Positions 1-64,000 of a DNA stretch of 64,000 bases are shown one piece after another. The stretch is from the IMG/VR virus record IMGVR_UViG_3300005259_000074, positions 128,001 through 192,000 of that record; one strand, given 5' to 3'. The first letter of the stretch is position 1; the number at the start of each line of letters is the position of its first letter. The stretch is from a virus. Its lineage: Duplodnaviria > Caudoviricetes. Position numbers and translations under genes: made by a program. The notes below the pieces were generated by a model. That model saw only the letters and a list, made by a program, of their open reading frames with translations, ran no database searches and had not been told where the DNA came from.

Positions 1-10900: not shown

Positions 10901-12395
10901 TGTCGACGGAGCCGTCAACTACGACTATTCTTCGTGGTTCACTACTGCTGGAGCTAGCTCTATCTTATTCAACATCCCGTTCTCGGCGTTCTTAAACGAT
11001 TATGTGTACGAGTATGGTTTGAGTTCAATGTATCCTCTCGCTAGGAACAACGAGGGTAGGATGTACTGCAATGCGACCCCACTTCCTGGATTTGATTACT
11101 CTTATGGTTTTTCGACGGTCGCAGCAGCTGCGAACTACTACTCAGGAGACTACATCGACATCACTGTCACTGGTGGAGATGGTTTGTGGTTCTATTATGC
11201 TGACTCTTCTGGAAAACCCTGCAACAACATGGGACGCATCTCTTATAAGATAACACAGATAACAGATGATACGGAAGCATTAGTCGAGTCTTTCGATCTT
11301 CCGACAACTACTGGATTGGTGACTCCAACTTATGGGACAAAGCTCTATGATAAAGTGCAGTACTTCGACGCTGCTGGGTCTCCGGACAAAGACGTTGAAG
11401 AGTCTAACTCGATATCTCCGGGTACCGCGATAAAGGTGTACAAGTCAGGGACTGGAGTCATAACGGGAGGCGAGCTTAAAGTCGTGGTGTTCTACGACAA
11501 GAGCACTCCTTACGGGTACATCATGGGAACGGTCGACCGGCAGATCGATAAGTTCTACTTGGGGACAGACTTGGTGAGGAACTCGTCGAGAGACGTGTAC
11601 AACTACGGCCAGGTGTCGTTCTACGGCAGCGTCGGAAATGAGAGTCAAGGCACTGCTTATTTGGGTGGCGGAAAGAATTCTGTGTCGACCGTCAATGCAG
11701 TCATCCAACGAAGTGTCGCCTCCACGGACACCGTGACACCCATAGTGAGATCTCAGTTGACGTCTGCGCGGTCTAACTTACATTCTTTCAAATCTTCTTC
11801 TAGCGCATATTTCGTCGGAGGATTGACTACTTCATCTCCGACATATGCGATAGATAAACTCGGTTTTGCAAACGATACTTCTGCAGTCACGTCTGCTGCT
11901 AACTTATCTACCGCTCTTTACGGAGTGGCGTCGGCGAGCGACGGAAATGGTGGAATGGCGTACTTCTGCGGCGGGCGCAATGCTTCTTACACTACCGACG
12001 TTGTGTCAAAAATGCTCCCATCGAGCGACACTATCATGGGTCTTTCTTCCGTCTCTCTGACTCAAGCTCGGTATAATGCTGCTACGGGAAGCGACTCGAC
12101 CAGCGTGTACGTAGTCAACGGCAGAGACTCTTCTACTTCCAGTAGGTACTCGAACGTAGATAAGATAAACACGTTCGCTGACACCGGTGCGGCGTCTTGG
12201 GCTTCGCCGACTGCCCTAGACGGTCAGGGAGTCATCGGAACGTCTCAGGCGATGTACTTAGTCGGGGGAGCCGACAGTAGCCTCGAATACGGTTTCATAA
12301 CTAAGCTCAATTTCTCCGACAGCACGGTGTCGTTCGTCTCGCAGATAGCTGGGACGACATACGGTGGCGGTGGAGCTACAATAACAAGAAGGTGA
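7920..12395 (+). CDS. Large tail fibre/adhesin-like protein 2 (four PDG.YR.TY repeats, LamG/concanavalin-like domain, Kelch-like repeats)
   Basis: Likely start is the ATG at 7920 (TAATG overlap); WHHVAMTW..ILYIDG and RLYNRVL LamG motifs. Confidence 0.6.
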   Translation: MGKIVKFPVAVTTQTASETQYGLCPMLEATVRTEANAGADAVASDSAVRAAIDAFNPSVEAVSIGAGTAVLNTVIAGNPNTVTFNSIAGRGFITATAQDDTIVLGTMQAGYPESASPSAEISLFRTINGGVLQEASTVDNGTFSSSITTTENITAGIPVTVSARFNACTIIGSQFANTAPTPTNNNVLAEGAVYLAVPDGTYRITYLNGATKYNSSYAYNQPLTTNQGMMYCNNTALPGYTASSGYSTLTAAQAAYTSQYVTVTVSGGVGLYFWFNATTNTNCSGFVQYMISAVNLVSVSAMMNASNGYNNSNTWTSTTYVPAALSDTNIPGGTEGPVRVAVPDGTYRVTYVNGGVTYHSYSAGPVDVTDGLVAQWMLNGDTTDSQGVRNATNVGVTFTYESIFSRSAGVFGGSGWAYFSQSGVPLVNTARSICGWMKISSSYGGSGGYATVFSMGTYGSSGYTDHGFALSVDSGYLSAQFGNSYHNYTAYNKILTDSTWHHVAMTWSGSTVILYIDGVAYLSVARSAINTVNGYGYGSIGTMYDGANGPQYTLLGELADWRLYNRVLTASDVANIMTYDTTSSGSGTVADPYGMWNVPFSTYAGSNPVIAAFPNGGKVFCNQTELQGFSNVAGYSSVVAAQQVYAGQYTDVIATNGLGLNFWYGDVTNYGYDNRGRITYSIAKVIPSTEESYDAFYDVQGGDAIGKIMMKCTTPFTTTNGSAKLSVGIEGESSVNAWPTTVTINPVMDCCKADATVWTNGVPPIAVDDINNIATGAFKLDVPDGTYRITYAAGAVWGAGVVSTNPWNQTVYYAQGYAYGPTSGGTVYNRSTLAACWSGAAFVNGTRLPGFNGGLVGTSGVNQYTQGYATFAAAQAANVGSYIDFTVTGGTGLWFYFTDLGEGNYHNEGYVSYTVFPLSYTGSLDMQVSVSAAYNLCPTVSTSYKVQPSYSAIGPYNSTGWGPGSLDTPLTTDCPNIPGATHVPVSDGIYRITYVDGAVNYDYSSWFTTAGASSILFNIPFSAFLNDYVYEYGLSSMYPLARNNEGRMYCNATPLPGFDYSYGFSTVAAAANYYSGDYIDITVTGGDGLWFYYADSSGKPCNNMGRISYKITQITDDTEALVESFDLPTTTGLVTPTYGTKLYDKVQYFDAAGSPDKDVEESNSISPGTAIKVYKSGTGVITGGELKVVVFYDKSTPYGYIMGTVDRQIDKFYLGTDLVRNSSRDVYNYGQVSFYGSVGNESQGTAYLGGGKNSVSTVNAVIQRSVASTDTVTPIVRSQLTSARSNLHSFKSSSSAYFVGGLTTSSPTYAIDKLGFANDTSAVTSAANLSTALYGVASASDGNGGMAYFCGGRNASYTTDVVSKMLPSSDTIMGLSSVSLTQARYNAATGSDSTSVYVVNGRDSSTSSRYSNVDKINTFADTGAASWASPTALDGQGVIGTSQAMYLVGGADSSLEYGFITKLNFSDSTVSFVSQIAGTTYGGGGATITRR

Positions 12396-12402
12396 TGTTG
12401 CG

Positions 12403-14115
12403 ATGGCTGTAGGTCAACTGACAAAATTCCCGATAAAGACGATCCTCGAGTTCGCCACCGACACGAGGAAGGGTATAATGCCCGTCCTCAAGTCTGAAGT
12501 CAAGATGCTCGAGGAAGCCAGCCCGTCCGGAGTGCCGTCTGAGCTGGCCGTCAGGAAGGCGATCAACCAGATCAACAGCCACGCGCAGTTCGAGAGCGTG
12601 GGCATTGGGATGCCGATATTCTCGCAGATGGCCGGGACGCAAGCTCAGATCAACTCTCTCATCCCATCTGGAGCAGACGCTATATGGTTAGACACCACGA
12701 CTAACACGGTCATGCTGTCGGGGTGGGCAGTGTCCTCTTCGACGTCGGCGACTCTAGACTACATCGTGTTCAACGAAGGAGACATGTGCGTCAACGACAG
12801 CGTCATAGTCATCGATCCTCCGCTGAACGGTTCGTCTGTGATAACGACTTATGGTATGTCGGTCCAGGGTGGGAAGAACCAGTACTGCGCTGAGATCAAC
12901 TACGACGAGCTGGCTACGTCTGGAGTGGCGATCGCGACTGCTTACAGAGACGACGTGATCGGAAAGATCTTCATCAAGTGCGAAGTACCCCTAGAGCAGA
13001 ACGGCTCTGTGTACAGCGTAGGAGACTGGACAGACAAGATCAAGTACACTCAGAACTTCTCGGCTCCTGTCAACGCAGGTCTGGTCAACTTCGAGTACGG
13101 GGACGGGATGACCAGCGAGTTCTCTTGGATCTCCGCTGCGTCAGCTGACATAGTGCTATGGACGTATGGCACGCCTCCAGTCACTGGTAAACTTGGATTT
13201 AGCATCTTTTATGACCACGTGAATTGGGCGCCTGACTTCGGTTACTACTTGGGTACAGGTGCGACGGACGTCATCAGGTTCGATTTGACTCAAGAAGACA
13301 ATTCGTTTTCATATAGAGCAGCGTTAGCAGCAAACACGACCAGCTACGGTGTGTTCCAAAATGGGTACAACATGTACGCCGCTGGTGGGATATGGACGGC
13401 TGTCATGGCGACGATCCAGAAGTACAACTCGAAGAACGACACGCTCGCTGCAGTCGCGACTAGCGTGCTGACTGTAGCGAGGATGTCCACCAGGGGCGCA
13501 AACTCAACTCTGGCTGGGTACGTGTTCGGAGGGCAGACTGCCTCAGCGTCGTCGGCAGTCGTAGACAAACTGACATTCTCGACAGACACCACGAACGCAA
13601 CGTCTAACGCTACGATGAACGCGGCTAGAGTCGGCGGGGGAACGGTCAGCAATAGCACTACGGCGATAGTCGCGGGAGGCTTCTCATACGGAGTGGTCCC
13701 GCTGTCTTCGATAGAGACTATGACGTTCTCCAGCGACACTACGATGGCACTGTCGTCTTCGACGCTGAGTGAGAACACTTACTGCATGTTCTCGTTCGAC
13801 GCATCTTCCTATGGGTATTTGGTGGGTGGTCAGACTGGTTACTCGAGTTTTCATAAATATAACTACTCGAGCGGAGGAGTGACGACTGTCAGCTCGTCGC
13901 TAGTCATGCCGCAGTACGCCGGATGCGACGTGCAGACGGTCGCTTATGGGTACGCGATCGGCGGGTACAGCAACGGGACGCCTGCTACTTTCGCGCAGAA
14001 GATAGACATGGCAACTGACACGGTGTCCGTAGTCAATTTCGAGTGTCCACAGCTGAAAGACGCTTATGGACACTCGTTAGGTCCGGCAACTGGATGTCCA
14101 GGACTATCAGTCTAA
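12403..14115 (+). CDS. Large tail fibre/adhesin-like protein 3 (Kelch-like repeats)
   Basis: Paralogous N-terminus; YVFGG/IVAGG/YLVGG/YAIGG repeats. Confidence 0.55.
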   Translation: MAVGQLTKFPIKTILEFATDTRKGIMPVLKSEVKMLEEASPSGVPSELAVRKAINQINSHAQFESVGIGMPIFSQMAGTQAQINSLIPSGADAIWLDTTTNTVMLSGWAVSSSTSATLDYIVFNEGDMCVNDSVIVIDPPLNGSSVITTYGMSVQGGKNQYCAEINYDELATSGVAIATAYRDDVIGKIFIKCEVPLEQNGSVYSVGDWTDKIKYTQNFSAPVNAGLVNFEYGDGMTSEFSWISAASADIVLWTYGTPPVTGKLGFSIFYDHVNWAPDFGYYLGTGATDVIRFDLTQEDNSFSYRAALAANTTSYGVFQNGYNMYAAGGIWTAVMATIQKYNSKNDTLAAVATSVLTVARMSTRGANSTLAGYVFGGQTASASSAVVDKLTFSTDTTNATSNATMNAARVGGGTVSNSTTAIVAGGFSYGVVPLSSIETMTFSSDTTMALSSSTLSENTYCMFSFDASSYGYLVGGQTGYSSFHKYNYSSGGVTTVSSSLVMPQYAGCDVQTVAYGYAIGGYSNGTPATFAQKIDMATDTVSVVNFECPQLKDAYGHSLGPATGCPGLSV

Positions 14116-14144
14116 GATGTAGTGTAACACGTTGGGAGACGTAA

Positions 14145-17100
14145 ATGCTTAAGTACTTCCCCAAGAAGGGCGAAGATTTCTCTACTACGGCGAAAGCCAA
14201 AGAGTTCTCCATAAACCAAGTGTGGCAGAACTACGACGAACTGTGGAACTTCGTCTCGGGGTCTACTGAGGGCATAGGCTCTCTGGTGTTTGAACACGTG
14301 TCTAACTTCGTGCAGAACATAAGAGACATCGAGACGTGCGGCTTACACCAATTGTACTCAATGGCGTCCGAGCTAGACGTCTCTCAAGTGTTCTCCTATG
14401 ACTTGGAGTACCCATACCATCTCGAAAGACTCATGGACGAACTCTCCATCAGTAGATCTCATTTACTGTGTTCCGGAAGTGTCCTGCAGGACGGAGTCAT
14501 CAGTCAACTGTACACTGATGTAGGCTCACAGGTCAGCTCTATCGTCTGGTATTCTCCGTCTGGCTACGTGACTTCGGGATACATTCCGGGCGCTGTCAGC
14601 GCAGTTGTGTACAGCAATGTCATCGTAGACTCTACGTACTTGACCGACGTGATAGAGGGGTCAATCAGCGCTAACTTAGCGTACTACGCAAACCAATCGC
14701 TATATGCGTCAGGTGCGATGTCCGGCGTAGCAGCTGACTACTTAGGTTTCATGTCGGAGATATACAGCATCCCATCCGCGTTCACTTTCACTGCGTCTAA
14801 CAGCGCACAGGTGGTGATGGACTGCACTCACACACTGCGCAACATCGCAGTAAAAGCCTCGTATCAGCGAGAGACATTAAAACGACTGGCGCAGAAGTTC
14901 GCAATGATAGGAACTACCAATGCCATCGAGAAGATCATCGGCGAATACATACTCAGGGGGTTCACCCGCAAAGATGACTGGCGGCTGTACGTCACCCCAT
15001 CGGGCTCCGGACAGTCTAACTTAACTAACTTGTCGTACGCCCTGGAGTCTCACCTACCTCGTTTGACAGACATCAATTCTTATTTCAACGTAGACGTAGT
15101 CGAGTACTACGACACCACAGAATACTTGAACGTGTCTGCTGAGTCTGCGCCTAATTATATCGCGCAGTATTCCAGTGGATACCTCACGTCTTCATGGATC
15201 GACATCAGTGGTAATTTGTGTGAAGTGCAGTACATGTCCCCATCAGCAGTCGTCGCGTGGGTGCCGTCTGGTTACGTCGTCACTGGAGGCAACTCGAGGT
15301 TCTGGGAAGGAGATGTGTTTAGCGACTCAACTTATATGACTGATTGGACCGCTGACCAGATAAGTGGGTACTTCAGCTCTATGGGCCTCAGTGCGATGAC
15401 TCTTCCAGAAGCCACTGGATTCCATGCCTTCGTGTGGGACATCCTGGCTGCCAGCGGGTACAACCGCTACGCGGTGATCCCAGAGCTGACGGGTGTGCTG
15501 ACTCCGAAGTACGCAGCGACTCCTGTGAGCGGTTACGACAGCGTGCCGGCGAGTGGGTGGCTGACACCCAGGACTAGCCTGTCGGCAATGCACTTTAAGT
15601 ACATAGGAAATGCGTCTGGAGACACTCCGCCTGCCAATATCCAGAACTCGCTGTACCCGACTGTCGCTCCACAACCCTTCATATGGAACTTAGTCGAAAA
15701 GATATACCAAGACTATCCAGACCTCCTCTCGACGATACTAATGACGGAACAAGCTACAAGCGGGCAATGGTCTCAGATGGTAGACGCGTCTGGCAACTTA
15801 ATAGACTCTTGGAAATACTTCAACCATGAATACATGGGCTATCAAACCGCATACGAGCAGTCAGACAACCTGAACTGGGCGGAGACGATGGACCCCAACA
15901 TCGACAGAGATGGTCCGTTCAACCCCAATGCCTTGAGCGCTTTCATAACGTCTTACGATGGAACTTATGCGACTATACAGCAGACTCTGTCTGGCTACTT
16001 CGCGAGCATCTCCAAGGAGTACGCCACTTCCGGAGTGCCAACGTCGGTGTCGGCGCAGCTAGTCGACTACAGAGACGATATGTTAGCTCTATCAGGCATG
16101 ACCATAGCGCAGTACGGCTTCGACCAATACGACAACAACTACATTCTCTATAAGCAGTACGCAGGTTACGAGAACACTGGCACTATATGGATGAGGTACC
16201 GCAACCACCCTCTGCCGTTCCCGATGTGCGATGGACCTTACTCCAACTGGAGGGAGCAGCAGGTGTTCCTCTACGGAGGCCTCGGGATGGGCCTACAAGA
16301 CATCGTCAACGGCGGTTGCTACGACATGGGTCACATCGGAGATGTGATGTGGGTGTACGGGAGTCCGGCGTCTGGGGCTTCTGACAGGCTCTGCGTGTTC
16401 CACAATGACTATACGTGGTTTCCGTCGCCGTCAGCAGTCACACTGTTCTCGGTCGTCGTAGACAGCAACGGAGGAGACTTACCTCAGTACATTGACATCG
16501 ATAGAAAAAACTTCGTGGGGAGCTACTCGTTTCAAGACTGGCTGATATTCGTGCAGCTAATACCTACTTCTGGAGACATCACGGCCGGCGGAAACTTCGG
16601 AAATTTCAAGTTCAACCACTACAACACCATAACTCACGTGTTCGAAGACGCGCAGTTCACCAACTTGAACTTGCAGAACTTGCCTCCGCTGTACTACGCC
16701 GGCGACAACTCGCGTCCGTTCAGGCTGTCGGCTTCGCAGAGCATGGTGACCATAGCTTACGAGAGCGACAACTCCTCACACGCTGCTGAGTCGTACACCG
16801 GAGCGGGTTTTGCGAACGGCATAACGACGATAGACATCGACATCAACTCTCTCAGCGACGTTGCTGGCGCTTACACTGTGTTCGAATGGTACAGAGTGCT
16901 AGAGGACACGAGTGGGGAAGGGCCTTGCTATGGGCTGTGCAGCAGTTCTTCGTCTTCTGCTACGTCTAGTTCGTCTAGCTCTACGCACCCGACCCCACCT
17001 GGAATCTGGATATGGTGGGAAGCTGGAGGCTCTTCTTCATCCTCATCCTCATCTTCGTCATCGAGCAGCTCTAGCAGTCATTCATCGTCGAGCAGCTCTA

Positions 17101-17438
17101 ACTCGAGTTCATCGTCATCGAGTTCTAGCAGCGAGTCAGTGTCTAGCAGTTCATCTTCAAGTTCTTCGACTGACCCTGCGACCATCTGTTATTTCGGCGT
17201 ACTAACGTGGGGAACTAACTCAACAGATCCGTTGAACGGAGGATGTGCTAACGGTGGACAAGCTGGTTGTTGCAACGATGCGACAATGACGAGTAGTTGG
17301 CCAAAGGTCGTCCCGGGCGTTGTCACATACATCGAGAGCGGTTATTTCGCTGGTTGTCACGTCATGCTCTTACCATGCGGTTATAGCTGTGCAAGAGTTT
17401 ATGATCATCCTGAGTGGCCTTGCACCTGCTCGTGTTAA
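14145..17438 (+). CDS. Large baseplate-associated structural protein (possibly gp7-like) with poly-Ser tract and Cys-rich C-terminus
   Basis: 1097-aa ORF in the tail operon; IGTTNAIEKII segment; poly-Ser at about 16940-17170. Confidence 0.45.
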   Translation: MLKYFPKKGEDFSTTAKAKEFSINQVWQNYDELWNFVSGSTEGIGSLVFEHVSNFVQNIRDIETCGLHQLYSMASELDVSQVFSYDLEYPYHLERLMDELSISRSHLLCSGSVLQDGVISQLYTDVGSQVSSIVWYSPSGYVTSGYIPGAVSAVVYSNVIVDSTYLTDVIEGSISANLAYYANQSLYASGAMSGVAADYLGFMSEIYSIPSAFTFTASNSAQVVMDCTHTLRNIAVKASYQRETLKRLAQKFAMIGTTNAIEKIIGEYILRGFTRKDDWRLYVTPSGSGQSNLTNLSYALESHLPRLTDINSYFNVDVVEYYDTTEYLNVSAESAPNYIAQYSSGYLTSSWIDISGNLCEVQYMSPSAVVAWVPSGYVVTGGNSRFWEGDVFSDSTYMTDWTADQISGYFSSMGLSAMTLPEATGFHAFVWDILAASGYNRYAVIPELTGVLTPKYAATPVSGYDSVPASGWLTPRTSLSAMHFKYIGNASGDTPPANIQNSLYPTVAPQPFIWNLVEKIYQDYPDLLSTILMTEQATSGQWSQMVDASGNLIDSWKYFNHEYMGYQTAYEQSDNLNWAETMDPNIDRDGPFNPNALSAFITSYDGTYATIQQTLSGYFASISKEYATSGVPTSVSAQLVDYRDDMLALSGMTIAQYGFDQYDNNYILYKQYAGYENTGTIWMRYRNHPLPFPMCDGPYSNWREQQVFLYGGLGMGLQDIVNGGCYDMGHIGDVMWVYGSPASGASDRLCVFHNDYTWFPSPSAVTLFSVVVDSNGGDLPQYIDIDRKNFVGSYSFQDWLIFVQLIPTSGDITAGGNFGNFKFNHYNTITHVFEDAQFTNLNLQNLPPLYYAGDNSRPFRLSASQSMVTIAYESDNSSHAAESYTGAGFANGITTIDIDINSLSDVAGAYTVFEWYRVLEDTSGEGPCYGLCSSSSSSATSSSSSSTHPTPPGIWIWWEAGGSSSSSSSSSSSSSSSSHSSSSSSNSSSSSSSSSSESVSSSSSSSSSTDPATICYFGVLTWGTNSTDPLNGGCANGGQAGCCNDATMTSSWPKVVPGVVTYIESGYFAGCHVMLLPCGYSCARVYDHPEWPCTCSC

Positions 17439-17547
17439 ATAAACACAAATGGGAGACTATTTCACAATGAAAGAAAATTTAAGGATATGATCCGATATTG
17501 TCATTTTATGACTACGTGTGCATCAAACGTAATTAACTTTTCTGAGA

Positions 17548-17554
17548 ATAAATA
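17548..17554 (+). promoter_or_regulatory. Late promoter core ATAAATA
   Basis: Upstream of the 17585 gene; a similar core lies at 19688-19694. Confidence 0.45.
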
Positions 17555-17584
17555 CCCTTAGACAGAATCAACTGCGAGAACATA

Positions 17585-18163
17585 ATGAAATTTTTCGACA
17601 TTTTAACTGAGTTGACTCTCTCAGAGTCTTTCAGTGACAACGCATACGTCTTTGACTTCGACGACACGCTGTTTCACACTGACTGTAAGATAGAGGTTAG
17701 AGACAAGAAGACTGGCGGAGTGGTCAAGCGCTTGTCGTCGGCTCAGTTCAACCACTACAAGTTGGACTCAGGAGAGGAATTCGACTTCTCGGAATTCGAA
17801 GACGTCTCGCGGATAATGGCTGGGAAACCTGCTAAGATGCTCAGAGCTGCGCAGAACATATCTGATGCAGTGACTAGCGGCAAATCCAATAGCGTCATCT
17901 ACGTGGTCACTGCGAGAGCTGGAATGGGGACAGAAGACGCTATAACGTCTGTGTTGAACAAACACGGTGTCTTCGTCAAGCGAGAGAACGTGTACGCGGC
18001 CGGTAACACTGCCAAAGACACTGGGGACATCCCCACTGAGAAGTCTAAGATTGTGAAGAGCATCCGTGAGAGACACGGAGGTAAGATAATGTTCTACGAC
18101 GACAGCTCGGCCAACGTGGCCGCTGTCAAGGATGTCAAAGGCGTCAACGCCAGAAAAGTCTGA
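17585..18163 (+). CDS. HAD-superfamily phosphatase-like protein
   Basis: YVFDFDDTL motif I, VVTAR motif II and FYDDS motif IV. Confidence 0.75.
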   Translation: MKFFDILTELTLSESFSDNAYVFDFDDTLFHTDCKIEVRDKKTGGVVKRLSSAQFNHYKLDSGEEFDFSEFEDVSRIMAGKPAKMLRAAQNISDAVTSGKSNSVIYVVTARAGMGTEDAITSVLNKHGVFVKRENVYAAGNTAKDTGDIPTEKSKIVKSIRERHGGKIMFYDDSSANVAAVKDVKGVNARKV

Positions 18164-19622
18164 GATAGTGTCTACAAAGAGACTGAAACTGGAGAATTTC
18201 GCTTCCGGCCCAGGCGCTAAGCAGTTCGTCTTAACGACTACTTATATGCTCGGATCGGCTGCCATACCCCTGTCTTCCGACGTGTTCTTCGCCGGACAGG
18301 ACGGGTACGCGTTAGAAGCTACTCCGGCGAACGTGTACCAGGGGTATGGCTCAGACTCCACGATATACAGCCAGAACTTCTTCTTCAGAGACTACTCCGT
18401 GATGAATCCGGACGCAGCTCTCAGTGGAGTGGGGCTGACCGTCCGCCCGAACAGAGCCTCAGCTAAAGACTTAGTGCAATTCGGTGACTACTCATTCTTA
18501 TTGACTAACGACACAGTGTCAGGACTGTTCTTCGCTGCGCAAACTACGCCCGACTCGGCTGTCTCAGGATGCGTCAGAGAAGACAACTTAGTGGTGACAT
18601 ACGCCCCTTCAGCTACATCAGACGACCCAGAGATAGACATCATATACAGAGACGTCTCGTTCAACGCCAGCACAGAAGAACCTGACTTGATATTCGCGTC
18701 TCTAGACACATCTGGTTACACTATCTACGTCAAAGACGCAGTGCTGTCTGGAGACTCTGCGTACGCGATCCCGGGGGCGAGTGGCATTCCTTTCGCGTGG
18801 ATGTTAGAGTACGATCTCAAGAACGAAGCTATATTTCCCGAGCCAGCTCAAGTATTCGGAAAAGCTGACGGCACTACTTTCGTATGGAATACACTAGTTA
18901 AAGAAGCTGATGCAGAAGTATATTCACCTAACGCATCAGCAGACACCATATCGAAGATACTGGTGAATCCGTTCGCTCTGAAGAATATGTACAATTACGA
19001 CTGGAACGTTGAGGGAGACAGAGACACCGGAAAATTGACTGGTGTCAGAAACTACGTGAAGTGTGGAAAAGCTCAGAATCAGATGTGGATGAGTTATCGT
19101 TATTTCCGAGATGAAGAAGATGTAACGCAAAACTACGAATACATCGAGAGGACAGCAGGACTCTATAAGTTCCAACCAGCTAATGGTCATAAGAGCAACA
19201 TATACTCAGTGAGGATCAACAACTCGGGGTTAACCGACGATCAGAGAGAACCAACAGAAACGAGGACCGCTAAAGAACAGCTGCGCACTATCATTGAACA
19301 AGTCATCAAAAATGCTGTTAAAAAGATAGCTCCTGTCAACACTCACTTGTGGATGGTCGACTGGAAAGGACAAACGCTCGTTACTCAATCGAGCAGTTCG
19401 TCGAGTAGCAGTTCATCCAGTTCGTTATCTTCTAGCAGCTCTTCAAACAGCTTCAGCTCCAGTTCGTCAAGCAGTTTCAGCAGTAGTTCTAGCAGCTTTT
19501 CGTCGTCTAGCTCGTTCTCGAGCAGTTCTTCGAGCAGTTTCTCATCGTCTAGTTCTTCTGAGAGTTCGTCTAGTAGCTCATCATCCAGTTCTTCTGAGAG
19601 TTCTAGCAGCAGTTCTATTTGA
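18132..19622 (+). CDS. Structural protein with C-terminal poly-Ser tract (start uncertain)
   Basis: 496-aa ORF ending in about 77 near-continuous Ser-rich residues. Confidence 0.6.
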   Translation: MSKASTPEKSEIVSTKRLKLENFASGPGAKQFVLTTTYMLGSAAIPLSSDVFFAGQDGYALEATPANVYQGYGSDSTIYSQNFFFRDYSVMNPDAALSGVGLTVRPNRASAKDLVQFGDYSFLLTNDTVSGLFFAAQTTPDSAVSGCVREDNLVVTYAPSATSDDPEIDIIYRDVSFNASTEEPDLIFASLDTSGYTIYVKDAVLSGDSAYAIPGASGIPFAWMLEYDLKNEAIFPEPAQVFGKADGTTFVWNTLVKEADAEVYSPNASADTISKILVNPFALKNMYNYDWNVEGDRDTGKLTGVRNYVKCGKAQNQMWMSYRYFRDEEDVTQNYEYIERTAGLYKFQPANGHKSNIYSVRINNSGLTDDQREPTETRTAKEQLRTIIEQVIKNAVKKIAPVNTHLWMVDWKGQTLVTQSSSSSSSSSSSSLSSSSSSNSFSSSSSSSFSSSSSSFSSSSSFSSSSSSSFSSSSSSESSSSSSSSSSSESSSSSSI

Positions 19623-19727
19623 GAATTCAGTAGTGACATACTTCTATGATTTCTAAGACTGTTGCGTGAGTTAGTTTAACAAAAAAGATAAATAGAGGAT
19701 AACAACACCTCTGGAGGCACTTCTAAC

Positions 19728-20393
19728 ATGTCTATCATCGAAGTCGAACTTAAGACTGTCGCTCCGCGGAAGTGGACTGGAAATTTTGGCCAGTCTGCTC
19801 CGACTATCGACTCTTCTACTGGCGTTAACATAGGAGACATAGCGGTCGACAGCAGCGCCGTGGAGTACGTGTGGACTTGTTTAGATGCTACTACTGGAGC
19901 TCCAGTGTGGCAGAAGATTCTGACGACAACTTATATAACGCAGAATGCTGCTCCAGCTGGAACAGTGAGTTATTTTGCGATGTCTTCACTTCCAACTGGA
20001 TGGTTGGAATGTAACGGAGCTGCAGTCAGCAGGACGACTTACGCTACACTGTTCGCGAACATCAGCACGACTTATGGCGCAGGTGACGGCACTAGCACGT
20101 TTAACTTACCAGACCTCCGGGGTTATTTTCTCCGTGGTTGGGACCATGGCGCAGGTGTCGATACCGGGAGGAACATCGGTACTTCACAACTAGATGGACT
20201 TGCAAGTCACAAACACACTACTACTCATACAACTCACGGTGCCAACAGAGGTGATCCTTCGCCTTATTGGTACGCTGGAGATGGTGATAACTTAGATCCA
20301 TCAACTTTTACTGTCACTTTCTATGAAGCGTCTGGTGGTGGTACAGAGACTCGGCCGAAGAACGTCGCTATGATGACGTGTATAAAGTACTGA
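19728..20393 (+). CDS. Phage tail collar domain protein
   Basis: PTGWLECNGAAVSRTTYATLF...FNLPDLRGYFLRGWD. Confidence 0.9.
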   Translation: MSIIEVELKTVAPRKWTGNFGQSAPTIDSSTGVNIGDIAVDSSAVEYVWTCLDATTGAPVWQKILTTTYITQNAAPAGTVSYFAMSSLPTGWLECNGAAVSRTTYATLFANISTTYGAGDGTSTFNLPDLRGYFLRGWDHGAGVDTGRNIGTSQLDGLASHKHTTTHTTHGANRGDPSPYWYAGDGDNLDPSTFTVTFYEASGGGTETRPKNVAMMTCIKY

Positions 20394-20403
20394 GAGGAAG
20401 CAG

Positions 20404-21138
20404 ATGAGCAACTACAAACTAGCGTATAACTATGATTCACACGGTTTCTACTCCGGCCTCAGCCGGGCGTGGGAATCTCCTCTAGAACCAGGTGTGTATC
20501 ACATCCCCGGAGACTCGACTCTGACAGCCCCTCCTTCGGTTGCCGACGGCGCGATCGCGATGTGGACTGGATCAGCTTGGACTTCTGTAGAAGACAACAG
20601 AGGTAAGACTGCGTACAACGTCAAAGACGCGTCTCAGCAAGCTACAGTGCCAGAAACTAATGTCGTCCCCCTCGGTCTCACCGTCATCACTCCATCTTGT
20701 TCGAAAGAATTATTGAGTTCGTGCTCTTTCGACAGTTCGTCTGGGACGTGGACAGTGGATCCAGTCAAGGGAAGCGCAGCGAAGTACAAGAAGTTGTACT
20801 CGGACATCGACGTGAGGACAGCAGCTATACTGAAAACTGGGATGTCTTATGAGAACCAGATGTTCGCGTGCGACTCTCAGGGTCAGGCCGACGTAACAGC
20901 GCTATACTTGGAGTCTCAAGATACTTCTACGAGCTATCCAATCTCATTCTACAGTGGGACTGCGGTGTGGTCAGCTGCTTCAGCGAGCGATCTCATTGCA
21001 TTCTGCAGATCAGTGAAGGCATTCATCGGCGAAGTCAAAATGAAAGCGCTATCTCTCCGGAAAGAGATAGAACAACAGAGTGGAGAGTCGTACGCCGACT
21101 GGTTCGCTAGACTCCAAACGTGGACTGACCCAAGATAA
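20404..21138 (+). CDS. Tail fibre assembly chaperone (Tfa-like)
   Basis: ESPLEPGVYHIP..ST..APP...W..VEDNRG motif; follows the tail collar gene. Confidence 0.75.
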   Translation: MSNYKLAYNYDSHGFYSGLSRAWESPLEPGVYHIPGDSTLTAPPSVADGAIAMWTGSAWTSVEDNRGKTAYNVKDASQQATVPETNVVPLGLTVITPSCSKELLSSCSFDSSSGTWTVDPVKGSAAKYKKLYSDIDVRTAAILKTGMSYENQMFACDSQGQADVTALYLESQDTSTSYPISFYSGTAVWSAASASDLIAFCRSVKAFIGEVKMKALSLRKEIEQQSGESYADWFARLQTWTDPR

Positions 21139-21148
21139 GAAGATAAAC

Positions 21149-21700
21149 ATGACGTGGTACATCGGTGTCCCAGGTGGAGTGAAGTGGTTTAAGACCGACG
21201 TAGCTTCTACAGATCCAGCAGCCGCAGGCGGCACTCAGTGGACGAACGTAGACGTCGAAGCCGGCATAGAGCCGCTGGTGTACTACGATGCAGTAGCAGA
21301 CACGTTCGTTGTGCAGGGTGGAGGAGTCGCAGAAGCTGACGGGGTGTACACCATGGACACCGCTCTCAACTACCAGCTGACTGGCGCATTTAGCAGTTCT
21401 TCTAGCTCTTCTTTCAGCTCATCGTCCTCTAGCAGTTCTAGCAGCTTCTCGTCGTCGAGCAGCTCTGAGAGCTCATCGTCGTCGAGCAGCCAGTACAGCA
21501 ACTCGTCGACTTCTGGCAGTTCTCTCCAGCTAGTGATGTGGAGGAAGAGCGGAGCGGGAGTCTACTTAGGGTGCAACACGTATCTTTCTCTGCCGGCGTG
21601 GGCGTCTCTAGACAACTGGTTCTTGTACAGCGGATACTACTACTACTTCTCATACCAGTACATGCTGTATGATTGCTCTGCTTTACCTATCCCACCATAA
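21149..21700 (+). CDS. Small structural protein with internal poly-Ser tract
   Basis: Likely ATG at 21149; about 44-residue Ser tract; Tyr-rich C-terminus. Confidence 0.6.
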   Translation: MTWYIGVPGGVKWFKTDVASTDPAAAGGTQWTNVDVEAGIEPLVYYDAVADTFVVQGGGVAEADGVYTMDTALNYQLTGAFSSSSSSSFSSSSSSSSSSFSSSSSSESSSSSSSQYSNSSTSGSSLQLVMWRKSGAGVYLGCNTYLSLPAWASLDNWFLYSGYYYYFSYQYMLYDCSALPIPP

Positions 21701-21709
21701 CCACTCATG

Positions 21710-21717
21710 TATAAATA
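21710..21717 (+). promoter_or_regulatory. T4-type late promoter TATAAATA
   Basis: Exact consensus upstream of the 21748 gene and the glycosyltransferase cluster. Confidence 0.65.
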
Positions 21718-21747
21718 ACACTCGTTATCTAGTGTGGAGTAGCATGT

Positions 21748-22563
21748 ATGAGTGATCTCTTCAAGTTCGACCGATCAGTGTTTGTCGACGTAGACGACAA
21801 ACGAGTGCAGATGTTGTTAGACAGTTCTCTGTCCCAACTAGAATTCATAAAACTCATGAAAAACAGTGATCCTTGGGTAATCTCCAACGGAGAGCTGAAA
21901 CTATTGACTGAAAAAGACATCCAAGCTGGAAAAGACAGCTTCGCAAAATTCAGAAGGGGTGTCATCCAAAAGACAGGTGGAATCACACCTGATCTCATTA
22001 AGACTTATAAAGATCTGATAATCAGTGTATATCCCGAAATGACAATCCATTATGATAACACTGAGAAGGAGATATCAGAATCCGGGTGTCCAGAGTGCGC
22101 AATCAACGGAAAATATGCGAAACTTGTCGAGACTCTTGTGTCTCTAAAACCTGACGGCAGAGATTTGTCAAAGTTATCAATCTTAGGGGACACGCCTCTG
22201 AAGAAACTCAGAGGAGAAGAGATAGACCCATCTACGATAGTGATCGAATACCCAGAGGGAGTCGAGCGCAGCCTCCCGAAGATGAAGACCGGAAATTCGA
22301 AGAGCGCTCCAGCCGGCGTTGTCACAGGCATTTTTCAGAGGCCTTCGTGCAAGCTGTGTGTCGTCAAACACCTCGCGTACGCGTTCGAGTGCCTGAAAGA
22401 AGTAGCGGCGGGATACACACTCGAGCGCGGGCACGACCACTTCGCTCTCGCAGTAGCCAGCCTCGAGCACGCAGAGCAAGAAGCTCTGAAAGACGACGCC
22501 AACTTAGCTGAGAAGATAAGAGACTTCCGGAACAGGCTGGAGTCAAAGGTGTCGTGGAAATGA
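21748..22563 (+). CDS. Hypothetical protein with two CxxC motifs
   Basis: CPEC and CKLCxxKH motifs. Confidence 0.65.
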   Translation: MSDLFKFDRSVFVDVDDKRVQMLLDSSLSQLEFIKLMKNSDPWVISNGELKLLTEKDIQAGKDSFAKFRRGVIQKTGGITPDLIKTYKDLIISVYPEMTIHYDNTEKEISESGCPECAINGKYAKLVETLVSLKPDGRDLSKLSILGDTPLKKLRGEEIDPSTIVIEYPEGVERSLPKMKTGNSKSAPAGVVTGIFQRPSCKLCVVKHLAYAFECLKEVAAGYTLERGHDHFALAVASLEHAEQEALKDDANLAEKIRDFRNRLESKVSWK

Positions 22564-23690
22564 ACACCGCAGTCGCGTCCAGAGAGATGCTTGGTGAGCT
22601 GGAGAACCTCTTGACAGAGAGCCAGACCGGCATGGAGTTGGAGATCGGCGACAGAGCGGTGTCCGCTCTGGCTAGCGAAGTTGGAAAGCTGTTCAGAGAC
22701 TCTGCTCTACTTCCGTTCGGAGAGCCGAAGAAGGTGATCCTCGAGAACTACCAGTCTCCCGGAGACTTAGTGATGATGACTGCAGCCGTCAGAGATCTTC
22801 ACAGAGCTTATCCCAACAAGTTTATAACAGACGTTCGCACTTCTTGTGGAGACATCTGGCTCAACAACCCCCACATAACTCACATAGACGACAAAGACCC
22901 AAAGGCGATAAGAATCAAAGCTGAATACCCGCTGATACACCAGAGCAACGGTGGGGCGCTCCCCTTCATACACGGTTTCGCGCAAGACCTCGCTGATAAA
23001 CTAGGAATCCCGCGGTTCCCCATCACAAAGTTCGCAGGGGACATCCACATATCTCCTCAGGAGAACTCGTGGTACAGCGCTCCTTGGGAGATATTAGGGA
23101 AAGATGTCCCGTACTGGGTCATAGACGCTGGATACAAGACCGACTTTACCTGCAAGAACTGGGGAAAGAAGAACTGGCAGCAGCTCATCGAGATGTGCCC
23201 AGAGATACAGTTCGTCCAGATCGGCCACAAAGACCACATCCACCCGAAATTGACTGGTGACAACGTGATAGACTTAGTTGGGAAGACAGACACTCGCCAG
23301 CTGATCAGGCTGATCTACAACTCGTTCGGAGTCGTGACGCCGTGCAGCTTCCCGTTCGTGCTGGCGTACAGCGTGCCTCCGCACCCGCGGTTCAAGCGGA
23401 AGTCTAGGCCGTGCGTAGTCGTCGCCGGTGGTCGAGAACCCGTCGAATGGCAGCAAGCGCCGAACGTGATGTTCATGCACACCTGCGGAGCGCTCCCGTG
23501 CTGCGACTACGGTGGGTGCTGGGTCAGCCGCGTCAAACCCCTGGGAGACGGAGACCACAAAGACAAGAACACCTGCCTCCACCCAGTCGCTTGGGGCGAT
23601 GAGTTCATACCGCGGTGCATGCAGATGATCAGAGCTGACCACGTGGCTTACTGGATAGAGACTACGACAGAGGAGCTGGACTTCAAGTGA
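22560..23690 (+). CDS. Glycosyltransferase, GT9/heptosyltransferase-like
   Basis: SPGDLVMMTAAVRDLH, VQIG and DLVGKTDTRQLIRLI motifs. Confidence 0.75.
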   Translation: MNTAVASREMLGELENLLTESQTGMELEIGDRAVSALASEVGKLFRDSALLPFGEPKKVILENYQSPGDLVMMTAAVRDLHRAYPNKFITDVRTSCGDIWLNNPHITHIDDKDPKAIRIKAEYPLIHQSNGGALPFIHGFAQDLADKLGIPRFPITKFAGDIHISPQENSWYSAPWEILGKDVPYWVIDAGYKTDFTCKNWGKKNWQQLIEMCPEIQFVQIGHKDHIHPKLTGDNVIDLVGKTDTRQLIRLIYNSFGVVTPCSFPFVLAYSVPPHPRFKRKSRPCVVVAGGREPVEWQQAPNVMFMHTCGALPCCDYGGCWVSRVKPLGDGDHKDKNTCLHPVAWGDEFIPRCMQMIRADHVAYWIETTTEELDFK

Positions 23691-23977
23691 GGTACGAGTG
23701 CGCTATCTGCGGCTACGCGAGCGACGAACGGAGTCGCGTGCACGAGCACCACATCACTCCGCGCGCTTCCGGAGGCACTGAAGACAAGTGGAACAAAGTC
23801 GTGCTCTGCCCGAACTGCCACGCTAGAGTTCACGTCCCTGGAATGACGCACGGCATCCACTCGGTCGTCAGAGAAGACTCGATAGTGATAAACTGCTGGA
23901 GGAACGACCACACGCTGCTAGAGTGGAGACTGGCTGGCAGTGACGTCTTGGCGTACACTCCACACAAGACGCTCTAG
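23687..23977 (+). CDS. HNH endonuclease
   Basis: CAIC...HEHHITP..SGG......VVLCPNCHARVH. Confidence 0.85.
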   Translation: MRYECAICGYASDERSRVHEHHITPRASGGTEDKWNKVVLCPNCHARVHVPGMTHGIHSVVREDSIVINCWRNDHTLLEWRLAGSDVLAYTPHKTL

Positions 23978-24010
23978 AACGTGTTTGCGAGGGTTCTGAG
24001 AAGGAGGAAG

Positions 24011-24142
24011 ATGCGAGTCAGTGGTTACCGTTGTCGGAACGATGAAAGTGATCTGCGCCGCTGGAATGAACTTAACAAACTCAAAGATAGTTCACAGTAT
24101 CTGTTAAGTGCTCTGACCACCAGTTCAAAAATCTTCATCTGA
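24011..24142 (+). CDS. Possible 43-aa small protein
   Basis: AGGAGG four nt before the ATG; open frame to TGA; no recognisable motif. Confidence 0.3.
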   Translation: MRVSGYRCRNDESDLRRWNELNKLKDSSQYLLSALTTSSKIFI

Positions 24143-24225
24143 GCAGTATTTTCAAGAGTTAATCCAGAGGACGGTTAAGAATAAAGGAGTTGAAGGGAAG
24201 TAGTAAACAATGTACTGTTTATAAC

Positions 24226-24306
24226 AGTATACATTCAATTGATCAATTTCAGTATACATTATTGATTCAATAATTCAATATACATTCAATTTATTGATTC
24301 AATAAA
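24226..24306. repeat. AT-rich cluster of palindromes and direct repeats
   Basis: AATTGATCAATT, two TATTGATTCAATA and three TATACATT copies. Confidence 0.75.
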
Positions 24307-24340
24307 CATTAGTACGAGTGGAACGAAAGATCTTCGAAAA

Positions 24341-25168
24341 ATGACCACAGTGTTATCCGACTTCTCCCGTAAGAGAGCTCTAGAACAGTGTCGAGGAGCT
24401 AAGAAAGTCCTCGTAGACTTCGCGCACGGTCTCGGCGACACGGTGATGTTCCTCCCAGTTTTCGACGAGTTTCGTAAGAACGTCTCAGATGCACGCGTAG
24501 ACTTGTTGACTCACTTCGGCCAAGAAGAGGTGTTCGGCGTCAAGACTGTTCAGTACTCGGAATACGATGTAGTGCTGACGTTGCCTTACGCCATGGCCGA
24601 GAACAGCGGGTCTACGAAGTCGGAAGCGTGCTGCGTCAGAGAACTCGGGATATTGCCGAATGCGGTGAAAGACAACTTGAAGTCTGCGTGGTACAGAGAC
24701 AACTACTCCCGAGTGTTCAGCTCGGACGAATCGTTCCGGAAGTCTAGTCCTTTCGTGCTGTTCGCCTTCCAGAGCACCGCCCTCCCAGACCCGTGCAACT
24801 GTCCTCCGCAGTTAGCTGAGACTCTCTGGAGAGAAGCCGAGAGCGTCGGGAAGATACCGATTGAATGCCACTTCTCCCACTGCTTCGCCAACCCCCGCAA
24901 CGCACAGTACCCTTTCGTGGGGAACTCCACTACCAGGAAGCTACCACCCAGAGTGCAATTGCTCGCCGACACGGTGAAGACCAGCTTCGCGTTCGTCGGA
25001 GTCGCGACGGGCTCCACTGTCGTCGCCATGGCCGGGAGCTCTCTTAGGACGGCTTTCCTAGAGAGGGCGTACCACAGGAGAGACTACTTCACTGAGGTGG
25101 GTCCGACGTTCAGCATCGACGACTACCGCCCCGGCAGCCTGGCCGCGTGGCTGAGAGGACTGGAGTGA
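24341..25168 (+). CDS. Glycosyltransferase, GT9-like (GT-B fold)
   Basis: FAHGLGDTVMFLP and AFVGVATG motifs. Confidence 0.6.
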   Translation: MTTVLSDFSRKRALEQCRGAKKVLVDFAHGLGDTVMFLPVFDEFRKNVSDARVDLLTHFGQEEVFGVKTVQYSEYDVVLTLPYAMAENSGSTKSEACCVRELGILPNAVKDNLKSAWYRDNYSRVFSSDESFRKSSPFVLFAFQSTALPDPCNCPPQLAETLWREAESVGKIPIECHFSHCFANPRNAQYPFVGNSTTRKLPPRVQLLADTVKTSFAFVGVATGSTVVAMAGSSLRTAFLERAYHRRDYFTEVGPTFSIDDYRPGSLAAWLRGLE

Positions 25169-25172
25169 CACC

Positions 25173-26114
25173 GTGAGAGCGTTCGTGCTATCTTGTGACG
25201 AGAACTACGTCGAGTACCTCAGGGCCTTCATCGGTAGCGTGCAGCGCCGTGGGATAGACGCGCGCGTCGTAGTAGTCCACCCTCCGGGGTTGAGGCTTCC
25301 AGCGGGTTGCGTATCTTTCGTGAACTCCAGGCCTCGAGAGTACTTGAAGACCGGTGGTAAGATGAAGGGGAAGACCCACAGCAACATCGGTTTCTGCCGG
25401 TGGGCCAGCATCCCTAAGATAGCTGCCATGGGCTACAGTTCGCTCTGCCTGATGGACGCCGACATGATGGTGACTTCTAAGCGCGTGGAGAACTTGTTCG
25501 ACGCCGTAGAGGGGACGTCTGTCATAGTCGGCGGAGACGAGGAGTCTAAGTGGGGGTTGGGACCGCAGTACCGGTACGTGAGAAAAGACGGATCGGACGT
25601 CAAGTTCTGCCAAGACCGCGCTGACCTGACTAGGATGAACTCTTTCTTCTGCATGCCGGTGTTCTTAGATGGAAGAGACCCGAATATCGTAGCGCTGTGC
25701 GAGAAGATAGAAGAAGTCAAGTACACCTCTTATCAGGAGAGAGACGGCAACGTCGACTTCTTGTGCGACATGTTCACCCACAACCTGTGCGTGCACGAGA
25801 CGGGTTTAGACCGACGAGTCGTGCAAGTGCCGATGGCGCAGACTACTCAAGTGCACTTCGTGGGATACACTCCGTTCGACCTGATCAGGGAAGAAGCCGG
25901 AGACTGGTACACCAAAGATGGTCTGCCGGTCTACTCCATGCACGGTAAGTTCGCGTCTAAGACGTTCGTCAAAGACTACATGTGGGGTTGCAATCGCAAG
26001 CTAGAGCTGTGGGGGATACAGAAGCAGATGGAGCACTACTTGCCGGAAGCTCAGAAGGTGCTCGAGAGGGTCCAAGCAGAGTGGAGGCTGTGCCATGATT
26101 CAGTTCGCGCGTGA
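25173..26114 (+). CDS. Glycosyltransferase, GT-A fold (GT8-like)
   Basis: CDENYVEYL N-terminus and LCLMDADMMV DxD motif. Confidence 0.6.
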   Translation: MRAFVLSCDENYVEYLRAFIGSVQRRGIDARVVVVHPPGLRLPAGCVSFVNSRPREYLKTGGKMKGKTHSNIGFCRWASIPKIAAMGYSSLCLMDADMMVTSKRVENLFDAVEGTSVIVGGDEESKWGLGPQYRYVRKDGSDVKFCQDRADLTRMNSFFCMPVFLDGRDPNIVALCEKIEEVKYTSYQERDGNVDFLCDMFTHNLCVHETGLDRRVVQVPMAQTTQVHFVGYTPFDLIREEAGDWYTKDGLPVYSMHGKFASKTFVKDYMWGCNRKLELWGIQKQMEHYLPEAQKVLERVQAEWRLCHDSVRA

Positions 26115-26721
26115 CGAGTTCGGCTTCTGGAAGCAAGTTGACCCCTCCCCTTTCGTGTACACGGAGGAGTACAAGAGCCGCCAGTCGACGAACGAAGCGA
26201 TGTCTTTCCTCAGGCTGGGGTGGTTGGCGGCTCATTTGGGGCTCTCGGAGATGAAGAAGATGCGAGCAGTCGACGTCGGTTGCGGCAATGGGGAGTTCGT
26301 CAAACACGCTCAGAACTTCTTCTCGAGGGCTGTCGGCTACGACGTGGCTGGGAACAGCATATCTGAGCGAGAGCTAGCCGAGACGGAGTGGGACTTAGTA
26401 GTGCTGTCTGACGTGTTGGAGCACTACTCAGACATCGACGACCTGTTCGACCTGAAGTGGAAGTTCGCGTTCGTCTCGTTCCCGGAGACACCTCGTGTAG
26501 ACGACTGGAGAGAGCTCCAGTCGATGGGTTTTCGGCACTTCAAGCCGGACGAACACCTGTGGATGATGAACTCGCTGGGTTTTAGAGAGTGGTCCGCGCG
26601 GTTAGGAGCTGAGACAATAGCTGAAGACTGCTTCGAAGACGCGATCAGGACTAGGTGGGACCCACGCGTGAGGAACATCAGCAGTTTCTTGTTGAAGAGG
26701 CACCCATTCCCCTATAAATAG
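26095..26721 (+). CDS. SAM-dependent methyltransferase
   Basis: VDVGCGNG motif I; DLVVLSDVLEH. Confidence 0.85.
   Translation: MIQFARDEFGFWKQVDPSPFVYTEEYKSRQSTNEAMSFLRLGWLAAHLGLSEMKKMRAVDVGCGNGEFVKHAQNFFSRAVGYDVAGNSISERELAETEWDLVVLSDVLEHYSDIDDLFDLKWKFAFVSFPETPRVDDWRELQSMGFRHFKPDEHLWMMNSLGFREWSARLGAETIAEDCFEDAIRTRWDPRVRNISSFLLKRHPFPYK
26713..26720 (+). promoter_or_regulatory. T4-type late promoter TATAAATA
   Basis: Exact consensus overlapping the upstream stop, before the 26749 gene. Confidence 0.6.
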
Positions 26722-26748
26722 TTCCAAACTGAGGACGGGCCCGTTCTG

Positions 26749-27966
26749 ATGTCTCTTCTACCGAACAGCGATTACGACAAGATCCGAATCTACCCAAACG
26801 AGTACGTCACCAACGGTACTGTCAACAGGGGCGTCAGACGCCTCTTGGAGAACGACACTTGGCTAGAAGACCACATATCCGGAGCGGTGTCGGCTTCTTC
26901 TATAATGAACGCCCTCTCAGCGGAGATCACCGCTGTCGGGATCGAGACGGACGACGTGTACTCGACGGTCGCCGCCAACTCCGGAGTGTGGAGCACCGGT
27001 TCTCAGGGAGACGTAGCGGGACCCGCTACGAACCACAACTCTTACGTTCCCCAGTGGGACGGAGCTAACTCCAAACTGCTCAAAGACGGACTTCCAGTGG
27101 GAAACGGAGCTGGGTCGCTCGTCTCCAGGCCTAACGTCAACACGCTGGCGGCCGACGCTCTGGTCGCCATAACAACTAATGGATCGGTGACAGTCGGAGG
27201 CCTCGCCATTAAGAACGCAGCTCCTTACTTGGGGAGCGACGCCGTCGGTGACATATGGTTCCGAGGTGGATTGGGCATGTCCAGACTTCCTTTGGGGTCT
27301 AACGGGCAAGTCCTGACCGTCAGCACAGTCACGTCTCAGCCGGTATGGGCAGGGCTTCCGCTCCTCACGTCAGTGTACTCTACCGTGCAGTCTGGGTCTG
27401 CTTCGTGGACGACTGCTGGCAACTACGTGGGGACGAACTCCTCTAACATAACTCTGAAAGCTAACACGTTCAACGGAGCTAACCAGCTAGTCGAGCTGAC
27501 TGCTTCTGGGTACTTGCCCGCTCTGAACGGCAGCGCTCTGACGAATCTGAACGCTGGGAACATCAGCACGGGCGTCCTGTCGGCGAGCCGCGGAGGAGCG
27601 GGTGCTTCTAACGGCATCTTGTACGCCAACGGCTCGGGCGTCGTTAACTCTCTGGCTGTTAGTGGGGAACTGGTGTATTCCGCCGGTGTCTTGTCGGCGC
27701 CGCGGGTCTACGTCGAGAATAAGACGTCTGGATTCGTGATGTCGAGTTCGGACTTAGGTAAGTTAGTGCTGTTCGAGTCGTCGACTCCTTCCGGCCAAGT
27801 GATGAACCTCATAGCAGCTCCGGCTAACGGCAGTCTGACTGTCAGAGTCAAGAATGAATCTACGAACGTCGTGACTCTCAGTGGAGACATCAACGGGACT
27901 ACTACTTATGGACTCTCGGGGAGCATTACGCTGATATCAGACGGTTCTACTTGGCACACGTTCTGA
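26749..27966 (+). CDS. Tail fibre-like structural protein
   Basis: Ser/Gly/Asn-rich; GMSRLPLGSNGQVLTV and LPALNGSALTNLNA fibre-type segments; late promoter. Confidence 0.55.
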   Translation: MSLLPNSDYDKIRIYPNEYVTNGTVNRGVRRLLENDTWLEDHISGAVSASSIMNALSAEITAVGIETDDVYSTVAANSGVWSTGSQGDVAGPATNHNSYVPQWDGANSKLLKDGLPVGNGAGSLVSRPNVNTLAADALVAITTNGSVTVGGLAIKNAAPYLGSDAVGDIWFRGGLGMSRLPLGSNGQVLTVSTVTSQPVWAGLPLLTSVYSTVQSGSASWTTAGNYVGTNSSNITLKANTFNGANQLVELTASGYLPALNGSALTNLNAGNISTGVLSASRGGAGASNGILYANGSGVVNSLAVSGELVYSAGVLSAPRVYVENKTSGFVMSSSDLGKLVLFESSTPSGQVMNLIAAPANGSLTVRVKNESTNVVTLSGDINGTTTYGLSGSITLISDGSTWHTF

Positions 27967-27971
27967 GTCGA

Positions 27972-28268
27972 TCACTCGGGTGCCTCTTCCTTGGTCTTCT
28001 TTTTCTTAGCGATGTACTTGATATAGCCGTTGCGCTGCTTTGGGATCGCAGAGTAGGCCCACCTGTACACCTGTTCTGGCTCTAGAGTACCCTGGAACTT
28101 GTTCAACATCTGCGCATATGGCATGAGTTCTTCTCTCATCGAGAGGTACCGAGCGAGCATGAAGGTCGAGAAAGAAGATCTGAAGTTGACGTCTTCCCAC
28201 ATGTTACCTCCGCTCTTCTTCATCAGGATGTCTGACATTATCTCGTAGAAGTTGTTGTTCTTAGCCAT
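27972..28268 (-). CDS. Possible clamp-loader small subunit (T4 gp62-like)
   Basis: FMLARYLS...YAQMLN...Y.W.YSAIPK...YIKY.KK pattern. Confidence 0.5.
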   Translation of the reverse strand: MAKNNNFYEIMSDILMKKSGGNMWEDVNFRSSFSTFMLARYLSMREELMPYAQMLNKFQGTLEPEQVYRWAYSAIPKQRNGYIKYIAKKKKTKEEAPE

Positions 28269-29100
28269 CCAGTTTGTCCTCTCTGTGGAATTTCCTGATC
28301 CTCTTGTTTACCCATCTCACCAGTTCTTTGTCGCTGTTCAAGACATCTTTCTTCAAGAAACGGATGTCTCGCTTCTCGCTATCAAGATACCCTCCATCGC
28401 CGGGCGTCCCACCCGGTTTTTGGTCGACCGGCCTCATTAGTGCGTCCATAATGTCGTCTCTCTTGAAGAATTCGACGAGAGACAACACGAAGAGTATGTT
28501 CATCTCGATCTCTTCCATGTCTTTAGTCCCTTCGTGAGCTCTGAACTCAAACGTGCGTCGATCATTCCAATAAGTCAGAGACAGCATAGAGTGGTGGTCT
28601 CCGCTATTGTCTAGCGCGTCAGCTAAGATGTCGCAGACCCTCGGAGTTCTTTCTCCCTCTTCATCCGAGGTTTCTACTAGAGGTTTAGAATAACCTCCTC
28701 CAGTGAGGCGAGAACTAGGGTAGAGCATCTTTATGGGAGACTCGAGGCTCGTCCACGGCACTATCAGCTTCTCCAGCGGGAGGTCTGGGACGTGGACGTG
28801 GACGTGAAACCCGTCAGAGTCGGTGACTCTGACGCGGTTCTTGTTGAGCAGTGCGACTATCTTCTTCAGGCGCTTGTACTCGGGTGACTGCAGAGTCAAC
28901 TTTGGAGATGCTAACTCGCATCCAGTAGATATGTCTGTCTTGAGGTCCCACTGCTTGCCGGTAGAATCGCGGTGGCTGCACTCGGAGTTGAGCATCTTCG
29001 CACTATTGTGGAATGCGCTCTTGATGGCGTTCTTCACCTCGTCGAAATCGGAGGAGAACTCCAATTCTATGCCAAATTTCCTGGATTGCATGTTCATCAC
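28261..29100 (-). CDS. Putative amidoligase (COOH-NH2 ligase family)
   Basis: FGIELEF, ELASP, GFHVHV and TFEFRAHEGT motifs. Confidence 0.8.
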   Translation of the reverse strand: MMNMQSRKFGIELEFSSDFDEVKNAIKSAFHNSAKMLNSECSHRDSTGKQWDLKTDISTGCELASPKLTLQSPEYKRLKKIVALLNKNRVRVTDSDGFHVHVHVPDLPLEKLIVPWTSLESPIKMLYPSSRLTGGGYSKPLVETSDEEGERTPRVCDILADALDNSGDHHSMLSLTYWNDRRTFEFRAHEGTKDMEEIEMNILFVLSLVEFFKRDDIMDALMRPVDQKPGGTPGDGGYLDSEKRDIRFLKKDVLNSDKELVRWVNKRIRKFHREDKLDG

Positions 29101-29166
29101 AGCACCTCAGTAGATTGGTTCACACTCTATTTATGAACCTAATCTTACTGAGAATAGAATACTACT

Positions 29167-29451
29167 TCAAACATTTTCTAGAGCATTTTCTATGATGAAC
29201 TCAGAGACCTCTTCATCTTTGCAGGTACAGCCCTTTGCGCAGCTGTCATTCCTGTTGGCGCATTTCTCCGGTAAGTGGCACTCCAGACTTCCGTCTTCTC
29301 TCTTGAGAGCTACGTTGTCGTACCATATAGTGACTTTCATAGCATTATCTAGAGCCATACATTCTGCGTTGACGCGCATGACTCTGAAACTCTTCGTCTC
29401 GTGTGAAGTTAACATATTGATGTAGTCAATGAACATCACGTCGGGATTCAT
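29167..29451 (-). CDS. Small Cys-rich protein, C-terminal-motif group (ends ALENV)
   Basis: ORF overlaps its neighbour; shared C-terminus. Confidence 0.65.
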   Translation of the reverse strand: MNPDVMFIDYINMLTSHETKSFRVMRVNAECMALDNAMKVTIWYDNVALKREDGSLECHLPEKCANRNDSCAKGCTCKDEEVSEFIIENALENV

Positions 29452-29780
29452 AAATCCTCCAGAGCGAATATGAGGTCATCATGCATCGCCAATTCGATTG
29501 CTTCTGGGTGTTTGCACTCTCGAATGCGGTCTCCAGTAGCGAAGGGTTGCGACGCGTGCTTGCAGAACCTGTAAGAGTCTTCAGTCGTCTCTTCGTATCT
29601 GTCGCACGCGTGCTCATTCACGAAACGGAACTTAGGTATGCAAGTGTTGTCGCATATGACGACGTCGTCTGTCGCTCTGCACTTCCCAGCGATCTCGTAG
29701 AATCTTCCTTTTCCGTGCGAGTCGCCGTTGTTGGCAGCAAAGTATCCTCGAAGAGAGCCGCACAACACACCTTTGAACAT
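29448..29780 (-). CDS. Small Cys-rich protein, C-terminal-motif group (ends ALEDL)
   Basis: MFKG start shared with the 51458 and 51748 genes. Confidence 0.65.
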   Translation of the reverse strand: MFKGVLCGSLRGYFAANNGDSHGKGRFYEIAGKCRATDDVVICDNTCIPKFRFVNEHACDRYEETTEDSYRFCKHASQPFATGDRIRECKHPEAIELAMHDDLIFALEDL

Positions 29781-29809
29781 AGACGATCACCTCTGTCTAG
29801 AGTACTCGC

Positions 29810-30013
29810 TCATATGTCCTCGAGTTTGTCGACGATGTCTTCGTCCGCGAAACCTACTTCGCGCCACTCACCTCCTAAGAGTGGATCCCACACGAATAGT
29901 TCTTTGATGTCAGCGAACTCCAACCACCGATTTTCACCGTTGAGAGTGCGCTTTCGGAACAGGAATTTCCTCCTGATCCTCATTTCACCTTGTTTAGGCT
30001 CTTCCCATCTCAT
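29810..30013 (-). CDS. Small protein, C-terminal-motif group (ends KLEDI)
   Basis: Likely ATG at 30013 (ATGA overlap). Confidence 0.6.
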   Translation of the reverse strand: MRWEEPKQGEMRIRRKFLFRKRTLNGENRWLEFADIKELFVWDPLLGGEWREVGFADEDIVDKLEDI

Positions 30014-30186
30014 CGCTTCTCCGCACTGACGCTGTACATGGCGACTTGCAGCTCTATGTTCTTCAGCTCTACTTGCTTCTCCATGTAGTAGTGCACGAGG
30101 TTCCACGCGACTGCGGCGATGATGACCACTGCTATGATGGTCCCGCAGCCACTTCCTCTATTAACTACGACCGTGTTCTCCGCCAT
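30010..30186 (-). CDS. Small membrane protein (58 aa, not in the ORF track)
   Basis: MAENTVVVNRGSGCGTIIAVVIIAAVAWNL hydrophobic segment; GGAG SD upstream; ATGA overlap. Confidence 0.6.
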   Translation of the reverse strand: MAENTVVVNRGSGCGTIIAVVIIAAVAWNLVHYYMEKQVELKNIELQVAMYSVSAEKR

Positions 30187-30208
30187 TGTGATACGTCTCC
30201 TTTGGTGT

Positions 30209-30469
30209 TCATATGAAAATCTTATAAAGCATCTTTTTATAGATCAGCATGATCAGCAGACCTTTGCCGTCTATCTTGATGTTGAACTTAGAGTAAAAGA
30301 GATTGTGTTTCTCTTCCCATTCTATATCCAATTTTTTCTTAGACTTCTCATTCTCGAGGAATTTTCTCAATTTCCTCCTCGAAAAGAAATCGCTAGTCGC
30401 AGTTAAAGACGTGAAATACATCGTATCAGCATGTAATTCCCAGTCTCTCACTATCTCCTCGTTGGTCAT
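30209..30469 (-). CDS. Hypothetical protein
   Basis: 86-aa ORF with ATGA overlap. Confidence 0.5.
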   Translation of the reverse strand: MTNEEIVRDWELHADTMYFTSLTATSDFFSRRKLRKFLENEKSKKKLDIEWEEKHNLFYSKFNIKIDGKGLLIMLIYKKMLYKIFI

Positions 30470-30837
30470 TTCTTCTCTACTTCACCGGAGTTCTCCCTGA
30501 TGTCGAATGTCCTGCGGCAAAACGTCTTAGGATTCCAGATGTCTCGGCCGCCCATGTGATAATAGCCGAATATGTAGACTCTCCTTACTTTGAAATTAGG
30601 AGTAGACTCCGGGAGCACGGATACTACGGCGACATCTCCGTCATCGAAGGTCACGCTTTCGATTTTTCCTTCTACTGGGAAATCATTCTTCGGTTGGAGA
30701 CGATCTATGTCAGTGATGATCTGTTGTGTGTGTTCTATGTGCATTTTGTCAAAATGAGCGCACGAGTAGCTTATGGCAGCAACACATGCTGTCACTATTG
30801 CGACAATGATTCCAACTGTTATCAATACTTCTTTCAT
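30466..30837 (-). CDS. Hypothetical protein with N-terminal hydrophobic anchor
   Basis: LITVGIIVAIVTACVAAI segment. Confidence 0.55.
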   Translation of the reverse strand: MKEVLITVGIIVAIVTACVAAISYSCAHFDKMHIEHTQQIITDIDRLQPKNDFPVEGKIESVTFDDGDVAVVSVLPESTPNFKVRRVYIFGYYHMGGRDIWNPKTFCRRTFDIRENSGEVEKK

Positions 30838-30862
30838 ATCATTTTCCTTTTCAGATGTTGGG

Positions 30863-32497
30863 TTAGACTCCGACGCCGTCTATTTTCGCGTGGTTGTACA
30901 CTGGACTTATCTCGCTGTGGCTGCCAGCTGTGTAGACCACAGACACCTTTATCTTCGGCTTCCTCCATGGGGTATATCCGTCTGTCAAGAATATTGCCCT
31001 CACCTCTCTCAGCTTTTGTCCCTTGCTGTTCTTCTCGAGGTTGTTCTCGATGTAGTCGAGAGCTTTAGTCAGATCGGTACCTCCTCTTCCGTGCATCTTT
31101 ATGCCGACATCCTTCGGGAGGCGCTTGAACTTTCTGATGCTCTTCTCGTGGACTCCGTCGTCGCACTCAATGAGAGTCACTTGTGTTCCTGTGCTTCTCA
31201 TTCCCTTACGGACATATCCCATAAATTTGGTGAGTTCGTCGTCTCCGACGGAACCGGAGGTGTCTACTACTATGTACACCTTCCTCCCTTCGATGACATG
31301 CTTCTTGTAGTGAAAGCTGTCTTCGAACCGCCGCGACGGCCTTCCGAAGTAGTAGTTCACTTCAGCTTTGATGTCGTCTCCGAACGCATGGGTGATGAGC
31401 TTCTCCCAGATCTTAGAATGCACTTTCCCCTCGTAGTCTGGGAGGATTGAAGAGAGTCCATCTCCTTGTCCGATTCCCTTCTTACGCTCGTGATCTTCCT
31501 GACGCTTCTTCGCCTTCTTGAGGATCTCGCGGAACACAGAGTTGTCTTGCGCCGCATTGGAAATCTGCTTGTTGTGGCCGTAGAGATCGTTCATTATCTT
31601 TTCGAGACCACTACCGCACTTCCCGCACGCGGCCGGACAACTGACTTGTCCGTTTCCCTGCCCTTGCTGTTGGCCATTCTGTCCCTGACCTTGCCCTGGC
31701 TGCTGTCCACCCTGACCAGGCTGTCCCTGTTGGCTGGGTTGCTGGCCTTGCCCCGGTTGTTGGCCGGGCTGCTGGCCATTCTGTCCCTGCTGACTCGGCT
31801 GCGGTTGCTGTCCACCTGGTTTTTGCTGCTGCTGCTGCTGACCTTGCTGGTTGTGTTTGCACGAAGAACAGGGATTCTTTGCGGGGTGCTCGCGAAGGAT
31901 CTTGTAGTAGTATTCAGCCTGCATCTTCTCGTCAACTTTGACGTTGGGATATCCTCTGTCTTTGAGCATCTCTTTGAAGCTCTTGAAAGTTATCCAATCC
32001 CCTTCTTGGACATTGATGAGCTGGTTGATTGCGTTGTCGGCTCCGATGTTGAAGTCGCTGTGCTTCTGAGGGTCGACTTTGCCGTCTGCCTCTTGGAGGA
32101 TTGGCCGGAACCTTGAGAAGTGGTGGAGGCCCTCGTGCAAGACTTCGTGCTCGAGGACGAAGAGTTGCATCGGACGACTGAGTGTAGCCAGGAAGTAGTT
32201 GTTGATCTCAATCAACAGTTTTTGGCAGTTCACCGCAGCAGTTGGAACACTCGTGGATATCTTCCTATCGAGGCGGCTCAGTGTGTAGCCGTAAAACGGT
32301 TTGTTAAGGTAGAGTGATTTGATGAGTTCCGATATGTAGAATGAGTTTATCTCCGACGGTTGTTGGACGTATGGCCTCCCGTTGTAGTAGTCGGGGTTGT
32401 TCTGAGTCGCGAGGATGCGCTCGAGGATGGGCTTGGCGTTCCACCGGTCAGCTTCCGCTTGCGTTACGAGCTTGACAGTCTTTGGAAGTTCGTTCAT
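30863..32497 (-). CDS. Metallopeptidase-VWA-like protein (DUF2201-type) with Gln/Gly-rich linker
   Basis: HEVLHEGLHH (HExxH), VVDTSGSV MIDAS and GRGGTDL motifs. Confidence 0.85.
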   Translation of the reverse strand: MNELPKTVKLVTQAEADRWNAKPILERILATQNNPDYYNGRPYVQQPSEINSFYISELIKSLYLNKPFYGYTLSRLDRKISTSVPTAAVNCQKLLIEINNYFLATLSRPMQLFVLEHEVLHEGLHHFSRFRPILQEADGKVDPQKHSDFNIGADNAINQLINVQEGDWITFKSFKEMLKDRGYPNVKVDEKMQAEYYYKILREHPAKNPCSSCKHNQQGQQQQQQKPGGQQPQPSQQGQNGQQPGQQPGQGQQPSQQGQPGQGGQQPGQGQGQNGQQQGQGNGQVSCPAACGKCGSGLEKIMNDLYGHNKQISNAAQDNSVFREILKKAKKRQEDHERKKGIGQGDGLSSILPDYEGKVHSKIWEKLITHAFGDDIKAEVNYYFGRPSRRFEDSFHYKKHVIEGRKVYIVVDTSGSVGDDELTKFMGYVRKGMRSTGTQVTLIECDDGVHEKSIRKFKRLPKDVGIKMHGRGGTDLTKALDYIENNLEKNSKGQKLREVRAIFLTDGYTPWRKPKIKVSVVYTAGSHSEISPVYNHAKIDGVGV

Positions 32498-32561
32498 GTG
32501 AGACCTTTCGCTTTATGTATAATACAAGATAGGCATTCGTAAATTCTTCTTCTACAGGTCT

Positions 32562-32589
32562 AATATAACCTTCGAACCGAAGATGTAAA
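32562..32589 (-). promoter_or_regulatory. Early sigma70-like promoter TTTACA-N16-TATATT
   Basis: Shares GTTATATTAGAC with the copies at 32744 and 47787; points at the VWA gene. Confidence 0.65.
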
Positions 32590-32743
32590 ACAGTTCTAAG
32601 AAAAAAGTCTCAAAAAAGTAGGGCTCAAGTTTGTGTGAAAATTCTTTCGAATTCCCTTTACATTTACATTTGATGGATTATACGCGTACGCGCGTTTGTA
32701 TATGGAATGGAATTAAATGAGTGCATTTTTTCTGAAATTTCCC

Positions 32744-32776
32744 TTTACATCTTTACTTATGGCGTTATATTAGACT
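32744..32776 (+). promoter_or_regulatory. Early sigma70-like promoter TTTACA-N16-TATATT
   Basis: 21-nt exact repeat CTTATGGCGTTATATTAGACT shared with 47799-47819. Confidence 0.7.
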
Positions 32777-32793
32777 CCATTGAGGGAATCACG

Positions 32794-32961
32794 ATGCCTC
32801 CTTCACAAATAGATGAAATTGAGATGGCTAAGAAGTTGTCGCGGAAGCAAGCTATGTGGAACGACGTGCTGAAGTCGACGGAGGCTGCGGCAAAAGCTGA
32901 GAAGACACCAGAACAATATGCCGTTTTCAAAGCATACCAAGACAAGTGCGGTGCCTTCTGA
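32794..32961 (+). CDS. Small hypothetical protein
   Basis: ATG at 32794 just after the promoter and a GAGGG SD. Confidence 0.55.
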   Translation: MPPSQIDEIEMAKKLSRKQAMWNDVLKSTEAAAKAEKTPEQYAVFKAYQDKCGAF

Positions 32962-33012
32962 GAAGACTGATAACTTCGAGTCTAAGCACTTTAGAGACGG
33001 AGACCATGACTA

Positions 33013-33282
33013 ATGAAAACATCTGTACCACCGCTGCTAGAAAAGGATGAGGAAACTGACGTCACAATGCCGGATCTACTTCCAGTGATAAGGTCGATGA
33101 CGACCGCCCCGAGAGATGGAACAGTCATCATCCTCTTTACTGACGCGGCGTTCACCTCGACTGCTTATAAAGGTCGCTGGAAAGCAGGCATAGCATGGGA
33201 GATTCCTGGACACGTGACATGGTATAAGGACTGCGCTTTCATCGGCTGGTTGCCCGCAACAGTCGAGAAGATAACTCAGTGA
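33013..33282 (+). CDS. Small phage protein (DUF551-like)
   Basis: TAPRDGT.IIL ... W...GWLP pattern. Confidence 0.5.
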   Translation: MKTSVPPLLEKDEETDVTMPDLLPVIRSMTTAPRDGTVIILFTDAAFTSTAYKGRWKAGIAWEIPGHVTWYKDCAFIGWLPATVEKITQ

Positions 33283-33339
33283 ACTTAGATTAAGGAGAAC
33301 ACTACTCTGAAGAAACAATTAAAAAATCTGAAAGTTCCC

Positions 33340-33367
33340 TTTACATTCACTCGATGTGAATTACATT
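33340..33367 (+). promoter_or_regulatory. Early promoter TTTACA-N16-TACATT
   Basis: TTCCCTTTACAT motif upstream of the AAA gene. Confidence 0.55.
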
Positions 33368-33423
33368 AGGTATTATTAACAGCAATCAGAAGTAAAACCT
33401 TCCCAAATCCAAAAGGAGAAAAC

Positions 33424-34575
33424 ATGGCAAGGGTGAACATCTCGAAGTTCAAGGAAATCGTGGCCTTCATCGCGAGGGCAAAGAGAGAACACGGTATCAC
33501 GTGCCCCATCCTCGTGTGGGGGAAGCAAGCAACCGGCAAGACGTCTTCGGTCAGACAGACTGCGGTCGCAATCAACGACATCCTCAAAGCTGCGGGCGGA
33601 GAAGTGACGAGTGCCACGTCCGTGACGCTGAACCTGGCTAACCAGACCCCGGAGGAGCTGCTAGGCTTTCCTAGCAAAGACGAGAAGAGCCAGACTACGA
33701 TCTACTTCCGGCCTTCGTGGATGCTCGACGAACCCAACACCCAAGTCTTCTACTTCTTGGACGAGATCAACAGAGCGCCGAAGTACGTGCTGCAGAGCAT
33801 GTTCAACTTCATCAATGAGGGGCGTCTCCATGATCATTCCATAAAGCCAATCGACATCGTCATCGCGGCGGCGAACCCACCAACGGAAGAATTTGAAGTC
33901 ACCGACTTCGATGACGCAGCGTTCATATCCAGGTTCGCTCACTTCGAGTTGGAACCCGATCTCGAAGAAGTCTTGAAGTACTTTGCTGCCAACAAGGACA
34001 TAGATCCGATCGTTCAAGACGTGATGAAGGAAGCCCCCGCCATCGATTCCGACGTCCCAGCGATCAAGATCGTTCCCGACTTCAGGATGTATGAGAGGGC
34101 TGGTCTCCTCTTGAAGATCATGAAGGAAGCTGAACTGGAGTCTTTCGGAAGTCACCTCATGACAGCAATGCTCGGCCCTGATATCTCTACGCTGATCCTG
34201 CGGAAAGCAAAGGACAGGCTGAAGGACATCAAGGCCGAAGACCTCCTCACCGGCAAGGTGAAGTTGTCGAGCATCCCACTCGACCGCATAGACGTGATCA
34301 CTGTGCTCAACGCGAACATTGCGAGGTACTTCAAGTCGAAAGGGTGGGCATTCCCCGACAAGAATGGGAAGATCACCGCGGTAGCTCCGACGTCCGTCCT
34401 GAAGATCATCGCAAGCTATGTCGAATACATCCCCAGAGATTCGGCGATCGCGCTGATCAAGGACTTCAAGATCCAGGGAACTCCTACTAAGGTAGTGAGA
34501 GATTACGTTCTCACGGAACTTAGCAAGAATTTCCTCTATGAGCTCTTGGAGGTTCAAGGATCAGCAAAACGCTGA
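33424..34575 (+). CDS. MoxR/AAA_5-like AAA+ ATPase
   Basis: WGKQATGKT Walker A, FLDEINRA Walker B, AANP sensor, SRF Arg finger; divergent from the VWA gene. Confidence 0.85.
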   Translation: MARVNISKFKEIVAFIARAKREHGITCPILVWGKQATGKTSSVRQTAVAINDILKAAGGEVTSATSVTLNLANQTPEELLGFPSKDEKSQTTIYFRPSWMLDEPNTQVFYFLDEINRAPKYVLQSMFNFINEGRLHDHSIKPIDIVIAAANPPTEEFEVTDFDDAAFISRFAHFELEPDLEEVLKYFAANKDIDPIVQDVMKEAPAIDSDVPAIKIVPDFRMYERAGLLLKIMKEAELESFGSHLMTAMLGPDISTLILRKAKDRLKDIKAEDLLTGKVKLSSIPLDRIDVITVLNANIARYFKSKGWAFPDKNGKITAVAPTSVLKIIASYVEYIPRDSAIALIKDFKIQGTPTKVVRDYVLTELSKNFLYELLEVQGSAKR

Positions 34576-34583
34576 TCACATTA

Positions 34584-34601
34584 GGGTGTCTTCGGACACC
34601 C
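34584..34601 (+). other. GC-rich UUCG hairpin after the AAA gene
   Basis: GGGTGTC-TTCG-GACACCC, no U-tract. Confidence 0.6.
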
Positions 34602-34620
34602 ACATATTTCAGGAGACAAA

Positions 34621-35316
34621 GTGATGGGAAAGTGTTGGAGTGCACTGTCATCAGCTGCCGAAGCCATGCAAAATGTAGGCAGTGGTTTGACCGTGATAGT
34701 TCCACGCAGAACTCCAGATGCATGGTGGAAAGATGACAGTTATGCCGATGCGGTGTTAGAGCTCTCTGATCTGAAATACGGATTCCCAGTGATCAGAGCT
34801 GAATTTCACCCAGTGATCTCAGATACTCAGTATTCCGTGATCATAGGAGTACCGTTCAGTATCGATGAAACTAATGTCATGGCGGTCATTAAAAATCTTT
34901 ATTTCGAGCAGACTTATCTATGTGATGATGTTGTCAACACTCGGATAGTGAGTGCGGCTGTCATTGCAGTATTGGAGCGCGTCAGAGATTCTGGATTGCT
35001 CGGAAAGTTGAAAGCAAAGATATCTGAAGAATGTGAGAAGATCATCAATGTAGCGAAAGTCAGCGTAGAAGACGTGAGGTTTTTTCCCGTGTTCGATGGG
35101 TTATCCTTCACCAATAGAAGAGGAAACCCCATCGGAATTGTGATGAAACATAAGAAGTATAACATATCTGCGACTTTCATGACTAACGGAAAGATTCTAG
35201 TCGAATCTTCGGATGGAAAGTTGTGTCCAGATTCTCACATGCTTCCTGCAGTCTGGCAGTTGATGCTAGACATAGCTGCCAGTAAAAGTGCGAGTTCTAC
35301 AATAGAGAACTTATGA
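34621..35316 (+). CDS. Hypothetical protein
   Basis: 231-aa ORF with AGGAG SD; ends TIENL. Confidence 0.65.
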   Translation: MMGKCWSALSSAAEAMQNVGSGLTVIVPRRTPDAWWKDDSYADAVLELSDLKYGFPVIRAEFHPVISDTQYSVIIGVPFSIDETNVMAVIKNLYFEQTYLCDDVVNTRIVSAAVIAVLERVRDSGLLGKLKAKISEECEKIINVAKVSVEDVRFFPVFDGLSFTNRRGNPIGIVMKHKKYNISATFMTNGKILVESSDGKLCPDSHMLPAVWQLMLDIAASKSASSTIENL

Positions 35317-35621
35317 AGACGAAGAATAGCGATCCTCTTAGTTCCTGCATTGTGTCAGTGATCATCGATAAGACGTACATGCAGAGGGGAGTGTTTGTCA
35401 TGATGCTGTGTGTCATTTCTCTCTTGTTCTGCAATTCAATTATTTTCTTAACAGGATATTTGATAGCAGATGTAGTGTGCTATCACGATTGGATCGCAAT
35501 CTTTCCTACAATATTCGCTGTCGCATCCACATACGTGTACTTTTTGATGCTGTTTCAGTTGTGTCGAGCTGTCGAGAAGGAGCTAGCGGATCGTGTTGAA
35601 GACGCAGTAGAGAAGCTCTAA
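35313..35621 (+). CDS. Membrane protein (two hydrophobic segments)
   Basis: Hydrophobic stretches; ends AVEKL. Confidence 0.6.
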   Translation: MKTKNSDPLSSCIVSVIIDKTYMQRGVFVMMLCVISLLFCNSIIFLTGYLIADVVCYHDWIAIFPTIFAVASTYVYFLMLFQLCRAVEKELADRVEDAVEKL

Positions 35622-35634
35622 AACATCCTCCGCG

Positions 35635-35967
35635 GTGTATTTTAAAGAAACGAAAGGACATAATCATATGCAAATGGACTCTGAAGAAGTTCGTAAGACT
35701 ATCTCGGAAGTGTGCGAAGAGCTGAAGAGCATATTGTTGGAGAAGAACAAGGCGTATGGGAACTCAGCGCTCGAACCAGTCAGAGTGTTCTCCCGTGCCA
35801 ACCCGCTCGAGCAGATCAACGTCAGGATCGATGACAAGCTATCTCGTATATCTCGTGGTAGTGAATTCCAAGGAGATGATACAGAGTTCGACCTCATTGG
35901 GTATCTGATTCTCAAGAGAGTCTACAAGAGGATGACTACAAATGAAAATAGAGACGGAAAAGGCTAA
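35635..35967 (+). CDS. Nucleotide-modification-associated domain protein (DUF1599/Nmad1-like)
   Basis: LLEKNKAYGNSA...RIDDKLSRI...DLIGYLIL. Confidence 0.7.
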   Translation: MYFKETKGHNHMQMDSEEVRKTISEVCEELKSILLEKNKAYGNSALEPVRVFSRANPLEQINVRIDDKLSRISRGSEFQGDDTEFDLIGYLILKRVYKRMTTNENRDGKG

Positions 35968-36265
35968 TTTGCGTTATCGTCTCAATTCTTTTTGTCTCGC
36001 TCTAAAGAAGATCTCTGAAGATACAGAAGACTTCGATGATATATTTTGTCTTCCACTGATGAACACAAATGGAAAGTCAAAGACTCTGAAAGAGAGCCGA
36101 GAATTGCAGAAGAAGTGCACTCTCTATCAATCTCATGAATCTGGGTGGTGCAAGTTCTGCATGTCTGTCAGGGACTTCGACGGTGAGGAAGTGTGGTCAG
36201 ACATCTGTAAGAATGATTTCGCCAAAGATAAAGCCGCTATCATCAAAGCACTCGATGACATCTGA
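35942..36265 (+). CDS. Small Cys-rich protein, C-terminal-motif group (ends ALDDI)
   Basis: Six Cys; shared C-terminus. Confidence 0.65.
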   Translation: MKIETEKANLRYRLNSFCLALKKISEDTEDFDDIFCLPLMNTNGKSKTLKESRELQKKCTLYQSHESGWCKFCMSVRDFDGEEVWSDICKNDFAKDKAAIIKALDDI

Positions 36266-36274
36266 GGAATTCGT

Positions 36275-36505
36275 ATGACCGCTAAAGAGAATTTCTGCTC
36301 AGTCAGTACAGTCGACGTGGCTTTTGTATGCGGATGGCCTCACCAAGGAGATAAGGTTCCTTCTAAATGCAAATTTTTTATCAGAGCGAGACCGTGGAAC
36401 CTCAATGTTTGTAAGTGGTTCCAAGGTAGGACGCGCCCTAATTCTTGTTGCTGCGAAGAAGCTCAAGATGAAGCGATCATCGTCATGAAGATAGGTGACA
36501 TATGA
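36275..36505 (+). CDS. Small Cys-rich protein, C-terminal-motif group (ends KIGDI)
   Basis: Seven Cys in 76 aa. Confidence 0.65.
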   Translation: MTAKENFCSVSTVDVAFVCGWPHQGDKVPSKCKFFIRARPWNLNVCKWFQGRTRPNSCCCEEAQDEAIIVMKIGDI

Positions 36506-36804
36506 AGAAGACGTTCTGGGGAACTATGGATGGCGCTAAGAAGTTCAATCTGGCAGTGTACAGAGACCTTGATAAGTACGGCAGGCCAAACTCCAACTTA
36601 GTTCAGAGGGTCACCGAGAGAATTCTTCCCCGGTGTTCAGATGAATGTGAACGTGGAGATTGTTGCAGTTATCTTGAAGTAGAAGAGTTGGATGATTGTT
36701 ATTTTGCTTTTGAAGACAACACGATATCTTATTATTGCTCTAAGATTGGAGCGTATAAGCGCGCGGTAGATGCTGATCTTCTCAGGAAAATCGAGAACAT
36801 ATGA
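36502..36804 (+). CDS. Small Cys-rich protein, C-terminal-motif group (ends KIENI)
   Basis: ATGA overlaps at both ends. Confidence 0.65.
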   Translation: MKKTFWGTMDGAKKFNLAVYRDLDKYGRPNSNLVQRVTERILPRCSDECERGDCCSYLEVEELDDCYFAFEDNTISYYCSKIGAYKRAVDADLLRKIENI

Positions 36805-37064
36805 ATGATCGTTTGTTTGCGGGAACACTGAATAAGAGTATAAAAAGATTTGGAGAGGTTCTTCCTGCTTGTACAAATGGTGGGAATATATGGTGCTCTT
36901 ACTTTAAGTACGAGAAGAATGAACTATACTGCATACATGTACAGTTCTTGTCTCATAGTGAACAATTTGAAGAACACGCGTCATGTGGATATTTCTGCAG
37001 GCATGTGAATGCCTTTTGCCTCGCACAAGAGGCTGACTCTATAAGGAAATTGGAAGAGATTTGA
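36801..37064 (+). CDS. Small Cys-rich protein, C-terminal-motif group (ends KLEEI)
   Basis: Start/stop overlaps at both ends. Confidence 0.65.
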   Translation: MNDRLFAGTLNKSIKRFGEVLPACTNGGNIWCSYFKYEKNELYCIHVQFLSHSEQFEEHASCGYFCRHVNAFCLAQEADSIRKLEEI

Positions 37065-37591
37065 AAGTCATCAATTTTTTCGGGGCTTCTGGAGTAGGTA
37101 AGAGCACTCTCGCAGCGGGCCTCTTCCACATGATGAAGATGAATGGCCAGCGGGTCGAGTTGGTCACTGAGGTCGCTAAAGACTTAGTGTGGGCCGGTAG
37201 GAAGAAGTGTCTGTCGGACCAGATGTACGTCATAGCGATGCAGAATCATCGTCTAGAAGTCCTTAGAGATCAAGTGGACTACGTTGTCACTGACTCCCCT
37301 ATACCGCTGGGCATAGTCTACGCACCAACGAAGTACTTCAAGTCGTTTCCAGTGTTGATCATGGAGATCTTCAACAGCTACGAGAACCAAAATTTCTACG
37401 TCACTAGGAGGAATTTCGACTACGTCCGCGATGGACGTAAAGAGACGGAACAAGAATCCGATGCCAAAGGAAAGACCATCCTCCGCCTGCTAGAAGACCA
37501 ACACGTTCCTTATGAACACATAAGAGGGGACACTAAAGTGCTGTCCACTGTGTATATTGAGGTTGTCGGAGCAACACCAAAGGTAGTTTAA
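37061..37591 (+). CDS. P-loop kinase/ATPase (AAA_28/NadR-like)
   Basis: GASGVGKST, TEVAKD and VTDSP motifs. Confidence 0.75.
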   Translation: MKVINFFGASGVGKSTLAAGLFHMMKMNGQRVELVTEVAKDLVWAGRKKCLSDQMYVIAMQNHRLEVLRDQVDYVVTDSPIPLGIVYAPTKYFKSFPVLIMEIFNSYENQNFYVTRRNFDYVRDGRKETEQESDAKGKTILRLLEDQHVPYEHIRGDTKVLSTVYIEVVGATPKVV

Positions 37592-37783
37592 ATGTTCATG
37601 AAAAGAGACAAAGCTGAGAAGTTAGTAGATGAACTGATAGAAGAAGCTCGAAAACACAAGAGCTTTGGCGTCAGCAGACTCGACGTTCTCAGACGAGTTG
37701 TGATCGATGAGTTGGCTGAACCCAACTGGATCGACACTGCGAATCTATTTCCGGATGATAAAGAAGAGAATGAAGATCATTAA
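37592..37783 (+). CDS. Small hypothetical protein
   Basis: 63-aa ORF within the operon. Confidence 0.5.
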   Translation: MFMKRDKAEKLVDELIEEARKHKSFGVSRLDVLRRVVIDELAEPNWIDTANLFPDDKEENEDH

Positions 37784-38399
37784 CCAGTCTCACGAGATCC
37801 TTCCACCATTTCCAGAACAGGCTACTAGAGCTATAGAAGTAGCTGCGAGGACGTGTTACAAGTCAGAACGGCTCATCGATCACGATGAAGAGTCTGACGT
37901 AGAACTCTGCAATAAGTTGATCATCAGAGATCACACTGCTATGCTAGAGTTCGCTGATATCACCGTCAGATTCATCACCGACCGCGGTGTCACCCATGAG
38001 TTAGTCCGTCACAGAGTCTGTAGCTTCGCACAGGAGAGCACTCGGTACGTGAGGTACGACGGGAGCATGGAGTTCGTCAGGCCTGTGTGGTTCAAAGAGT
38101 GCCAAGTAGAAGGTGCAGTCAACCCGTCTACTATCTGGTTCGACGCCTGTCTAGCATCTGAGAACGCTTATCACTCGATGATCGAGTGTGGTTCGACACC
38201 TCAGGAAGCAAGGCAAGTCTTGAACAACAGCGTCAAGACGGAGATATGCATGAAGGCGAACGTCAGAGAGTGGAGACACATATTCAAACTCAGGACGTCT
38301 AAAGCAGCTCACCCGCAGATGAGGGCGTTGATGATGCCCCTGCTCGAAGAGTTGAAGTCCAGACTTCCGGTGTTGTTCTCAGACATCATTCCCAAGTAG
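37770..38399 (+). CDS. thyX: FAD-dependent thymidylate synthase
   Basis: THELVRHRVCSFAQESTRY signature; PQEARQVL, ANVREWRHI and AHPQMR motifs. Confidence 0.95.
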   Translation: MKIINQSHEILPPFPEQATRAIEVAARTCYKSERLIDHDEESDVELCNKLIIRDHTAMLEFADITVRFITDRGVTHELVRHRVCSFAQESTRYVRYDGSMEFVRPVWFKECQVEGAVNPSTIWFDACLASENAYHSMIECGSTPQEARQVLNNSVKTEICMKANVREWRHIFKLRTSKAAHPQMRALMMPLLEELKSRLPVLFSDIIPK

Positions 38400-38460
38400 A
38401 CCACCGCTACTGCTACCATATAGTCCTAGATGAAATGCCTAGGTCGGTGGACGTATTTCT

Positions 38461-38493
38461 ACCGTCGGGAGGTCATTTTTCCGACGGTTTTTT
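38461..38493 (+). terminator. Intrinsic terminator after thyX
   Basis: ACCGTCGG/CCGACGGT stem followed by TTTTTT. Confidence 0.75.
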
Positions 38494-38494
38494 C

Positions 38495-38502
38495 TATAAA
38501 TA
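38495..38502 (+). promoter_or_regulatory. T4-type late promoter TATAAATA
   Basis: Directly after the terminator and before the KamA-like gene. Confidence 0.6.
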
Positions 38503-38541
38503 ACGATCGTATTAAAACTCGAAAGGACTACGTTTTAAATC

Positions 38542-39642
38542 ATGTCGAACTCTGACGCTGGGTCTGTGGAAGCAGATCAACCTCCCTTGCCTAAGAATGA
38601 AAACTGCTGGAGATGGCAGTTAGCTAACAGGATAACCACAGCAGCTCAGCTGTCTGATATCATAGAACTAACCGAAGACGAACGATCTGCAATAGACCAC
38701 ACTGGTCTTCCCTTCGCGATAACTCCTTATTACGCGAAGCTGATATCAAACCCTCATATAAGAAAGTGCGTAGTGCCGAGCACTCATGAGATGACACACA
38801 GCGTCGGAGAAGACGCGGACCCACTCGGAGAAGAGTCTCACTCGAACGGCACGTGCGTAGTCCACCGGTACCCTGATCGCTGTCTGTTCATGGTGACTAA
38901 ATTCTGCTCGACGTTCTGCCGGTACTGCACTCGTTCTAGACTGGTTAGTGAAGGTGAGTGCATCTCAGATACTGACATAGAGGCAGGCATAGCTTATATC
39001 AGAGACCACGCGAAGATCAGAGATGTGATAGTGTCGGGTGGAGACCCTCTGACACTGTCTACAGATAAGTTAGACCGCATACTGACTGCGATAAGAAGCA
39101 TTTCACACGTGGAAGTCATCAGAATAGGTACTAAGGTTCCTGTGGTCCTTCCTCAGCGGATCGATCAAGAATTATGCCACATGTTAATGAAACACCACCC
39201 ACTGTTCGTTAATATACACTTCACTCACCTTGCGGAGCTGACACCTGAATGTGTTTCAGCGTGTTCTAAGCTTGCCAATTCTGGGATACCATTGGGATCT
39301 CAAACAGTGCTACTGAAAGGCGTCAACGATGATGCAACAACTATGAGACAGCTGTTTCAGGGACTGTTGAAGGCTCGGGTGATACCGCGATACTTGTACC
39401 AGTGCGACCCGGTGTTCGGTTCGTCTCACTTCCGGACTGACACGTCAGTGGGGTTAGACATCATCAGGTCTCTCAGAGGGTGGACTAGTGGGATGGCATG
39501 TCCCAGGTACGTCATTGACGCGCCTGGTGGTGGAGGAAAGATATGTCTAGAGCCGAACAGCGTGGTTGAAGACAATAGTGAAAAAATCACCATGAAGAAC
39601 TTCAGAGGAGAACTATACTCCTATCCGAAATTAGCGTCGTGA
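38542..39642 (+). CDS. kamA: Lysine 2,3-aminomutase-family radical SAM enzyme
   Basis: HRYPDR, CSTFCRYC (CxxxCxxC), VIVSGGDPL, IRIGT, SQTVLLKGVND and PGGGGK motifs. Confidence 0.9.
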   Translation: MSNSDAGSVEADQPPLPKNENCWRWQLANRITTAAQLSDIIELTEDERSAIDHTGLPFAITPYYAKLISNPHIRKCVVPSTHEMTHSVGEDADPLGEESHSNGTCVVHRYPDRCLFMVTKFCSTFCRYCTRSRLVSEGECISDTDIEAGIAYIRDHAKIRDVIVSGGDPLTLSTDKLDRILTAIRSISHVEVIRIGTKVPVVLPQRIDQELCHMLMKHHPLFVNIHFTHLAELTPECVSACSKLANSGIPLGSQTVLLKGVNDDATTMRQLFQGLLKARVIPRYLYQCDPVFGSSHFRTDTSVGLDIIRSLRGWTSGMACPRYVIDAPGGGGKICLEPNSVVEDNSEKITMKNFRGELYSYPKLAS

Positions 39643-40050
39643 TCACATATTTTCTATAATTTTCTCTGATACTGACTTAAGTCTCTCCTCAGCCACATTC
39701 GTAGACATGAGAGGTTCTTCTGTTCTCCACGAGGTGCGAGTGCTCATCCAACCTTTCCACGATTCTTCTGAATCAAAATAAGTCGCACTCTTGATCATCT
39801 CCGCGACGACGTCTTCGTAGCTAGCTTCTTCAGCTTCCCAACTATCACAACCAGAGCAAGAACCATATGAATACTCGTAGCTGAACACTCTTCCATCAGA
39901 GAGGAGCGCTGAGATGTCGACATTTCCTTGATAGTCAGATACATAATTTAAAAAGAGGAGCCTAACGGCGTGAACTTGTCTGAGTGCTTCACCGAGCTGG
40001 TGACAGTACCTGCAGTCTTCGACTATTTCTTCTATGTGGTCGTAGAACAC
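39643..40050 (-). CDS. Hypothetical protein (ends IIENM)
   Basis: YSYGSCSGCDSWE motif. Confidence 0.65.
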   Translation of the reverse strand: MFYDHIEEIVEDCRYCHQLGEALRQVHAVRLLFLNYVSDYQGNVDISALLSDGRVFSYEYSYGSCSGCDSWEAEEASYEDVVAEMIKSATYFDSEESWKGWMSTRTSWRTEEPLMSTNVAEERLKSVSEKIIENM

Positions 40051-40241
40051 ATTTTGTCCTTCCTTTTAGACCTTAACAATCGACATATCTCGCAGTCACA
40101 TTCTTCGACTGACACGTCAGATATGTCGATGTGATCATAGAGCGTGTTACCGATCCTCTCCCAACAAAGAGGACAATACACATCGCCTTCAAATCCTCGA
40201 CATACTTCTTCGAGTTTGTTGAGACAAGATGGACACATCAT
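40032..40241 (-). CDS. Small Zn-ribbon-like protein
   Basis: CPSC, CPLC and CEIC motifs. Confidence 0.55.
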   Translation of the reverse strand: MMCPSCLNKLEEVCRGFEGDVYCPLCWERIGNTLYDHIDISDVSVEECDCEICRLLRSKRKDKMCSTTT

Positions 40242-40633
40242 CGGAAATCATCGTCATCGATCTTCGCGTTTGTGACACCTATGGCTTTAAAGAACGCCCC
40301 CATGTCGAAGTTGTCGACTACGGTGAATCCTCTGATCTTTCCTAGGTCTTCGTCAAAAGATATACTCCACGGATCGTACCATCCAAATTCTTCGCTGATC
40401 TGACCGTCTGATTCTCCGCTGAAAAACTGTTCTTTGATCTCTCCGCAGTCCGCCATGTTAGCGATTATGATCAGTTCTTCAAGAGGTTTGTCATGGGTGT
40501 CGGAGGCCGTCATCAGAGCGGCGATGTCGCAGTGCTTGTCTATAGCAGCAACCTGTGTGTCCGTGAGATCGCGGATGTTCACCACGAACGACGAACAAGA
40601 ACTGTTGCTGACGAACCCTACTCGAAGTTTCAT
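40238..40633 (-). CDS. GFVSNSS-motif protein 1
   Basis: Starts MKLRVGFVSNSSCSSF. Confidence 0.75.
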   Translation of the reverse strand: MKLRVGFVSNSSCSSFVVNIRDLTDTQVAAIDKHCDIAALMTASDTHDKPLEELIIIANMADCGEIKEQFFSGESDGQISEEFGWYDPWSISFDEDLGKIRGFTVVDNFDMGAFFKAIGVTNAKIDDDDFR

Positions 40634-40640
40634 TGCTGCG

Positions 40641-41042
40641 TCAGCACGTAGTGAATGGGATCACTAACGGCTCTTCTTTGAAGTTCTTTCGGAATGTTTT
40701 GACGCACTCCTTGAAGTTGTCTTCGAAATCTGAGATAGATTCTTCTCCGCCGTTCTCTACGTCTGCGACAGTCAGACCGAGTATGAATCGCTCGAAACAT
40801 TCATCACTGTTGATCTCGACGTCTTTGATCTTCATCTTGTCGAACGCCTCTAGGATGATCTCTTGGATCTCTCCTGGATCTTCTTCATCTATGTCCTCAG
40901 CTACTGCGGCGTACGTCTCTTTGAATTTATCGAGGTTTTTGTTGAGGAATTTCACGAGGTCTCCAATTTCTTCAAAAGACTTTCCAACGATGAGAAAGCT
41001 CGAAGAACTGCTGTTAGACACGAATCCCGCTCTGATCTTCAT
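40641..41042 (-). CDS. GFVSNSS-motif protein 2
   Basis: Starts MKIRAGFVSNSSSSSF. Confidence 0.75.
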   Translation of the reverse strand: MKIRAGFVSNSSSSSFLIVGKSFEEIGDLVKFLNKNLDKFKETYAAVAEDIDEEDPGEIQEIILEAFDKMKIKDVEINSDECFERFILGLTVADVENGGEESISDFEDNFKECVKTFRKNFKEEPLVIPFTTC

Positions 41043-41054
41043 CTTCTACCCCTT

Positions 41055-41354
41055 TCAGTATGTTTCTTGCAATATGTCGATCTTCATCTCTCTCAACATG
41101 AAACCCAAAAGAATGCTCACGTGTTGGTCAGTTGTGAGATGGTATGCTGAGAGTCCCTTGCACTTCCCATCGGAGATCTTCTTCTTACTCTCTTCATTGA
41201 GGTCCCAATCAGTCTCGTCTAGATCGTGTACTGAAGAATCGAACTCCGTTTCAGCTTTGCACATCCTCTTCATGAAACCCAGCTGATCTTTGTCAGCTAG
41301 TACTATGAAGCTAGATGAACTGCTGTTAGACACAAAACCATCTCTGCACTTCAC
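41055..41354 (-). CDS. GFVSNSS-motif protein 3
   Basis: Starts MKCRDGFVSNSSSSSF. Confidence 0.75.
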   Translation of the reverse strand: MKCRDGFVSNSSSSSFIVLADKDQLGFMKRMCKAETEFDSSVHDLDETDWDLNEESKKKISDGKCKGLSAYHLTTDQHVSILLGFMLREMKIDILQETY

Positions 41355-41584
41355 TTTGACCTCTTACTGTTTTACCATGAATGAACCGAAGATTATGATC
41401 GACCATATCCCGACTATCGTGAAGAAGATGTAGTCCATCAATGACATTCACTTGCTGTCGAAATAGACAGCTACGCTGACGACGAGCAACACTGCTAGAA
41501 AAATGAGGATTATGACTGACACTTGACACCTCTTTGACAATTCACGTTTGAACCTAGACTAGTATACTTGCTACTGATTAACTG

Positions 41585-41890
41585 TCATAGGTTCGATAAT
41601 TCATTATCTGTTTCATTTGCTATTTCAGCGAGGATTTCTGCGTGGCAATATTTTGGAGAGCACCAACATCCCAAGATCTTGTCTTTCAATTCACATCTTA
41701 CTTTTTCTCTCAGTTCTATGTTCTCATTCAGCCATTTTTTGAACTTGAGGATCACTTCATTCCGATTTCCATCTTTTCCAATCTCGAACGGATTTCCGAA
41801 TGGACTTGGCCGTCCCACATAAACATCATATGTCGTCTTTTTGCAGTGCACGACATACTTAGCGTATTTTCTCTTGGAAGATTTTGACAT
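41585..41890 (-). CDS. DUF4326-like protein
   Basis: VVHCKK..YDVYVGRPSPFGNPF...LGCWCSPKYCHA. Confidence 0.85.
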   Translation of the reverse strand: MSKSSKRKYAKYVVHCKKTTYDVYVGRPSPFGNPFEIGKDGNRNEVILKFKKWLNENIELREKVRCELKDKILGCWCSPKYCHAEILAEIANETDNELSNL

Positions 41891-41897
41891 ATGAAGT

Positions 41898-41969
41898 AGC
41901 CCAAAATCGGTGCCGACCCGATGACCTCGTCCTTACCAAGGACGTGCTCTACCGCTGAGCTACTTGGGC
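41898..41969 (-). tRNA. tRNA-Thr(GGT)
   Basis: Cloverleaf by hand; loop TT-GGT-AA; T-loop GTCGGCA; no CCA. Confidence 0.9.
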
Positions 41970-41975
41970 ATATGT

Positions 41976-42049
41976 TGGTGCGGTTAGGGAATTACGATAT
42001 CCCGATTGCTGTCTGGCAGGCAGCCGTCTTTCCTCTAGACTATAACCGC
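41976..42049 (-). tRNA. tRNA-Gly(GCC)
   Basis: GCGGTTA/TAACCGC acceptor stem, CCA, non-canonical T-arm. Confidence 0.85.
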
Positions 42050-42060
42050 AATGTAATTAT

Positions 42061-42453
42061 TTACCCTCTCAGGCAGCTTCCACAAGCTCCAGAAGGTTTG
42101 CAGTCTTCTGGACACCTTGTCATATCTTCTTCGTCTCTGTACTTCTCGATCATTGTCTTAGCTGTGAAGATCAACGCGCGATTTCTAGCGCCTTTCATCG
42201 TCTTGGAGTATGGAGTGACCTCTAAAAATCCTTTCCACGTGACGAATCCCCTATAAGTCTTACCCACGCTGAACACGTGGACTCTGACATCTTTCGCTGG
42301 GTCACAGTGATATCTGTTATCTCGCTCTTTCACCCACTTAGCTTTCTTGAAGACCTGCAATCGTTCTTTCACGTCGAACAGAGTTGGATGATACTTGACA
42401 TCGTCTTCTGAGAACGATATGTCTATCTTCTGCATGATCGTGAAATTGTCCAT
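42061..42453 (-). CDS. Hypothetical protein within the tRNA array
   Basis: 130-aa ORF ending just before tRNA-Gly. Confidence 0.55.
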   Translation of the reverse strand: MDNFTIMQKIDISFSEDDVKYHPTLFDVKERLQVFKKAKWVKERDNRYHCDPAKDVRVHVFSVGKTYRGFVTWKGFLEVTPYSKTMKGARNRALIFTAKTMIEKYRDEEDMTRCPEDCKPSGACGSCLRG

Positions 42454-42454
42454 G

Positions 42455-42649
42455 TCATCTTCTCACTTCTGGTATTGGAAGTCCTTCTTCTCTCAGCATT
42501 TCTATCCCATCATCGATAGCTTCTTCTAGAATCTCTAGAGCTTTCACTTGGTCTCTATCAATACCCGACAGATGAGGAAAATCTTTGCACACGGCGATGA
42601 ACTCACCGTGTTCTTCGTCGTACACAATGATCTTGTTGTAGTGTGACAT
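42455..42649 (-). CDS. HicB-like antitoxin N-terminal domain only
   Basis: DEEHGEFIAVCKDFPHLSG...EALEILEEAIDDGIEMLREEGLPIP; 64 aa; no DNA-binding domain. Confidence 0.8.
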   Translation of the reverse strand: MSHYNKIIVYDEEHGEFIAVCKDFPHLSGIDRDQVKALEILEEAIDDGIEMLREEGLPIPEVRR

Positions 42650-42724
42650 TGGTATCCTCTGTAGGTAACGAGCCTACGACCTTCGCGATGTGAACGCGAT
42701 GCTCTACAACTGAGCTAAGAGGAC
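42650..42724 (-). tRNA. tRNA-Val(CAC)
   Basis: TCGCG-TT-CAC-AT-CGCGA anticodon arm; CCA. Confidence 0.9.
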
Positions 42725-42735
42725 AAGAAACTTCA

Positions 42736-43077
42736 TCATTTCCACAATTTGTACCAAGAGAACGGCTTCGGCCACTGATCGTTAGGCCTTGGACAGAACA
42801 CCAACGCAGTCTCAGCACCACCAAGTCCCGACTCGGTCATCAACACGTATTTGTCGAACTTCTTGGCGTTCTCAAATTCTCTGTCGTTGAGCTTACAGAT
42901 GCACTTCCTGAAAGACTTGTCTAGCCATAGGTCGTAGTCTGCGTCTTTCCCAGAGAACTGCCTGTCGGCCGCTAACACTCCGTGCCCGACGGCCAGCATA
43001 GCGTGTCCTATGTCGATAGACTCTCTGACCAAGATGTACATCCTGGTGCTGCACTCAGTCGAAGTCGTCGTACTCAC
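42736..43077 (-). CDS. Peptidyl-tRNA hydrolase type 2 (PTH2)-like protein
   Basis: MYILVR...G..M.AVGHG...W....F.KCIC...TAL..CPR; start may be 43041. Confidence 0.7.
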   Translation of the reverse strand: MSTTTSTECSTRMYILVRESIDIGHAMLAVGHGVLAADRQFSGKDADYDLWLDKSFRKCICKLNDREFENAKKFDKYVLMTESGLGGAETALVFCPRPNDQWPKPFSWYKLWK

Positions 43078-43240
43078 TGTACTTGTCCATTTCTACGTCA
43101 TCTAGGAGTTCTTCGATGAGCTTCTTCTCAGACACTCGTTTTTCGTTGCGGTTCTTCATCGTCTTCTCTTGTGGGTTGACTTCCCACATTTTGCGTGTCA
43201 ATTTGTAGGACGGCGTCTTCTGGTGCTTCTTAGAGCTCAT
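43055..43240 (-). CDS. Small hypothetical protein
   Basis: 61-aa ORF with ATGA overlap. Confidence 0.55.
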   Translation of the reverse strand: MSSKKHQKTPSYKLTRKMWEVNPQEKTMKNRNEKRVSEKKLIEELLDDVEMDKYSEYDDFD

Positions 43241-43398
43241 TTCATCTTTCTCTTCTTGATAACTGTACTGCGTCTAGCTCTCTTCCAGAATTCCTCAGTG
43301 AGTTCTGGAATGTCTGAATAGTCTATTTCAGAATCTTTCATCGCCCTGAGTCTGTCGATGTCATCTTGTTTTATCTTTCGTGTAGAGCGATCTACCAT
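43237..43398 (-). CDS. BrnA-antitoxin-like N-terminal fragment (53 aa, not in the ORF track)
   Basis: MVDRSTRKIKQDDIDRLRAMKDSEIDYSDIPELTEEFWKRARRSTVIKKRKMK; overlaps both neighbours. Confidence 0.7.
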   Translation of the reverse strand: MVDRSTRKIKQDDIDRLRAMKDSEIDYSDIPELTEEFWKRARRSTVIKKRKMK

Positions 43399-43553
43399 TC
43401 TGTGATAGTCTTTCTGAAATCTTCTTTCGGAAGATTCTTATACCTGCGAACTTTCTTCTTGCAGTAAGGACAGCGTTCTCCTTCGCTCACGAGTGCGTGA
43501 TCGCAACATGGACACCAAGAATGCCTGTATCTGTGTAAAGGGCCGCGCTTCAT
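43392..43553 (-). CDS. Small Zn-ribbon protein
   Basis: CPCC and CPYC motifs; ATG three nt after the CCA of tRNA-Val(TAC). Confidence 0.6.
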   Translation of the reverse strand: MKRGPLHRYRHSWCPCCDHALVSEGERCPYCKKKVRRYKNLPKEDFRKTITEW

Positions 43554-43556
43554 AAT

Positions 43557-43631
43557 TGGTAGGAGTAGAGGAAATCGAATCCCCATAGCCGACGTGTAGA
43601 GTCGGTGCACTTACCGTTGTGCTATACTCCC
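43557..43631 (-). tRNA. tRNA-Val(TAC), C33 variant
   Basis: CCGAC-TC-TAC-AC-GTCGG; CCA. Confidence 0.85.
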
Positions 43632-43912
43632 ATAACAAAGTCTAGATCGAGCAAGTTTGGAGCGGTCCGGACATTTTACTGCAGCAATCTGTCCAAACAT
43701 CCTAAAGCATCTAATTATATATTTCTTGCTCGACCTAGACCCATAAATCATCTGGTGCCTATAACCGGTCTCACGACCAGTAACCCTCCCGACTCCTCGA
43801 CTGTTGGTCTAGCAGATTTACCATGGCACTCTGCTATACTCTGTCGCACCCTCGTTCGCGTGAAAGCAATCGATTGCTTTCCTAGGCTGGCGCTTGACGT
43901 ATCAAGCGTAAA
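43632..43912 (-). ncRNA. Structured non-coding RNA candidate
   Basis: 16-bp stem GTCTAGGTCGAGCAAG/CTTGCTCGATCTAGAC plus several hairpins, between two tRNAs. Confidence 0.55.
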
Positions 43913-43986
43913 TGGTCCCTCCAGCAGATCTCGAAACTGCGTCTCGGGCTTATGAAACCCGCGTTCTTCCTGTGAACTATAGAGGG
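43913..43986 (-). tRNA. tRNA-CAT (elongator Met or Ile2)
   Basis: CGGGT-TT-CAT-AA-GCCCG; CCA. Confidence 0.85.
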
Positions 43987-43996
43987 ATAATGCACG

Positions 43997-44070
43997 TGGT
44001 ACTCCTTGAGGGTTCGAAACCTCGACCTCTTCCATGTCACGGAAGTGCTCTACAACTGAGCTAAAGGAGC
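43997..44070 (-). tRNA. tRNA-Val(GAC)
   Basis: CTTCC-GT-GAC-AT-GGAAG; CCA; T-arm one nt short. Confidence 0.85.
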
Positions 44071-44501
44071 ATGAGATCGTTCTTGACTGTCCTTCTGATG
44101 TTCTTCCTTATCAGCATGATCATCTTACCTAGTACGTTCTTCCCAGTGCCTTTGCACTGGCTGCAATAACATACTCCCCAGCAGCGGTCGTGCCACGTGT
44201 TGCCTTCTTCGAGGTACTGATCGCCTGTGTCTAGCAACTTCTGCCTCAACACTGGGTCTCTGAACTTGTAGACCAGAAGTCGGTACATCACTCGGTACTT
44301 CTTGACTTCCCAGTCTGGAACCATTGAACAGACTTGACCTGCTCTCTTGGCTTGCCCTGGAGATGGGAGGTGAGCGATGTACTTCCTAGTCGAGGGACTA
44401 GATGCTTTCGCAGCTTGGTAGTAGTGCTCGATAGTCTTTCCGTTCGGGAACTTCGAAAAATTGGAGAGCCAACGAGTGTCGCCGCGAAATTCCTTGATCA
44501 T
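44061..44501 (-). CDS. NADAR (YbiA-like) family protein
   Basis: WLSNF, EHYYQAAK, KFRDP.LRQKLL.TG and EGNTWHDRCWG motifs; ATG at 44501 with GAGGA SD; stop lies inside tRNA-Val(GAC). Confidence 0.85.
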   Translation of the reverse strand: MIKEFRGDTRWLSNFSKFPNGKTIEHYYQAAKASSPSTRKYIAHLPSPGQAKRAGQVCSMVPDWEVKKYRVMYRLLVYKFRDPVLRQKLLDTGDQYLEEGNTWHDRCWGVCYCSQCKGTGKNVLGKMIMLIRKNIRRTVKNDLMLL

Positions 44502-44608
44502 CTCATCCTCTTCGTTTGAATTTTCCCGAGCTCCTTCGCGTCTATCCGGTCCTGGCAGGCGGCGACGTGTAGTGCCGCTCTTCGAGTCGAAGAAGGGACC
44601 CTCGAGAA

Positions 44609-44682
44609 TGGAGCACTGTGGGAATTCTGACATCCCAACTGCAACTTGGGAAGTTGCGGTCTTTCCTTTAGACTAACAGTGC
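44609..44682 (-). tRNA. tRNA-Gly(CCC)
   Basis: GCAAC-TT-CCC-AA-GTTGC; CCA; T-loop GTCAGAA. Confidence 0.85.
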
Positions 44683-44685
44683 AGA

Positions 44686-44759
44686 TGGTGCGAGTAGAGA
44701 ATTCCGACATCTCGTCGCTAGTTTGGAAAACTAGGGTCCTTCCTCTGAACGATACTCGC
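44686..44759 (-). tRNA. tRNA-Gly(TCC)
   Basis: CTAGT-TT-TCC-AA-ACTAG; CCA; T-loop GTCGGAA. Confidence 0.85.
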
Positions 44760-44891
44760 ATTAACACTCGGACTACTGATCCCTCTCCGGTCTCGACTAT
44801 ACGGTGACCTCGAGTGGATCCTTCATCCGAATCTGGCTCGGATAGATGTGGAGAGCGTCTATACGGTTCTTCACGTCTATTCGAAAACTTC

Positions 44892-44967
44892 TGGCGCATC
44901 CAAGGAGTGCTGACCTCCTGACCTGCGGATCGACAATCCGCTGCACTAACCGTTGTGCTATGGATGC
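44892..44967 (-). tRNA. tRNA-Asp(GTC)
   Basis: GCGGA-TT-GTC-GA-TCCGC; G73; CCA. Confidence 0.9.
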
Positions 44968-44982
44968 ATGATCTAATATACT

Positions 44983-45056
44983 TGGTACTCCATAGCGGTG
45001 TTGATCCGCTTCCTCATGGCTGAGAACCATGTGGTCTACCGTTAACCTAATGGAGC
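44983..45056 (-). tRNA. tRNA-Glu(CTC)
   Basis: CATGG-TT-CTC-AG-CCATG; CCA. Confidence 0.9.
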
Positions 45057-45064
45057 ATGAATTC

Positions 45065-45140
45065 TGGTGGACGCAGTGGTAATCGAAACCACATTCTCCG
45101 GGTGCAAACCGAAAGTAATAAACCGTTATACTATGCGCCC
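45065..45140 (-). tRNA. tRNA-Ala(TGC)
   Basis: G3:U70 pair; TT-TGC-AC loop; CCA. Confidence 0.9.
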
Positions 45141-45296
45141 TGTTGAATCTCTAAAGATTCATAAAGATAAATCAAACTGCCGCTCCTGTCAATGAAGACC
45201 AATTGAATCTTCACGAGAGCGATCTTCTCTCATTGCAACGCACTGAGATCTATCCGGACTACAACCGGAGTTCGATAGGCGGACGTCTCCGCTTTC

Positions 45297-45372
45297 TGGT
45301 GGATACGGGAGGTGATCGAAACCTCTCTTGCAAGATGCGAACCTGCCGTGCAGCCATCTACACTACCGACCC
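45297..45372 (-). tRNA. tRNA-Ala(CGC)
   Basis: G3:U70 pair; TT-CGC-AT loop; one-nt bulge in the acceptor stem; CCA. Confidence 0.8.
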
Positions 45373-45393
45373 ATAATAATGATGCATCTGACT

Positions 45394-45469
45394 TGGAGCC
45401 TACGGGCAAGGATTTGAACCGCCATCCATCGGGTACAGACCGATGATTCTACCTTTGAACTACGCAGGC
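45394..45469 (-). tRNA. tRNA-Thr(TGT), C33 variant
   Basis: ATCGG-TC-TGT-AC-CCGAT; two-nt bulge in the T-stem; CCA. Confidence 0.8.
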
Positions 45470-45480
45470 ATGAAAAACTG

Positions 45481-45562
45481 TAACAGAGGTGGAGAGTTGA
45501 ACCCACAATGCGTTTCCGCCTGGGTTATGAGCCCAGTTAGCCTACCGAGGCTCGTCTCTGTA
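45481..45562 (-). tRNA. Initiator-like tRNA-Met(CAT) with long variable arm
   Basis: CTGGG-CT-CAT-AA-CCCAG (three G-C pairs), U1:U72 mismatch, V-arm GCG-GAAA-CGC; no CCA. Confidence 0.7.
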
Positions 45563-45565
45563 ATC

Positions 45566-45654
45566 TGGTGGAGAGGGAACGATTCGAACGTCCGACACAG
45601 AGCCCTAATTCAAACATCAGTTGGCTCCTGCTCTACCGCTGAGCTACCTACTCC
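45566..45654 (-). tRNA. tRNA-like RNA with extended anticodon arm (20-nt loop region); identity unknown
   Basis: Canonical D-arm, T-arm and CCA; anticodon stem GGAGC/GCTCT encloses CAACTGATGTTTGAATTAGG. Confidence 0.7.
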
Positions 45655-45671
45655 ATTATTTCTATGAAGAG

Positions 45672-45745
45672 CTCCTGTGGCATGGCTCGAACATGCGACT
45701 TGGAGATTAACAATCTCCCGTTCATACCGACTGAACTACACAGGA
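45672..45745 (-). tRNA. tRNA-Asn(GTT) copy 1, inside a 21-bp perfect inverted repeat
   Basis: GGAGA-TT-GTT-AA-TCTCC; G73; no CCA. Confidence 0.9.
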
Positions 45746-45761
45746 GCTCTTCATAGAAAGT

Positions 45762-45837
45762 TGGCTCACTTGGCTTGATTCGAACAAGCATGTTCAGAGT
45801 TAACAGCTCTGCCTACTGCCAATTGTAGTACAAGTGA
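45762..45837 (-). tRNA. tRNA-Asn(GTT) copy 2
   Basis: CAGAG-CT-GTT-AA-CTCTG; G73; CCA. Confidence 0.9.
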
Positions 45838-45845
45838 ATAAGAAA

Positions 45846-45976
45846 TTAGACTGGTCGCTCTTCCGCTGAGCTATCGTGTACATTCTACTTCGTTAGCTGG
45901 ACTCAGTAGAAGTAGGTCCTCCGCGTGCACTCATCAGACCACTCACGAGTCGGATTTGAACCGACGTCTTCCAGTT
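45846..45976 (-). ncRNA. Circularly permuted tRNA-like module P3
   Basis: 3' half 45976-45941 precedes 5' half 45880-45846; ACCAG/CTGGA and TACACGA/TCGTGAG pairings; 60-nt insert closing the acceptor stem. Confidence 0.75.
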
Positions 45977-46000
45977 GATGGTGTCTCTAGGGCACCTTAA

Positions 46001-46080
46001 TGAGTGCGAGTGTTCTACCATTAAACTACCAGCAAGGTATTTCACTCGCCAGCTTGGAATCGAACCAAGACCTCTCGCTT
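46001..46080 (-). ncRNA. Circularly permuted tRNA-like module P2
   Basis: 3' half 46080-46045, 9-nt linker TGAAATACC, 5' half 46035-46001; CTCGC/GCGAG and TTGCTGG/CTGGCGA pairings. Confidence 0.8.
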
Positions 46081-46114
46081 TGGTGGAACGCCGCTCTTTT
46101 CATAACCGCGCCCC
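46081..46114 (-). ncRNA. Ala-type acceptor microhelix (34 nt)
   Basis: GGGGCGC...GCGTTCC-A-CCA with a G3:U70 pair. Confidence 0.6.
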
Positions 46115-46305
46115 ATAAATGCCTCGACACATTAGCCGCTATGCTACTAGTGCCAACAAATCCACTGAAAAGCATGGTTGTGTTGCAACACAGTTCTCTC
46201 CTAGAAGAGAACGCTCGTCAGTTTCATTGAGGTGTCGAAACGCGGTTGCAATCCGCTTTACGACCTATTGCACAAGTTGGGATTTGAACCCAACTCTTCG
46301 AGGGT
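46115..46305 (-). ncRNA. Circularly permuted tRNA-like module P1
   Basis: 3' half 46305-46269, 115-nt structured insert, 5' half from 46153; TCGAG/CTCGA and GCACTAG/CTTGTGC pairings. Confidence 0.75.
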
Positions 46306-46381
46306 TGGTGGTGTCGGCGGGCAATGATCCCACAACTTTCCGGGTAAGAGCCGGATACTCTGCCAATTGAGTTACGACACC
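46306..46381 (-). tRNA. tRNA-Lys(CTT)
   Basis: TCCGG-CT-CTT-AC-CCGGA; CCA; T-loop ATCATTG. Confidence 0.9.
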
Positions 46382-46388
46382 TTGAATC

Positions 46389-46512
46389 TGGTAACGGACC
46401 TACATTTAGTAGTGCCTCATGGGCTATGTTGCCCAGCGTGCTGCCCCGCCAAATGTTTCTATCCGGGGCGAGGTGACGCAGTGATGGTTCTGCGCCTTTA
46501 CACCATTCCGTA
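46389..46512 (-). ncRNA. 124-nt CCA-ended multi-hairpin RNA (tRNA-like)
   Basis: TACGGA/TCCGTT-A-CCA closing stem enclosing four hairpins. Confidence 0.5.
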
Positions 46513-46520
46513 ATAAACTG

Positions 46521-46588
46521 TAGCGGAGCTGGATTCGATACCAGATCACCAGGTTATGAGCCTAGTATGCTACTTACACCACCCCGCA
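46521..46588 (-). tRNA. Initiator-like tRNA-Met(CAT) with minimal D-loop
   Basis: TGCGGGG/CTCCGCT acceptor with U1:U72 mismatch; CT-CAT-AA loop; no CCA. Confidence 0.75.
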
Positions 46589-46942
46589 TGTTGGTGTCTC
46601 TAGGACACCATAAAGAGTCATCAGTTGACGCTCTCCGAGCGATCATCAGAGGTGGAGAAGTTTCTTAGACAGAGATGAATCTTGACGGGACCATTTGAGT
46701 TGGGTAAAAACCCACGTGAGGTCCTTCGTGGCACATGTCTGTCAGACGCCGGCTGCTCAGCAACCGACATCGCTCCTCCACCTCGGATGACCACTGGAAA
46801 GCGATCACCTGAGAATAATCCTCATTTTCAAAGAACGGTGCATGAGCTTTAGTAGCACGCATATCTCTCAGTCTGTTCAGCTAGCGACTTGCGCCTCTAG
46901 CATCTGAAAGCTCTCGCGACTCATGCTGAGTCCATTTTGTCT
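46589..46942 (-). ncRNA. About 350-nt structured non-coding RNA candidate
   Basis: GAGGTGGAGGAG/CTTCTCCACCTC long-range helix with flanking helices; 12-bp G-U-rich hairpin. Confidence 0.6.
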
Positions 46943-47017
46943 TGGTGCGCTCGGAGAATTTTGAAATCTCGACTCTCTGGTTAAAAGCCAGATACTCTGC
47001 CTCTGAGTTACGAGCGC
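46943..47017 (-). tRNA. tRNA-Lys(TTT)
   Basis: TCTGG-CT-TTT-AA-CCAGA; CCA. Confidence 0.9.
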
Positions 47018-47055
47018 ATATTTCTAATCAGCACCTGAGACTTTCACATCTCATT

Positions 47056-47132
47056 TGGTGGGAGAACCGGGTTTCGATTCCGGATATCCTGCTCTTCAGG
47101 CAGGAGCTCTTGACCGTTTGAGCTATTCTCCC
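47056..47132 (-). tRNA. tRNA-Phe(GAA)
   Basis: CCTGC-CT-GAA-GA-GCAGG; CCA. Confidence 0.9.
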
Positions 47133-47141
47133 ATAAACTTC

Positions 47142-47216
47142 TGGTATCCCGTGTCGGTATCGATCCGACTTCCCCTGGATGAAGGCCAGGCATCCTAGCC
47201 AGTAGACGAACGGGAC
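47142..47216 (-). tRNA. tRNA-Glu(TTC)
   Basis: CCTGG-CC-TTC-AT-CCAGG; CCA. Confidence 0.9.
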
Positions 47217-47221
47217 AAATG

Positions 47222-47276
47222 TGAATGAGATGTCTCGCGACATACCAGTTGCAAGCAACTGTCTCACTCATATTCA
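47222..47276 (-). ncRNA. Small three-way-junction RNA candidate
   Basis: TGAGA/TCTCA closing stem, CAGTTGC/GCAACTG hairpin and TGTC-GCGA-GACA GNRA hairpin. Confidence 0.4.
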
Positions 47277-47379
47277 ATGATCACCGGCTTCCGATCTCTC
47301 GTCCGCCTAATCCAATTATACACCACGTGGTGAAAATTGTAATAGGACTTTCGAAAAATCTTCGACCTTTCTTTCGAAC

Positions 47380-47454
47380 TGGAGCTGGTTCCCGGTGACG
47401 ATCCGAGGTCTGTGGGATACGAATCCACTGCTCTACCATTTGAGCTAAACCAGC
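47380..47454 (-). tRNA. tRNA-Thr(CGT)
   Basis: GTGGA-TT-CGT-AT-CCCAC; CCA. Confidence 0.9.
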
Positions 47455-47625
47455 ATCATCTTCTAAAACTAAGAAGCCCTGCTTTTCTGCAGGGCCCGTT
47501 CTAATCTTCATCTTTGATTTCGAACAGACCCTATGACGTGACTCCTTCAGCCGCATCAAACATTGCGGTTTCATTTTTCTTATCTGTCATCACGTTCATC
47601 ATACGAATCATTCCTCTTCACAGTC

Positions 47626-47633
47626 TATTTATA
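47626..47633 (-). promoter_or_regulatory. T4-type late promoter TATAAATA heading the tRNA array
   Basis: Exact consensus on the minus strand, about 170 nt upstream of the first tRNA. Confidence 0.6.
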
Positions 47634-47786
47634 CTGTGTGCTATGAAGTTTTTGAACTGTCTGCCGAGAAAATGTGAAAATTCTTTTACCCCTATATAAG
47701 GTATAAATGAAGAAATGAAGTTATCGCAGGATGTTGTTCATTACCAACGAGTTATAAGAAAAATGAAAGAAAATGATGAATTCTGC

Positions 47787-47819
47787 TGTACATCCTCCCT
47801 TATGGCGTTATATTAGACT
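47787..47819 (+). promoter_or_regulatory. Early promoter TGTACA-N16-TATATT
   Basis: 21-nt exact repeat with 32756-32776. Confidence 0.7.
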
Positions 47820-47863
47820 ACATAGGGAAACCAACAACGGCAACCCACAAATGGAGAACAGCG

Positions 47864-48022
47864 ATGAAAAAGAATCCGATTGCAAAGAAGCCTGTTAAAC
47901 AGAAGACACCTTCTCTTTCAAAGTTACAGAAGATCAATGACAAGCGCATACACGATGCGTGCGAGATGGATCCCGCTCTATGTGATGATGCATTCTGGGA
48001 TAATCTCTGCAAGACATTATAA
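47864..48022 (+). CDS. 52-aa protein, weakly BrnA-N-terminus-like (not in the ORF track)
   Basis: GGAG SD; KLQKINDKRIHDACEMDPALCDDAFW; first gene after the promoter. Confidence 0.55.
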   Translation: MKKNPIAKKPVKQKTPSLSKLQKINDKRIHDACEMDPALCDDAFWDNLCKTL

Positions 48023-48038
48023 TAAGTGAGGAAACTCC

Positions 48039-48461
48039 ATGAAGACGACGGTCGTCAAATACGGCCTCCAAGACATAGAGACCGGCAAGATAGTGGGAGT
48101 CACTGAACGTACCGCGTCGACTCCCGAGGAGGGGAACAGCATCGAGTACCAGCTTGACACTCACGGAGGAGAGCGAGAGTGGCTAGTCGACTCAGCGGAG
48201 CACGCTGAGTGGGTGCGTCTCAACGACACCGCGTATTACAATTCAGGTTACGACACTCCTCAGCACATGGGATTGCGCCCCGAGCAGTTGAGAGTCATCA
48301 GAGTCAAGAAGGTTGTCGAGGTCACACCCGTCGAGGTGAAGATACCGACGAAGCTCGAACTCTACCGTAAGGTGTACGAAGAGGGCGTGACGATAAGGCC
48401 GGGCGGCTTCCTCATAGCGCCGACGGGCTGGGTCACCTCGCTATGTTGGAAGCTAACATAG
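48039..48461 (+). CDS. Hypothetical protein
   Basis: 140-aa ORF with GAGGA SD. Confidence 0.6.
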   Translation: MKTTVVKYGLQDIETGKIVGVTERTASTPEEGNSIEYQLDTHGGEREWLVDSAEHAEWVRLNDTAYYNSGYDTPQHMGLRPEQLRVIRVKKVVEVTPVEVKIPTKLELYRKVYEEGVTIRPGGFLIAPTGWVTSLCWKLT

Positions 48462-48531
48462 ACGATTACGAGCCGTTGTACTGGGACTATGTGCAGTACT
48501 ATAGAGACGTCGAAAAGAAGAGGATCTGAAC

Positions 48532-48852
48532 ATGCTGAAGAAACTCAGTAGAAAGAAGATTACATCTGGTTCGATCAGCGAAGTTGCAGATATCTTGACT
48601 GAATTCGCTGGAAAATATCCGAAATTCCAGAAAGAGTTAGACGATTTCATCTGGTCAAGGGGATCTTACCAGACACCTGATGTCGCAGATGACGATCCTG
48701 CTCTGATAGATGAGACCAAGAAGACCAACAGAGAAACTATAGTCAGGCGCATTTCAGAACTGACGTCGGCAGAAGACAGCGAGAGATTCCGCACTGCGCT
48801 AGCGAAATACATCGCGAATAAGAAATCACACGAAGGACTAGAGGAAAGTTGA
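48532..48852 (+). CDS. Hypothetical protein, tandem paralogue A
   Basis: KYPKFQKELDDF...SEL TSAEDSERFR matches the next gene. Confidence 0.65.
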   Translation: MLKKLSRKKITSGSISEVADILTEFAGKYPKFQKELDDFIWSRGSYQTPDVADDDPALIDETKKTNRETIVRRISELTSAEDSERFRTALAKYIANKKSHEGLEES

Positions 48853-48853
48853 T

Positions 48854-49219
48854 ATGTTGGAAGAAAAGTGGGTTGAATTCCTTTACAAGTTGTACGAGAA
48901 ATATCCACAACTATCAAAAGATCTCCACGAGTTTGTTGTGCCGAAGGGACATTTTGATGATCGGATAGCGGCTGCTGGTCAAGATCTCGATAAAATGACA
49001 GCCGCAAAGAAAGCGAACCAAGAGGATTTCGTCAATTTTCTCGCATCAAAGACGTCACAGGATGAAGCGGAAGAATTCAGGAGGATCTTAGAAGAATGCC
49101 GCGCAGCTAAGAAAGTCCAGAAGGAACTCTTTGAGAAAAAGTGGGAAGATGAAAAGGAAAAGAGAAGCCACTGCTACAAGGCTGATGACTACATGAAAAC
49201 GATAGGACGAGATGAATAA
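48854..49219 (+). CDS. Hypothetical protein, tandem paralogue B
   Basis: KYPQLSKDLHEF...ASKTSQDEAEEFR. Confidence 0.65.
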   Translation: MLEEKWVEFLYKLYEKYPQLSKDLHEFVVPKGHFDDRIAAAGQDLDKMTAAKKANQEDFVNFLASKTSQDEAEEFRRILEECRAAKKVQKELFEKKWEDEKEKRSHCYKADDYMKTIGRDE

Positions 49220-49430
49220 CCGATGAGCAATCACCCAAGACGACGAGAACGGTGTCGCGTCATTATGCGACAACTGGCCTATATTGGGAGAAAGATCAGA
49301 TAAAAAGTGCTACTATTTTGAAGAGTCCGGTGATTTAATTCACTGTGAATACGAAGGGAAAGGATGCTCTTGCCTCCATGAGAAAGCGCTGAAAGAAGCG
49401 CTTGCGATGCACAGAATGAACGTGATATGA
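49212..49430 (+). pseudogene. Cys-rich C-terminal-motif-group ORF interrupted by in-frame TGA at codon 5
   Basis: MNNR*AITQDDENGVASLCDNW...CSCLHEKALKEALAMHRMNVI. Confidence 0.5.
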
Positions 49431-49448
49431 ACTGCGAAAGAACTTCAA

Positions 49449-49649
49449 ATGATCATCACGACTGAAGAAGAGTACGAAGCTGCATTGAAGAGAGTCGAGA
49501 GCCTGTGGGTTGCCGAAGATGGCTCCTCTGAGGCCGACGAACTACACTCTCTCGTCCTCGCGATAGAGGAGTGGGATGACGAACACTATCCCATAGATCC
49601 ACCTACAGCCGAAGCGGCGATTGAGTTCAGGAGAGAACAAGAGAAGTGA
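49449..49649 (+). CDS. HigA-like antitoxin N-terminal domain only (no HTH)
   Basis: ITTEEEYEAALKRVESLW...EADEL..LVLAIEEWDDEHYPIDPP..EAAIEFRREQ. Confidence 0.8.
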   Translation: MIITTEEEYEAALKRVESLWVAEDGSSEADELHSLVLAIEEWDDEHYPIDPPTAEAAIEFRREQEK

Positions 49650-49945
49650 ACTTGGAAGTGGTTTCTTCTCCAGTTGAATATTCGAAGCCGTCGTGGAATG
49701 ACACGGTTATCCGGGATTCTAACGGTATGTACTGGATCATCGATAGTACAGCCCCGGGGAATTCTTTTTGTAAGCAGCGCCAATGTAAGGATGATGGGAC
49801 GGAATTTGATAAGTCGACTATCGCTCGGACGGGGTTTGCGCGCCCGACGCACGAACTTTTAGCTGATCTGGGAAGAGGAAGAATTATGATTTGTGAGAAG
49901 TTGACGGCGGAACTCAGATTGCTGAAGAAGATAGATGGAGTCTGA
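49646..49945 (+). CDS. Small protein, C-terminal-motif group (ends KIDGV)
   Basis: GTGA overlap; shared C-terminus. Confidence 0.6.
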   Translation: MNLEVVSSPVEYSKPSWNDTVIRDSNGMYWIIDSTAPGNSFCKQRQCKDDGTEFDKSTIARTGFARPTHELLADLGRGRIMICEKLTAELRLLKKIDGV

Positions 49946-49948
49946 TAG

Positions 49949-50380
49949 ATGCGTATGAAATTGAGATTCTTACGCGAGTGGCAGAGCATCAATGACGCAA
50001 AAAGAAGTCTCTTAAATCAGTTACGACATAACTGGGAACCCTCTAAATGGCCAGAAGGAGTCGAGGAAGCCGTCCTCGAGAAGCTCAAGAAGTTTCCAAA
50101 CTGCGACGGTTGGATCACCATGTATTTCCTCTCGACGGCGTTCTTCGTTGTATGCGCTCTGATATTCTCAGTGCCTTTTCTCATTGGCGTCCCAGTGCGG
50201 TCAGGAGCGGATCGCATGACAGTTGTCTTCTTCATTGTAACGTTGACGACTATATCAATCTTCATCGTCAGCTCTATATTCATGATCGTGAAGAACACCC
50301 GGGCTGGCCAACAGATGTTGAATCAAGCACGCGAAAATCTACAAGACGGATTGTTAGATCATAAATTAGAGGAACTATGA
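49949..50380 (+). CDS. Membrane protein, C-terminal-motif group (ends KLEEL)
   Basis: Two hydrophobic segments. Confidence 0.65.
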   Translation: MRMKLRFLREWQSINDAKRSLLNQLRHNWEPSKWPEGVEEAVLEKLKKFPNCDGWITMYFLSTAFFVVCALIFSVPFLIGVPVRSGADRMTVVFFIVTLTTISIFIVSSIFMIVKNTRAGQQMLNQARENLQDGLLDHKLEEL

Positions 50381-50670
50381 ACAACAAAGTCTTCAGAGGC
50401 GTTAAGACCGAGATGCTAGAAAAGAAATTTCATGCCGAACTGAAGAAGATGAATATAGAAGAAGAATGCATATGTGAGATAGTATTCACAGATATGAAAG
50501 ACCCTCGCTACATATTCATGACAGAATGTTGTGGTTATAGAAACAACAATTTCAGTGGACAGTGTATGTATGTCATCGATGATAGGCTTTCGATGAGGAT
50601 ATGCAATCATCCCAAGCGTGAAAAATTCATGCAAGAGACTTGTCTCTTAGTTGCGATGGAGAGGATATGA
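50377..50670 (+). CDS. Small Cys-rich protein, C-terminal-motif group (ends AMERI)
   Basis: Seven Cys. Confidence 0.65.
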   Translation: MNNKVFRGVKTEMLEKKFHAELKKMNIEEECICEIVFTDMKDPRYIFMTECCGYRNNNFSGQCMYVIDDRLSMRICNHPKREKFMQETCLLVAMERI

Positions 50671-50960
50671 ATCATTTTAAATATCCCTGCGGTGTAACAT
50701 TCATAGAAAAAGCGGCGATGAATTCGCGGTGTTCTTTTTCATGTCCTCATGTTGCGTGTGAGAAATATCCTCGTCATAATGAATGTAATTCAAAGGCGTG
50801 GTTAAATTGGATCATGACATCAAGGTTAGAAGAAGAACTTCCAGGAGCCGACTATTTCATCGGCGTAGATAAGTGCGGACATCCGTTAAACGAGAAAGTG
50901 AAAAGACATTCTCTACTTCTGTATGAGAATCTGGTGAAGAATACTGCGAGACAGAAATGA
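50667..50960 (+). CDS. Small Cys-rich hypothetical protein
   Basis: ATG at 50667 (ATGA overlap); lacks the C-terminal motif. Confidence 0.55.
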   Translation: MNHFKYPCGVTFIEKAAMNSRCSFSCPHVACEKYPRHNECNSKAWLNWIMTSRLEEELPGADYFIGVDKCGHPLNEKVKRHSLLLYENLVKNTARQK

Positions 50961-51205
50961 AGAATGCTGTAAGACATTATGAGACACACTCAGTATCATG
51001 CAAGTCTAGTGTTGACTGTTTCGTGTGCAATTATAATGTCATTGGAGAGTGTCTCTATAGAAAAGAAGATAGTAAACACAGATGTCAGTATGTTGGAAAG
51101 TGGTTCTTCAACAGAGGAGAGTGTTACAACAAGAGTGCAATAAATGAGGCTTTTAAAGAGAAAGCCACTGAGGTAAAAGTGTTGAGACAGATGGAGAAAA
51201 TCTGA
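50957..51205 (+). CDS. Small Cys-rich protein, C-terminal-motif group (ends QMEKI)
   Basis: Six Cys. Confidence 0.65.
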   Translation: MKNAVRHYETHSVSCKSSVDCFVCNYNVIGECLYRKEDSKHRCQYVGKWFFNRGECYNKSAINEAFKEKATEVKVLRQMEKI

Positions 51206-51206
51206 T

Positions 51207-51458
51207 ATGTTTAGAGGTGTGATAAGTGAAGACATCAACGGCGGGAGGGAAGTCCTCTGCGACGGAGAAGCTTTCACCGAAGATGATCCTCGCTACTTCA
51301 TGTCTCAAGAACAGTGCGGCTACTTTGAGGAGAACCGTGAAGGTGATTGTTTCCACAGGTACAGGAAGGACCCAGGTGATTGGTGGACGTGCATCCACCC
51401 TCTCCACCGCTCGCTCGCTGAGGATACTCTGATCGAGATACGACTGGAGGGGATATAG
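51207..51458 (+). CDS. Small Cys-rich protein, C-terminal-motif group (ends RLEGI)
   Basis: Clear paralogue of the next gene (V.CD..AF..DDPR). Confidence 0.7.
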   Translation: MFRGVISEDINGGREVLCDGEAFTEDDPRYFMSQEQCGYFEENREGDCFHRYRKDPGDWWTCIHPLHRSLAEDTLIEIRLEGI

Positions 51459-51748
51459 TGTTTAAAGGCGTCATAGATCTGAGCATCAATAGTGAGAGGA
51501 AAGTATTCTGTGATAGCAATGCATTCTCTGGAGATGACCCTCGTTCTAAGTATCCCGAATCTTCGACTCTGTGCAGCCACTATAACGCGGGACCCGGGTT
51601 TGGCATTTCTTCTAAAGGATCTTGGACATGCATTCATCGAATCCAACGCTGCGATAAAGGGTGGGGCATGTGCGATCACCCGGATGCTAAAGATCTTGCA
51701 CTGACTACAGAAGAAGCTATACTAGAAGATAAACTGGAGAAGATATAG
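51458..51748 (+). CDS. Small Cys-rich protein, C-terminal-motif group (ends KLEKI)
   Basis: Paralogue of the previous gene. Confidence 0.7.
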   Translation: MFKGVIDLSINSERKVFCDSNAFSGDDPRSKYPESSTLCSHYNAGPGFGISSKGSWTCIHRIQRCDKGWGMCDHPDAKDLALTTEEAILEDKLEKI

Positions 51749-52068
51749 TGTTCAAAGGGACTCTCGATCTCGACTACACTCACCTCAGCAGTAAAGAAAT
51801 AGATGAAATAACTTCGTTGGCGTCGCCAGTCTTGTGCGACAGGTATTTGTTTGTTGGGGTTGACCTTAGGTCACAACTGATGGACCATGAGTGCGAGTGT
51901 TATGAATCAATGATGTCTCCTCAAGGATCAGTAAGTTGTCGTCATTTAAAGAAAATTGAATCTAAAATAACAGGCCCGTGGCGAACGTGCACTCGACACG
52001 ATGCACGACAGCTAGCTAAACATCAAGACGACGAGTGGAAAATCTTACTGAAATTGGAGAACATATGA
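51748..52068 (+). CDS. Small Cys-rich protein, C-terminal-motif group (ends KLENI)
   Basis: MFKG start; W.TC.RH..A..LA segment shared with neighbours. Confidence 0.7.
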   Translation: MFKGTLDLDYTHLSSKEIDEITSLASPVLCDRYLFVGVDLRSQLMDHECECYESMMSPQGSVSCRHLKKIESKITGPWRTCTRHDARQLAKHQDDEWKILLKLENI

Positions 52069-52343
52069 AACCTCCTTATGTTCCGATGTTAGAAGTTGAC
52101 ACTATCGTCGATGTCGGTTATTCACTCAGAAGATCGGGAGGATATTTCATGGTGACGAGTATAATAGGAAGTCACTATGAATTCAGGCGGTGCACTAAGT
52201 CCGGCAACAGATTTTTCAAGTATCTGATGGAACACGAATGTGAAGTAGTCGACCGCTTGATCGTCGACGGAGACAATCTATTGCACGTGATGGAAGAAGA
52301 GACGAACGAGTACAGACTCAACAAGAGGCTCCAATCGCTGTGA
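52065..52343 (+). CDS. Small protein, C-terminal-motif group (ends RLQSL)
   Basis: ATG at 52065. Confidence 0.6.
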   Translation: MKPPYVPMLEVDTIVDVGYSLRRSGGYFMVTSIIGSHYEFRRCTKSGNRFFKYLMEHECEVVDRLIVDGDNLLHVMEEETNEYRLNKRLQSL

Positions 52344-52630
52344 AGATAGAACACAACATGGTGGTGAAGTGCGTCAGAGGAGGGGGCGGCCAGAGCGAAT
52401 GGAAGAACTGGGGCACTGCACTGTATGTAGTGAAATTGACGAAAGAGAAAGGACACTGCTTTCTCGAGAAATGTGAGAGTAAGTTTAAGAAAAATTTCAA
52501 GATAAAAAGTTGTCGAAGTTATAATCTCAAGGTGAAAACTGTAGAGAAGTTCATAACCGAAGGTTCTTTCATTGTAGAAGAGAAGCTGTCAGCTGACTAC
52601 AAAATCTTCTTAGAACTGGAGAAGTTGTGA
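52340..52630 (+). CDS. Small protein, C-terminal-motif group (ends ELEKL)
   Basis: GTGA overlaps. Confidence 0.6.
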   Translation: MKIEHNMVVKCVRGGGGQSEWKNWGTALYVVKLTKEKGHCFLEKCESKFKKNFKIKSCRSYNLKVKTVEKFITEGSFIVEEKLSADYKIFLELEKL

Positions 52631-53073
52631 CTGTATTTGAACACAACAAAGAAGCAAAGAGGGTTAGAGATAGAGCTATCACACTCATGAAAGAATGTGA
52701 AGAAGCTTGGGAGGATAATCTCTTGTCAGCGCAAATAGCCATGTACATCTTAAACTATCTGTTAAAATACCTCAAACAAGAATCGGCTCTTGTCGCTGAA
52801 GTCAAAGACTGCATTATCATGAGCGCGATATTCACCGTGCAGATACTCAACTTATTGACGATCATCTATCCTAGTTCATATGATAGTGTTTCCTTTTACA
52901 TTTTTAACACGTTGCAAGTAGTATTGTTGATAATCTTGATGAAGTATTCTACAAAATACAGTCAAACACTGCTCGTGTTGAAGACTGTGACATCTGAGAA
53001 TGATGACAAACTGAACGAAATCACAAGCAGTATGAGAGACATAATAGCAGAAAATAAAATAGAGAGAATATGA
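52627..53073 (+). CDS. Membrane protein, C-terminal-motif group (ends KIERI)
   Basis: Hydrophobic segments. Confidence 0.6.
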   Translation: MTVFEHNKEAKRVRDRAITLMKECEEAWEDNLLSAQIAMYILNYLLKYLKQESALVAEVKDCIIMSAIFTVQILNLLTIIYPSSYDSVSFYIFNTLQVVLLIILMKYSTKYSQTLLVLKTVTSENDDKLNEITSSMRDIIAENKIERI

Positions 53074-53165
53074 ACTCAATGAATGAAAACATATTACAAA
53101 TACAGGAGACGTATGATATAATATAATACTTGTGAATTGAACTATGAAATAAAAAATCAGGAGAG

Positions 53166-54017
53166 ATGATGCCAAAGAAATTGAAGTACGATAGGAACAA
53201 ACAATCGGACATAGTTCAGTCTCAACACGCGTACAATCCTATCGACATATATGTCGAACAGATTGATAGACTCACTAGTTCTGAAGACTTGATCGAGAAG
53301 AATTTAAGATTCGCGCTGAAAGAAGCTCACAAATACAAGAACAACGGCATGGATCTCGAAGATCTTATTCAAGAAGCGAACAAGGGTCTCGTCGTCGCAG
53401 CCGAAAAGTACGATGCGTCGAAAGGTCCTTTCCTGCACTACGCGAAGTTCTACATCCGTAAGTTCATCTTAGCCACATTGACCACGACGAATGGTTCTGT
53501 GTCTGAAGCATCGGGCCACAAGTACGCGGTGCGGATGATAAAGCGGACTAGGCAGAACTTGGTAGAAGCGGGGAATCTAAATCCGTCGATCAGCGATATC
53601 GCAGCTGCCTGTGGAAAGTCAGAACGCCAAGTGAAGTTCGCACTATCGGGCCAAGTGCAGGGTATAGTTAGGCTTGACATGCCGGTCGATCATCACAGCG
53701 GTGACTGTAATAGAGACACCCACGAAGTCATATCTCTAGACAATCTCGATGCCAATGCCGACGGATATGGCTACAGCAGCTCTCCGGAGATGACCGCGAT
53801 GGCAGCCGACCGAAGGGCAATCCTTACTAAGATGTTCTCAGAGTTGCCGGACCAGGAACGAGACGCCGTCATCAAACGCCTCATCGAGGGAAAGACTCTT
53901 CAAGAGATAGCGGAAGAACACGGTATGACAACGACTGGAGTCAAGGGTATCGTGGAACGAGCGGTATGTATGCTCATGGATGCGGCTGAGAAGTACAAAC
54001 AAGAGATGATAGCGTAG
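53166..54017 (+). CDS. Sigma70-family RNA polymerase sigma factor (RpoD/RpoH-like)
   Basis: LIEKNLRF...DLEDLIQEANKGLVVAAEKYD region 2; region 4 HTH KTLQEIAEE. Confidence 0.9.
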   Translation: MMPKKLKYDRNKQSDIVQSQHAYNPIDIYVEQIDRLTSSEDLIEKNLRFALKEAHKYKNNGMDLEDLIQEANKGLVVAAEKYDASKGPFLHYAKFYIRKFILATLTTTNGSVSEASGHKYAVRMIKRTRQNLVEAGNLNPSISDIAAACGKSERQVKFALSGQVQGIVRLDMPVDHHSGDCNRDTHEVISLDNLDANADGYGYSSSPEMTAMAADRRAILTKMFSELPDQERDAVIKRLIEGKTLQEIAEEHGMTTTGVKGIVERAVCMLMDAAEKYKQEMIA

Positions 54018-54045
54018 AACCTAAATAATAGGAAGGACATCTAAG

Positions 54046-54582
54046 ATGGGTAAGACTTACGAGAAGGCTCAGGAGAGGGACATCAAGATTATCGACGACG
54101 TCATGACGAGGAAGTATCCAGACCTCGCGTCTCACAAACTCAAGGTTGGATTCCTCTTCGTATACGGCATCGAAGGAGAAGAAGGGGTCAAGCCCCCTCT
54201 AACCAAGGATGGCGTAGCTCTTGCTGCGACTATCAGGAACTTGACTCTCAAAGACCGCCTCGCTAAAGGTTACGACGTTGAGATCGTCGCTGACGGCGAT
54301 CACTGGGTTGAGATCAACGACAAGAGAAAAGAAGCGCTGATCTACCATGAACTCGGCCACCTGAAGATCAAGAGGAAAGCCGTCAAGAACAAGAAAACTA
54401 AGGAGATCACTGAGGAAGTCGTGTACGATGACCTCGGGAGGCCGTGCTTGAAGATGCTCCGCCACGACCTCAATTTCGGCGGCTTCCGCCACGTCATGGA
54501 GGAGTACGGTGAGGACTGCGAGGAGTACCAGCTCTTCCAGCAGACCGCACAGCGAGTCAAAGACATAGTCAAGAAGACTTGA
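54046..54582 (+). CDS. Putative phage metallopeptidase
   Basis: ALIYHELGHL (HExxH) and RHD..FGGF..V..YG motifs. Confidence 0.75.
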   Translation: MGKTYEKAQERDIKIIDDVMTRKYPDLASHKLKVGFLFVYGIEGEEGVKPPLTKDGVALAATIRNLTLKDRLAKGYDVEIVADGDHWVEINDKRKEALIYHELGHLKIKRKAVKNKKTKEITEEVVYDDLGRPCLKMLRHDLNFGGFRHVMEEYGEDCEEYQLFQQTAQRVKDIVKKT

Positions 54583-54594
54583 TCGATTTAATTC

Positions 54595-54634
54595 GCCGCT
54601 CGCTGGAGAACAACCCTCGTCTCCAGCGAGCGGC
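54595..54634. repeat. 15-bp perfect inverted repeat
   Basis: GCCGCTCGCTGGAGA / TCTCCAGCGAGCGGC. Confidence 0.85.
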
Positions 54635-54643
54635 TGATCCCAT

Positions 54644-55462
54644 TTGGAATCTCACATGAGAATGATGCACTTGTCAGATTTGCACATCGGAGCTGCTCCT
54701 CGGCCTAACGCGCTGAACAGCTGTTCTCCTGTTGTTCCGAGAGTGAAGAAACACGTAGCCGAGGAGAAGCCCGATGTCGTAGTGATATCCGGAGACATCT
54801 TCGAGTATGATGTTCCCATGGAGTCTCGAATCTTCACACTCAAACACATGTTCGGTGACATTCCGACAGTATTCTGCTTGGGCAACCACGAGTTCTTCTA
54901 TAGGAACGTCCCAGATGCGCTAGACATGCAGTACGCGTATGATAAAGTCCCAGGATTGTACTGTCTAGACACCTGCGGACACGTTGATATCAGTGGAGTC
55001 AGATTCGTCGGTAACGTACTCTGGTACGATGGAAAGCACAAGCTTCCAGGTCAGGTGATGGAAGAATGGGCTGATGGATGCTGGGCTGACCGTCTGATCG
55101 AGGATCACGCTTCTTCTTGGTGGTTGTTCAATGCAGCATGCATAAAGCAGATAACAGACAACATTGGTAATTCTGACAAAAAGAAAGTGTTGGTGACTCA
55201 CTGTGTCCCACACAGTGATCTCAATGCTTTCAACAAGCAGAAGCCGTCGTCTGACTTCAACGCATACAGCAGCACTGACATCATCGGCAAAGATGATGCG
55301 CTGTACGACGTCTTCGACTACGCTTTGTGCGGTCACACTCACAACCCAGTCAGAATGCAGATAGGAAAGACGCAGTGCTATTGCTCACGTCAAGACTACT
55401 TTAGGTACACGGGAGTCGTAGAGTATGATATCATCGAACTTCTTGATGCAAGTCGAGAATGA
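54644..55462 (+). CDS. Calcineurin-like metallophosphoesterase
   Basis: SDLH, ISGDIF, GNHE, VTHCVP and CGHTH motifs. Confidence 0.9.
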   Translation: MESHMRMMHLSDLHIGAAPRPNALNSCSPVVPRVKKHVAEEKPDVVVISGDIFEYDVPMESRIFTLKHMFGDIPTVFCLGNHEFFYRNVPDALDMQYAYDKVPGLYCLDTCGHVDISGVRFVGNVLWYDGKHKLPGQVMEEWADGCWADRLIEDHASSWWLFNAACIKQITDNIGNSDKKKVLVTHCVPHSDLNAFNKQKPSSDFNAYSSTDIIGKDDALYDVFDYALCGHTHNPVRMQIGKTQCYCSRQDYFRYTGVVEYDIIELLDASRE

Positions 55463-55631
55463 ATCACTGAGCAACACACTGACTAAATTTTTAAACGGTG
55501 AACTGTCAGTGGAAGACTCCCGAGCAATCATCAGCACATCCGGCCTTTCTGAAGAAGCAAAGATGAATTACAACTTACTGCTAGATGTCGCTCTATCGAA
55601 GAAATGCGATAAGAAAATGGAAGAAATATGA
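55425..55631 (+). CDS. Small protein, C-terminal-motif group (ends KMEEI); start uncertain
   Basis: Overlaps the phosphoesterase end. Confidence 0.5.
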   Translation: MISSNFLMQVENESLSNTLTKFLNGELSVEDSRAIISTSGLSEEAKMNYNLLLDVALSKKCDKKMEEI

Positions 55632-55641
55632 AAGAGTTTCC

Positions 55642-55669
55642 TTTACATTCTTCATTTAGAGATTAATGT
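55642..55669 (+). promoter_or_regulatory. Early promoter TTTACA-N16-TAATGT
   Basis: TTTCCTTTACAT motif upstream of the 55692 gene. Confidence 0.55.
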
Positions 55670-55691
55670 ATCTTACAAGAGAGGGAACCTC

Positions 55692-55967
55692 ATGAGCGAG
55701 AGTAGAGTCAAACACAAAGGAAAGTACTACAAGATAGATGTTGATTGTGTGTTCGAGAAGACGCGAGAAGGCATGATAGGAAATTGGGAAGTGGCAAAAG
55801 AGATGTGTGAATTCTATCAGCCGCTGTTTAGTACGAGAATCGTGTGTAAGCACGCGTATTTCACTCGCTTGAGGAAGACGTGGAAACCTATCAAGTGTCA
55901 CGATCGCAGACGAAAAAAAGCGCAAATACGCGACTATGAGATAGCTGTTGCACTAGAAGAGGTGTGA
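55692..55967 (+). CDS. Small protein, C-terminal-motif group (ends ALEEV)
   Basis: GAGGG SD. Confidence 0.65.
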   Translation: MSESRVKHKGKYYKIDVDCVFEKTREGMIGNWEVAKEMCEFYQPLFSTRIVCKHAYFTRLRKTWKPIKCHDRRRKKAQIRDYEIAVALEEV

Positions 55968-55968
55968 A

Positions 55969-56538
55969 GTGTCAAATTCGTTCATGTCTGAAGAAACTGA
56001 CGCAGTGATAGAAAAGACCGTTGAACTTGGAAGAGATATGTTGAAGACTAATGATATCTCCAAATTCTGTGAAGCTGAAGGCGGTCCTGACAAAGTCATC
56101 GAATTTTTGTCTGCAGCTGAGTCTATTTCCACCATATCATCAGTGGTGTCAACTTCTCAGAAAATCCTCAGATTCATCAATTCTTTTTTTAGAATCGTTC
56201 GGTTAGTGTTAATCACTGTTCTTACTGCTTGTTTTTTCTGGGTGTCTCCTCCGGTGACTTCGCTGTGGTGCGCAGTGGTTATGACGATCATTTTATTGGC
56301 AGCTTTTGTTGCGTTCGTAATAGCGCCGATTGTGATCTACTATTGCGAAGACAAGTTAGAAATCATAAATCCAAAAGTAGAGTTCTACGACACATTGTCT
56401 GCTGAGTGCAAGACAGTGTTAAACAATTTTGGGGGTAAAGAAGTTATCATAGCTTATATTGTGAGGACATATCCCATCACTACTGACAGAGTAGATGTCA
56501 TTATAGAAGAACTATATAAGAAATGGGGCGTCAAATGA
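55969..56538 (+). CDS. Membrane protein
   Basis: Two long hydrophobic segments. Confidence 0.65.
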   Translation: MSNSFMSEETDAVIEKTVELGRDMLKTNDISKFCEAEGGPDKVIEFLSAAESISTISSVVSTSQKILRFINSFFRIVRLVLITVLTACFFWVSPPVTSLWCAVVMTIILLAAFVAFVIAPIVIYYCEDKLEIINPKVEFYDTLSAECKTVLNNFGGKEVIIAYIVRTYPITTDRVDVIIEELYKKWGVK

Positions 56539-56671
56539 TTAACATTCTTTTGGGAACGTTAGGAGCTTTCTCTATCGTCTTTACAATCACAATGATCTTT
56601 GGGTGGATGTTAAATGGTCTGTCTTTGAACAGACCACGGCATCGTACGAAGATCAGATACGTGAGTGCTAG

Positions 56672-56914
56672 ATGAACGAAGAACAGCCACTTAAAATTAT
56701 AACGGCATCCAATCCACAAGCTAAGAAGTTGTTTTGGACTGGCAAAGGTTGGTCATCACTATTCAAAGAAGCAAAAGCTTTTTCTGCAGATGACAACGTG
56801 ACAGCTGAATCATTCCTTGAAGTCATAAAGTTACATCCTCTTCTCCAACCACACTTCATAGTATCCCTTAAGTTGGCAGTCGAAGCCGCGGATCTCGGAG
56901 ACTCTAGACAATGA
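56672..56914 (+). CDS. Small hypothetical protein
   Basis: 80-aa ORF with ATGA overlap. Confidence 0.5.
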   Translation: MNEEQPLKIITASNPQAKKLFWTGKGWSSLFKEAKAFSADDNVTAESFLEVIKLHPLLQPHFIVSLKLAVEAADLGDSRQ

Positions 56915-57717
56915 AACCGATTATCTTAGTGACGGCTCATGTGTCTGAGGAACACCTCGGAGAATTCTCGCTGTTGCAGAGATTAGGAGATGCACTGTTT
57001 AAGCAGCTGCCGAAGATCAGAAGTAGTGTCACACGTCTAGGCGTCAGAGTGGAGTACATCAGCGCAATAGAAGAAGCTGGCGGCATACCACTGATCGTGT
57101 CTCCATCTAATTCGACTGTCCGAGACGCTAGAGAACTGATGAAATCAGTAGACGGATTGCTGCTGACAGGAGGTCCACACTGGCCACCACAGACTTACAC
57201 TGACGATTTAGAAGTGATTTCTTCAGTCAGAGCAGAAGATTGTGTGTCGATGGATAAGTATAATGCCGATATCGCTCTTTTGAGGGAGGCTGAAGCCCTC
57301 AAAATTCCAATCCTCGGTATCTGCGCTGGTCAACAACTGATGGCTGTCAACAGAGGTGGAAAGCTTGAGAATGAATTCCACAACTTTGAAGTGCACAATG
57401 GGAATCTTCATGTTGTGTCGGTAATTCCCGGTTCTAATCTAAACCAGATGCTAGACGAGGAAATGTTGATCGTGAATTCGAACCACGTGCAGCGAGTCGA
57501 CCTAGATTCGCTGACAACGTGTGAATCTCTTAATCCAGTTGCATACAGCATAAATGACAAGACAGTAGAAGCGGTAGAAGATCCAACGAGAGATTTTTAT
57601 ATCGGTGTTCAGTGGCATCCCGAGAGGGATAGGAGCGAAGCTAACAGGAAGTTGTTCGCATCGTTTACCAGAGCTTGCATCAGGCGGCGGACAAGCCGCT
57701 CACTCGTTGAGCAGTGA
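56911..57717 (+). CDS. Gamma-glutamyl hydrolase / class I glutamine amidotransferase (peptidase C26, PuuD-like)
   Basis: DGLLLTGG, PILGICAGQQL, VNSNH and GVQWHPE motifs. Confidence 0.9.
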   Translation: MKPIILVTAHVSEEHLGEFSLLQRLGDALFKQLPKIRSSVTRLGVRVEYISAIEEAGGIPLIVSPSNSTVRDARELMKSVDGLLLTGGPHWPPQTYTDDLEVISSVRAEDCVSMDKYNADIALLREAEALKIPILGICAGQQLMAVNRGGKLENEFHNFEVHNGNLHVVSVIPGSNLNQMLDEEMLIVNSNHVQRVDLDSLTTCESLNPVAYSINDKTVEAVEDPTRDFYIGVQWHPERDRSEANRKLFASFTRACIRRRTSRSLVEQ

Positions 57718-57921
57718 CGCCGTCCATTGACCGCAATAGTCGACGTGTGGCATGCCTATCACTGGGAACTTAGAACCGATCTTCTGAACTTTATGACCCA
57801 TGTCATCTAAGACTAGAGACACAACAGGGATTGGTGGATTCAACCTGCAGAAAGAATTGCGCTGATCGAAGTGCGCACAATTCTCGCAGTGACGGTCTAT
57901 TTGGTCATCGTAGTTGGTCAC
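57700..57921 (-). CDS. Small Cys-containing phage protein
   Basis: CENC...CRLNPP...FP...YCGQW. Confidence 0.65.
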   Translation of the reverse strand: MTNYDDQIDRHCENCAHFDQRNSFCRLNPPIPVVSLVLDDMGHKVQKIGSKFPVIGMPHVDYCGQWTASLLNE

Positions 57922-57927
57922 AGATTA

Positions 57928-58347
57928 TCAGTCTTCTAGTTCATCTTCTTCATCGTCGAGATGAGGACCCTCACCTGGAGTCGAGACTGGCTTCAAGGGC
58001 TCATCGACGCCTGCTTTGCTGTTGGCGTTGAACGCCGCTGCTGGGACTATCGGATCAGTGACTCTGTTTCCGTCGACCGTCGCATCTAAGACGGCTTCTG
58101 GCTCAGACTTTGTTGGATTCGGTTTGGACGCGTCGATGTCATCGGCTGGGACATCGACTAACTTGCCGCCGTCCATCTTCTTATTGAACTCTTCGCCGCA
58201 GTTAGGGCAAGCTGACGGATAACTTCCTGGGTACTTCGGAAGGACGAATCCGCACTCGCACTTAGACCTGATTCTTCCTTGAGTTGCCAGGGCTCTCATG
58301 AGACCCTTGGTGAGGATGGCCTCGCAGATATTCTCAAAATTCTTCAT
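57928..58347 (-). CDS. Zn-ribbon protein with acidic tail
   Basis: CECG and CPNCG motifs; late-promoter variant at 58376-58383. Confidence 0.65.
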   Translation of the reverse strand: MKNFENICEAILTKGLMRALATQGRIRSKCECGFVLPKYPGSYPSACPNCGEEFNKKMDGGKLVDVPADDIDASKPNPTKSEPEAVLDATVDGNRVTDPIVPAAAFNANSKAGVDEPLKPVSTPGEGPHLDDEEDELED

Positions 58348-58388
58348 GATGTTCCTAGCTCCAGTTGACTGGAACTATTTACACCCGC

Positions 58389-58580
58389 TCAGGACAAAAG
58401 TATGTCACCGGACGTTTTTTCGCCATTGCCGTTCAACAATCTGGCTTCTTGAGCGAGTTTTTTCAGGCGAGTCGCCTCCCAAGCTGGGAGTTCTGACTCT
58501 CGGACGACTTTGCCGTCTATCATGAAGTCCTTCGTCTCTGGAATGTAAACGATGTTCTGATCTCTCATTCTGCTCTCCAC
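58389..58580 (-). CDS. Small hypothetical protein
   Basis: 63-aa ORF. Confidence 0.5.
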   Translation of the reverse strand: MESRMRDQNIVYIPETKDFMIDGKVVRESELPAWEATRLKKLAQEARLLNGNGEKTSGDILLS

Positions 58581-58792
58581 ACCATGGGTTCTGTGCTCTC
58601 GACTATCCTGATCATGACGACATCCCAGTCTTCCATCTGTTTGACAGTGCAGTAGTCGACATCGTCCTCTCCGTCATCGCTGTCTATCATGTAGTCGTAC
58701 GTCTGACCGTCGACGTCGAACGGTCCTCTCCTGAAAATTACGCCGGTCTCGTCTTTGAAGGCGGTGATCTTGTCGTTGTTCCAGAACTTCAT
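58565..58792 (-). CDS. Small acidic hypothetical protein
   Basis: 75-aa ORF with GAGGA SD. Confidence 0.55.
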   Translation of the reverse strand: MKFWNNDKITAFKDETGVIFRRGPFDVDGQTYDYMIDSDDGEDDVDYCTVKQMEDWDVVMIRIVESTEPMVWRAE

Positions 58793-58961
58793 CGTTCGGT
58801 CCTCTTTGCCGTTGAGTTCATTGGTACTTCAGCACCAATGTCAAGATTCCTAATATGATGATCATCACGATCACCGGTCCTACAAAATCTTTAGATTGGT
58901 GTTTCATAATGGTATTTATCTTCCACTGAAGTCAAAAAATCATCTTTAAGAGATAAAATAG

Positions 58962-59006
58962 AACCCATCGTCAGGTGAAAAGGAGAAAATCACCTGACGA
59001 TGGGTT
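58962..59006. repeat. 17-bp perfect inverted repeat downstream of the histone-like gene
   Basis: AACCCATCGTCAGGTGA / TCACCTGACGATGGGTT; possible terminator. Confidence 0.85.
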
Positions 59007-59014
59007 ATCCGAAA

Positions 59015-59212
59015 CTACTTCGCCTTTGCTTCAGCTACACTGAGTTTCCTGTACTCGGTGACGAGCTTCTTGAGCGAGTTTATGGCTTTCCTAGCACGAG
59101 CAGAAGCGGCTCTGTTGCCAGCAGCACCCTTCTCGTGGTCGACAGCGAACTCGGCCCATAGTGCATTCATCTCAGCAAAAACGACCCCAGTTGTTCTCTC
59201 CATGACCCTCAC
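59015..59212 (-). CDS. Histone H1-like (Hc1-type) small nucleoid protein
   Basis: GNRAASARARKAINSLKKLVTEYRKLS motif. Confidence 0.75.
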   Translation of the reverse strand: MRVMERTTGVVFAEMNALWAEFAVDHEKGAAGNRAASARARKAINSLKKLVTEYRKLSVAEAKAK

Positions 59213-59243
59213 ACTTACCTTTCACTTTGTTTGTCGCAGTCTC

Positions 59244-59672
59244 TCACCTGCGCATCTTCTTTATGTTTGCCAGGATAGCATCCTGATTTGAGAGCGATTC
59301 CCTGAATGTTAATATACCCGTCGGTGTGTTGAATTCTTTCTTATCAGAAGGAGCAACCGTTGAATTAGGAGTATCTTCTGAAATTATTGCATCAGATTTA
59401 GCAACGATAGGGATTCCTCCGTTCATCATCTGTCGATAAGCGTCGCAGAGACCTTTTGCTTCTTTCTTCTGTGCGATTACGGCTGCTTTCTGCTTTTCAA
59501 CATTCTCTTTCATGTTACCGGTGAGTTTAGACGTGTCGACTGATTTATCGAGGATAGAACCTCCTGAATTCTTAGTAGTCGCACCTGTCAACGGATCTAT
59601 CTTGACATCTTTAACACCCGCCATTGCTGCTATTATAGACAGCGCAGCATTCTTTCCATCGACTTTATTCAC
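59244..59672 (-). CDS. Hypothetical protein
   Basis: 142-aa ORF; ATAAATA upstream. Confidence 0.6.
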   Translation of the reverse strand: MNKVDGKNAALSIIAAMAGVKDVKIDPLTGATTKNSGGSILDKSVDTSKLTGNMKENVEKQKAAVIAQKKEAKGLCDAYRQMMNGGIPIVAKSDAIISEDTPNSTVAPSDKKEFNTPTGILTFRESLSNQDAILANIKKMRR

Positions 59673-59689
59673 AAATCACCTCTTTAATT

Positions 59690-60436
59690 CTATTTATTGT
59701 GATTAGTGAACCAGTGCATTTCTCTCTCGTAGTGGGTCATCATCAGGTCATTATAGAACGAATCGGAAAGGACGACCCCACTCTCTACGTTATGCGCTGT
59801 CGAAAAAGCTCCACCACAGTGTGTGGCTTTTCGGGGGACAGCGTAAGCCAGTTCTTTTCCAGAAGCGAGGAATTTCTTTGACATACAAGAATCTAGTGCA
59901 CCTCCCCATTCTTTTTCGACGAAGTATCCTCCAGCATTCTCCAAAAAATCTCGTCGTAGAACCCATATCCCACCGTTTATGATGTCTGTGGACACGTATT
60001 TCTGTCCTCTGAATTCTTTTTCTTCGCCTTTCAGACCAGAATTTAAGATGTCTTTCAGCTCTCCTCTTTGGCACAAGAAATAGCTGGCTACTCCGATGTT
60101 TTTACTGTCCAACAAACTTAATAGTGGACAGAGCCAGTCTTCCCACACGAAGATGTCTCCGTCTAACTTGACTATCACATCTCCTCTAGCTACTTCTATG
60201 CCTCGTCTGAAGTACTCAGGCGTACGAGTGATATCGTGCACACCTCGTTCATTAGTGAGCGATATCAGAGAAGAAATGGGTTTGTGAGCTAAAGACTCAT
60301 CTAACCCATCTTCCGAACCGGCATCTACGCCTATTATCTCGCAATCAGTCAAGTCTGTGTGAGCCAACACTGACTCCAGACATATCTCAGACAGTCGTTT
60401 TCTGTTCTTGAACAGCACTACGATAGAGCACTTCAT
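59690..60436 (-). CDS. Glycosyltransferase family 2
   Basis: SIVVL, GVDAGSEDG and IVKLDGDI motifs. Confidence 0.8.
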   Translation of the reverse strand: MKCSIVVLFKNRKRLSEICLESVLAHTDLTDCEIIGVDAGSEDGLDESLAHKPISSLISLTNERGVHDITRTPEYFRRGIEVARGDVIVKLDGDIFVWEDWLCPLLSLLDSKNIGVASYFLCQRGELKDILNSGLKGEEKEFRGQKYVSTDIINGGIWVLRRDFLENAGGYFVEKEWGGALDSCMSKKFLASGKELAYAVPRKATHCGGAFSTAHNVESGVVLSDSFYNDLMMTHYEREMHWFTNHNK

Positions 60437-60463
60437 CTTAGAAATTTCCTAATTTTACAAGAT

Positions 60464-61156
60464 TCAACTTATCGGCTTTCTTGGCAACTTGAACGCAGAG
60501 TTGACATCTGTGTTCTTTCTCAAACCAAATGCTGAAGAATATCCAGTCAATTTCACTCTGTACATCAAAAGATCATCGATGTCACCCCAGGGGTAGGCGA
60601 ACGAATCACACGTGACGCCGAGCTGACGTTCTATCATTTGTTTAGGCACTATCAATTCGCAAAAGACTCGTTGGCTGAACTCAGCGTCAGTCTCCACTCG
60701 TCCCCTGAGGGCGTCGTACTCTCTATTCACTAATCCATTTTTGAAACATCCACCTATGTTTTTCCGTCCTAGCAGAGCTCGTGGATCTTTTTCGAGCTCA
60801 TTCACATGACTAGTCGCTACTTTAGAGTGTGTCAGAGAGTGCGCGCCGACGTCGAATACGTCTAGGTTTCTTCTCCAGAAATTCCAGTCGACTATTAGAG
60901 AGGACATGTTGGGATTCATTGTTATCAAGAACGTTAGAGCTCTGATCTTCTTCTTTCGCAAGAACGCTGGAATGTCTGGATACCGTTGCTCAAAACCGTC
61001 ATCAAAAGTCATCAGCGCGCATGCTGAGTTAAGAGAGGAGGCAATGTACGTCTTGTAGTCTACGAACGTCAGAGAGTTCTCAGCAGCATCAGCTAACGCG
61101 CACTCTATCTTAGAGTTCCAATCATCTTTGACGTGAATGCAGTATGCGCATTTCAT
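60464..61156 (-). CDS. Polysaccharide deacetylase (NodB-like)
   Basis: LMTFDDG, GAHSLTH and FAYPWG motifs. Confidence 0.85.
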   Translation of the reverse strand: MKCAYCIHVKDDWNSKIECALADAAENSLTFVDYKTYIASSLNSACALMTFDDGFEQRYPDIPAFLRKKKIRALTFLITMNPNMSSLIVDWNFWRRNLDVFDVGAHSLTHSKVATSHVNELEKDPRALLGRKNIGGCFKNGLVNREYDALRGRVETDAEFSQRVFCELIVPKQMIERQLGVTCDSFAYPWGDIDDLLMYRVKLTGYSSAFGLRKNTDVNSAFKLPRKPIS

Positions 61157-61761
61157 TTTTCGACGACGAAAAGGTCGCTCCTGAAGTTGTCAATGCTCAC
61201 TGGAATGTGTTCAACTGTCGAGAATACACTTGCAAGTTCTCTGAGCATTTGTTCTCTGCTAAATTTCCAGACGTTCCCAAAAGAGTCAGCGTTCTTCTTC
61301 AAGTGCGTTGCGTTGTCAGTTACTGGTATCTCCATGAACGCAAGACCTCGTTCTCTCAGCACTGATTCGACGTTCGTCAGCGCTAATTCGTAGTCTTCGA
61401 TCTCTTCGAGCACGTGTTGGAACAGCACTACGTCAAAGCGATTAGGCCCAAAGTGTTCTTTCAAATTTTCCATGCCGACACATTCGTCTACGAAAGCCAC
61501 ATACCTGTGGTCAACTGGATTTCCAGTCTTCCACTTGTCGACACACTTGTACTCGCTTCGGAAGTTGTCTTTGAGCCATTTTCCGAACACCCATTCGTTC
61601 AACGGAGCTATTTCGAGGATAGACCCACCAGTGTTCAAGCGGACAGCTAACACTTCACTCAGGAATCTCTGTCTCTCCATAGCGCCACAGACGCAGCAGA
61701 CTCTCTTAGGTCTGTCTAGAGTCCCGTCGAATTTGTCAGAACCACAGATGAAGCAGCTCAT
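61153..61761 (-). CDS. SAM-dependent methyltransferase
   Basis: N-terminal CxxC pairs; ILEIAP; FDVVLFQHVLEEI. Confidence 0.75.
   Translation of the reverse strand: MSCFICGSDKFDGTLDRPKRVCCVCGAMERQRFLSEVLAVRLNTGGSILEIAPLNEWVFGKWLKDNFRSEYKCVDKWKTGNPVDHRYVAFVDECVGMENLKEHFGPNRFDVVLFQHVLEEIEDYELALTNVESVLRERGLAFMEIPVTDNATHLKKNADSFGNVWKFSREQMLRELASVFSTVEHIPVSIDNFRSDLFVVEK

Positions 61762-64000: not shown

Follow-up and report, generated by a model that had tools for sequence, protein, structure and literature searches.

We report that about a third of the proteome of an uncultured T4-like phage ends in one short acidic motif, a portable C-terminal module selected at the protein level, which we tentatively read, at somewhat less than even confidence, as a docking motif for one common cytoplasmic partner. 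The genome examined comprises 262,470 bp, and the window is the 64-kb stretch at 128,001-192,000. Genome-wide, 146 of the 457 called proteins terminate in [LIM][ED]x[LIVM]-COOH, counts that are approximate to about +/-10 because the gene calls come from our own heuristic, whereas 2.5 such ends would be expected from the internal frequency of the pattern (0.55%). The full tail spans 11-12 residues with the consensus [DE]-A-x-[LI]-x-x-K-[LMI]-E-[ED]-[IL]-COOH, and its hydrophobic positions -8, -4 and -1 lie on one face of an acidic amphipathic helix.

A 12-residue profile derived from the tails of the major carrier family supports this picture. Across the whole genome, the profile reaches at least 8 bits at 134 called C-termini and at 12 further ORFs, uncalled but plainly belonging to the family, and with the same profile only 13 of 74,155 internal windows and none of the remaining ~3,400 non-gene ORF ends do so; ordinary C-termini of the genome have a mean of -30 bits and a 95th percentile of -11.5. 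The motif is exclusively C-terminal, in that it stops exactly at the protein end and hardly ever occurs internally or with residues added after it. Moreover, 48 non-family carriers picked on their last four residues alone also have K at -5 (25 of 48), I/L/A at -8 (38 of 48) and E/D at -11 (36 of 48). Together, these observations establish the existence, extent, C-terminal exclusivity and portability of the tail across unrelated sequences.

A preliminary description of the window had listed 24 such termini, its coordinates being gene starts on the plus strand and stop ends on the minus strand. All 24 are present, 21 as peptide plus stop codon and TIENL, KLEEL and KIERI through the gene table, and 23 score above background; ELSNL is indistinguishable from ordinary ends. 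Nineteen reach at least 5 bits and four weak tails (TIENL, AVEKL, IIENM and RMNVI) lie above the 95th percentile. The carriers and their neighbours, with profile scores in bits and with family membership assigned by a scaffold HMM built without the tail (E values), are as follows.

29167..29451, minus strand: tail carrier, 94 aa, 6 Cys, ALENV (7.0), which the scaffold HMM does not recognise; uncoupled, because a 69-nt gap follows
29448..29780, minus strand: six-Cys family member, 110 aa, ALEDL (12.5; scaffold E 2e-8)
29810..30013, minus strand: unrelated carrier, 67 aa, no Cys, KLEDI (17.2), a singleton
30863..32497, minus strand: tail-less DUF2201 metallopeptidase-like plus VWA protein, a candidate reader by position only
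32741..32771, plus strand: sigma-70-like promoter, TTCCCTTTACA-N14-15-TGnTATATT, the genome-wide consensus
33337..33367, plus strand: sigma-70-like promoter of the same type, 5' of the MoxR gene and of the carrier array at 34624-37064
33424..34575, plus strand: tail-less MoxR-type AAA+ ATPase (AAA_5), a candidate reader by position only
34624..35316, plus strand: ORFan, 230 aa, directly 3' of the MoxR ATPase, weak TIENL (-1.0)
35313..35621, plus strand: ORF not chosen by the gene caller, 102 aa, weak AVEKL (0.2)
35942..36265, plus strand: six-Cys family member, 107 aa, ALDDI (14.6; scaffold E 2e-6)
36275..36505, plus strand: six-Cys family member, 76 aa, KIGDI (11.2; scaffold E 6e-7)
36502..36804, plus strand: marginal family member, 100 aa, KIENI (22.3; scaffold E 0.0017)
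36801..37064, plus strand: six-Cys ORF missed by the gene caller, 87 aa, KLEEI (20.3)
39643..40050, minus strand: carrier, 135 aa, weak IIENM (1.8)
41585..41890, minus strand: ORF, 101 aa, ELSNL (-16, within background), not supported as a carrier
49284..49430, plus strand: ORF, 48 aa, weak RMNVI (-1.8)
49646..49945, plus strand: unrelated carrier, 99 aa, KIDGV (11.8)
49955..50380, plus strand: 2-TM membrane carrier, 141 aa, KLEEL (6.9)
50377..50670, plus strand: six-Cys family member, 97 aa, AMERI (12.8; scaffold E 7e-6)
50957..51205, plus strand: six-Cys family member, 82 aa, QMEKI (15.6; scaffold E 7e-8)
51207..51458, plus strand: family member, 83 aa, RLEGI (17.5); subject of the first AF2 model, with a predicted C-terminal helix at residues 65-82
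51458..51748, plus strand: family member, 96 aa, KLEKI (22.9; scaffold E 1.5e-7)
51748..52068, plus strand: family member, 106 aa, KLENI (19.7; scaffold E 5e-10)
52149..52343, plus strand: carrier, 64 aa, variant tail RLQSL (5.2)
52340..52630, plus strand: unrelated carrier, 96 aa, ELEKL (5.5)
52627..53073, plus strand: 2-TM membrane carrier, 148 aa, KIERI (14.6), K/R on both flanks
55425..55631, plus strand: unrelated carrier, 68 aa, KMEEI (9.4), 60-nt gap downstream
55692..55967, plus strand: marginal family member, 91 aa, ALEEV (14.2), with a sigma-70-like promoter 5' at about 55638

The tail proposed for 20-24 dissimilar small proteins is therefore real, but its scale is a third of the proteome rather than 24 genes, and the carriers are dissimilar only in part: unrelated proteins do exist, but a single six-Cys miniprotein family accounts for about 10 of the 24 in the window. 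As had been noted, both soluble and membrane proteins carry the tail, here unrelated soluble proteins and 2-TM membrane carriers. Its described absence from structural genes holds, and that from enzyme genes almost does, the exception being one DenV-like protein outside the window.

The tail codons often overlap translational signals, which raises the question of whether the peptide is merely a translated junction. Such a junction cassette, combining a GGAG Shine-Dalgarno site with an ATGA/GTGA overlap and spreading by tandem duplication and cassette recombination, would leave the peptide itself functionless. In its favour, 77 of the 146 carriers overlap the next gene by 4 or 1 nt and are thereby coupled, arrays of 10-27 such genes occur, and codons in coupled genes are biased to ..G-GAG-GAn-nTA-TGA, with the Shine-Dalgarno site 4-5 nt before the next ATG; Ile(-1) is encoded by ATA in 38 of 38 coupled carriers, and GAG exceeds GAA. 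However, 44 uncoupled genes (those followed by a gap of more than 15 nt, by a convergent gene or by no gene) also have the tail, where 1.1 would be expected, and in these the residues are kept while the codons are relaxed (ATA 12 / ATC 8, GAA 21 / GAG 16). Conversely, of 124 genes coupled through ATGA, 55 have no tail and end otherwise, for example in K, R, T or Q. In addition, the conserved positions -5, -8 and -11 sit 15-33 nt 5' of the stop, outside any Shine-Dalgarno site, the motif ends no non-gene frame, and residue classes are held at pS 0.6 between relatives, some of which have GTGA in place of ATGA. The uncoupled carriers thus largely refute the by-product explanation, which we now regard as highly unlikely. 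Coupling shapes codon choice and does not explain the motif. In coupled arrays, the tail codons also supply the next gene with its Shine-Dalgarno site and stop/start overlap, which explains the codon bias there and has probably aided the spread of the module.

Comparison with related phages points in the same direction. Among 50 carriers with an orthologue in related metagenomic contigs, 45 pairs retain the strict tail at a body identity of 45% and near-saturated synonymous divergence (pS 0.6-0.7). Tail identity between these orthologues (56%) is little above that of the body: it is the class of residue that is conserved, not the residue itself. Likewise, 92 of 103 foreign family representatives keep the tail, as do more distant contigs, including on a 179-aa non-family protein. 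The tail marks some 150 accessory proteins in an uncultured clade of T4-like jumbo phages. The uncoupled carriers, the conserved -5, -8 and -11 positions and this retention bear out the earlier argument for protein-level selection rather than an SD/ATGA by-product.

Grouping by BLAST resolves 154 carriers into one family of about 101 and 51 other groups. The six-Cys miniprotein family, recognised by its scaffold, numbers about 100-110 members genome-wide and is fast-evolving; its products are predicted to be folded domains of 65-110 aa. Searches of Pfam and PHROGs gave no match to these miniproteins. A confident AF2 model (pLDDT 87.3) had as its best Foldseek hits E 6 in PDB and E 3.8 in AFDB clusters and as its best VIA-wide hit Z 2.1, and the first model (pLDDT 72.7) had no significant match in PDB, BFVD or Atlas, so that the family, as modelled, is unannotated and without a fold match. 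The other carriers, about 40-50, are small soluble proteins, 2-TM inner-membrane proteins (membrane proteins number 8) and a few proteins of 280-400 aa, and the tail is also found on carriers without any Cys.

These two groups bear differently on whether the helix serves structure or self-association, capping marginally stable small proteins or bundling tail to tail, with no reader. Both AF2 models predict a C-terminal helix; in the family it follows the last Cys (at -15, -17 or -19) at fixed spacing without a linker, and the confident model places it in a compact domain (helix pLDDT 85-94, pTM 0.71). Because of this spacing and placement, the helix may in the family simply be part of the fold, and the amphipathic -8, -4, -1 pattern is compatible with helix packing. 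By contrast, the same residues occur on unrelated bodies, including 2-TM and 280-400-aa proteins, the exact C-terminal end in about 146 proteins is not required for packing, and a stable bundle would be expected to need more than three hydrophobic residues. We therefore consider a purely structural role unlikely.

Since the carriers comprise one family and some 40 unrelated proteins, the tail behaves like an address label. We favour a docking reading. The free C-terminus of the helix would be read by a single phage or host cytoplasmic partner, and the diverse carriers would be handled as one class, either recruited to a hub or delivered to a protease or chaperone. Comparable C-termini that dock on hubs include those of T4 gp43, gp33 and gp55 on the gp45 clamp, T7 gp2.5 and gp4, SSB-Ct, and SspB XB on ClpX, each read by one partner. 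Like the phage tail, these are free, acidic C-terminal peptides with a hydrophobic tip, common to several proteins; unlike it, they have other motifs and serve 3-15 clients of known function, whereas here the clients are ORFans that make up a third of the proteome. Competition among about 150 clients for a single site is difficult to envisage without an abundant reader. Candidate partners are the ClpP-like, MoxR/VWA and rSAM/SPASM proteins. The tail end also fits the PDZ class III ligand tripeptide ([DE]-x-hydrophobic-COOH), and no PDZ_2 domain was found in the phage genome. Bacterial PDZ proteases are mostly periplasmic, unlike the carrier tails, which are cytoplasmic.

The preliminary description had left docking on a hub and a degron side by side, and we keep both as candidates. 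As a special case of docking, the tail could time the removal of early proteins by the phage ClpP-like protein with a host or phage unfoldase, or by host FtsH or Lon. Consistent with this, the tail has an exact C-terminal position and a hydrophobic last residue, as in ClpX/ssrA-type recognition, and carriers lie behind early-type promoters. Moreover, besides its T4-type (gp21-type) prohead protease, the phage has a distinct ClpP-like protein (65 bits; PHROG 'ATP-dependent protease', 183 bits), and the ClpP-like gene adjoins three large carriers. ClpP is also encoded by Vibrio phage Va1, which has a different tag across its proteome. On the other hand, about 1,900 phage records contain ClpP-like genes; among them are those of T5-like and rV5-like phages, where we know of no reported tags. 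ClpX recognition disfavours acidic residues at -2 and -3, as seen with ssrA variants, and prefers a non-polar, L-A-A-like end; family tails, which finish in I, L, V or M, instead have E/D at -3 in 93% and at -2 in 62%. The phage genome yielded no unfoldase partner other than MoxR and the clamp loader. We judge a degron distinctly unlikely.

In the 2-TM carriers, K/R on both flanks places the tail in the cytoplasm. The sigma-70-like consensus given above is found upstream of carrier arrays, whereas TATAAATA late promoters precede structural genes only and are absent from the arrays. The sigma-70-like promoters are presumably early, expression timing being read here from promoter-like sequences only. 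The carriers are encoded in long, translationally coupled arrays behind these promoters, with the tail towards the cytoplasm. Because the tails face the cytoplasm and the arrays lack TATAAATA, the earlier suggestion of an export or packaging signal is disfavoured.

The same data weigh on capsid targeting, by which the tail would load small proteins into the head for injection. The T-even internal proteins provide the precedent: they are diverse and have only a short targeting sequence in common (PMC3012670). Their CTS (IPI, IPII, IPIII, Alt) comes from phages of the same superfamily and resembles the phage tail in being a short peptide that is the sole common part of polymorphic small proteins with accessory or anti-defence roles (PMC3012670), and the carriers here are small, compact and encoded by a T4-like phage with hypermodified DNA. 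However, the CTS is N-terminal, about 10 residues long, cleaved by gp21 at an L/I-x-E site and directed to the prohead scaffolding core, whereas the tail is C-terminal, apparently uncleaved, and found on about 150 proteins, including membrane proteins (8 carriers), behind early-type, sigma-70-like promoters without TATAAATA. No consistent L-x-E cleavage context is present; it would fit only where -2 is E (about 36%), and cleavage would remove a single residue. To our knowledge, about 150 cargo species lie far beyond known capsid-targeting cases. Capsid targeting is, in our estimation, extremely improbable.

Shell targeting offers a further comparison. BMC encapsulation peptides (PduP, PduD, EutC, CcmN) and encapsulin cargo-loading peptides are terminal, ~10-18 residues long and often amphipathic helical, and address unrelated cargo to one shell. 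The tail shares with them an acidic stretch followed by hydrophobic residues at i, i+4 and i+7 in a terminal helix on unrelated cargo, whereas the flexible linker that precedes those tags is absent in the six-Cys family. No BMC shell gene or BMC-domain match was found in the phage genome, and we know of no compartment in T4-like phages.

A last alternative takes the tail as a 'follower' recognition sequence and the six-Cys miniproteins as RiPP-like substrates of an rSAM/SPASM enzyme. The 357-aa rSAM/SPASM protein (G000:C1:87385-88458) ATGA-overlaps the final member of an array of nine carriers, an arrangement also preserved in a relative, and the protein has weak NCBIfam similarity to the peptide maturases WgkB, ScmE, MftC and StsB, although every match is far below curated cut-offs. 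In SPASM maturase systems, a recognition segment that stays constant is usually paired with Cys-rich cores that are hypervariable. As in multi-precursor RiPP systems with leader or follower peptides (prochlorosins, SCIFF and other rSAM/SPASM targets), the carriers include small Cys-rich paralogues in tandem, each with a constant segment and an otherwise hypervariable sequence, and one array contains an rSAM/SPASM gene; here, however, the constant part is C-terminal, folded domains are predicted, and Cys-less and membrane carriers are also tailed. Moreover, the enzyme is much more widely distributed than the miniproteins (3,224 homologues at 50-60% identity, compared with 159 miniprotein matches), a disparity that does not fit co-occurrence of the two across genomes, and the neighbours of a distant homologue have neither family nor tail. 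A maturation role therefore seems very improbable.

Finally, the docking reading can be extended. In the first 50 kb of Vibrio phage Va1, at least 20 ORFs terminate in [HY]-P-E-x-F-I-COOH. Like the phage described here, Va1 encodes MoxR-like and ClpP-like proteins, and in each phage the gene after MoxR bears that phage's own tag, although the motif is entirely different. It is conceivable, if doubtful, that more than 100 hypervariable six-Cys binders and dozens of early effectors share a constant C-terminal handle into a single machine of the phage or host, which would plug the carriers and the host proteins they capture into one protease, AAA+ remodeller or assembly site. If true, bacterial viruses would have in this system a counterpart to the ankyrin/PRANC or BTB-Kelch adaptor families of poxviruses, and lineage-specific tags may represent a general, as yet undescribed principle by which large phages are organised.

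First, we find that the tail, an acidic helix formed by the last 12 residues, is a portable, protein-level and strictly C-terminal helical module borne by about one third of the proteome of this phage. The record encoding it (262,470 bp, 48.7% GC), of which the window spans bases 128,001-192,000, is classed in IMG/VR as a provirus, with a CheckV completeness estimate of 97%. Its genes include one for a T4-type major capsid protein, with 37% identity to those of T4-like cyanophages and a Stenotrophomonas phage, and, near 116.9 kb, one for a gp21-type prohead protease. Genes were called with our own codon-usage/RBS heuristic, giving 457 genes that cover 91% of the genome, and all counts depend on these calls, with an uncertainty of about ten genes either way. 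The preliminary description had listed 24 termini in three local clusters of the window. We located 21 of them as peptide plus stop codon near their coordinates, and the other three (TIENL, KLEEL and KIERI) are in the gene table. Under a 12-residue profile made from the tails of the six-Cys family described below, scores are sharply bimodal: the mean for ordinary C-termini is -30 bits (95th percentile -11.5), and most carriers reach 10-25 bits. Nineteen of the 24 score at least 5 bits and four are weak yet above the 95th percentile, but ELSNL (41585) is background. The tails are therefore present, but the pattern is genome-wide rather than local: the strict tail, [LIM][ED]x[LIVM]-COOH, ends 146 of 457 proteins against 2.5 expected, since the four-residue pattern occupies 0.55% of internal positions. 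At the threshold used for extent (≥8 bits), the profile recovers 134 called C-termini and 12 ORFs overlooked by the gene caller, all 12 of them evident Cys-scaffold genes, with only 13 hits among 74,155 internal windows and none at the remaining approximately 3,400 non-gene ORF ends.

Second, our data support the proposal that the tail is selected at the protein level. SD/ATGA (or GTGA) stop-start overlaps with the next gene can themselves write a similar ending, and coupling does mark codon choice in carriers: coupled carriers encode Ile(-1) exclusively as ATA and favour GAG over GAA for Glu(-3) by 48:18, and their -4 codon is mostly G-final, creating GGAG, whereas in uncoupled carriers codon usage relaxes to the genomic mix and the residues are unchanged. 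That the tail is purely a by-product of coupling is nevertheless improbable. A comparison of coupled with uncoupled genes, as had been suggested, places the tail in 69 of 124 ATGA overlaps, in 24 of 100 genes before a gap longer than 40 nt and in 11 of 54 convergent or terminal genes; 44 uncoupled genes carry it where about one is expected, yet 55 ATGA-coupled genes lack it and have other final residues, such as K, R, T and Q. Moreover, among 48 non-family carriers, K occupies position -5 in 25, I, L or A position -8 in 38, and E or D position -11 in 36. These proteins were chosen by their last four residues only, so that the upstream conservation is independent; the family shows the same positions, which lie 15-33 nt 5' of the stop, beyond any SD. 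Together with the last residues, they define the module [DE]-A-x-[LI]-x-x-K-[LMI]-E-[ED]-[IL]-COOH, in which residues -8, -4 and -1 share one helical face.

Conservation between relatives points the same way. No close relative was found in the phage collection, a nucleotide search of 50,697 phage records with the third carrier cluster gave no match and a MoxR-based query of IMG/VR returned no syntenic relatives; three contigs of one JGI metagenome are syntenic with the phage genome. Reciprocal-best orthologues of 50 carriers, including membrane and other non-family carriers, keep the strict tail in 45 of the 50 pairs, and the exceptions are one-residue differences. Tail codons have a pS of 0.60, and therefore it is the residues, not the nucleotides, that are conserved. 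The same tails occur in more distant ENA contigs, often with GTGA overlaps, and in one case on a 179-aa non-family protein.

Third, we show that the carriers comprise one large family and a diverse remainder, so that the earlier view of them as dissimilar proteins was half right. BLAST grouping of 154 tail-trimmed carriers gave one component of about 101 proteins and 51 other groups, nearly all singletons, of which some are truncated family members and about 40 are clearly different. A scaffold HMM made from proteins minus their last 14 residues (E<1e-3) recovers 100 genes, 90 with the strict tail and 10 with near-variants, and the family grows to about 110 once overlooked ORFs are included. 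Its members are 65-110 aa long and share the skeleton M-K-x-N-x-C … C … C-x-[FY]-[FY] … C … C-x-[CNS], directly followed by the tail. The non-family carriers include Cys-free proteins, 8 of the 24 TM-helix proteins in the genome and ORFans of 321-402 aa, and only one carrier, a DenV-like protein, has a recognisable enzyme domain.

Family members in the window and the DenV-like carrier (G000:C1 numbers the whole record)
29448, family member (scaffold HMM)
35942, family member (scaffold HMM)
36275, family member (scaffold HMM)
50377, family member (scaffold HMM)
50957, family member (scaffold HMM)
51207, family member (scaffold HMM)
51458, family member (scaffold HMM)
51748, family member (scaffold HMM)
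36502, marginal or overlooked by the gene caller
36801, marginal or overlooked by the gene caller
55692, marginal or overlooked by the gene caller
G000:C1:215796-216638, DenV-like carrier, 280 aa: pyrimidine-dimer glycosylase-like domain (residues 1-82), extension of about 200 aa, end VLDSI

Pfam and PHROGs gave no match for the six-Cys family, and Pfam, PHROGs and the ESM Atlas gave nothing for the family and the larger carriers (368, 371, 402, 321, 230, 187, 181 and 174 aa), the DenV-like N-terminal domain being the sole exception in these searches. An AF2 model built from a 137-sequence alignment (pLDDT 87.3, pTM 0.71) shows two beta-hairpins and two helices, one short and the other C-terminal (residues 60-74). 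The family fold is thus confidently predicted and is without known match: compared with the PDB, with AFDB clusters and with the whole of VIA (best VIA Z 2.1), this model found no counterpart, and searches with two AF2 models in the PDB, BFVD, Atlas, AFDB clusters and VIA-wide returned nothing significant. We found no paper describing either the family or such a tag. That the C-terminal helix serves an intramolecular or self-association role is a fairly unlikely reading of the tail.

When 1.84 billion representatives were searched with a profile, 159 matched. The best 150 divide into 47 from the phage's own genome and 103 foreign ones, and the strict tail ends 92 of the latter. The foreign matches are metagenomic proteins from few contigs. 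Capsid and tail-tube proteins share 99-100% identity with those of the three syntenic contigs (major capsid protein 99%), whereas the miniproteins reach only 26-68% (mean 45%), diverging several times faster than core genes. Their pooled pN is fourfold that of non-carrier genes (0.31 versus 0.08) and their pooled pS is also higher (0.70 versus 0.48), which may reflect recombination with a diverged pool, beyond fast evolution alone. With pN/pS in the miniproteins at about 0.45 and synonymous sites close to saturated, we make no claim of positive selection. The family looks like an arms-race repertoire.

Tentatively, we consider it most likely that the tail serves as a docking peptide and that all carriers share a single cytoplasmic partner. 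Among known systems the tail comes nearest to the T-even CTS (PMC3012670), to the peptides that target cargo to microcompartments and encapsulins, and to C-terminal tails that bind hubs, but it lacks the defining features of each that we were able to test. A KDEL-like resemblance to ER retention was dropped as irrelevant to a bacterial virus, and a membrane-targeting amphipathic helix because the tail is strongly acidic. In 2-TM carriers both terminal flanks are K/R-rich and the loops acidic, and the positive-inside rule therefore places the tail in the cytoplasm; this predicted location argues against export or periplasmic partners and led us to drop a type I secretion signal. Moreover, the promoter consensus TTCCCTTTACA-N14-15-TGnTATATT, sigma-70-like in its TTTACA -35 element and extended -10, has seventeen intergenic copies genome-wide, upstream of carrier arrays and the MoxR gene.

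Promoter copies in the window
32741
33337
about 55638

The consensus is perhaps read by host sigma-70 or by a phage sigma-70-family protein (window 53169-54017). The T4 late motif TATAAATA was found only before structural-type genes, and from these motifs we infer that the carrier arrays are probably expressed early. Cytoplasmic tails together with sigma-70-like promoters argue against capsid loading, so that capsid targeting is very improbable and the export or packaging signal raised in the preliminary description is disfavoured on both counts. Separately, a KamA-family lysine 2,3-aminomutase-like radical SAM enzyme (window 38542-39642, +; 412 bits to AblA), to our knowledge unusual in a phage, has TATAAATA upstream at 38495.

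Position in the genome points to three candidate partners encoded by the phage itself.

Candidate partners
G000:C1:87385-88458, rSAM/SPASM protein, 357 aa, translationally coupled to the last gene of an array of nine carriers
G000:C1:225777-226704, overlapping ClpP-like and GroES-like genes ('ATP-dependent protease' and co-chaperonin)
Window 33424..34575 (+), MoxR ATPase, and 30863..32497 (-), DUF2201/VWA protein, both among carriers

The coupling of the rSAM/SPASM gene to a carrier array, a synteny retained in a relative, suggests a RiPP-like maturase. However, 3,224 homologues at 50-60% identity occur elsewhere, in large metagenomic, probably phage, contigs, a distant one has neither family nor tail nearby, and Cys-free carriers exist, which makes the tail quite improbable as an rSAM recognition sequence. 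A complex prediction with an adjacent miniprotein scored 0.01, a value that weighs neither for nor against because the partner folded poorly without an alignment. Four tandem paralogues of 110-150 aa (G000:C1:89659-91188) share the N-terminus M-K-x-R-x-G-F-[VI]-S-N-S-S-S-S-S-F, and another carrier array contains an RlmN/Cfr-like radical SAM RNA methyltransferase (G000:C1:44592-45482; 92 bits), followed by a 72-aa CxxC…CxxC protein. The ClpP-like gene is distinct from the T4-type prohead protease and adjoins three large carriers; a degron function, which would be one particular form of docking, is unlikely for the tail. ClpP was dismissed as a specific correlate of tags because ClpP-like genes occur in about 1,900 phage records. 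The VWA/DUF2201 protein ends in …KIDGVGV, that is, a tail-like KIDGV (compare the carrier at 49646-49945) plus two residues, maybe by chance.

Finally, at least 20 ORFs of Vibrio phage Va1 (within MK387337.2:1-50000), many unannotated in the record, end in [HY]-P-E-x-F-I-COOH, a motif that differs from the tail but is likewise proteome-wide. A Va1 MoxR-like protein matched MoxR of our phage, and in both phages the ORF after MoxR is tagged, in Va1 a 380-aa ORF immediately downstream and here one with a weak KLEEL-type tail; with two cases only, this parallel could be chance, and we treat it as a lead.

Large phages are rich in small early ORFans of unknown function. Here, a 12-residue handle marks about one third of the proteome as one class and would serve as a ready-made portable engineering tag. 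Taken with the different tag of Va1, it suggests that tags of this C-terminal, proteome-wide kind, undescribed in genome papers, may recur in big phages. If one partner exists, a tail-peptide pull-down would name it and thereby place some 150 orphan proteins in a single pathway.

Follow-up and report, generated by a model that had tools for sequence, protein, structure and literature searches.

The tRNA genes and their T-loops

The window, a stretch of 64,000 nucleotides (positions 128,001 to 192,000) of the 262-kb uncultured phage record IMGVR_UViG_3300005259_000074, holds 23 tRNA genes. ARAGORN called 20 of these, all on the minus strand, and Rfam RF00005 added Gly-TCC (44686..44759) and Met (46518..46588); Gly-CCC (44609..44682), the third tRNA-Gly, was recovered by reading the sequence, by a minimum-energy fold and by our custom detector. 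U54 is missing from 12 of the 23, all on the minus strand, as established with ARAGORN, Rfam and the custom detector. This agrees with the initial annotation, which had counted at least 12 such tRNAs and whose 12 T-loop strings all occur in the window exactly as quoted. These genes, together with two tRNAs that carry a canonical loop on an altered scaffold, are:

41898..41969, minus strand: tRNA-Thr(GGU), T-loop GTCGGCA with G54:G58, A60 and G53:C61 (ARAGORN; Rfam 54.7 bits)
41976..42049, minus strand: tRNA-Gly(GCC), T-loop ATCGTAA with A54:U58, A60 and U53.U61
42650..42724, minus strand: tRNA-Val(CAC), T-loop CTCGTTA with C54:U58 and A60; a single G in the D-loop AGTTGTA
43913..43986, minus strand: tRNA-Met(CAU), T-loop TTCGAGA, canonical U54:A58 on a U53.U61/A60 scaffold
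44609..44682, minus strand: tRNA-Gly(CCC), T-loop GTCAGAA with G54:G58, A60 and U53.U61 (no ARAGORN or Rfam call)
44686..44759, minus strand: tRNA-Gly(UCC), T-loop GTCGGAA with G54:G58, A60 and U53.U61 (Rfam 39.9 bits; no ARAGORN call)
44892..44967, minus strand: tRNA-Asp(GUC), T-loop GTCAGCA with G54:G58 and A60; discriminator G73
44983..45056, minus strand: tRNA-Glu(CUC), T-loop ATCAACA with A54:A58 and A60
46306..46381, minus strand: tRNA-Lys(CUU), T-loop ATCATTG with A54:U58 and G60
46518..46588, minus strand: Met-like tRNA (CAU), six-base T-loop ATCGAA with A54, A58 and U53.U61, without encoded CCA (Rfam 38.7 bits)
46943..47017, minus strand: tRNA-Lys(UUU), T-loop TTCAAAA, canonical U54:A58 on a U53.U61/A60 scaffold
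47056..47132, minus strand: tRNA-Phe(GAA), T-loop ATCGAAA with A54:A58, A60 and A53.C61
47142..47216, minus strand: tRNA-Glu(UUC), T-loop ATCGATA with A54:A58 and A60
47380..47454, minus strand: tRNA-Thr(CGU), T-loop ATCGTCA with A54:U58 and A60

A second tRNA cluster at 253-255 kb of the record contains four further tRNAs without U54 (Gln-CTG, His-GTG, Arg-ACG and Arg-CCT). Over the whole record, U54 is absent from 16 of 33 cloverleaf tRNAs, a set that departs from the arrangement of a reverse-Hoogsteen U54-A58 pair, pyrimidine 60 and G53:C61, and the U54-U55-C56 motif (UUC) is retained in the other 17. The variants cover 11 amino acids. All phage-encoded tRNAs for Gly, Glu, Asp and Phe are of the variant type, for His-GTG and Gln-CTG a canonical copy coexists with a variant one, and no variant was found among the 33 tRNAs for Leu, Ser, Tyr, Trp, Ile, Ala, Pro, Asn or Cys. 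A NADAR gene also lies inside the tRNA island.

Covariation within probably working tRNAs

Conservation differs sharply along the T-loop: U55 and R57 are present in 33 of 33 phage tRNAs and C56 in 32 (tRNA-Cys has U56), against 17 of 33 for U54. The change is therefore specific to position 54 and its partners and spares the elbow residues. U54 is always accompanied by A58 (17/17), whereas 12 of the 33 tRNAs lack A58, all of them among the 16 without U54, and 13 lack G53:C61. The variants combine A54:U58, G54:G58 or A54:A58 with, nearly always, A60. G58 is restricted to tRNAs with G54 (p = 1e-4), and A60 occurs in 15 to 17 of the 19 tRNAs with non-U54 or U53.U61 versus 0 of the 14 others (p = 1.5e-7 with 17), both p-values being optimistic because tRNAs of one genome are partly related. 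The initial annotation had also described frequent loss of A58 and frequent A60, and both descriptions hold. It had placed a U53:U61 mismatch in five tRNAs; the mismatch is real, but its count is six in the window and seven in the genome, where U53.U61 with A60 forms a second recurring architecture. With alternative classes defined by a census of other phages (54:58 as A:U, A:A or G:G where the scaffold is G53:C61, and as G:G or Watson-Crick of any kind where it is U53.U61, in each case with a purine at 60), 14 of the 16 variants can be assigned while keeping U55-C56-R57, with A60 in 12 of the 16 and G60 in one. Val-CAC (C:U) and Arg-CCT (G:C on U53.G61) fall outside.

We propose that the near-universal U54-A58 contact is replaced by co-varying 54:58 alternatives. 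Position 60 shifts from pyrimidine to A alongside, and in the second architecture G53:C61 gives way to U53.U61, again with A60. U55 and C56 would still meet G18 and G19, with R57 intercalated; given that these elbow nucleotides are kept, the molecules probably retain the L-shape and its outer face. The covariation is best read as a sign of structural constraint, and it is silent on the selective reason.

Could the variants be decaying pseudogenes, or non-decoding tRNA-like RNAs such as decoys or the staphylococcal cell-wall type? A few irregular members would suit this idea, namely the Met at 46518..46588 with its six-base T-loop and no CCA, Thr-UGU with a poor T-stem, and Gly-CCC, which Rfam did not report although it folds into a cloverleaf by minimum energy. 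However, 11 of the 12 window variants score 38.7-58.3 bits as class I cloverleaves with 7/4/5/5-bp stems, against an RF00005 cut-off of 29 bits, on par with canonical tRNAs, and, as had been stated for this locus, their stems are intact. Most variants encode CCA, discriminator bases are as expected for identity in Asp, Phe, Lys, Gln and others, R37 is retained, and so is U33 except in Glu-UUC (C33). The D-loop GG is present in every variant but Val-CAC and Arg-CCT, in which respect the staphylococcal species differ. The variants also read preferred phage codons (GAC 69%, TTC 82%, AAG 64%, GAG 56%, CAC 77% and CAG 64%), and their loop classes and compensated stems recur across many unrelated phages. 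Together with the conserved elbow residues and the covariation of 54, 58 and 60, this bears out the earlier view that the loops do not represent decay, an explanation that we find hardly credible. Judging from their genes, the variants are true phage tRNAs and very probably function in translation.

Two further ideas of the initial annotation fared less well. EF-Tu reads T-stem pairs, and since the altered bases sit in the loop, a change in EF-Tu binding is unsupported. Staphylococcal non-proteinogenic tRNA-Gly has lost G18G19, has weakened EF-Tu binding through T-stem pairs and concerns glycine only. The phage variants resemble it in a T-loop departing from T-Psi-C, but they keep G18G19 with the two exceptions above, the three phage tRNA-Gly included, and span 11 amino acids, so the analogy lacks support.

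A closer parallel is found in eukaryotes, where initiator tRNA-Met and tRNA-Ala(AGC) carry A54/A58 with purine 60, T54 being replaced and A54-A58 forming a longer trans Watson-Crick/Hoogsteen pair (PMC3950347, PMC7566577, PMC7912444). Such pairs were stated to be unseen in bacterial or archaeal tRNAs (PMC7566577). Among the phage tRNAs, A54, A58 and A60 occur together, with U55-C56-R57 kept as in the eukaryotic loops, in Phe (ATCGAAA), Glu-CUC (ATCAACA) and Glu-UUC (ATCGATA), and the Met-like ATCGAA is one base shorter. We take the Phe loop to match the sequence that eukaryotic initiator tRNAs have there. Unlike in eukaryotes, the carriers here are elongators (Phe and Glu) and a Met-like species of a bacterial virus; the Phe and Glu carriers show neither an initiator body (CAU with an anticodon stem closed by three G:C pairs) nor, consistently, the R15/A48 change of tRNA-Ala, having A15/U48, A15/A48 and C15/A48. 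For the A54:U58, G54:G58, C54:G58 and U53.U61 classes, no counterpart was found in the literature searched.

The same loop classes in other phages

With ARAGORN, 16 of 33 tRNAs lack U54 here versus 6 of 151 in 11 other phages (p = 1e-9). The custom detector, which is independent of position 54, gave 12 of 23 versus 90 of 1,334 among the IMG/VR phage tRNA matches listed (p = 1e-8), a comparison in which the IMG/VR loci were selected for carrying a U53.U61-scaffold tRNA; partial relatedness of the tRNAs makes both p-values optimistic. The variant share is thus about 7% in other phages (6.7% among the matches listed) and about 50% here, and of the 92 other tRNA-rich loci listed just two have a share of 40% or more. 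The T-loop had been described as systematically rewritten; the frequency is indeed far above chance, but the same classes exist elsewhere and the phage is not unique.

The rules for 54, 58 and 60 recur in unrelated phages. In 1,265 G53:C61 tRNAs among the IMG/VR matches listed, the 54:58 combination is UA in 1185, AU in 46, AA in 18, GG in 10, CA in 5 and AG in 1, and purine 60 accompanies U:A in 2.8% but A:U, A:A and G:G in 85-100%. On two U53.U61 scaffolds, 54:58 is Watson-Crick-complementary in 172 of 174 distinct tRNAs listed and G:G in the remaining two, the other 11 combinations being empty. The T-arm of tRNA-Gly(GCC) (41976..42049) is identical to that of a tRNA-Gly of Pseudanabaena phage Pam2 and of at least 41 distinct IMG/VR tRNAs, meaning that at least 41 different, fully compensated tRNA bodies are joined to one variant T-arm. 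Among cultured phages of Pseudomonas and Cellulophaga, related tRNA-Phe genes switch between TTCGATT, ATCGT[AT]A, ATCGAAA and CTCGATA loops with compensated T-stems. Likewise, a tRNA-Glu of Pseudomonas phage Amme-3 that matches tRNA-Glu(UUC) at 68% (global alignment) or 78% (BLAST match) shares its T-stem and has the canonical loop TTCGAAT.

Phages infecting Pseudomonas aeruginosa, P. putida, Vibrio and Pseudanabaena also carry variants of this kind, and the tRNAs of these hosts themselves are presumably canonical. This, and the canonical state of half of the phage's own tRNAs, makes it very improbable that the phage simply copies T-loops present in its host's tRNAs.

A strong rival to selection is that the variant loops are neutral or nearly neutral structural equivalents, among which equally folding T-loops drift, with short-lived phage tRNAs freed of some cellular constraints and the high share reflecting history (duplication, exchange). 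We regard this as possible, without favoring it. That the same classes turn up, if infrequently, in many unrelated phages whose hosts belong to several phyla is consistent with neutrality, and a share of about 7% in such diverse phages and hosts fits it as well as selection. So are the free interchange of canonical and three variant loops within one tRNA-Phe family, the persistence of canonical loops in half of the phage's tRNAs, and departures at other supposedly universal positions (three tRNAs have C33, 13 have a 53:61 combination other than G:C, and tRNA-Cys has U56). On the other hand, the share of 12 of 23, set beside 6.7% among the matches listed, is strongly over-dispersed, with only two of the 92 other loci coming near, the variants fall largely on the tRNAs that serve as main decoders of preferred codons, and canonical and variant tRNAs with the same anticodon are maintained side by side.

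Candidate host factors that read the T-arm

As encoded, the variant tRNAs offer no site for m5U54 and, in most cases, none for m1A58, and the U54-U55-C56 motif is gone from them. With U54 gone, and A58 in most cases, the tRNAs lose modification sites (PMC7912444), as would be expected if the loops escaped from or were fitted to maturation enzymes (host TrmA/TrmFO, TrmI or TruB, or a CCA-adding-type enzyme of the phage), with effects on how the phage tRNAs fold, how stable they are or how fast they turn over. The phage does encode a PolyA_pol/CCA-type enzyme, and TruB and TrmA were not found in it. We nevertheless consider this explanation quite unlikely, given that most variants already encode CCA, that nothing indicates an advantage in lacking m5U54, and that variants occur in phages of both TrmA-type (Pseudomonas, Vibrio) and TrmFO-type (cyanobacteria) hosts (PMC7912444).

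It is plausible by analogy that the loops evade a T-arm-reading nuclease or modifying enzyme, as the initial annotation suggested. The CRISPR-associated Schlafen nuclease Cash cleaves 5' of T-loop U55 and requires UUC, and its cleavage in vitro is abolished by single mutations of U54 or U55 (PMC13462974); CdiA-CT(E479) cuts the T-loop between T and Psi (PMC9086364). Both act at the U54/U55 step that is altered in the phage tRNAs, and they are candidate selective agents rather than relatives of the feature. The authors of the 2026 Cash study leave open whether phage tRNAs are cut (PMC13462974).

The explanation that we favor, if only slightly, joins working tRNAs, alternative T-loop architectures and a variant share kept through insensitivity to a host factor. 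In its weakest step, we infer as the selective reason that the high share is maintained by making the main decoders insensitive to a host reader of T54-Psi55, most likely an endonuclease that cuts the T-loop in the manner of Cash/Schlafen enzymes or CdiA-CT(E479). More specifically, and tentatively, the rewired loops could represent counter-defence, rendering the tRNAs uncleavable by Cash or other prokaryotic Schlafen-type T-loop nucleases while the fold and the main decoders are kept. If so, alternative 54:58 combinations with purine 60 would be a phage-side footprint of a widespread, recently recognized tRNA-targeting immunity. That U55, which Cash also needs, is retained counts against this. 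Given that UUC persists in 17 of the 33 tRNAs and that nine amino acids lack a variant, the phage would only partly escape a T-loop nuclease of broad specificity. No Schlafen-domain gene was found in the phage genome. As context for counter-defence, the phage carries tRNA-repair genes, with two RNA_ligase-family (Rnl2-type) genes besides the PolyA_pol/CCA-adding-type enzyme.

Escape by sequence change is known, with citations in the Cash study (PMC13462974), for T5 tRNAs facing PARIS, retron and PrrC-type anticodon nucleases. As in those cases, the phage tRNAs here would differ from those of the host at the nucleotides read by a nuclease while sustaining translation. Unlike in those cases, which concern the anticodon stem-loop of single species, the changes here lie in the T-loop of 16 species.

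T-loops of the phage tRNAs

All 20 tRNA genes that ARAGORN called in the window lie on the minus strand, from 41,898 to 47,454; the Rfam tRNA model confirmed these 20 and added two more. A tRNA-Gly(CCC), which starts 3 nt after tRNA-Gly(UCC), was recognized from sequence reading, a minimum-energy cloverleaf and our own tRNA detector.

tRNA genes in addition to the ARAGORN calls (window coordinates)
44,686-44,759, minus strand: tRNA-Gly(UCC), Rfam (match 44,689-44,759), missed by ARAGORN
46,521-46,588, minus strand: Met-like tRNA, Rfam
44,609-44,682, minus strand: tRNA-Gly(CCC), missed by ARAGORN and Rfam

Outside the window, at 253-255 kb of the record, about a dozen further tRNAs made up a second cluster. 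U54 was absent in 16 of the resulting 33 cloverleaf tRNAs, hereafter variants: four in the second cluster and 12 of 23 in the window, in agreement with the initial annotation, which had counted at least 12 and quoted every T-loop string correctly. The 54:58 combinations were U:A (17), A:U (6), G:G (4), A:A (4), C:U (1), and G:C (1), with U55 and R57 kept in 33/33 tRNAs and C56 in 32/33. The G53:C61 pair was replaced in 13 tRNAs, seven of which had a U53.U61 mismatch.

That these genes do not look like decay, as had been proposed from the sequence, is borne out by model scores, intact stems, codon match, and covariation. Rfam-reported variants scored 38.7-58.3 bits, above the 29-bit cut-off and on par with canonical genes; their stems were intact, CCA was encoded in most, and discriminator bases matched the expected identities, such as G73 in Asp and A73 in Phe and Lys. 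Variants read codons preferred by the phage (GAC, TTC, AAG, GAG, CAC, CAG, and GGA/GGC), and for Gly, Glu, Asp, and Phe they were the only tRNAs that the phage encoded. Among the 33 tRNAs, U54 was invariably paired with A58, G58 was restricted to G54 tRNAs (p = 1e-4), and A60 occurred in 17 of 19 tRNAs with non-U54 or U53.U61 vs. 0 of 14 others (p = 1.5e-7), these p-values being indicative only since the sequences in the samples are partly related. The three tRNA-Gly shared the U53.U61 mismatch, similar T-stems, and A59A60, with A54:U58 in one and G54:G58 in two, and a megaphage tRNA-Thr(GGU) (LR756501) 76% identical to that of the phage had ATCGTTA where the phage had GTCGGCA.

Other departures from canonical tRNAs were also observed. 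C33 took the place of the near-universal U33 in Val-UAC (43557-43631), Thr-UGU (45394-45469), and Glu-UUC (47142-47216; window, minus strand). A tRNA-Cys outside the window (genome 254456-254538, minus strand) had TTTGAAT, with U56, and lacked GG in its D-loop (GAGCGATCGAA). The same U56 together with replacement of the second D-loop G was seen in several megaphage tRNAs, also at locus L089, a combination that suggests a swapped 19:56 elbow pair. Between annotated tRNAs, window 45838-46305 (minus strand) contained two well-formed canonical T-arms (46277-46293 and 46053-46069), with a normal tRNA body absent upstream.

Recurrence and pairing rules in other phages

In a homologous tRNA-Phe family of cultured phages, T-loop classes interconverted on one lineage, with compensated T-stems.

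T-loops of the tRNA-Phe family
TTCGATT (canonical): PPSC2
ATCGTAA or ATCGTTA: Amme-3, PAK_P2, DLP_6
ATCGAAA: Calle_2, Bitten
CTCGATA: phiPsa397, Kremar, M5.1

Members of this family (loci L094 and L474-L481; Pseudomonas, Cellulophaga, and Stenotrophomonas phages) had A8 instead of U8 in 8/9 cases (AAGCTAAC...), DLP_6 having U8, and the gene was without a tRNA annotation in several GenBank records (PAK_P2, phiPsa397, M5.1, and Kremar).

The T-arm of the phage's Gly-GCC, GGGAT-ATCGTAA-TTCCC, recurred as an exact copy in Pseudanabaena phage Pam2 and, among the matches listed, in 66 IMG/VR contigs (L187-L252), where it belonged to 41 distinct tRNAs with seven anticodons (Asn, Met, two for Lys, Gly, Trp, and Val). 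Acceptor and anticodon stems of these 41 tRNAs varied at nearly all positions with pairing retained. The arm looks like a modular scaffold reused across tRNA identities. This 17-nt arm was usually accompanied by a short D-loop, AGAGGNA. Its G54:G58 form was present in nine further phage tRNAs for Met and Lys (L253, L255, and L257-L263).

We then left positions 54 and 58 free in two degenerate scans. Among the matches listed, GGGAT-N-TCG-N-AA-TTCCC returned distinct tRNAs with U:A (51), A:U (12), C:G (13), G:C (2), and G:G (2), the other 11 cells being empty, and GAGAT-N-TCG-N-AA-TTCTC returned U:A (57), A:U (29), and C:G (8) and no others. Both U53.U61 scaffolds combined had complementary 54:58 bases in 172 of the 174 distinct tRNAs among the matches listed.

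A census was made of 287 fetched loci, of which the IMG/VR loci were selected via U53.U61-scaffold seeds among the matches listed, using our own detector, which is blind to positions 54 and 58-60 and requires U55-C56-R57 and strict stems. It yielded 1,334 further distinct tRNAs among the matches listed. On the G53:C61 scaffold, 54:58 was U:A in 1185, A:U in 46, A:A in 18, G:G in 10, C:A in 5, and A:G in 1, and a purine at position 60 accompanied 2.8% of U:A loops vs. 85% of A:U, 100% of A:A, and 100% of G:G loops, again among the matches listed. Together, the recurring T-arm, the degenerate scans, the census, and the tRNA-Phe series indicate, at the level of sequence, that the loop classes are general, selected solutions in phage tRNAs. 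In sequence terms, phage tRNAs exchange the bases of the 54-58 contact as a pair, following clear rules of covariation.

The background rate of variants was also estimated with ARAGORN in the tRNA clusters of seven public-collection phages and four distant T4-like IMG/VR contigs.

tRNAs without U54 in other phages (ARAGORN)
Pumpernickel: 0/42
VPT02: 0/22
Megaphage region: 1/16
Pam2: 1/4
Amme-3: 2/16
pv27: 1/22
SXP01: 0/3
Four distant T4-like IMG/VR contigs: 1/26

The total of 6/151, five of the six being A54:U58, is a lower bound because some variant classes are under-detected. With our own detector, 12/23 tRNAs of the phage lacked U54 vs. 90/1,334 elsewhere among the matches listed (p = 1e-8, indicative), and only 2 of 92 other loci with at least eight tRNAs reached 40% variants among the matches listed. 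The peculiarity of the phage therefore appears to be the frequency of variant loops, not the loop classes themselves. Heavy variant use as a lineage trait was considered and rejected, given that the four distant T4-like contigs had U54 in 25/26 tRNAs and that neither of the two other heavy-user records had a match to the phage's gp6-like protein.

ARAGORN missed tRNAs combining G54:G58 with U53.U61, including two of the three tRNA-Gly here and 9/9 in other phages. Gene finders skip part of the variant genes, and phage tRNA repertoires are therefore under-annotated.

Structure of the rewired loops

Textbooks list the T54-Psi55-C56 sequence and the U54-A58 pair as "universal" features of tRNA. 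In the variants, a different pair took over as closing contact of the U55-C56-R57 mini-loop, position 60 changed from pyrimidine to A along with it, and the nucleotides contacting G18 and G19 were retained. The m5U54 site was absent in 16/16 variants and the m1A58 site in 12/16, and the U54-U55-C56 motif was gone. Elbow and outer face would be preserved, so that RNase P, the ribosome, and synthetases would still meet a normal tRNA. The analogy to staphylococcal tRNA-Gly drawn in the initial annotation does not hold, given G18G19 and the range of amino acids involved.

On the U53.U61 scaffold, positions 54 and 58 were Watson-Crick complementary almost without exception, which suggests that they form a cis Watson-Crick pair there. 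The G:G forms may, by analogy, pair like the A:A of eukaryotic initiator tRNA, which is a longer trans Watson-Crick/Hoogsteen pair (PMC7566577). The loop with A54, A58, and a purine at 60 is that of the eukaryotic initiator and tRNA-Ala(AGC) (PMC3950347, PMC7566577, PMC7912444) and was not observed in bacterial or archaeal tRNAs (PMC7566577). Our literature search, which was incomplete, found nothing on phage tRNAs with A54:U58, G54:G58, C54:G58, or U53.U61/A60. For structural biologists, the variants amount to a series of natural mutants of the T-loop motif.

Variant excess and genomic setting

Cash, a CRISPR-associated Schlafen nuclease, targets UUC and cuts many tRNAs on the 5' side of U55, and single substitutions of U54 or U55 block cleavage (PMC13462974); the contact-dependent inhibition (CDI) toxin CdiA-CT(E479) cuts at the same T-loop step (PMC9086364). 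Escape from a factor reading T54-Psi55 is the best-supported candidate explanation of the phage's excess, though this step is uncertain, and we regard such counter-defence as tentative. Against it, UUC was kept in half of the tRNAs, several amino acids had no variant tRNA, and U55 was retained. The main rival, in which the classes are structurally equivalent and neutral and the excess reflects history, seems to us about as likely, each of the two falling short of probable. Other enzyme-related explanations, copying of the host, and decay are improbable even when taken jointly.

Outside the window, the phage encoded a PolyA_pol/CCA-adding-type nucleotidyltransferase (genome 1418-2773, plus strand; 111 bits) and two RNA_ligase (Rnl2-type) family proteins (genome 24879-25886 and 246853-247479, both minus strand), which form a putative tRNA-repair toolkit. 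A NADAR gene and small antitoxin-like ORFs lay among the tRNA genes of the island.

Protein genes among the tRNAs (window coordinates)
41585-41890, minus strand: DUF4326 protein
42455-42649, minus strand: 64-aa ORF, HicB-like by eye
44061-44633, minus strand: NADAR-domain protein, longest frame overlapping the 3' end of tRNA-Gly(CCC)

His-GTG and Gln-CTG each had one canonical and one variant copy. Repair genes, interleaved NADAR and antitoxin-like ORFs, and paired copies would fit a theme of counteracting damage to tRNAs. The idea that the phage encodes its own T-loop nuclease, with self-immunity, was rejected, as a Schlafen-domain gene was absent from the phage; no phage-encoded TruB or TrmA was found, and a search of the rest of the genome for hidden CCA-bearing variant tRNAs gave none that was convincing. 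The authors of the Cash study left targeting of phage tRNAs as an open question (PMC13462974, 2026). Natural U54-less tRNAs make it directly testable, with culturable counterparts such as the tRNA-Phe of Pseudomonas phages PAK_P2 and Amme-3 vs. the canonical PPSC2 copy.

At 2.3 kb from the tRNA cluster (window 38542-39642, plus strand), a 366-aa KamA-family radical-SAM protein (lysine 2,3-aminomutase or EpmB type; PF12544, PF04055) was encoded, with 55-59% identity to bacterial enzymes. Bacterial family members of the EpmB branch modify elongation factor P, and the gene may be another one acting on translation. Its use as a lineage-specific marker was abandoned given its thousands of bacterial homologues.

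The source record (262,470 bp, with the window at bases 128,001-192,000; 97% complete by CheckV estimate) represents an uncultured, distantly T4-like phage with a gp6-type baseplate wedge protein, whose nearest cultured relatives were cyanophage and Streptomyces phage proteins (22-27% identity). Megablast of the tRNA cluster against 50,697 phage records gave no match, and thus no close relative in the cultured-phage collection, and blastn matches were limited to single canonical tRNAs or 5' halves. IMG/VR single-protein scans with gp6-like, NADAR, and ThyX queries found no relative. The alignment-based gp6 scan reached a top identity of 47%, on 10-12-kb contigs, and the five records nearest by this alignment had no tRNAs. 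Identity was at most 33% in a search of genome contigs, and a metagenome scan recovered two long relatives, L109 (220 kb, 41%) and L114 (164 kb, 39%). ENA contigs 84-85% identical to the phage were detected, and the sole host hint came from a Saccharofermentans MAG, into which a 39% identical protein had been binned. Among isoleucine codons, ATA accounted for 38% (whole genome, 125 long ORFs), and its decoding requires a lysidine-type or UAU tRNA-Ile.

Follow-up and report, generated by a model that had tools for sequence, protein, structure and literature searches.

Toxin-less HigA, BrnA and HicB binding domains in a gene island of a 262-kb phage genome: a proposed counter-defence role

The phage genome described here (262 kb, 97% complete) carries, clustered in one island, free-standing genes for an N-terminal domain of the antitoxin HigA (ORF4), an N-terminal motif of the antitoxin BrnA (ORF2) and an N-terminal domain of HicB (ORF1), together with a gene for a NADAR-domain protein. 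Since toxin-binding halves are carried and the matching toxins are absent from the genome, decoys that would disarm toxin-antitoxin (TA) defences are the most likely reading, and we consider it moderately probable that the antitoxin-half genes and the NADAR gene form a small counter-defence island of antidote parts drawn from bacterial TA systems. Free-standing viral antitoxins of other families have already been published as counter-defence; the HigA, BrnA and HicB binding domains described here would be further members of that kind.

Genome context and layout of the island

The genes under study are located at positions 42455-49649 of the window, i.e. the whole stretch of 64,000 nucleotides that was analysed (Table 1), and the four open reading frames named in a preliminary description of this DNA (ORF1 to ORF4) were all recovered. 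An array of tRNA genes (ARAGORN) is interleaved with ORF1, ORF2 and the NADAR gene, all on the minus strand; ORF4 lies beside the array. The four genes ORF1, ORF2, ORF4 and NADAR cluster within 7 kb of the 262-kb genome (P about 7.5e-5). Ribosome-binding sites and tight operon packing were seen at the short antitoxin-like genes; ORF1, for example, directly follows the tRNA-Val(cac) gene and has GAGGA as its ribosome-binding site.

Table 1. Features of the island, in window coordinates
Feature	Coordinates	Strand	Evidence
ORF1 (HicB N-terminal domain, 64 aa)	42455..42649	-	PHROG, tblastn, hhalign, ESM Atlas structure
ORF2 (BrnA N-terminal motif, 53 aa)	43237..43398	-	tblastn, motif HMM, PDB 7VD7
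NADAR-domain protein (146 aa)	44061..44501	-	Pfam PF08719, sister-phage gene
ORF3 (52 aa)	47864..48022	+	no BrnA assignment
ORF4 (HigA N-terminal domain, 66 aa)	49449..49649	+	tblastn, HigA HMM, PHROG 10398
tRNA array, 20 genes	41898..47454	-	ARAGORN
Zn-ribbon ORF, 53 aa	43392..43553	-	stop overlaps ORF2 ATG; 89% identical in sister phage
61-aa ORF, acidic tail	43055..43240	-	ATG overlaps ORF2 stop; dN/dS 0.08 vs sister ortholog

HigA N-terminal domain (ORF4)

ORF4 had tblastn matches in 368 plasmid records, the best of them with 53% identity and E 3e-11; the matches that were checked are the N-terminal half of HTH proteins of 119-166 aa, and these full-length relatives are encoded directly downstream of HigB toxins of family PF09907. 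The search with a HigA HMM gave E 3.6e-17, over positions 6-68 only, and the search against PHROG 10398 gave 2.7e-15; the profile of the ORF4 family matched E. coli HigA in the PDB (5IFG/5YCL; E 1e-9). No Pfam match was obtained for ORF4, the C-terminal HTH (XRE/HTH_3) is absent, and no HTH remnant was found downstream in any frame. The alignment of ORF4 ends with ...AIEFRREQEK, HTH_3 starts at residue 62/63 in the full-length proteins, and the C-terminus of ORF4 is located about 8 residues inside HTH_3. The HigA-like gene of the preliminary description was hence borne out by tblastn, HMM and alignment, with its end placed slightly within the HTH. In HigA of E. coli/Shigella and in SehB, the N-terminal domain serves toxin interaction and dimerisation, and the HTH is C-terminal (PMC7160566). 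Like HigA of E. coli K-12 (YgjM; HigBA complex 5IFG), ORF4 has the N-terminal toxin-interaction/dimerisation domain; unlike it, ORF4 has no C-terminal HTH, does not stand beside higB, and belongs to a phage without HigB. Homology confirms that ORF4 corresponds to the N-terminal part of E. coli-type HigA, with putative roles in toxin binding and dimerisation.

The multimer modelling suggested in the preliminary description placed ORF4 on HigB (a stand-in from another viral contig) with an ipSAE of 0.75 and a best control of 0.01, a score that shows likeness to a known complex and not binding by this copy, since E. coli HigBA (5IFG) has already been solved. Among solved complexes 51 of 78 attained the 0.75 mark, and among mismatched pairs 2 of 108 did; at least 98% of the contacts agreed between model runs, and partner pLDDT was at least 82. 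The complex model supports predicted binding of ORF4 to HigB, and its score may reflect memory of the solved HigBA. ORF4 and bacterial HigAs have 16 invariant residues in common, and 11 of these belong to the interface predicted with HigB (hypergeometric P = 0.007).

BrnA N-terminal motif (ORF2)

In ORF2 the BrnA N-terminal motif (DSEIDYSDIPELTEEFWKRA) is joined to a tail rich in Lys and Arg, which stands where BrnA has its RHH domain. Matches in 77 plasmid records were found by tblastn (54% identity over residues 13-53, E 5e-6), almost all of them annotated as BrnA among the matches listed, and an HMM of the BrnA N-motif gave 76.8 bits (E 2.9e-26 alone, 2.2e-22 in a whole-genome scan). ORF2 also matches the 44-aa antitoxin fragment (chain B) in PDB 7VD7, of which chain A is a BrnT homolog; in this relative the fragment spanning the ORF2 region is the one that contacts the toxin. 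In alignment with a 110-aa BrnA, the last residue of ORF2 is exactly where the RHH strand begins, as had been claimed from inspection of the sequence; the Pfam model PF14384 (BrnA) gave no match at E <= 10, and ORF2 is below its cut-off. Like BrnA (BrnTA of Brucella abortus; antitoxin chain of 7VD7), ORF2 carries DIDYSDIPxLTxxFWKxA; unlike BrnA, it is without RHH, falls below the PF14384 threshold, has a Lys-rich tail, and has no brnT in the genome. These comparisons confirm, at the level of sequence, that ORF2 is the predicted toxin-binding BrnA N-terminal motif without a ribbon-helix-helix.

The gene upstream of ORF2 is the Zn-ribbon ORF and not brnT. The ATG of ORF2 overlaps the stop of the Zn-ribbon ORF, and its own stop overlaps the ATG of the 61-aa ORF; the first of these overlaps is, as judged from the junction sequence, a predicted translational coupling. 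Neither the Zn-ribbon ORF nor the 61-aa ORF matched any family, toxin families included, and all three genes are kept together in the sister phage. The coupling of ORF2 to two small genes could point to a module internal to the phage.

HicB N-terminal domain (ORF1) and ORF3

ORF1 aligned by hhalign with a HicB of 109 aa encoded next to HicA, over residues 5-63 of that HicB (97.9% probability, E 3e-13), and it matched PHROG 497 'HicB-like' (9.4e-5) and annotated HicB by tblastn (E 3e-5); in a structure search of the ESM Atlas, ten of ten rows were HicB clusters (TM 0.82-0.89). The Pfam HicB models gave no match to ORF1. It ends at residue 64; its nearest relatives with two domains have PF05534 over residues 60-111. 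Bacteria commonly have HicBs of 61-72 aa with a single domain (ESM Atlas clusters), and many other members do carry the C-terminal RHH/HTH, so this domain is not a defining feature of the family; ORF1 represents an ordinary short type of HicB and not a truncated one. Of the preliminary description, the HicB N-domain without RHH/HTH was retained and the term 'fragment' was not. As this domain alone is a common bacterial architecture, ORF1 could also have other roles.

ORF3 had been proposed as a second, weaker BrnA-like gene and was rejected: its score with the BrnA-N HMM was 3.4 bits, less than the 9.2 bits attained by shuffled versions of ORF3. No match in the ESM Atlas and no viral relative of ORF3 were found, and its only Pfam match, to DUF6862, is sub-threshold. 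The proposed profile searches were positive for the HigA HMM, the BrnA N-motif HMM and the HicB-like PHROG, and negative for Pfam HicB, PF14384 and ORF3.

NADAR gene and DUF4926

The NADAR gene, a single copy in the 262-kb genome, matched Pfam PF08719 with 2.6e-20 (73.7 bits; cut-off 35.1). Its length follows from the sister gene, which is 92% identical; a 190-aa ORF call starts too early. The NADAR family acts as phage orphan antitoxin against DarTG1, and this role and DNA ADP-ribosylglycohydrolase activity on DarT products were shown experimentally for other phage NADARs (PMC11825919). The island of the sister phage also has a toxin-less DUF4926 gene; DUF4926 is the partner of DUF6883/BECR-Tox3 RNases, and the latter are often fused to phage MuF proteins.

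Searches for toxins and DNA-binding domains

No candidate genes for HigB (PF09907, PF05015), BrnT (PF04365), HicA (PF07927), ParE/RelE or Gp49 were found in a six-frame search of the 97%-complete 262-kb genome, and PF09907 and PF05015 gave no match there at E <= 10; ORF4 does not adjoin a higB gene. With actual partner toxins as tblastn and phmmer queries against the genome, nothing better than E 0.07 was obtained: HigB proteins gave no match, BrnT gave chance-level matches only, and two HicA query proteins gave nothing significant, so that ORF1 is without a hicA partner in the whole genome. The statement that no cognate toxin is adjacent therefore held and extends to the whole 262-kb record (six-frame search, tblastn, phmmer); cognate toxins elsewhere in the genome, named beforehand as evidence against decoys, were searched for and none was found. 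Remnants of HTH or RHH domains were absent in any frame.

Conservation in a sister phage and recurrence elsewhere

A sister phage keeps ORF1, ORF2 and ORF4 at their short lengths, with 72-81% protein identity. The dN/dS values were 0.16 for ORF1 (62-aa ortholog P0004), 0.18 for ORF2 (49-aa ortholog) and 0.13 for ORF4 (70-aa ortholog P0002), values that indicate purifying selection on the short versions (dN/dS 0.13-0.18). The neighbours of ORF4 differ between the two sister phages.

In a set of 76 viral HigA-N loci, HigB almost always precedes the full-length versions, whereas it is absent within 3 kb of all nine short ones. HTH-less HigA-N recurs in other large phages: the HigA-N of one 171-kb contig (L071; about 45% identical) shares its end point with ORF4, and at another locus (L053) and in a 485-kb phage HigA-N is fused to non-HTH tails; HigB is absent from the five records that were checked. 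At one locus (L081) the BrnA motif is joined to another kind of domain, and a BrnA-N gene stands alone at another (L091). The P1/D6-like prophages (L059-L066) have a 66-aa short HigA with the look of rearranged TA remnants, so not every short HigA form is a decoy, and some short BrnA matches in the databases are contig-end or truncated fragments.

Proposed function

During infection, host type II antitoxins would be degraded or not replaced, and the RNase toxins HigB, BrnT and HicA would be freed and would abort the infection. The HigA, BrnA and HicB domains of the phage would bind these toxins one-to-one via the interface of the host antitoxin and hold them inactive, and NADAR would reverse DarT-type DNA ADP-ribosylation. 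Without HTH or RHH, the phage proteins should be pure sponges that do not bind operators. From the missing domains we infer that host TA operons would not be repressed, just as we infer that the domains bind toxins in vivo, which toxins they target and when they are expressed. The minimal decoys of the preliminary description stand for the anatomy of ORF1, ORF2 and ORF4 and for the absence of toxins from the genome; they fall for ORF3 and for HicB as a truncation. Homology, the missing domains and toxins, selection, recurrence and clustering are best explained by decoys, which we favour with reasonable confidence, neutralisation being predicted. A type II antitoxin usually acts on its own cognate toxin only (PMC11825919), so a domain of 45-55% identity might fail to neutralise the toxin of a particular host.

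The toxins of competing mobile elements (plasmid and prophage addiction modules, phage BECR-fold RNase effectors) might be the targets instead, and the genes would then provide anti-addiction or inter-phage immunity; we hold this to be fairly unlikely. Plasmids and prophages harbour the nearest full-length relatives of ORF4 and ORF2, the sister island has DUF4926, whose partner RNase is often fused to phage MuF proteins, and anti-addiction is discussed in PMC11825919. However, antidotes of this kind represent mechanistically the same toxin sequestration, which sequence alone does not separate from host-defence targeting, and prophage and plasmid TA systems also serve as host defence.

Rather improbable, in our judgement, is that the short proteins partner phage-encoded proteins (ORF2 with the Zn-ribbon and 61-aa products as a module) or have been re-used, in connection with the tRNA array, as general modules for protein binding or for RNA-related roles. 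The overlaps of ORF2 at start and stop, the conserved trio, the fusions of HigA-N to unrelated tails and of the BrnA motif to a different domain, and the wide occurrence of the HicB N-domain fold as a single domain would all fit such partners, but the neighbours of ORF2 match no toxin family, those of ORF4 are not conserved between the sister phages, BrnA-N also occurs alone, and the residues of ORF4 that are conserved in bacterial HigA lie in the interface predicted with HigB.

Decay of TA modules, with the toxin lost, the antitoxin truncated and the function gone, was suggested by the rearranged look of the short HigA in P1/D6-like prophages and by the truncated BrnA matches, but is largely refuted by the selection analysis and very improbable: short lengths are kept at low dN/dS, DNA-binding-domain remnants are absent in any frame, the end point of ORF4 recurs independently in L071, and ribosome-binding sites and tight packing are retained. 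Equally remote is interference with host antitoxins through mixed dimers of ORF4 with host HigA that would disturb repressor function or stability, for which homodimerisation and toxin binding within one N-terminal domain (E. coli-type HigA and SehB; PMC7160566) would speak, but freed toxin would harm the phage, BrnA-N and NADAR offer no analogous logic, and the complex model puts ORF4 on HigB with high confidence.

Comparison with known systems

For the decoys proposed here, the nearest precedents are viral antitoxin homologues without toxin. AdfN is the NADAR orphan antitoxin of T4-like phages against DarTG1 (PMC11825919), and a NADAR gene putatively of this type is present in the island; AdfN works enzymatically and undoes the modification made by the toxin (type IV logic), whereas ORF1, ORF2 and ORF4 are non-enzymatic type II binding domains without the DNA-binding half. 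A DarG2-like antitoxin without toxin serves as counter-defence in a chimallivirus (PMC13309987). The viral Phd homolog gp44 of SMV1 binds and neutralises host Doc, and the viral homolog ADG.51 keeps one of two host domains (PMC11065993). Like SMV1 gp44, the genes described here are virus-encoded type II antitoxin homologs that occur singly and without toxin; gp44 belongs to the Phd family of an archaeal virus and was validated experimentally, whereas the HigA, BrnA and HicB parts are from a bacteriophage and known from their sequences.

The large aquatic 'moraphages' carry several free-standing toxin-less antitoxins, HicB-like ones included, for which the authors propose counter-defence, and their CcdA/HicB-like genes are linked to homing endonucleases (PMC12619734); in the passages considered, loss of the DNA-binding domain is not described, unlike the short forms here, and HigA and BrnA have 0 occurrences each in that paper. 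Phage antidotes that replace labile host antitoxin in infection include T4 Dmd (against RnlA/LsoA) and the pseudo-ToxI of phiTE, as cited in PMC11065993; Dmd shares no homology with the antitoxin it replaces and pseudo-ToxI consists of RNA, whereas ORF1, ORF2 and ORF4 are clear homologs of an antitoxin binding domain.

The record is labelled as a provirus in IMG/VR, and a role of the antitoxin-like genes in lysogeny is therefore possible.

Genome and gene neighbourhood

The window covers bases 128001-192000 of its source record, which comprises 262,470 bp (97% complete by CheckV estimate) and includes T4-like baseplate and HNH endonuclease genes; no close isolated phage was found by megablast of the region against INPHARED (no match). 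IMG/VR classifies the record as a provirus, cut from a contig of 313,637 bp that carries identical proteins, and this label may be an artefact or a sign of a temperate jumbo phage.

The four short antitoxin-like genes of the preliminary description (ORF1 to ORF4) are all present. Pfam and NCBIfam scans of the four ORFs gave no usable match, and a word-indexed homolog search with ORF1, ORF2 and ORF4 returned in each case only the query itself and one ortholog from a sister phage. These three genes and the sole NADAR gene of the genome form an island in or next to the tRNA array, within 7 kb of the 262 kb (clustering P ~7.5e-5); that phage NADAR proteins can serve as orphan antitoxins against DarTG1 has been demonstrated (PMC11825919). 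The antitoxin families PF15919, PF02604 and PF16277 are absent from the genome, and scans for sigma-70-type promoters and terminators around ORF3 and ORF4 did not rise above shuffled expectation. A candidate Pth2-type peptidyl-tRNA hydrolase gene (42736-43077) was rejected; it is without Pfam support and matches only PHROGs of unknown function.

Features of the island and its surroundings (window positions)
Feature	Position	Strand	Remarks
Three tandem paralogs	40238-40633, 40641-41042, 41055-41354	-	N-terminal GFVSNSSxSSF motif in common; all kept in sister contig L082
DUF4326 protein, 101 aa	41585-41890	-	Pfam 1.9e-25; edge of tRNA array; kept in sister phage
tRNA array, 20 genes	41898-47454	-	
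ORF1, 64 aa	42455-42649	-	HicB-like
Acidic-tailed ORF, 61 aa	43055-43240	-	overlaps ORF2 stop
ORF2, 53 aa	43237-43398	-	BrnA-like; Lys/Arg-rich tail in last 12 codons (43237-43272)
Zn-ribbon ORF, 53 aa	43392-43553	-	overlaps ORF2 start
NADAR gene	44061-44501	-	Pfam 2.6e-20; between same tRNAs as ORF1, ORF2
ORF3, 52 aa	47864-48022	+	
Two adjoining paralogous genes	48532-48852, 48854-49219	+	just upstream of ORF4; relatives in sister contig L085
ORF4, 66 aa	49449-49649	+	HigA-like
Small Cys-rich paralogs, tandem, abutting	51207-51458, 51458-51748, 51748-52068	+	each begins MF(K/R)G

Antitoxin-like genes

ORF4 matched 368 plasmid records by tblastn (best 53% identity, E 3e-11), and in all three regions inspected it aligned with the N-terminal half of a protein (119-166 aa) whose gene directly follows that of a HigB toxin; the one partner toxin scanned against Pfam belongs to PF09907 (E 1.4e-33). 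In the alignment ORF4 ends with ...AIEFRREQEK, and in the full-length proteins HTH_3 starts at residue 62/63. HigA of this type contacts its toxin and dimerises through the N-terminal domain, and the HTH belongs to the C-terminal domain (PMC7160566). A profile of the ORF4 family matches the E. coli HigA structures 5IFG/5YCL (E ~1e-9); phmmer with ORF4 against PDB sequences gave no real match (nothing, or spurious repeat-protein matches). Among all stop-to-stop ORFs of the genome, a HigA HMM found ORF4 only (HMM positions 6-68).

ORF2 matched 77 plasmid records by tblastn (54% identity over residues 13-53), almost all annotated as BrnA among the matches listed. Aligned to a 110-aa BrnA encoded downstream of BrnT, it covers residues ~22-68, and the RHH strand begins shortly after its end. 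Among 1.84 billion representatives, a profile search found 763 relatives. An HMM of the shared 33-residue BrnA segment gave ORF2 76.8 bits and, over all stop-to-stop ORFs of the genome, recovered ORF2 only. In PDB entry 7VD7 a BrnT homolog (E 1e-27) is accompanied by a 44-residue 'antitoxin' chain that is the same segment as in ORF2; an RHH-less fragment has therefore already been crystallised with a toxin. The nearest relatives, P0007 and P0008, have the same short length and Lys-rich tail, and P0008 is encoded on an otherwise unrelated phage-like contig of 53.7 kb, where no neighbouring gene is called as BrnT. For both ORF4 and ORF2, tblastn, alignment and HMM thus agree with the earlier description of HigA- and BrnA-like genes that end where the HTH or RHH would begin.

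ORF2 overlaps both neighbouring genes, and this trio (Zn-ribbon, ORF2, 61-aa gene) is kept in the sister phage but not at locus L091. A Lys/Arg-rich tail replaces the RHH in ORF2 and in the homologs P0006, P0007 and P0008. A viral 115-aa protein (L081:3001-3348) has the BrnA segment DIDYSDIPEITDEEF joined to an unrelated C-terminal domain that is not an RHH.

ORF1 matches PHROG 497 'HicB-like' (9.4e-5) and, by tblastn, annotated HicBs (E 3e-5); hhalign (97.9% probability, E 3e-13) placed it on residues 5-63 of HicBs that have a PF05534 RHH as C-terminal part, and one such two-domain relative directly follows hicA. ORF1 gives no usable Pfam match because the PF05534 'HicB' model describes the RHH at the C-terminus, a part missing in ORF1. 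In the ESM Atlas the model of ORF1 (pLDDT 0.82) matches HicB clusters only (TM 0.82-0.89). These clusters hold many bacterial single-domain HicBs of 61-72 aa, so ORF1 represents a normal short HicB type; the HicB-like assignment without RHH stands on hhalign and the Atlas, but the claim of a truncated fragment does not. An AF2 model from a two-sequence alignment (pLDDT 66; no Foldseek match against PDB at E <= 0.001) was set aside, and hhalign and the Atlas model were used in its place. Neither the HicB-subfamily profile nor phmmer with ORF1 gave a real match in PDB, and the viral-contig scan contained no relatives of ORF1.

ORF3, described as a weaker BrnA-like gene, was dropped from the set: it scored 3.4 bits against the BrnA-segment HMM, and shuffled versions of it up to 9.2 bits. 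It has no ESM Atlas look-alike, no viral relative and no detectable relatives in the searches made. A good GGAGAA ribosome-binding site precedes ORF3, which is the gene that opens the plus-strand block beyond the tRNA array.

Cognate toxins and predicted toxin binding

The preliminary description had noted no cognate toxin gene adjacent to these genes, and this was extended to the whole 262 kb record by six-frame, tblastn and phmmer searches. No BrnT, HicA, HigB (two families), ParE/RelE or Gp49 was found in six-frame whole-genome searches at E <= 10 or 1, and ORFs adjoining the antitoxin genes matched no toxin family. Because one partner HicA is invisible to Pfam, direct searches with toxin sequences matter; the partner toxins of the closest relatives, used as tblastn and phmmer queries, gave chance-level matches only (best E 0.07). 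HMM scans of all stop-to-stop ORFs revealed no HTH or RHH remnants in any frame.

A complex model of ORF4 with the HigB of the viral locus L039 scored 0.75 (best control 0.01), a mark that 51 of 78 solved complexes and two of 108 mismatched pairs attain. Runs share at least 98% of contacts (partner pLDDT at least 82). ORF4 and bacterial HigAs have 16 invariant residues in common, 11 of them in the predicted HigB interface (P = 0.007). Since the E. coli HigBA complex is already solved, the model points to a resemblance of ORF4 to a HigB binder, as likeness and not as proof of binding.

Proposed function and alternatives

ORF1, ORF2 and ORF4 are probably decoy antidotes against RNase toxins of the host or of mobile elements, with NADAR covering DarT. 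HigB and BrnT are RNases of the RelE/ParE superfamily, and certain HigB systems cause abortive phage infection (PMC11980606). During infection, the phage decoys would sequester such toxins, and NADAR would handle DarT. A version in which the targets are toxins of competing mobile elements implies the same mechanism as the decoy reading and appears unlikely. It is distinctly unlikely that the genes form a phage-internal module or that the domains are re-used for another purpose.

The 76 viral HigA-N loci (N-terminal, toxin-binding part of HigA) comprise 67 full-length HigAs, nearly always directly after HigB, and nine forms of 61-69 aa, none with HigB within 3 kb. Seven of these nine (66-aa HigA, L059-L066) correspond to the TA module in the P1-like phage D6 and were discarded as support; they are likely rearranged TA remnants of P1/D6-like prophages. 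The protein of L071 (171-kb contig) is ~45% identical to ORF4 and has the same end residue (...AIKFRMEQQ). HigA-N is joined to a long non-HTH tail in a 233-aa protein of a 120-kb contig (L053:3001-3702) and in a 290-aa protein of a 485-kb uncultured phage (L095:1324-2196; LR745208.1), and in both the point of divergence is the same as the end of ORF4. The five records checked yielded no HigB.

Judging solely from the missing domains, the phage proteins would leave host TA operons unrepressed. Interference with host antitoxins is very improbable.

Gene decay has equally little to recommend it and is largely excluded by selection data. The sister phage (JGI and ENA metagenome contigs) encodes orthologs of ORF1, ORF2 and ORF4 of 62, 45-49 and 70 aa, and dN/dS against it is 0.16, 0.18 and 0.13, respectively. 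Synteny is kept for NADAR, Zn-ribbon, BrnA-N, the 61-aa gene, a 101-aa gene, HicB-N, a 130-aa gene and DUF4326. The sister orthologs, dN/dS, a GAGGA ribosome-binding site (ORF1) and the gene overlaps (ORF2) indicate that the short forms are functional genes.

Relation to known viral antitoxins

HigBA, BrnTA and HicAB count among the commonest TA families, and their role in phage defence is far less settled than their abundance suggests. Toxin-binding parts kept in a phage without toxin and DNA-binding domain are indirect evidence that HigB, BrnT and HicA toxins threaten phages in nature, and these proteins of 53-66 aa are ready reagents for testing this. Virus-encoded, toxin-less antitoxin homologs are established as counter-defence (AdfN, PMC11825919; SMV1 gp44, PMC11065993), and free-standing antitoxins of large aquatic phages have been suggested as possible counter-defence (PMC12619734). 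The HigA, BrnA and HicB half-domains are classed as further members of this known kind of virus-borne orphan antitoxin; no report of HigA-N, BrnA-N or HicB-N as phage decoys was found in the literature searched. If functional, they would stand as the first decoys for the HigBA, BrnTA and HicAB families in bacteriophages and would show, in natural form, the minimal segment needed for neutralisation. Antitoxin half-domains beside tRNA arrays and NADAR would then also offer a search handle for finding anti-defence islands of uncultured large phages.

More doubtful is a wider proposal, that large phages made the conserved segments with which antitoxins of several type II families bind toxin into minimal, DNA-binding-free and possibly broad-spectrum sponges, kept in a tRNA/NADAR 'translation-protection' island with turnover from sister to sister. 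The BrnA segment and the end point of HigA-N are strongly conserved, so a single sponge might act against many toxins of the BrnT or HigB type; this would run counter to the rule that antitoxins are usually strictly specific for the cognate toxin. As to turnover, the sister contig L082 carries in the island an extra toxin-less DUF4926 gene (3311-3484, 57 aa) ~560 bp upstream of NADAR, and DUF4926 is absent from the present genome; its gain or loss between sisters is typical of accessory anti-defence loci. DUF4926 is the conserved partner of DUF6883/BECR-Tox3 RNases (preprint 10.64898/2026.08.28.747851). L082 terminates in a Cas12f1/TnpB-like gene.

Follow-up and report, generated by a model that had tools for sequence, protein, structure and literature searches.

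The DNA that we analysed (hereafter the window; 64,000 nt) corresponds to bases 128001-192000 of a 262,470-bp IMG/VR virus record, which CheckV estimates to be 97% complete. Since the record encodes a gp23-type capsid protein and a baseplate wedge protein, we regard the phage as a T4-like jumbo myovirus. It has no close cultured relative: the best match to the baseplate protein shows 22-24% identity, and megablast and blastn searches of cultured phages with the tRNA array described below, with gene (a) of this array and with one member of the family to which we assign it gave no DNA match. The relatives retrieved from IMG/VR through the major capsid protein are fragments of 12-33 kb only, at 55-67% identity; two capsid homologues, P0060 and P0061, show 99% and 90%. 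Searches for sister loci through the adjoining radical-SAM, NADAR and ThyX proteins brought none of use and a tRNA-Asn anchor pattern, directed at relatives of the phage, had 0 matches; a NADAR homologue (P0001), 92% identical, lies on a 10.7-kb JGI contig.

All tRNA genes of the array are on the minus strand. A second array is found near 253-255 kb of the genome, and the ARAGORN total for the phage is 29 tRNAs. There is no Leu, Ser, Tyr or Trp tRNA and no ordinary Ile tRNA among these 29 calls, so that gene (a) is the sole ARAGORN-called tRNA with a structured extra arm. Its lack of an encoded CCA also stands out: ARAGORN finds 20 tRNAs in the window, of which 15 encode one and five, including gene (a), do not. 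Promoter-like sites were not enriched in a promoter and terminator scan. The main features of the array are the following.

41898-47454, minus strand: tRNA array, with 20 ARAGORN tRNAs, several Rfam-only tRNA-like genes and a NADAR gene inside
45481-45562, minus strand: gene (a), 82-nt initiator-type tRNA(CAU) with a variable-arm hairpin (ARAGORN; MFE cloverleaf; covariance model R1, full length)
45556-45562, minus strand: acceptor 5' strand UACAGAG of gene (a), pairing with CUCUGUU at 45482-45488 (sequence, fold, CM alignment)
45539-45552, minus strand: compact D arm AGCCU-CGGU-AGGCU (fold; recurs in family loci L044, L070, L089 and L080)
45520-45536, minus strand: anticodon arm CUGGG-CUCAUAA-CCCAG, with CAU at 45527-45529 (sequence)
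45507-45519, minus strand: 13-nt variable region, made of the hairpin GCG-GAAA-CGC (45510-45519) and the tail AUU (45507-45509) (fold)
45489-45506, minus strand: T arm GUGGG-UUCAACU-C(U)CCAC, with one extra base (CM, RNAfold)
46521-46588, minus strand: gene (b), 68-nt initiator-like tRNA(CAU) with a short variable loop (RF00005, 38.7 bits; R1, 39.5 bits)
43913-43986, minus strand: third CAU tRNA, with C1:G72, an encoded CCA and an ordinary cloverleaf (ARAGORN; Rfam, 50.8 bits; fold)

ARAGORN calls gene (a) as tRNA-Met(cat) at 45482-45561 of the minus strand; its ends are U1 at 45562 and the discriminator A73 at 45481. Read from 45562 to 45481, its 5' half is UACAGAG / ACG / AGCCU-CGGU-AGGCU / AA / CUGGG-CUCAUAA-CCCAG and its 3' half GCG-GAAA-CGC-AUU / GUGGG-UUCAACU-C(u)CCAC / CUCUGUU / A. 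Both the MFE and the centroid structure given by RNAfold are a five-arm cloverleaf (-29.8 kcal/mol, z = -2.94), the energy of which was equalled by 1 out of 200 shuffled sequences. The hallmarks that the initial annotation had listed are all present, i.e. a CAU anticodon in a canonical 7-nt CUCAUAA loop (45525-45531, minus strand), three consecutive G:C pairs beside this loop (G29:C41, G30:C40 and G31:C39, in CUGGG/CCCAG), a mismatch at 1:72 and, in the MFE fold, a 3-bp hairpin capped by GAAA as variable arm; the variable region alone folds at -4.4 kcal/mol. The mismatch is U1/U72, instead of the canonical C1/A72, in the 7-bp acceptor model of both the CM and RNAfold, and it is followed by A2:U71, C3:G70 and A4:U69. 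The D arm has a 5-bp stem, which includes A11:U24, and a 4-nt loop with GG; A8 takes the place of the near-universal U8. The extra base of the T arm appears either as a bulged U after C61 (CM) or within an 8-nt loop (RNAfold). A U at -1 directly precedes U1, and CAG directly follows the gene, so there is no encoded CCA. Rfam gave only a sub-threshold match to tRNA-Sec (RF01852, 26.7 bits against a cut-off of 47).

A second initiator-like tRNA with a shrunken D-loop, also pointed out in the initial annotation, is real, as it is matched by both Rfam and R1 and its D loop is reduced to 5 nt without GG. ARAGORN makes no call at gene (b), and folding of this gene alone gives no clean cloverleaf. 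It possesses an acceptor stem UGCGGGG/CUCCGCU, A73 and an irregular T arm, and it shares with gene (a), as had been claimed, U1/U72 and the lack of CCA. Its anticodon stem contains A29:U41/G30:C40/G31:C39, i.e. two G:C pairs rather than three. A first pair A:U (29:41) is natural in all alpha-proteobacterial initiators, G30:C40 being the essential pair (PMC5389676). Gene (b) thus shares its three pairs and its initiator-type acceptor with the variant initiators of alpha-proteobacteria and mycoplasmas, but differs from them by U1/U72, by the 5-nt D loop without GG and by the irregular T arm; gene (a), in contrast to these A:U-first variants, retains all three G:C pairs. The A29:U41 pair of gene (b) therefore provides a lead, namely that the host of the phage could be an alpha-proteobacterium. 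The CAU tRNA at 43913-43986 is, judging by its features, of the elongator type (Met or Ile2) and no initiator.

A class of long-arm initiator-type tRNA(CAU) genes

Few RNAs are as conserved as initiator tRNA, and a long variable arm is restricted, according to textbooks, to Leu, Ser, Tyr and Sec tRNAs. We searched IMG/VR with a pattern made of GGGCTCATAACCC followed, 17-30 nt on, by TTCRA, a spacing that excludes the normal 5-nt variable loop; since the pattern fixes the anticodon arm, conservation of this arm and of the three G:C pairs within the resulting family is uninformative. The scan gave at least 119 loci, and 96 of the 120 matches listed are ARAGORN tRNA(CAU) genes of 78-94 nt. After parsing and removal of duplicates, the matches listed yielded 71 distinct family members (alignment A1), the loci of which are dense tRNA arrays (median, 9 tRNAs). 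The design of gene (a) is accordingly not that of an isolated chimera. The same pattern was applied to one genome per prokaryotic species, and a long tRNA(CAU) was found in 16 of the 121 matches listed. Several of these contain masked N or duplications, and the clean copies among the matches listed, about 8, are all on MAG contigs with dense tRNA arrays (e.g. 11 tRNAs in 7.3 kb, or 17 in 8 kb). The initial annotation regarded such an arm as normal only in Leu, Ser, Tyr and Sec tRNAs, which is correct for cells but does not apply to the arrays of large phages, where long-arm tRNA(CAU) is common and tRNAs for several other amino acids can be long as well. In the family loci, an ARAGORN length of at least 80 nt is reached by 6 of 48 tRNAs for Thr, 7 of 39 for Ile, 5 of 43 for Lys, 5 of 40 for Asn, 3 of 23 for Cys and 3 of 24 for Trp, i.e. 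a share of about 5-18%. In the literature that we searched, initiator tRNAs with a long arm are not described, and no Rfam model covers such molecules. As far as this literature shows, we are therefore dealing with a class without published description, found mostly in phages, the genes of which are labelled plain 'tRNA-Met' or missed in annotation.

Comparison of the 71 members with shuffled controls showed that the cloverleaf is conserved as a structure: 90% of its cells are paired (68% in shuffles), cells changed on both sides number 360 (110 in shuffles) and the covariation score is 0.608, against 0.168 in shuffles and 0.11-0.18 in slid controls, a value that none of 500 shuffles reached. 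At 1:72 the combinations are U/U (22), U:A (13), C/U (11), C/A (6), A:U (5) and A/A (4), and neither G:C nor C:G occurs among the 71 members drawn from the matches listed. Next to it, G2:C71 is found in 69 of 71, C3:G70 in 68 and a G:C pair at 4:69 in 61, while A73 is the discriminator in 60. The major determinant for the formyltransferase is an unpaired 1:72, with A73, G2:C71, C3:G70 and G4:C69 as minor ones, and CAU alone is enough for MetRS (PMC9976931); the three G:C pairs license the passage of the initiator tRNA from the 30S to the 70S complex (PMC5389676). Judging from these positions, the family keeps the initiator (formyltransferase) identity set. CCA is encoded in 27 of the 71 members and C74 in 64.

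RNase P usually prefers a U at -1. This base is present in 51 of the 71 members, and the combination U(-1):A73 was observed 44 times for 43 expected; positions -1 and 73 vary independently, and so there is no hidden eighth acceptor pair in the family. For the same reason we rejected a Sec-like reading of gene (a) with an eighth pair, for which its own U(-1) and A73 would be suitable.

The variable regions of the family measure 10-22 nt, 14 nt being the commonest length. GNRA tetraloops on a stem of 2 bp or more are present in 33 of 71 members, against a mean of 2.6 in shuffles (maximum 9 in 1000), and those on 3 bp or more in 22 of 71, against 0.7. The mean free energy of the region is -2.26 kcal/mol compared to -0.59 +/- 0.11 in shuffles; stem length alone, at 3.3 versus 2.9 bp, is a weak test. 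There are 43 distinct hairpin stems, mostly of 2-4 bp, and the commonest layout is one unpaired nucleotide, the hairpin and three unpaired nucleotides. The extra arm of the family is a selected, covarying and often GNRA-capped hairpin. The GCG-GAAA-CGC-AUU sequence of gene (a) matches this layout, its closest look-alikes among the matches listed being the arm of L017 (UGCCGAAAGGAUU), which also has a GUGGG T stem, and that of a tRNA-Asn in L062 (CGGGGAAACCCAUU). The compact D stem (5-6 bp, with a loop of 3-5 nt) likewise defines a subclass, made of L044, L070, L089, L080 and others, which gene (a) resembles. Furthermore, at least 10 family loci carry a second, short-arm initiator-like tRNA near the long-arm one; the combination of a long-arm gene having three G:C pairs with a short-arm gene having A29:U41/G30:C40/G31:C39 recurs in L127, L038, L096 and L035, and nearly so in L010. 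Genes (a) and (b) repeat this combination.

Another variant of phage initiator-like tRNA(CAU) was noticed in nine loci (L034, L058, L064, L069, L084, L087, L100, L105 and L319). It has a normal AGGUC variable loop and an insertion of 6-9 nt in the 5' strand of the T stem, as in GUA-AAAAAC-GG UUCGAUU CCUAC, and scores 55-69 bits with the family model.

Gene (a) as a probable member of the class and its probable function

Covariance model R1 was built from the 71 family members, the window being left out. It detects gene (a) end to end (45481-45562) as its top match in the window, with 50.1 bits and an E-value of 8e-12, and gene (b) comes second. All training members score higher than gene (a) (52.6-86.5 bits), and R1 also assigns about 50 bits to certain ordinary class II tRNAs. 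The score is low because the sequence has diverged, gene (a) departing from the family by A2:U71, A4:U69, the bulged T stem and the compact D arm; among the formylation determinants, A73 and C3:G70 are present and both 2:71 and 4:69 are A:U. Its features make gene (a) a probable, diverged member of the long-arm class. Two lines of evidence support the initiator-type reading proposed in the initial annotation: the sequence features of gene (a), and its place in a large family in which the initiator identity set is conserved.

When compared with bacterial tRNAfMet (E. coli metZWV and metY), gene (a) shows the same CUCAUAA loop, the same G29-31:C39-41 pairs, A73, C3:G70 and A11:U24, and it is likewise devoid of a Watson-Crick pair at 1:72, the family also keeping G2:C71. 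It differs from tRNAfMet by a variable region of 13 nt (5 nt in tRNAfMet) that contains a GAAA hairpin, by U1/U72 instead of C1/A72, by A2:U71 and A4:U69, by the bulged T arm, by the absence of CCA and by a compact D arm lacking U8, A14 and A21. We lean towards the view that gene (a) specifies a Met-charged, formylatable initiator tRNA, a function deduced from its identity elements and which we hold to be probable rather than assured. Its transcript would be made together with that of the tRNA array, cut by RNase P 5' of U1, trimmed of its 3' trailer and completed with CCA by a phage or host CCA-adding enzyme. Its CAU anticodon would then allow charging by the host MetRS; owing to the unpaired U1/U72 in combination with A73 and C3:G70, it would be a substrate of the host formyltransferase and a poor substrate of EF-Tu, and by virtue of the three G:C pairs it would pass from the 30S initiation complex into the 70S one. 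With its GNRA cap, the hairpin would protrude from the tRNA core at the position of the class II arm, and for this reason neither the ribosome nor MetRS, a class I enzyme, should be disturbed by it. Gene (b) would provide a second initiator, of the alpha-proteobacterial type with A:U as first pair. The phage carries the following genes that may take part in maturation or repair.

Genome, outside the window: CCA-adding-type nucleotidyltransferase (PF01743), 454 aa
Genome 24912-27004, minus strand, and 1475-1834, plus strand, outside the window: tRNA repair and maturation genes, among them RtcB (409 aa) and an adjoining RNA-ligase-domain protein
Genome 246934-247383, outside the window: second RNA-ligase-domain ORF

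By their domains, RtcB, the two RNA-ligase-domain proteins and the nucleotidyltransferase form a tRNA repair and maturation kit; with it the phage should be able to complete tRNAs that lack CCA and to mend cleaved ones. The phage genome encodes no formyltransferase, deformylase, peptidyl-tRNA hydrolase or TilS, and for MetRS and Fmt the phage would have to depend on its host.

An unlikely, yet serious, alternative is that gene (a) is the decaying copy of a long-arm initiator that once worked, initiation being ensured by gene (b) or by the host tRNA. The R1 score below that of every training member would fit such a history, as would the A:U pairs at 2:71 and 4:69, positions that are G:C in 69 and 61 of the 71 members, respectively, A8, the bulge of the T arm and the lack of CCA. 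However, all five helices are whole, and the sole mismatch, 1:72, is one that the family keeps too; the fold is better than that of 199 out of 200 shuffles and the compact D arm, which a subclass of the family shares, reflects a design and no damage. In the acceptor stem the family pairs are replaced by A:U pairs, as structural selection would give, and because all these departures remain paired they speak for selection more than for decay.

The extra arm also raises the question of a different amino acid. The arm might recruit LeuRS or SerRS, in which case AUG codons, initial or internal, would be read as Leu or Ser; we consider this very improbable. Like the class II tRNAs (Leu, Ser and bacterial Tyr), gene (a) has a paired arm between the anticodon and T arms, of similar length (10-22 nt in the family), but its anticodon is different, Ser and Tyr identity elements are missing, and the family stem is short, mostly 2-4 bp, often GNRA-capped and arranged as 1 nt, hairpin and 3 nt. 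The class II-like look of the arm and A73 are what could attract LeuRS, for which A73 is the main determinant in E. coli and the anticodon is ignored (PMC9976931). Beside A73, the LeuRS core elements are A15:U48, G18G19 and A20a (PMC9976931); gene (a) has A73, U48 and the GG of the D loop, and shows no clear A15 or A20a in its compact D arm. For SerRS, the size of the long arm is the main determinant and the identity elements are G1:C72, G2:C71 and G73 (PMC9976931). All three are missing from gene (a), which has U1/U72, A2:U71 and A73 and an arm stem of only 3 bp, and thus the suggestion that it could be a chimera charged by another synthetase becomes unlikely as regards SerRS. Moreover, CAU by itself suffices for MetRS, and the acceptor stem of the family carries the initiator set and no Leu or Ser set.

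That recoding tRNAs exist is demonstrated by the allo-tRNAs (Mukai et al. 2017, PMC5389517; PMC7609411). These and tRNASec resemble gene (a) in several respects: a long-arm body whose anticodon is not that of Ser, a D arm made of a long stem and a loop of 4 nt, an occurrence in tRNA polycistrons and phages, and, for gene (a), the weak Rfam match to tRNA-Sec. But gene (a) has a 7/5 branch and not 8/4, 9/3 or 8/5, the 8/4 or 9/3 layout of allo-tRNAs being absent, as is G73, and its acceptor stem has the initiator identity instead of that of Ser. We rejected it as a tRNASec or allo-tRNA since its branch is 7/5 with one additional T-arm base and the Rfam Sec match is sub-threshold.

The CAU anticodon is also common to tRNA-Ile2, in which C34 is converted to lysidine so that AUA is read, and the phage is without an ordinary tRNA-Ile. 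Gene (a) hardly qualifies for this role, which we find the least credible of all and rejected: the unpaired 1:72 and the three G:C pairs are the signature of an initiator, no TilS is encoded in the phage genome and the C1:G72 gene at 43913-43986 is a better candidate for Ile2 or an elongator.

Possible purposes of the hairpin

At this point we may only guess at the benefit of the hairpin for the phage initiator that gene (a) probably specifies. Proteins that target initiator tRNA, be they host nucleases or a phage factor, might be kept off by the hairpin or might use it for discrimination; a contribution to folding stability is conceivable as well. For certain phage tRNAs, evasion of the anticodon nucleases of the host has been suggested (van den Berg et al. 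2023, PMC10264068), and gene (a) resembles them as a phage copy of a tRNA targeted by toxins (VapC), accompanied by many tRNAs and by repair enzymes. Those tRNAs are altered in the anticodon loop, whereas in gene (a) this loop is canonical and an arm is added; also, Shigella phages mostly avoid encoding tRNA-fMet (PMC10264068). The tRNA-repair genes of the phage would fit a conflict over tRNA of the kind suggested there.

The VapC cleavage site lies in the anticodon loop of initiator tRNA. Given the canonical CUCAUAA loop of gene (a), any toxin resistance would have to stem from the extra arm. A bolder form of the idea, which we regard as rather improbable, is that the hairpin is a functional tag that marks the phage initiator and some elongator tRNAs versus those of the host, either by blocking nucleases and toxins or by being read by a phage factor. 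If it blocks, phage translation could start while host initiation is shut down; if it is read, phage messages would have a private initiation route. In either case the short-arm, host-like initiator and the tagged initiator with three G:C pairs would constitute a two-tier start system.

A role outside decoding, as a mimic or decoy that would bind or distract a phage factor or one of the tRNA nucleases or toxins of the host, seems to us improbable to a still higher degree. The array does contain tRNA-shaped genes that are unable to decode (e.g. the gene with a doubled anticodon arm at 45566-45654) and the phage carries tRNA-repair genes; against this, gene (a) retains a perfect 7-nt CUCAUAA loop and the family the acceptor set for charging and formylation, for which a pure decoy has no need.

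Working long-arm initiators would show that MetRS, the formyltransferase, IF2 and the P site of the 30S subunit tolerate an extra arm, and that phages stand to gain by labelling or shielding a start-codon tRNA of their own. The class would thereby offer a handle on why large phages carry tRNAs, e.g. in relation to tRNA-targeting defences, and possibly natural scaffolds for orthogonal initiator tRNAs.

Other unusual elements of the arrays and their surroundings

Besides genes (a) and (b), the two arrays contain several odd tRNA-like genes.

45566-45654, minus strand: tRNA-shaped gene with an encoded CCA, 4 nt upstream of gene (a) (ARAGORN; Rfam, 35.4 bits; fold)
44689-44759, minus strand: Rfam-only tRNA with a UCC (Gly) anticodon and an encoded CCA (Rfam, 39.9 bits; no ARAGORN call)
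Genome 254549-254627, minus strand, outside the window: tRNA-like gene with a CCA tail and the anticodon UCU, devoid of a D hairpin

The gene at 45566-45654 has a normal acceptor (with two mismatches), D arm and T arm; a 20-nt insert at the place of the anticodon loop gives it a doubled anticodon arm, on which ARAGORN forces an Ile(GAU) call. The T arm of the gene at 44689-44759 is aberrant, CGAC-GAGAU-GUCG followed by an 8-nt tail. In the gene at 254549-254627, the 8-nt 5' connector (UAGUCAGA) can pair with the end (CUGA) of a 22-nt variable region, and the adjoining tRNA-Cys (83 nt) has an unstructured variable loop of 11 nt.

Between tRNA-Asn and tRNA-Lys, positions 45838-46305 of the window (minus strand) contain T-arm-like hairpins (e.g. 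UUGGG-UUCAAAU-CCCAA and CUUGG-UUCGAUU-CCAAG) and tRNA fragments in odd order, with only a weak Rfam tRNA match at 45947-46030. An element of about 25 nt, characterized by the hairpin GGUGYCCUAGAGACACC, is present in two copies on the minus strand of the window: the first (46593-46609), which folds at -9.9 kcal/mol, is just upstream of gene (b), and the second (45978-45994) is inside the weak tRNA-like match. It could be a processing or regulatory signal.

NADAR enzymes reverse ADP-ribosylation. The NADAR-domain gene of the array (window 44061-44633, minus strand; Pfam E-value 5e-20) has counterparts inside tRNA arrays in two metagenome contigs (L319 and L335) and may be an anti-defence gene. 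Just upstream of the array, a gene for a radical-SAM protein of the lysine-2,3-aminomutase type (LAM_C + Radical_SAM; window 38542-39642, plus strand), the type of enzyme that modifies EF-P, adjoins the gene for a ThyX thymidylate synthase (window 37707-38399, plus strand).

Follow-up and report, generated by a model that had tools for sequence, protein, structure and literature searches.

We describe an 89-nt gene in an uncultured, T4-like phage that has the complete body of a tRNA and, in place of the usual anticodon arm, an arm in which a second hairpin is set on top of the anticodon stem. We lean towards the view that its product is a selected, non-decoding tRNA look-alike, in which the tRNA body acts as a natural scaffold for the extra hairpin. 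The gene lies on the minus strand at positions 45566–45654 of the 64,000-nt stretch analysed here (the window), which corresponds to bases 128001–192000 of a virus record of 262,470 bp. This 262-kb genome encodes a T4-type baseplate wedge protein together with other phage genes. ARAGORN and the Rfam tRNA family both detect the gene, the former with the same ends, and a homologue that is 95.5% identical is found at 3270–3357 of a separate contig, L016.

The Rfam tRNA model (RF00005) covers 45569–45653 with a score of 35.4 bits against a gathering score of 29, and the copy in L016 scores 35.5 bits. Its alignment takes in the acceptor stem, D arm, T arm, variable loop and discriminator; a stretch of 19 nt in the anticodon loop appears in it as an insertion. 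Residues are numbered here from the 5′ G at 45654. The D arm (45630–45644) is GCUC/AGCGGUA/GAGC, with a 4-bp stem and a 7-nt loop containing GG; the T arm (45577–45593) is GGACG/UUCGAAU/CGUUC and canonical, as is the 5-nt variable loop; and the discriminator A with an encoded CCA occupies 45566–45569 (the copy in L016 ends in CCG). Both the sequence and the Rfam alignment therefore bear out the original prediction of a canonical D arm, T arm and CCA at these positions on the minus strand. The nucleotides that make up the tRNA elbow are complete (U8, A14, G18G19 and a UUCRAAU T loop). The 5′ strand of the acceptor stem, GGAG-U-AGG (45647–45654), is identical in the two phages and forms seven Watson–Crick pairs with CCUCUCC (45570–45576) only if U5 (45650) is bulged out. 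This is the register chosen in the minimum free energy folds of both copies, whereas the Rfam register, which lacks the bulge, leaves two mismatches in the stem. Judged from its sequence, the body is a complete class-I tRNA body with a CCA end that is either encoded or could be added. ARAGORN labels the gene tRNA-Ile(GAU). We rejected this label, because the fold behind it is distorted: it has mismatches in the anticodon stem, makes up a variable arm and passes over the evident D arm. Through wrong gene-finder labels of this kind, large phages are credited with more tRNAs than they have.

The anticodon arm (45599–45628) is 30 nt long compared with the normal 17 nt, an excess of 13 nt. It begins with a proximal 6-bp helix, GGAGCC/GGCUCU (residues 27–32 with 51–56; 45623–45628 with 45599–45604), continues through a two-residue bulge, A33 and A34 (45621–45622), that is invariant in L016, and is closed by a distal hairpin, CUGAU/GUUUGA/AUUAG (45605–45620), in which residues 35–39 pair with 46–50 around a loop of residues 40–45. 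The equivalent hairpin in L016 is CUGA/UUUUGAU/UUAG. The distal helix thus has 4–5 bp, and its loop has 6 nt (or 8 nt) in the window copy and 7 nt in L016. Folded alone, the 30-nt arm has a free energy of −11.6 kcal/mol, which only 2 of 200 shuffled sequences equalled; the z-score relative to the shuffles is −3.4 and has the same value for the arm in L016. The fold is the one that had been proposed initially, down to the bulge, the distal loop and the 13 extra nucleotides. With a total of 10–11 bp and a bulge, the arm does not conform to a stem of 5 bp (6 bp at most) closing a 7-nt loop with U33.

The gene is part of one of two tRNA arrays in the phage, which together comprise 29 ARAGORN calls and several further Rfam matches. 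Its own array contains tRNAs for codons with A or G as first base, plus Phe, and most tRNAs of the second array are for codons that begin with C, three tRNA-Gln genes being among them. Many tRNAs of the phage are without the canonical UUC of the T loop. Upstream of the doubled-arm gene, a tRNA-Asn(GUU) (45671–45745, minus strand) ends 16 nt before it, and the flanks of this Asn gene pair. Downstream, a non-canonical CAU tRNA of 80 nt (45482–45561, minus strand) starts only 4 nt after it. Further tRNA-like pieces, in the permuted order of Y RNAs, lie within a few hundred bases upstream. One of these (45947–46077, minus strand) has its T arm, a closed acceptor-like hairpin and its D arm permuted, and a GCGAG/CUCGC stem closes the whole; it resembles a Y-RNA-like tRNA domain, with a weak match of 18 bits to RF02553. 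Because of the neighbouring CAU tRNA and these permuted pieces, we count the doubled-arm RNA as one member of a group of non-canonical tRNA-shaped RNAs in the array. A protein with a NADAR domain (a family that processes ADP-ribose; Pfam E = 5e-20) is also encoded inside the array, at 44061–44633 on the minus strand. Antisense to the CAU tRNA and the doubled-arm gene there is an open reading frame of 74 residues (45443–45667, plus strand), which is almost certainly spurious, since the related contig has a tRNA-Asp inserted at that place. A scan for promoters and terminators around the gene was uninformative.

A search with the NADAR gene found one close relative, L016, a 10.7-kb metagenomic phage contig from JGI that carries the same tRNA array and whose NADAR protein is 92% identical to that of the window phage. 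The two copies of the doubled-arm gene differ by deletion of G40 in L016, by A46 to U, by U56 to C, which converts the G27·U56 pair into G–C, by one G to A in the T loop, and by the CCG at the 3′ end. The AA bulge, both helices of the arm and the bulged U5 are all kept. The acceptor and T-arm half is the best conserved part of the molecule and the distal loop the least conserved. Between the two arrays, bona fide tRNAs are 89–100% identical, and the aligned flanking segments, which are rearranged, are 72–89% identical. Gene order around the doubled-arm gene also differs, two Asn genes having been replaced and one Asp gene inserted in L016, so that a normal tRNA-Asp sits between the doubled-arm gene and the CAU tRNA. 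The replacement upstream is a single 87-nt tRNA-Asn(GUU) (L016:3175–3261; Rfam 48.7 bits) with what seems to be a long, class-II-like variable arm, and just upstream of the array L016 has a TnpB/Cas12f1-like_TNB gene (L016:240–1424) with no counterpart in the window. The chance of finding five or fewer differences in 89 nt is ~1e-4 at a neutral divergence of 20% and 0.06 at 11%.

Since the doubled arm is kept both in L016 and in contigs from a public sequencing run, it is not an artefact of assembly, which had been named as one way in which the original observation might fail. The matching contigs come from a single DNA run and have the gene in its L016 form, including the 1-nt deletion; this run may represent the same sample as L016. 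No RNA run was listed among the public runs containing the sequence. The close identity of the two copies, set against the lower identity of the flanks and the exchange of neighbours, indicates from comparison of the sequences that the gene is a real genetic unit and that it is probably under purifying selection. The family consists of these two closely related sequences, between which there is no double compensatory change and hence no true covariation.

Searches for further homologues were made at several levels. In GenBank phages, megablast and blastn matched nothing beyond generic D arms. Exact and gapped patterns found nothing relevant in IMG/VR, the 13 matches of one pattern being unrelated odd tRNAs, and a gapped pattern run over metagenome contigs picked up ordinary tRNA-Phe and tRNA-Arg genes that share the proximal stem, as well as chance matches, none with an extended arm. 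Of two patterns run over species genomes, one gave nothing and the other a chance T-arm match in a tRNA-Arg of Novosphingobium. A model of the family (R1) detected only an ordinary tRNA-Met in 25 related IMG/VR records, whose baseplate proteins are 30–52% identical, and no paralogue anywhere in the phage itself. Neighbours of NADAR genes in other contigs belonged to different phages in which the array is absent, and a 130-residue protein encoded within the array has its sole detected relative in L016. In unrelated IMG/VR phages we noted tRNA-like genes that have the same D arm and whose D and T arms lie ~20 nt further apart than normal (L008:959–1027, L009:8638–8706, L014:1371–1439, L010:1–69 and L006:2959–3028); a group of four among them is near-identical across contigs. 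We found no description in the literature of natural tRNAs with a doubled anticodon arm.

The distance from anticodon to CCA end is fixed in tRNAs. In the doubled-arm RNA, the tip of the arm lies ~5–6 bp and a bulge beyond the position required of an anticodon and so cannot pair with a codon; on the established geometry of tRNA and ribosome, the reading of codons is almost certainly excluded. The anticodon stem is consistently 5 bp long, and the active exceptions, tRNA-Sec, tRNA-Pyl and mitochondrial tRNA-Ser(UCN), have stems of 6 bp or with a small break (PMC7609411). They gain one base pair and still decode, whereas the RNA described here gains 5–6 pairs and a bulge. The idea of a working tRNA that decodes Gln codons through UUG at the tip of the long arm draws on L016, where the loop at the tip has the correct 7 nt and contains U33, UUG and A37, and we give it practically no credence. 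The arm is about twice the length allowed by the ribosome and by all known active tRNAs (PMC7609411), the loop in the window copy is of the wrong size, the acceptor end (A73, G1–C72, A3–U70) is unlike that of E. coli tRNA-Gln, and the phage already has its three tRNA-Gln genes. The original prediction had left the choice between a tRNA containing a micro-intron and a mimic that does not decode, predicted to be chargeable. A non-decoding mimic is favoured here: the gene shows the conservation of real tRNAs, the elbow is complete, and no active tRNA is known with an arm nearly as long.

An intron would be another way in which a decoding tRNA might be obtained. A protein endonuclease would remove ~12–13 nt and RtcB or a second ligase would reseal the product. 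Archaeal tRNA introns are 11–129 nt long, a range that includes the 13 extra nucleotides (PMC4090602), and 'enigmatic' tRNA introns have been reported in Lak megaphages (PMC6784885). We enumerated all single contiguous deletions between A26 and the T stem and looked for those that restore a 5-bp stem, one mismatch being allowed, and a loop of 7 nt in which residue 33 is U and residue 37 a purine. None does so in the window copy, whatever its length or position. In L016 a single 12-nt excision, with ambiguous boundaries, gives the loop CUUUAGG with anticodon UUA. This is about the chance level in such a U-rich stretch; it puts G37 after A36, whereas anticodons ending in A36 normally have A37; and A46 of the window copy abolishes it. 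In archaea, splicing is signalled by a bulge–helix–bulge, in which a 3-nt bulge lies on either side of a 4-bp helix (PMC4090602), and this motif is absent from the doubled-arm RNA, where one 2-nt bulge is followed by a helix of 4–5 bp and then by the terminal loop. ARAGORN in intron mode gave no intron model for the gene, Rfam placed no intron family there, and a self-splicing intron is excluded because no ribozyme fits into an insert of 13 nt (a group I core needs ~200 nt or more).

An RNA ligase and an endonuclease had been suggested as genes to look for, and only the ligase was found. RtcB (G000:C1:25895–27004), which joins RNA with 2′,3′-cyclic phosphate ends, adjoins an Rnl-type RNA ligase (PF09414, with the OB-fold N-terminus of PHA02142) on the same strand, the pair spanning G000:C1:24879–27076 (L002:485–2682), and a nucleotidyltransferase of the CCA-adding type is encoded at C1:1475–1834; all of these lie outside the window. 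RNA ligases such as RtcB and Rnl are common tRNA-repair genes of phages and are not specific to splicing. No splicing endonuclease of the EndA type (PF01974) was detected in the 262-kb phage with a search whose controls matched in four archaea, and to our knowledge bacteria do not have an enzyme of this type. Taken together, we regard removal of an intron as very unlikely, and the micro-intron half of the original prediction is not upheld.

The tip of the arm has a specific likeness. In L016 the distal loop UUUUGAU, on a 4-bp stem CUGA/UUAG, is identical to the anticodon loop of E. coli tRNA-Gln(UUG) (glnW). The distal 17 nt match the anticodon arms of the phage tRNA-Gln(UUG) and tRNA-Gln(CUG) at 12 of 17 positions, compared with a mean of 6.9 over the 49 arms of both phages, and one Glu(UUC) arm of L016 matches at 13 of 17. 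A genome-wide search with a 15-mer, allowing up to three mismatches, returned eight places where 6–7 were expected by chance, and two of the eight are the two Gln anticodon arms, matched in register. A repeated palindromic element was rejected as the source, as the insert is unique in the phage genome. The proximal stem and variable loop resemble those of bacterial tRNA-Phe and tRNA-Arg genes. The simplest origin that the sequences suggest is the insertion of a Gln- or Glu-type anticodon stem–loop, with two additional nucleotides, into the loop of another tRNA. By the same comparison, the window copy has since gained the loop G and changed position 46: with its extra G40, and A in place of U at 46, the tip there is a 5-bp stem with a 6-nt loop, which is not the exact Gln loop.

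This likeness raises the possibility that the RNA is a bait. It would display a host-type tRNA-Gln(UUG) stem–loop on a tRNA scaffold and soak up an anticodon nuclease or another defence protein, while the phage tRNA-Gln(UUG) (G000:C1:254950–255021, L001), whose anticodon loop is UUUUGGA (G37, A38) as opposed to the E. coli-type UUUUGAU, would keep translation going. tRNAs are known targets of defence nucleases, and the known tactics against defence by tRNA cleavage include nuclease-resistant phage tRNAs and the repair of tRNAs by ligases. The idea is attractive because the tip copies a Gln stem–loop, because of this targeting and because the phage invests in tRNA repair. It is weakened because the loop differs between the two copies and is no longer of the exact Gln type in the window, and the match of the Glu(UUC) arm, which is as good as those of the Gln arms, also speaks against it. 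We consider it an unlikely, though specific, guess, much less certain than the general reading of the RNA as non-decoding.

The main rivals to that general reading are a decaying pseudogene and a processing signal. A small insertion or duplication in an anticodon loop may have killed a tRNA gene that is now in neutral decay, and it would fit with this that an indel and a substitution separate the distal loops of the two phages, that the acceptor stem has a bulge, that the gene is found in two close relatives only and that phage tRNA arrays turn over fast. Neutral decay sits less easily with only five differences in 89 nt next to local flanks that have diverged by 20–28%, with the nucleotides for tertiary contacts and both helices of the long arm being intact in both copies, and with retention of the gene as a discrete unit despite the exchange of its neighbours; the insertion is also not a repeated element of the genome. 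A dead gene therefore appears unlikely to us. We think it more doubtful still that the RNA is mainly tRNA-shaped punctuation, which would direct RNase P and 3′ processing so as to free neighbouring RNAs from an operon transcript. The unusual neighbours at distances of 4 and 16 nt, that is, the 80-nt CAU tRNA and the Asn gene with pairing flanks, and the better conservation of the acceptor and T-arm half could be read in this way. These neighbours, however, have tRNA-like ends of their own and need no dedicated spacer, in L016 the normal tRNA-Asp intervenes between the gene and the CAU tRNA, and the conservation of the long arm would be left without an explanation.

In the reading that we favour, that of a non-decoding look-alike, the RNA would be transcribed as part of the minus-strand tRNA array and excised by the tRNA-processing enzymes of the host, with RNase P acting at the 5′ end and trimming or CCA addition at the 3′ end. 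The intact elbow would stabilise it, and the long arm would present the Gln(UUG)-like stem–loop beyond the reach of the ribosome, where it might divert, as bait or competitor, a protein that recognises this stem–loop, for example an anticodon nuclease or a modification enzyme of the host. A point against this reading is the bulged U in the acceptor stem, which could impair processing or charging.

With the canonical class-I tRNA (RF00005), the RNA shares the acceptor stem, D arm, T arm, variable loop, discriminator and CCA, and its score lies above the threshold of the family. It differs in its 30-nt arm of two stacked helices with an AA bulge, in the bulged U of the acceptor stem and in having no usable anticodon at the right distance. 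It passes the family score and fails in the defining feature of the anticodon arm, and is thus a tRNA derivative and not a tRNA. It has a structural parallel that is man-made. Ponchon and Dardel reportedly engineered a 'tRNA scaffold' in which a tRNA, complete in other respects, carries a foreign hairpin on its anticodon stem, the product being processed and stabilised by the cell like a tRNA. The phage RNA has the same arrangement but is natural and phage-encoded, its insert is only 13 nt and its processing and stability are presumed. The introns of archaea with their bulge–helix–bulge motif and the Lak introns likewise add nucleotides of archaeal-intron size to the anticodon arm, and the phage encodes RtcB, a ligase of the splicing type; the differences are the lack of the motif, of an endonuclease in the phage and of an arm-restoring excision in the window copy (PMC4090602; PMC6784885).

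Two kinds of non-tRNA RNA also invite comparison. The species 1 and 2 RNAs of phage T4 (rnaC, 139 nt, and rnaD, 119 nt) are stable RNAs encoded in the T4 tRNA cluster and annotated as having no known function. What they share with the doubled-arm RNA is the setting only: model R1 matched tRNA-Thr and tRNA-Pro in T4, not rnaC or rnaD, and we rejected homology in view of the lack of detectable similarity. The doubled-arm RNA is much closer to a true tRNA than they are. Y RNAs of the YrlA type (RF02553) are non-coding RNAs that mimic tRNA and occur in phages as well, but the RNA described here is not permuted. Identity with a Y RNA was rejected, the match reaching 20 bits where the threshold is 69 and spanning two adjacent genes, and no Ro60/TROVE domain being found in the phage. 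In kind, the doubled-arm RNA fits with the tRNA-like non-coding RNAs of phages.

Clusters of tRNA genes in phages are usually read as a supply of codon-reading capacity or as spare parts against nucleases. That several RNAs of this cluster keep the shape of a tRNA without decoding suggests that the tRNA fold serves phages more widely, as a stable and self-processing vehicle for other functions of small RNAs. If it is true that the Gln-like tip acts as bait, this would be a new form of counter-defence against tRNA-cleaving systems, an RNA decoy built from a tRNA.
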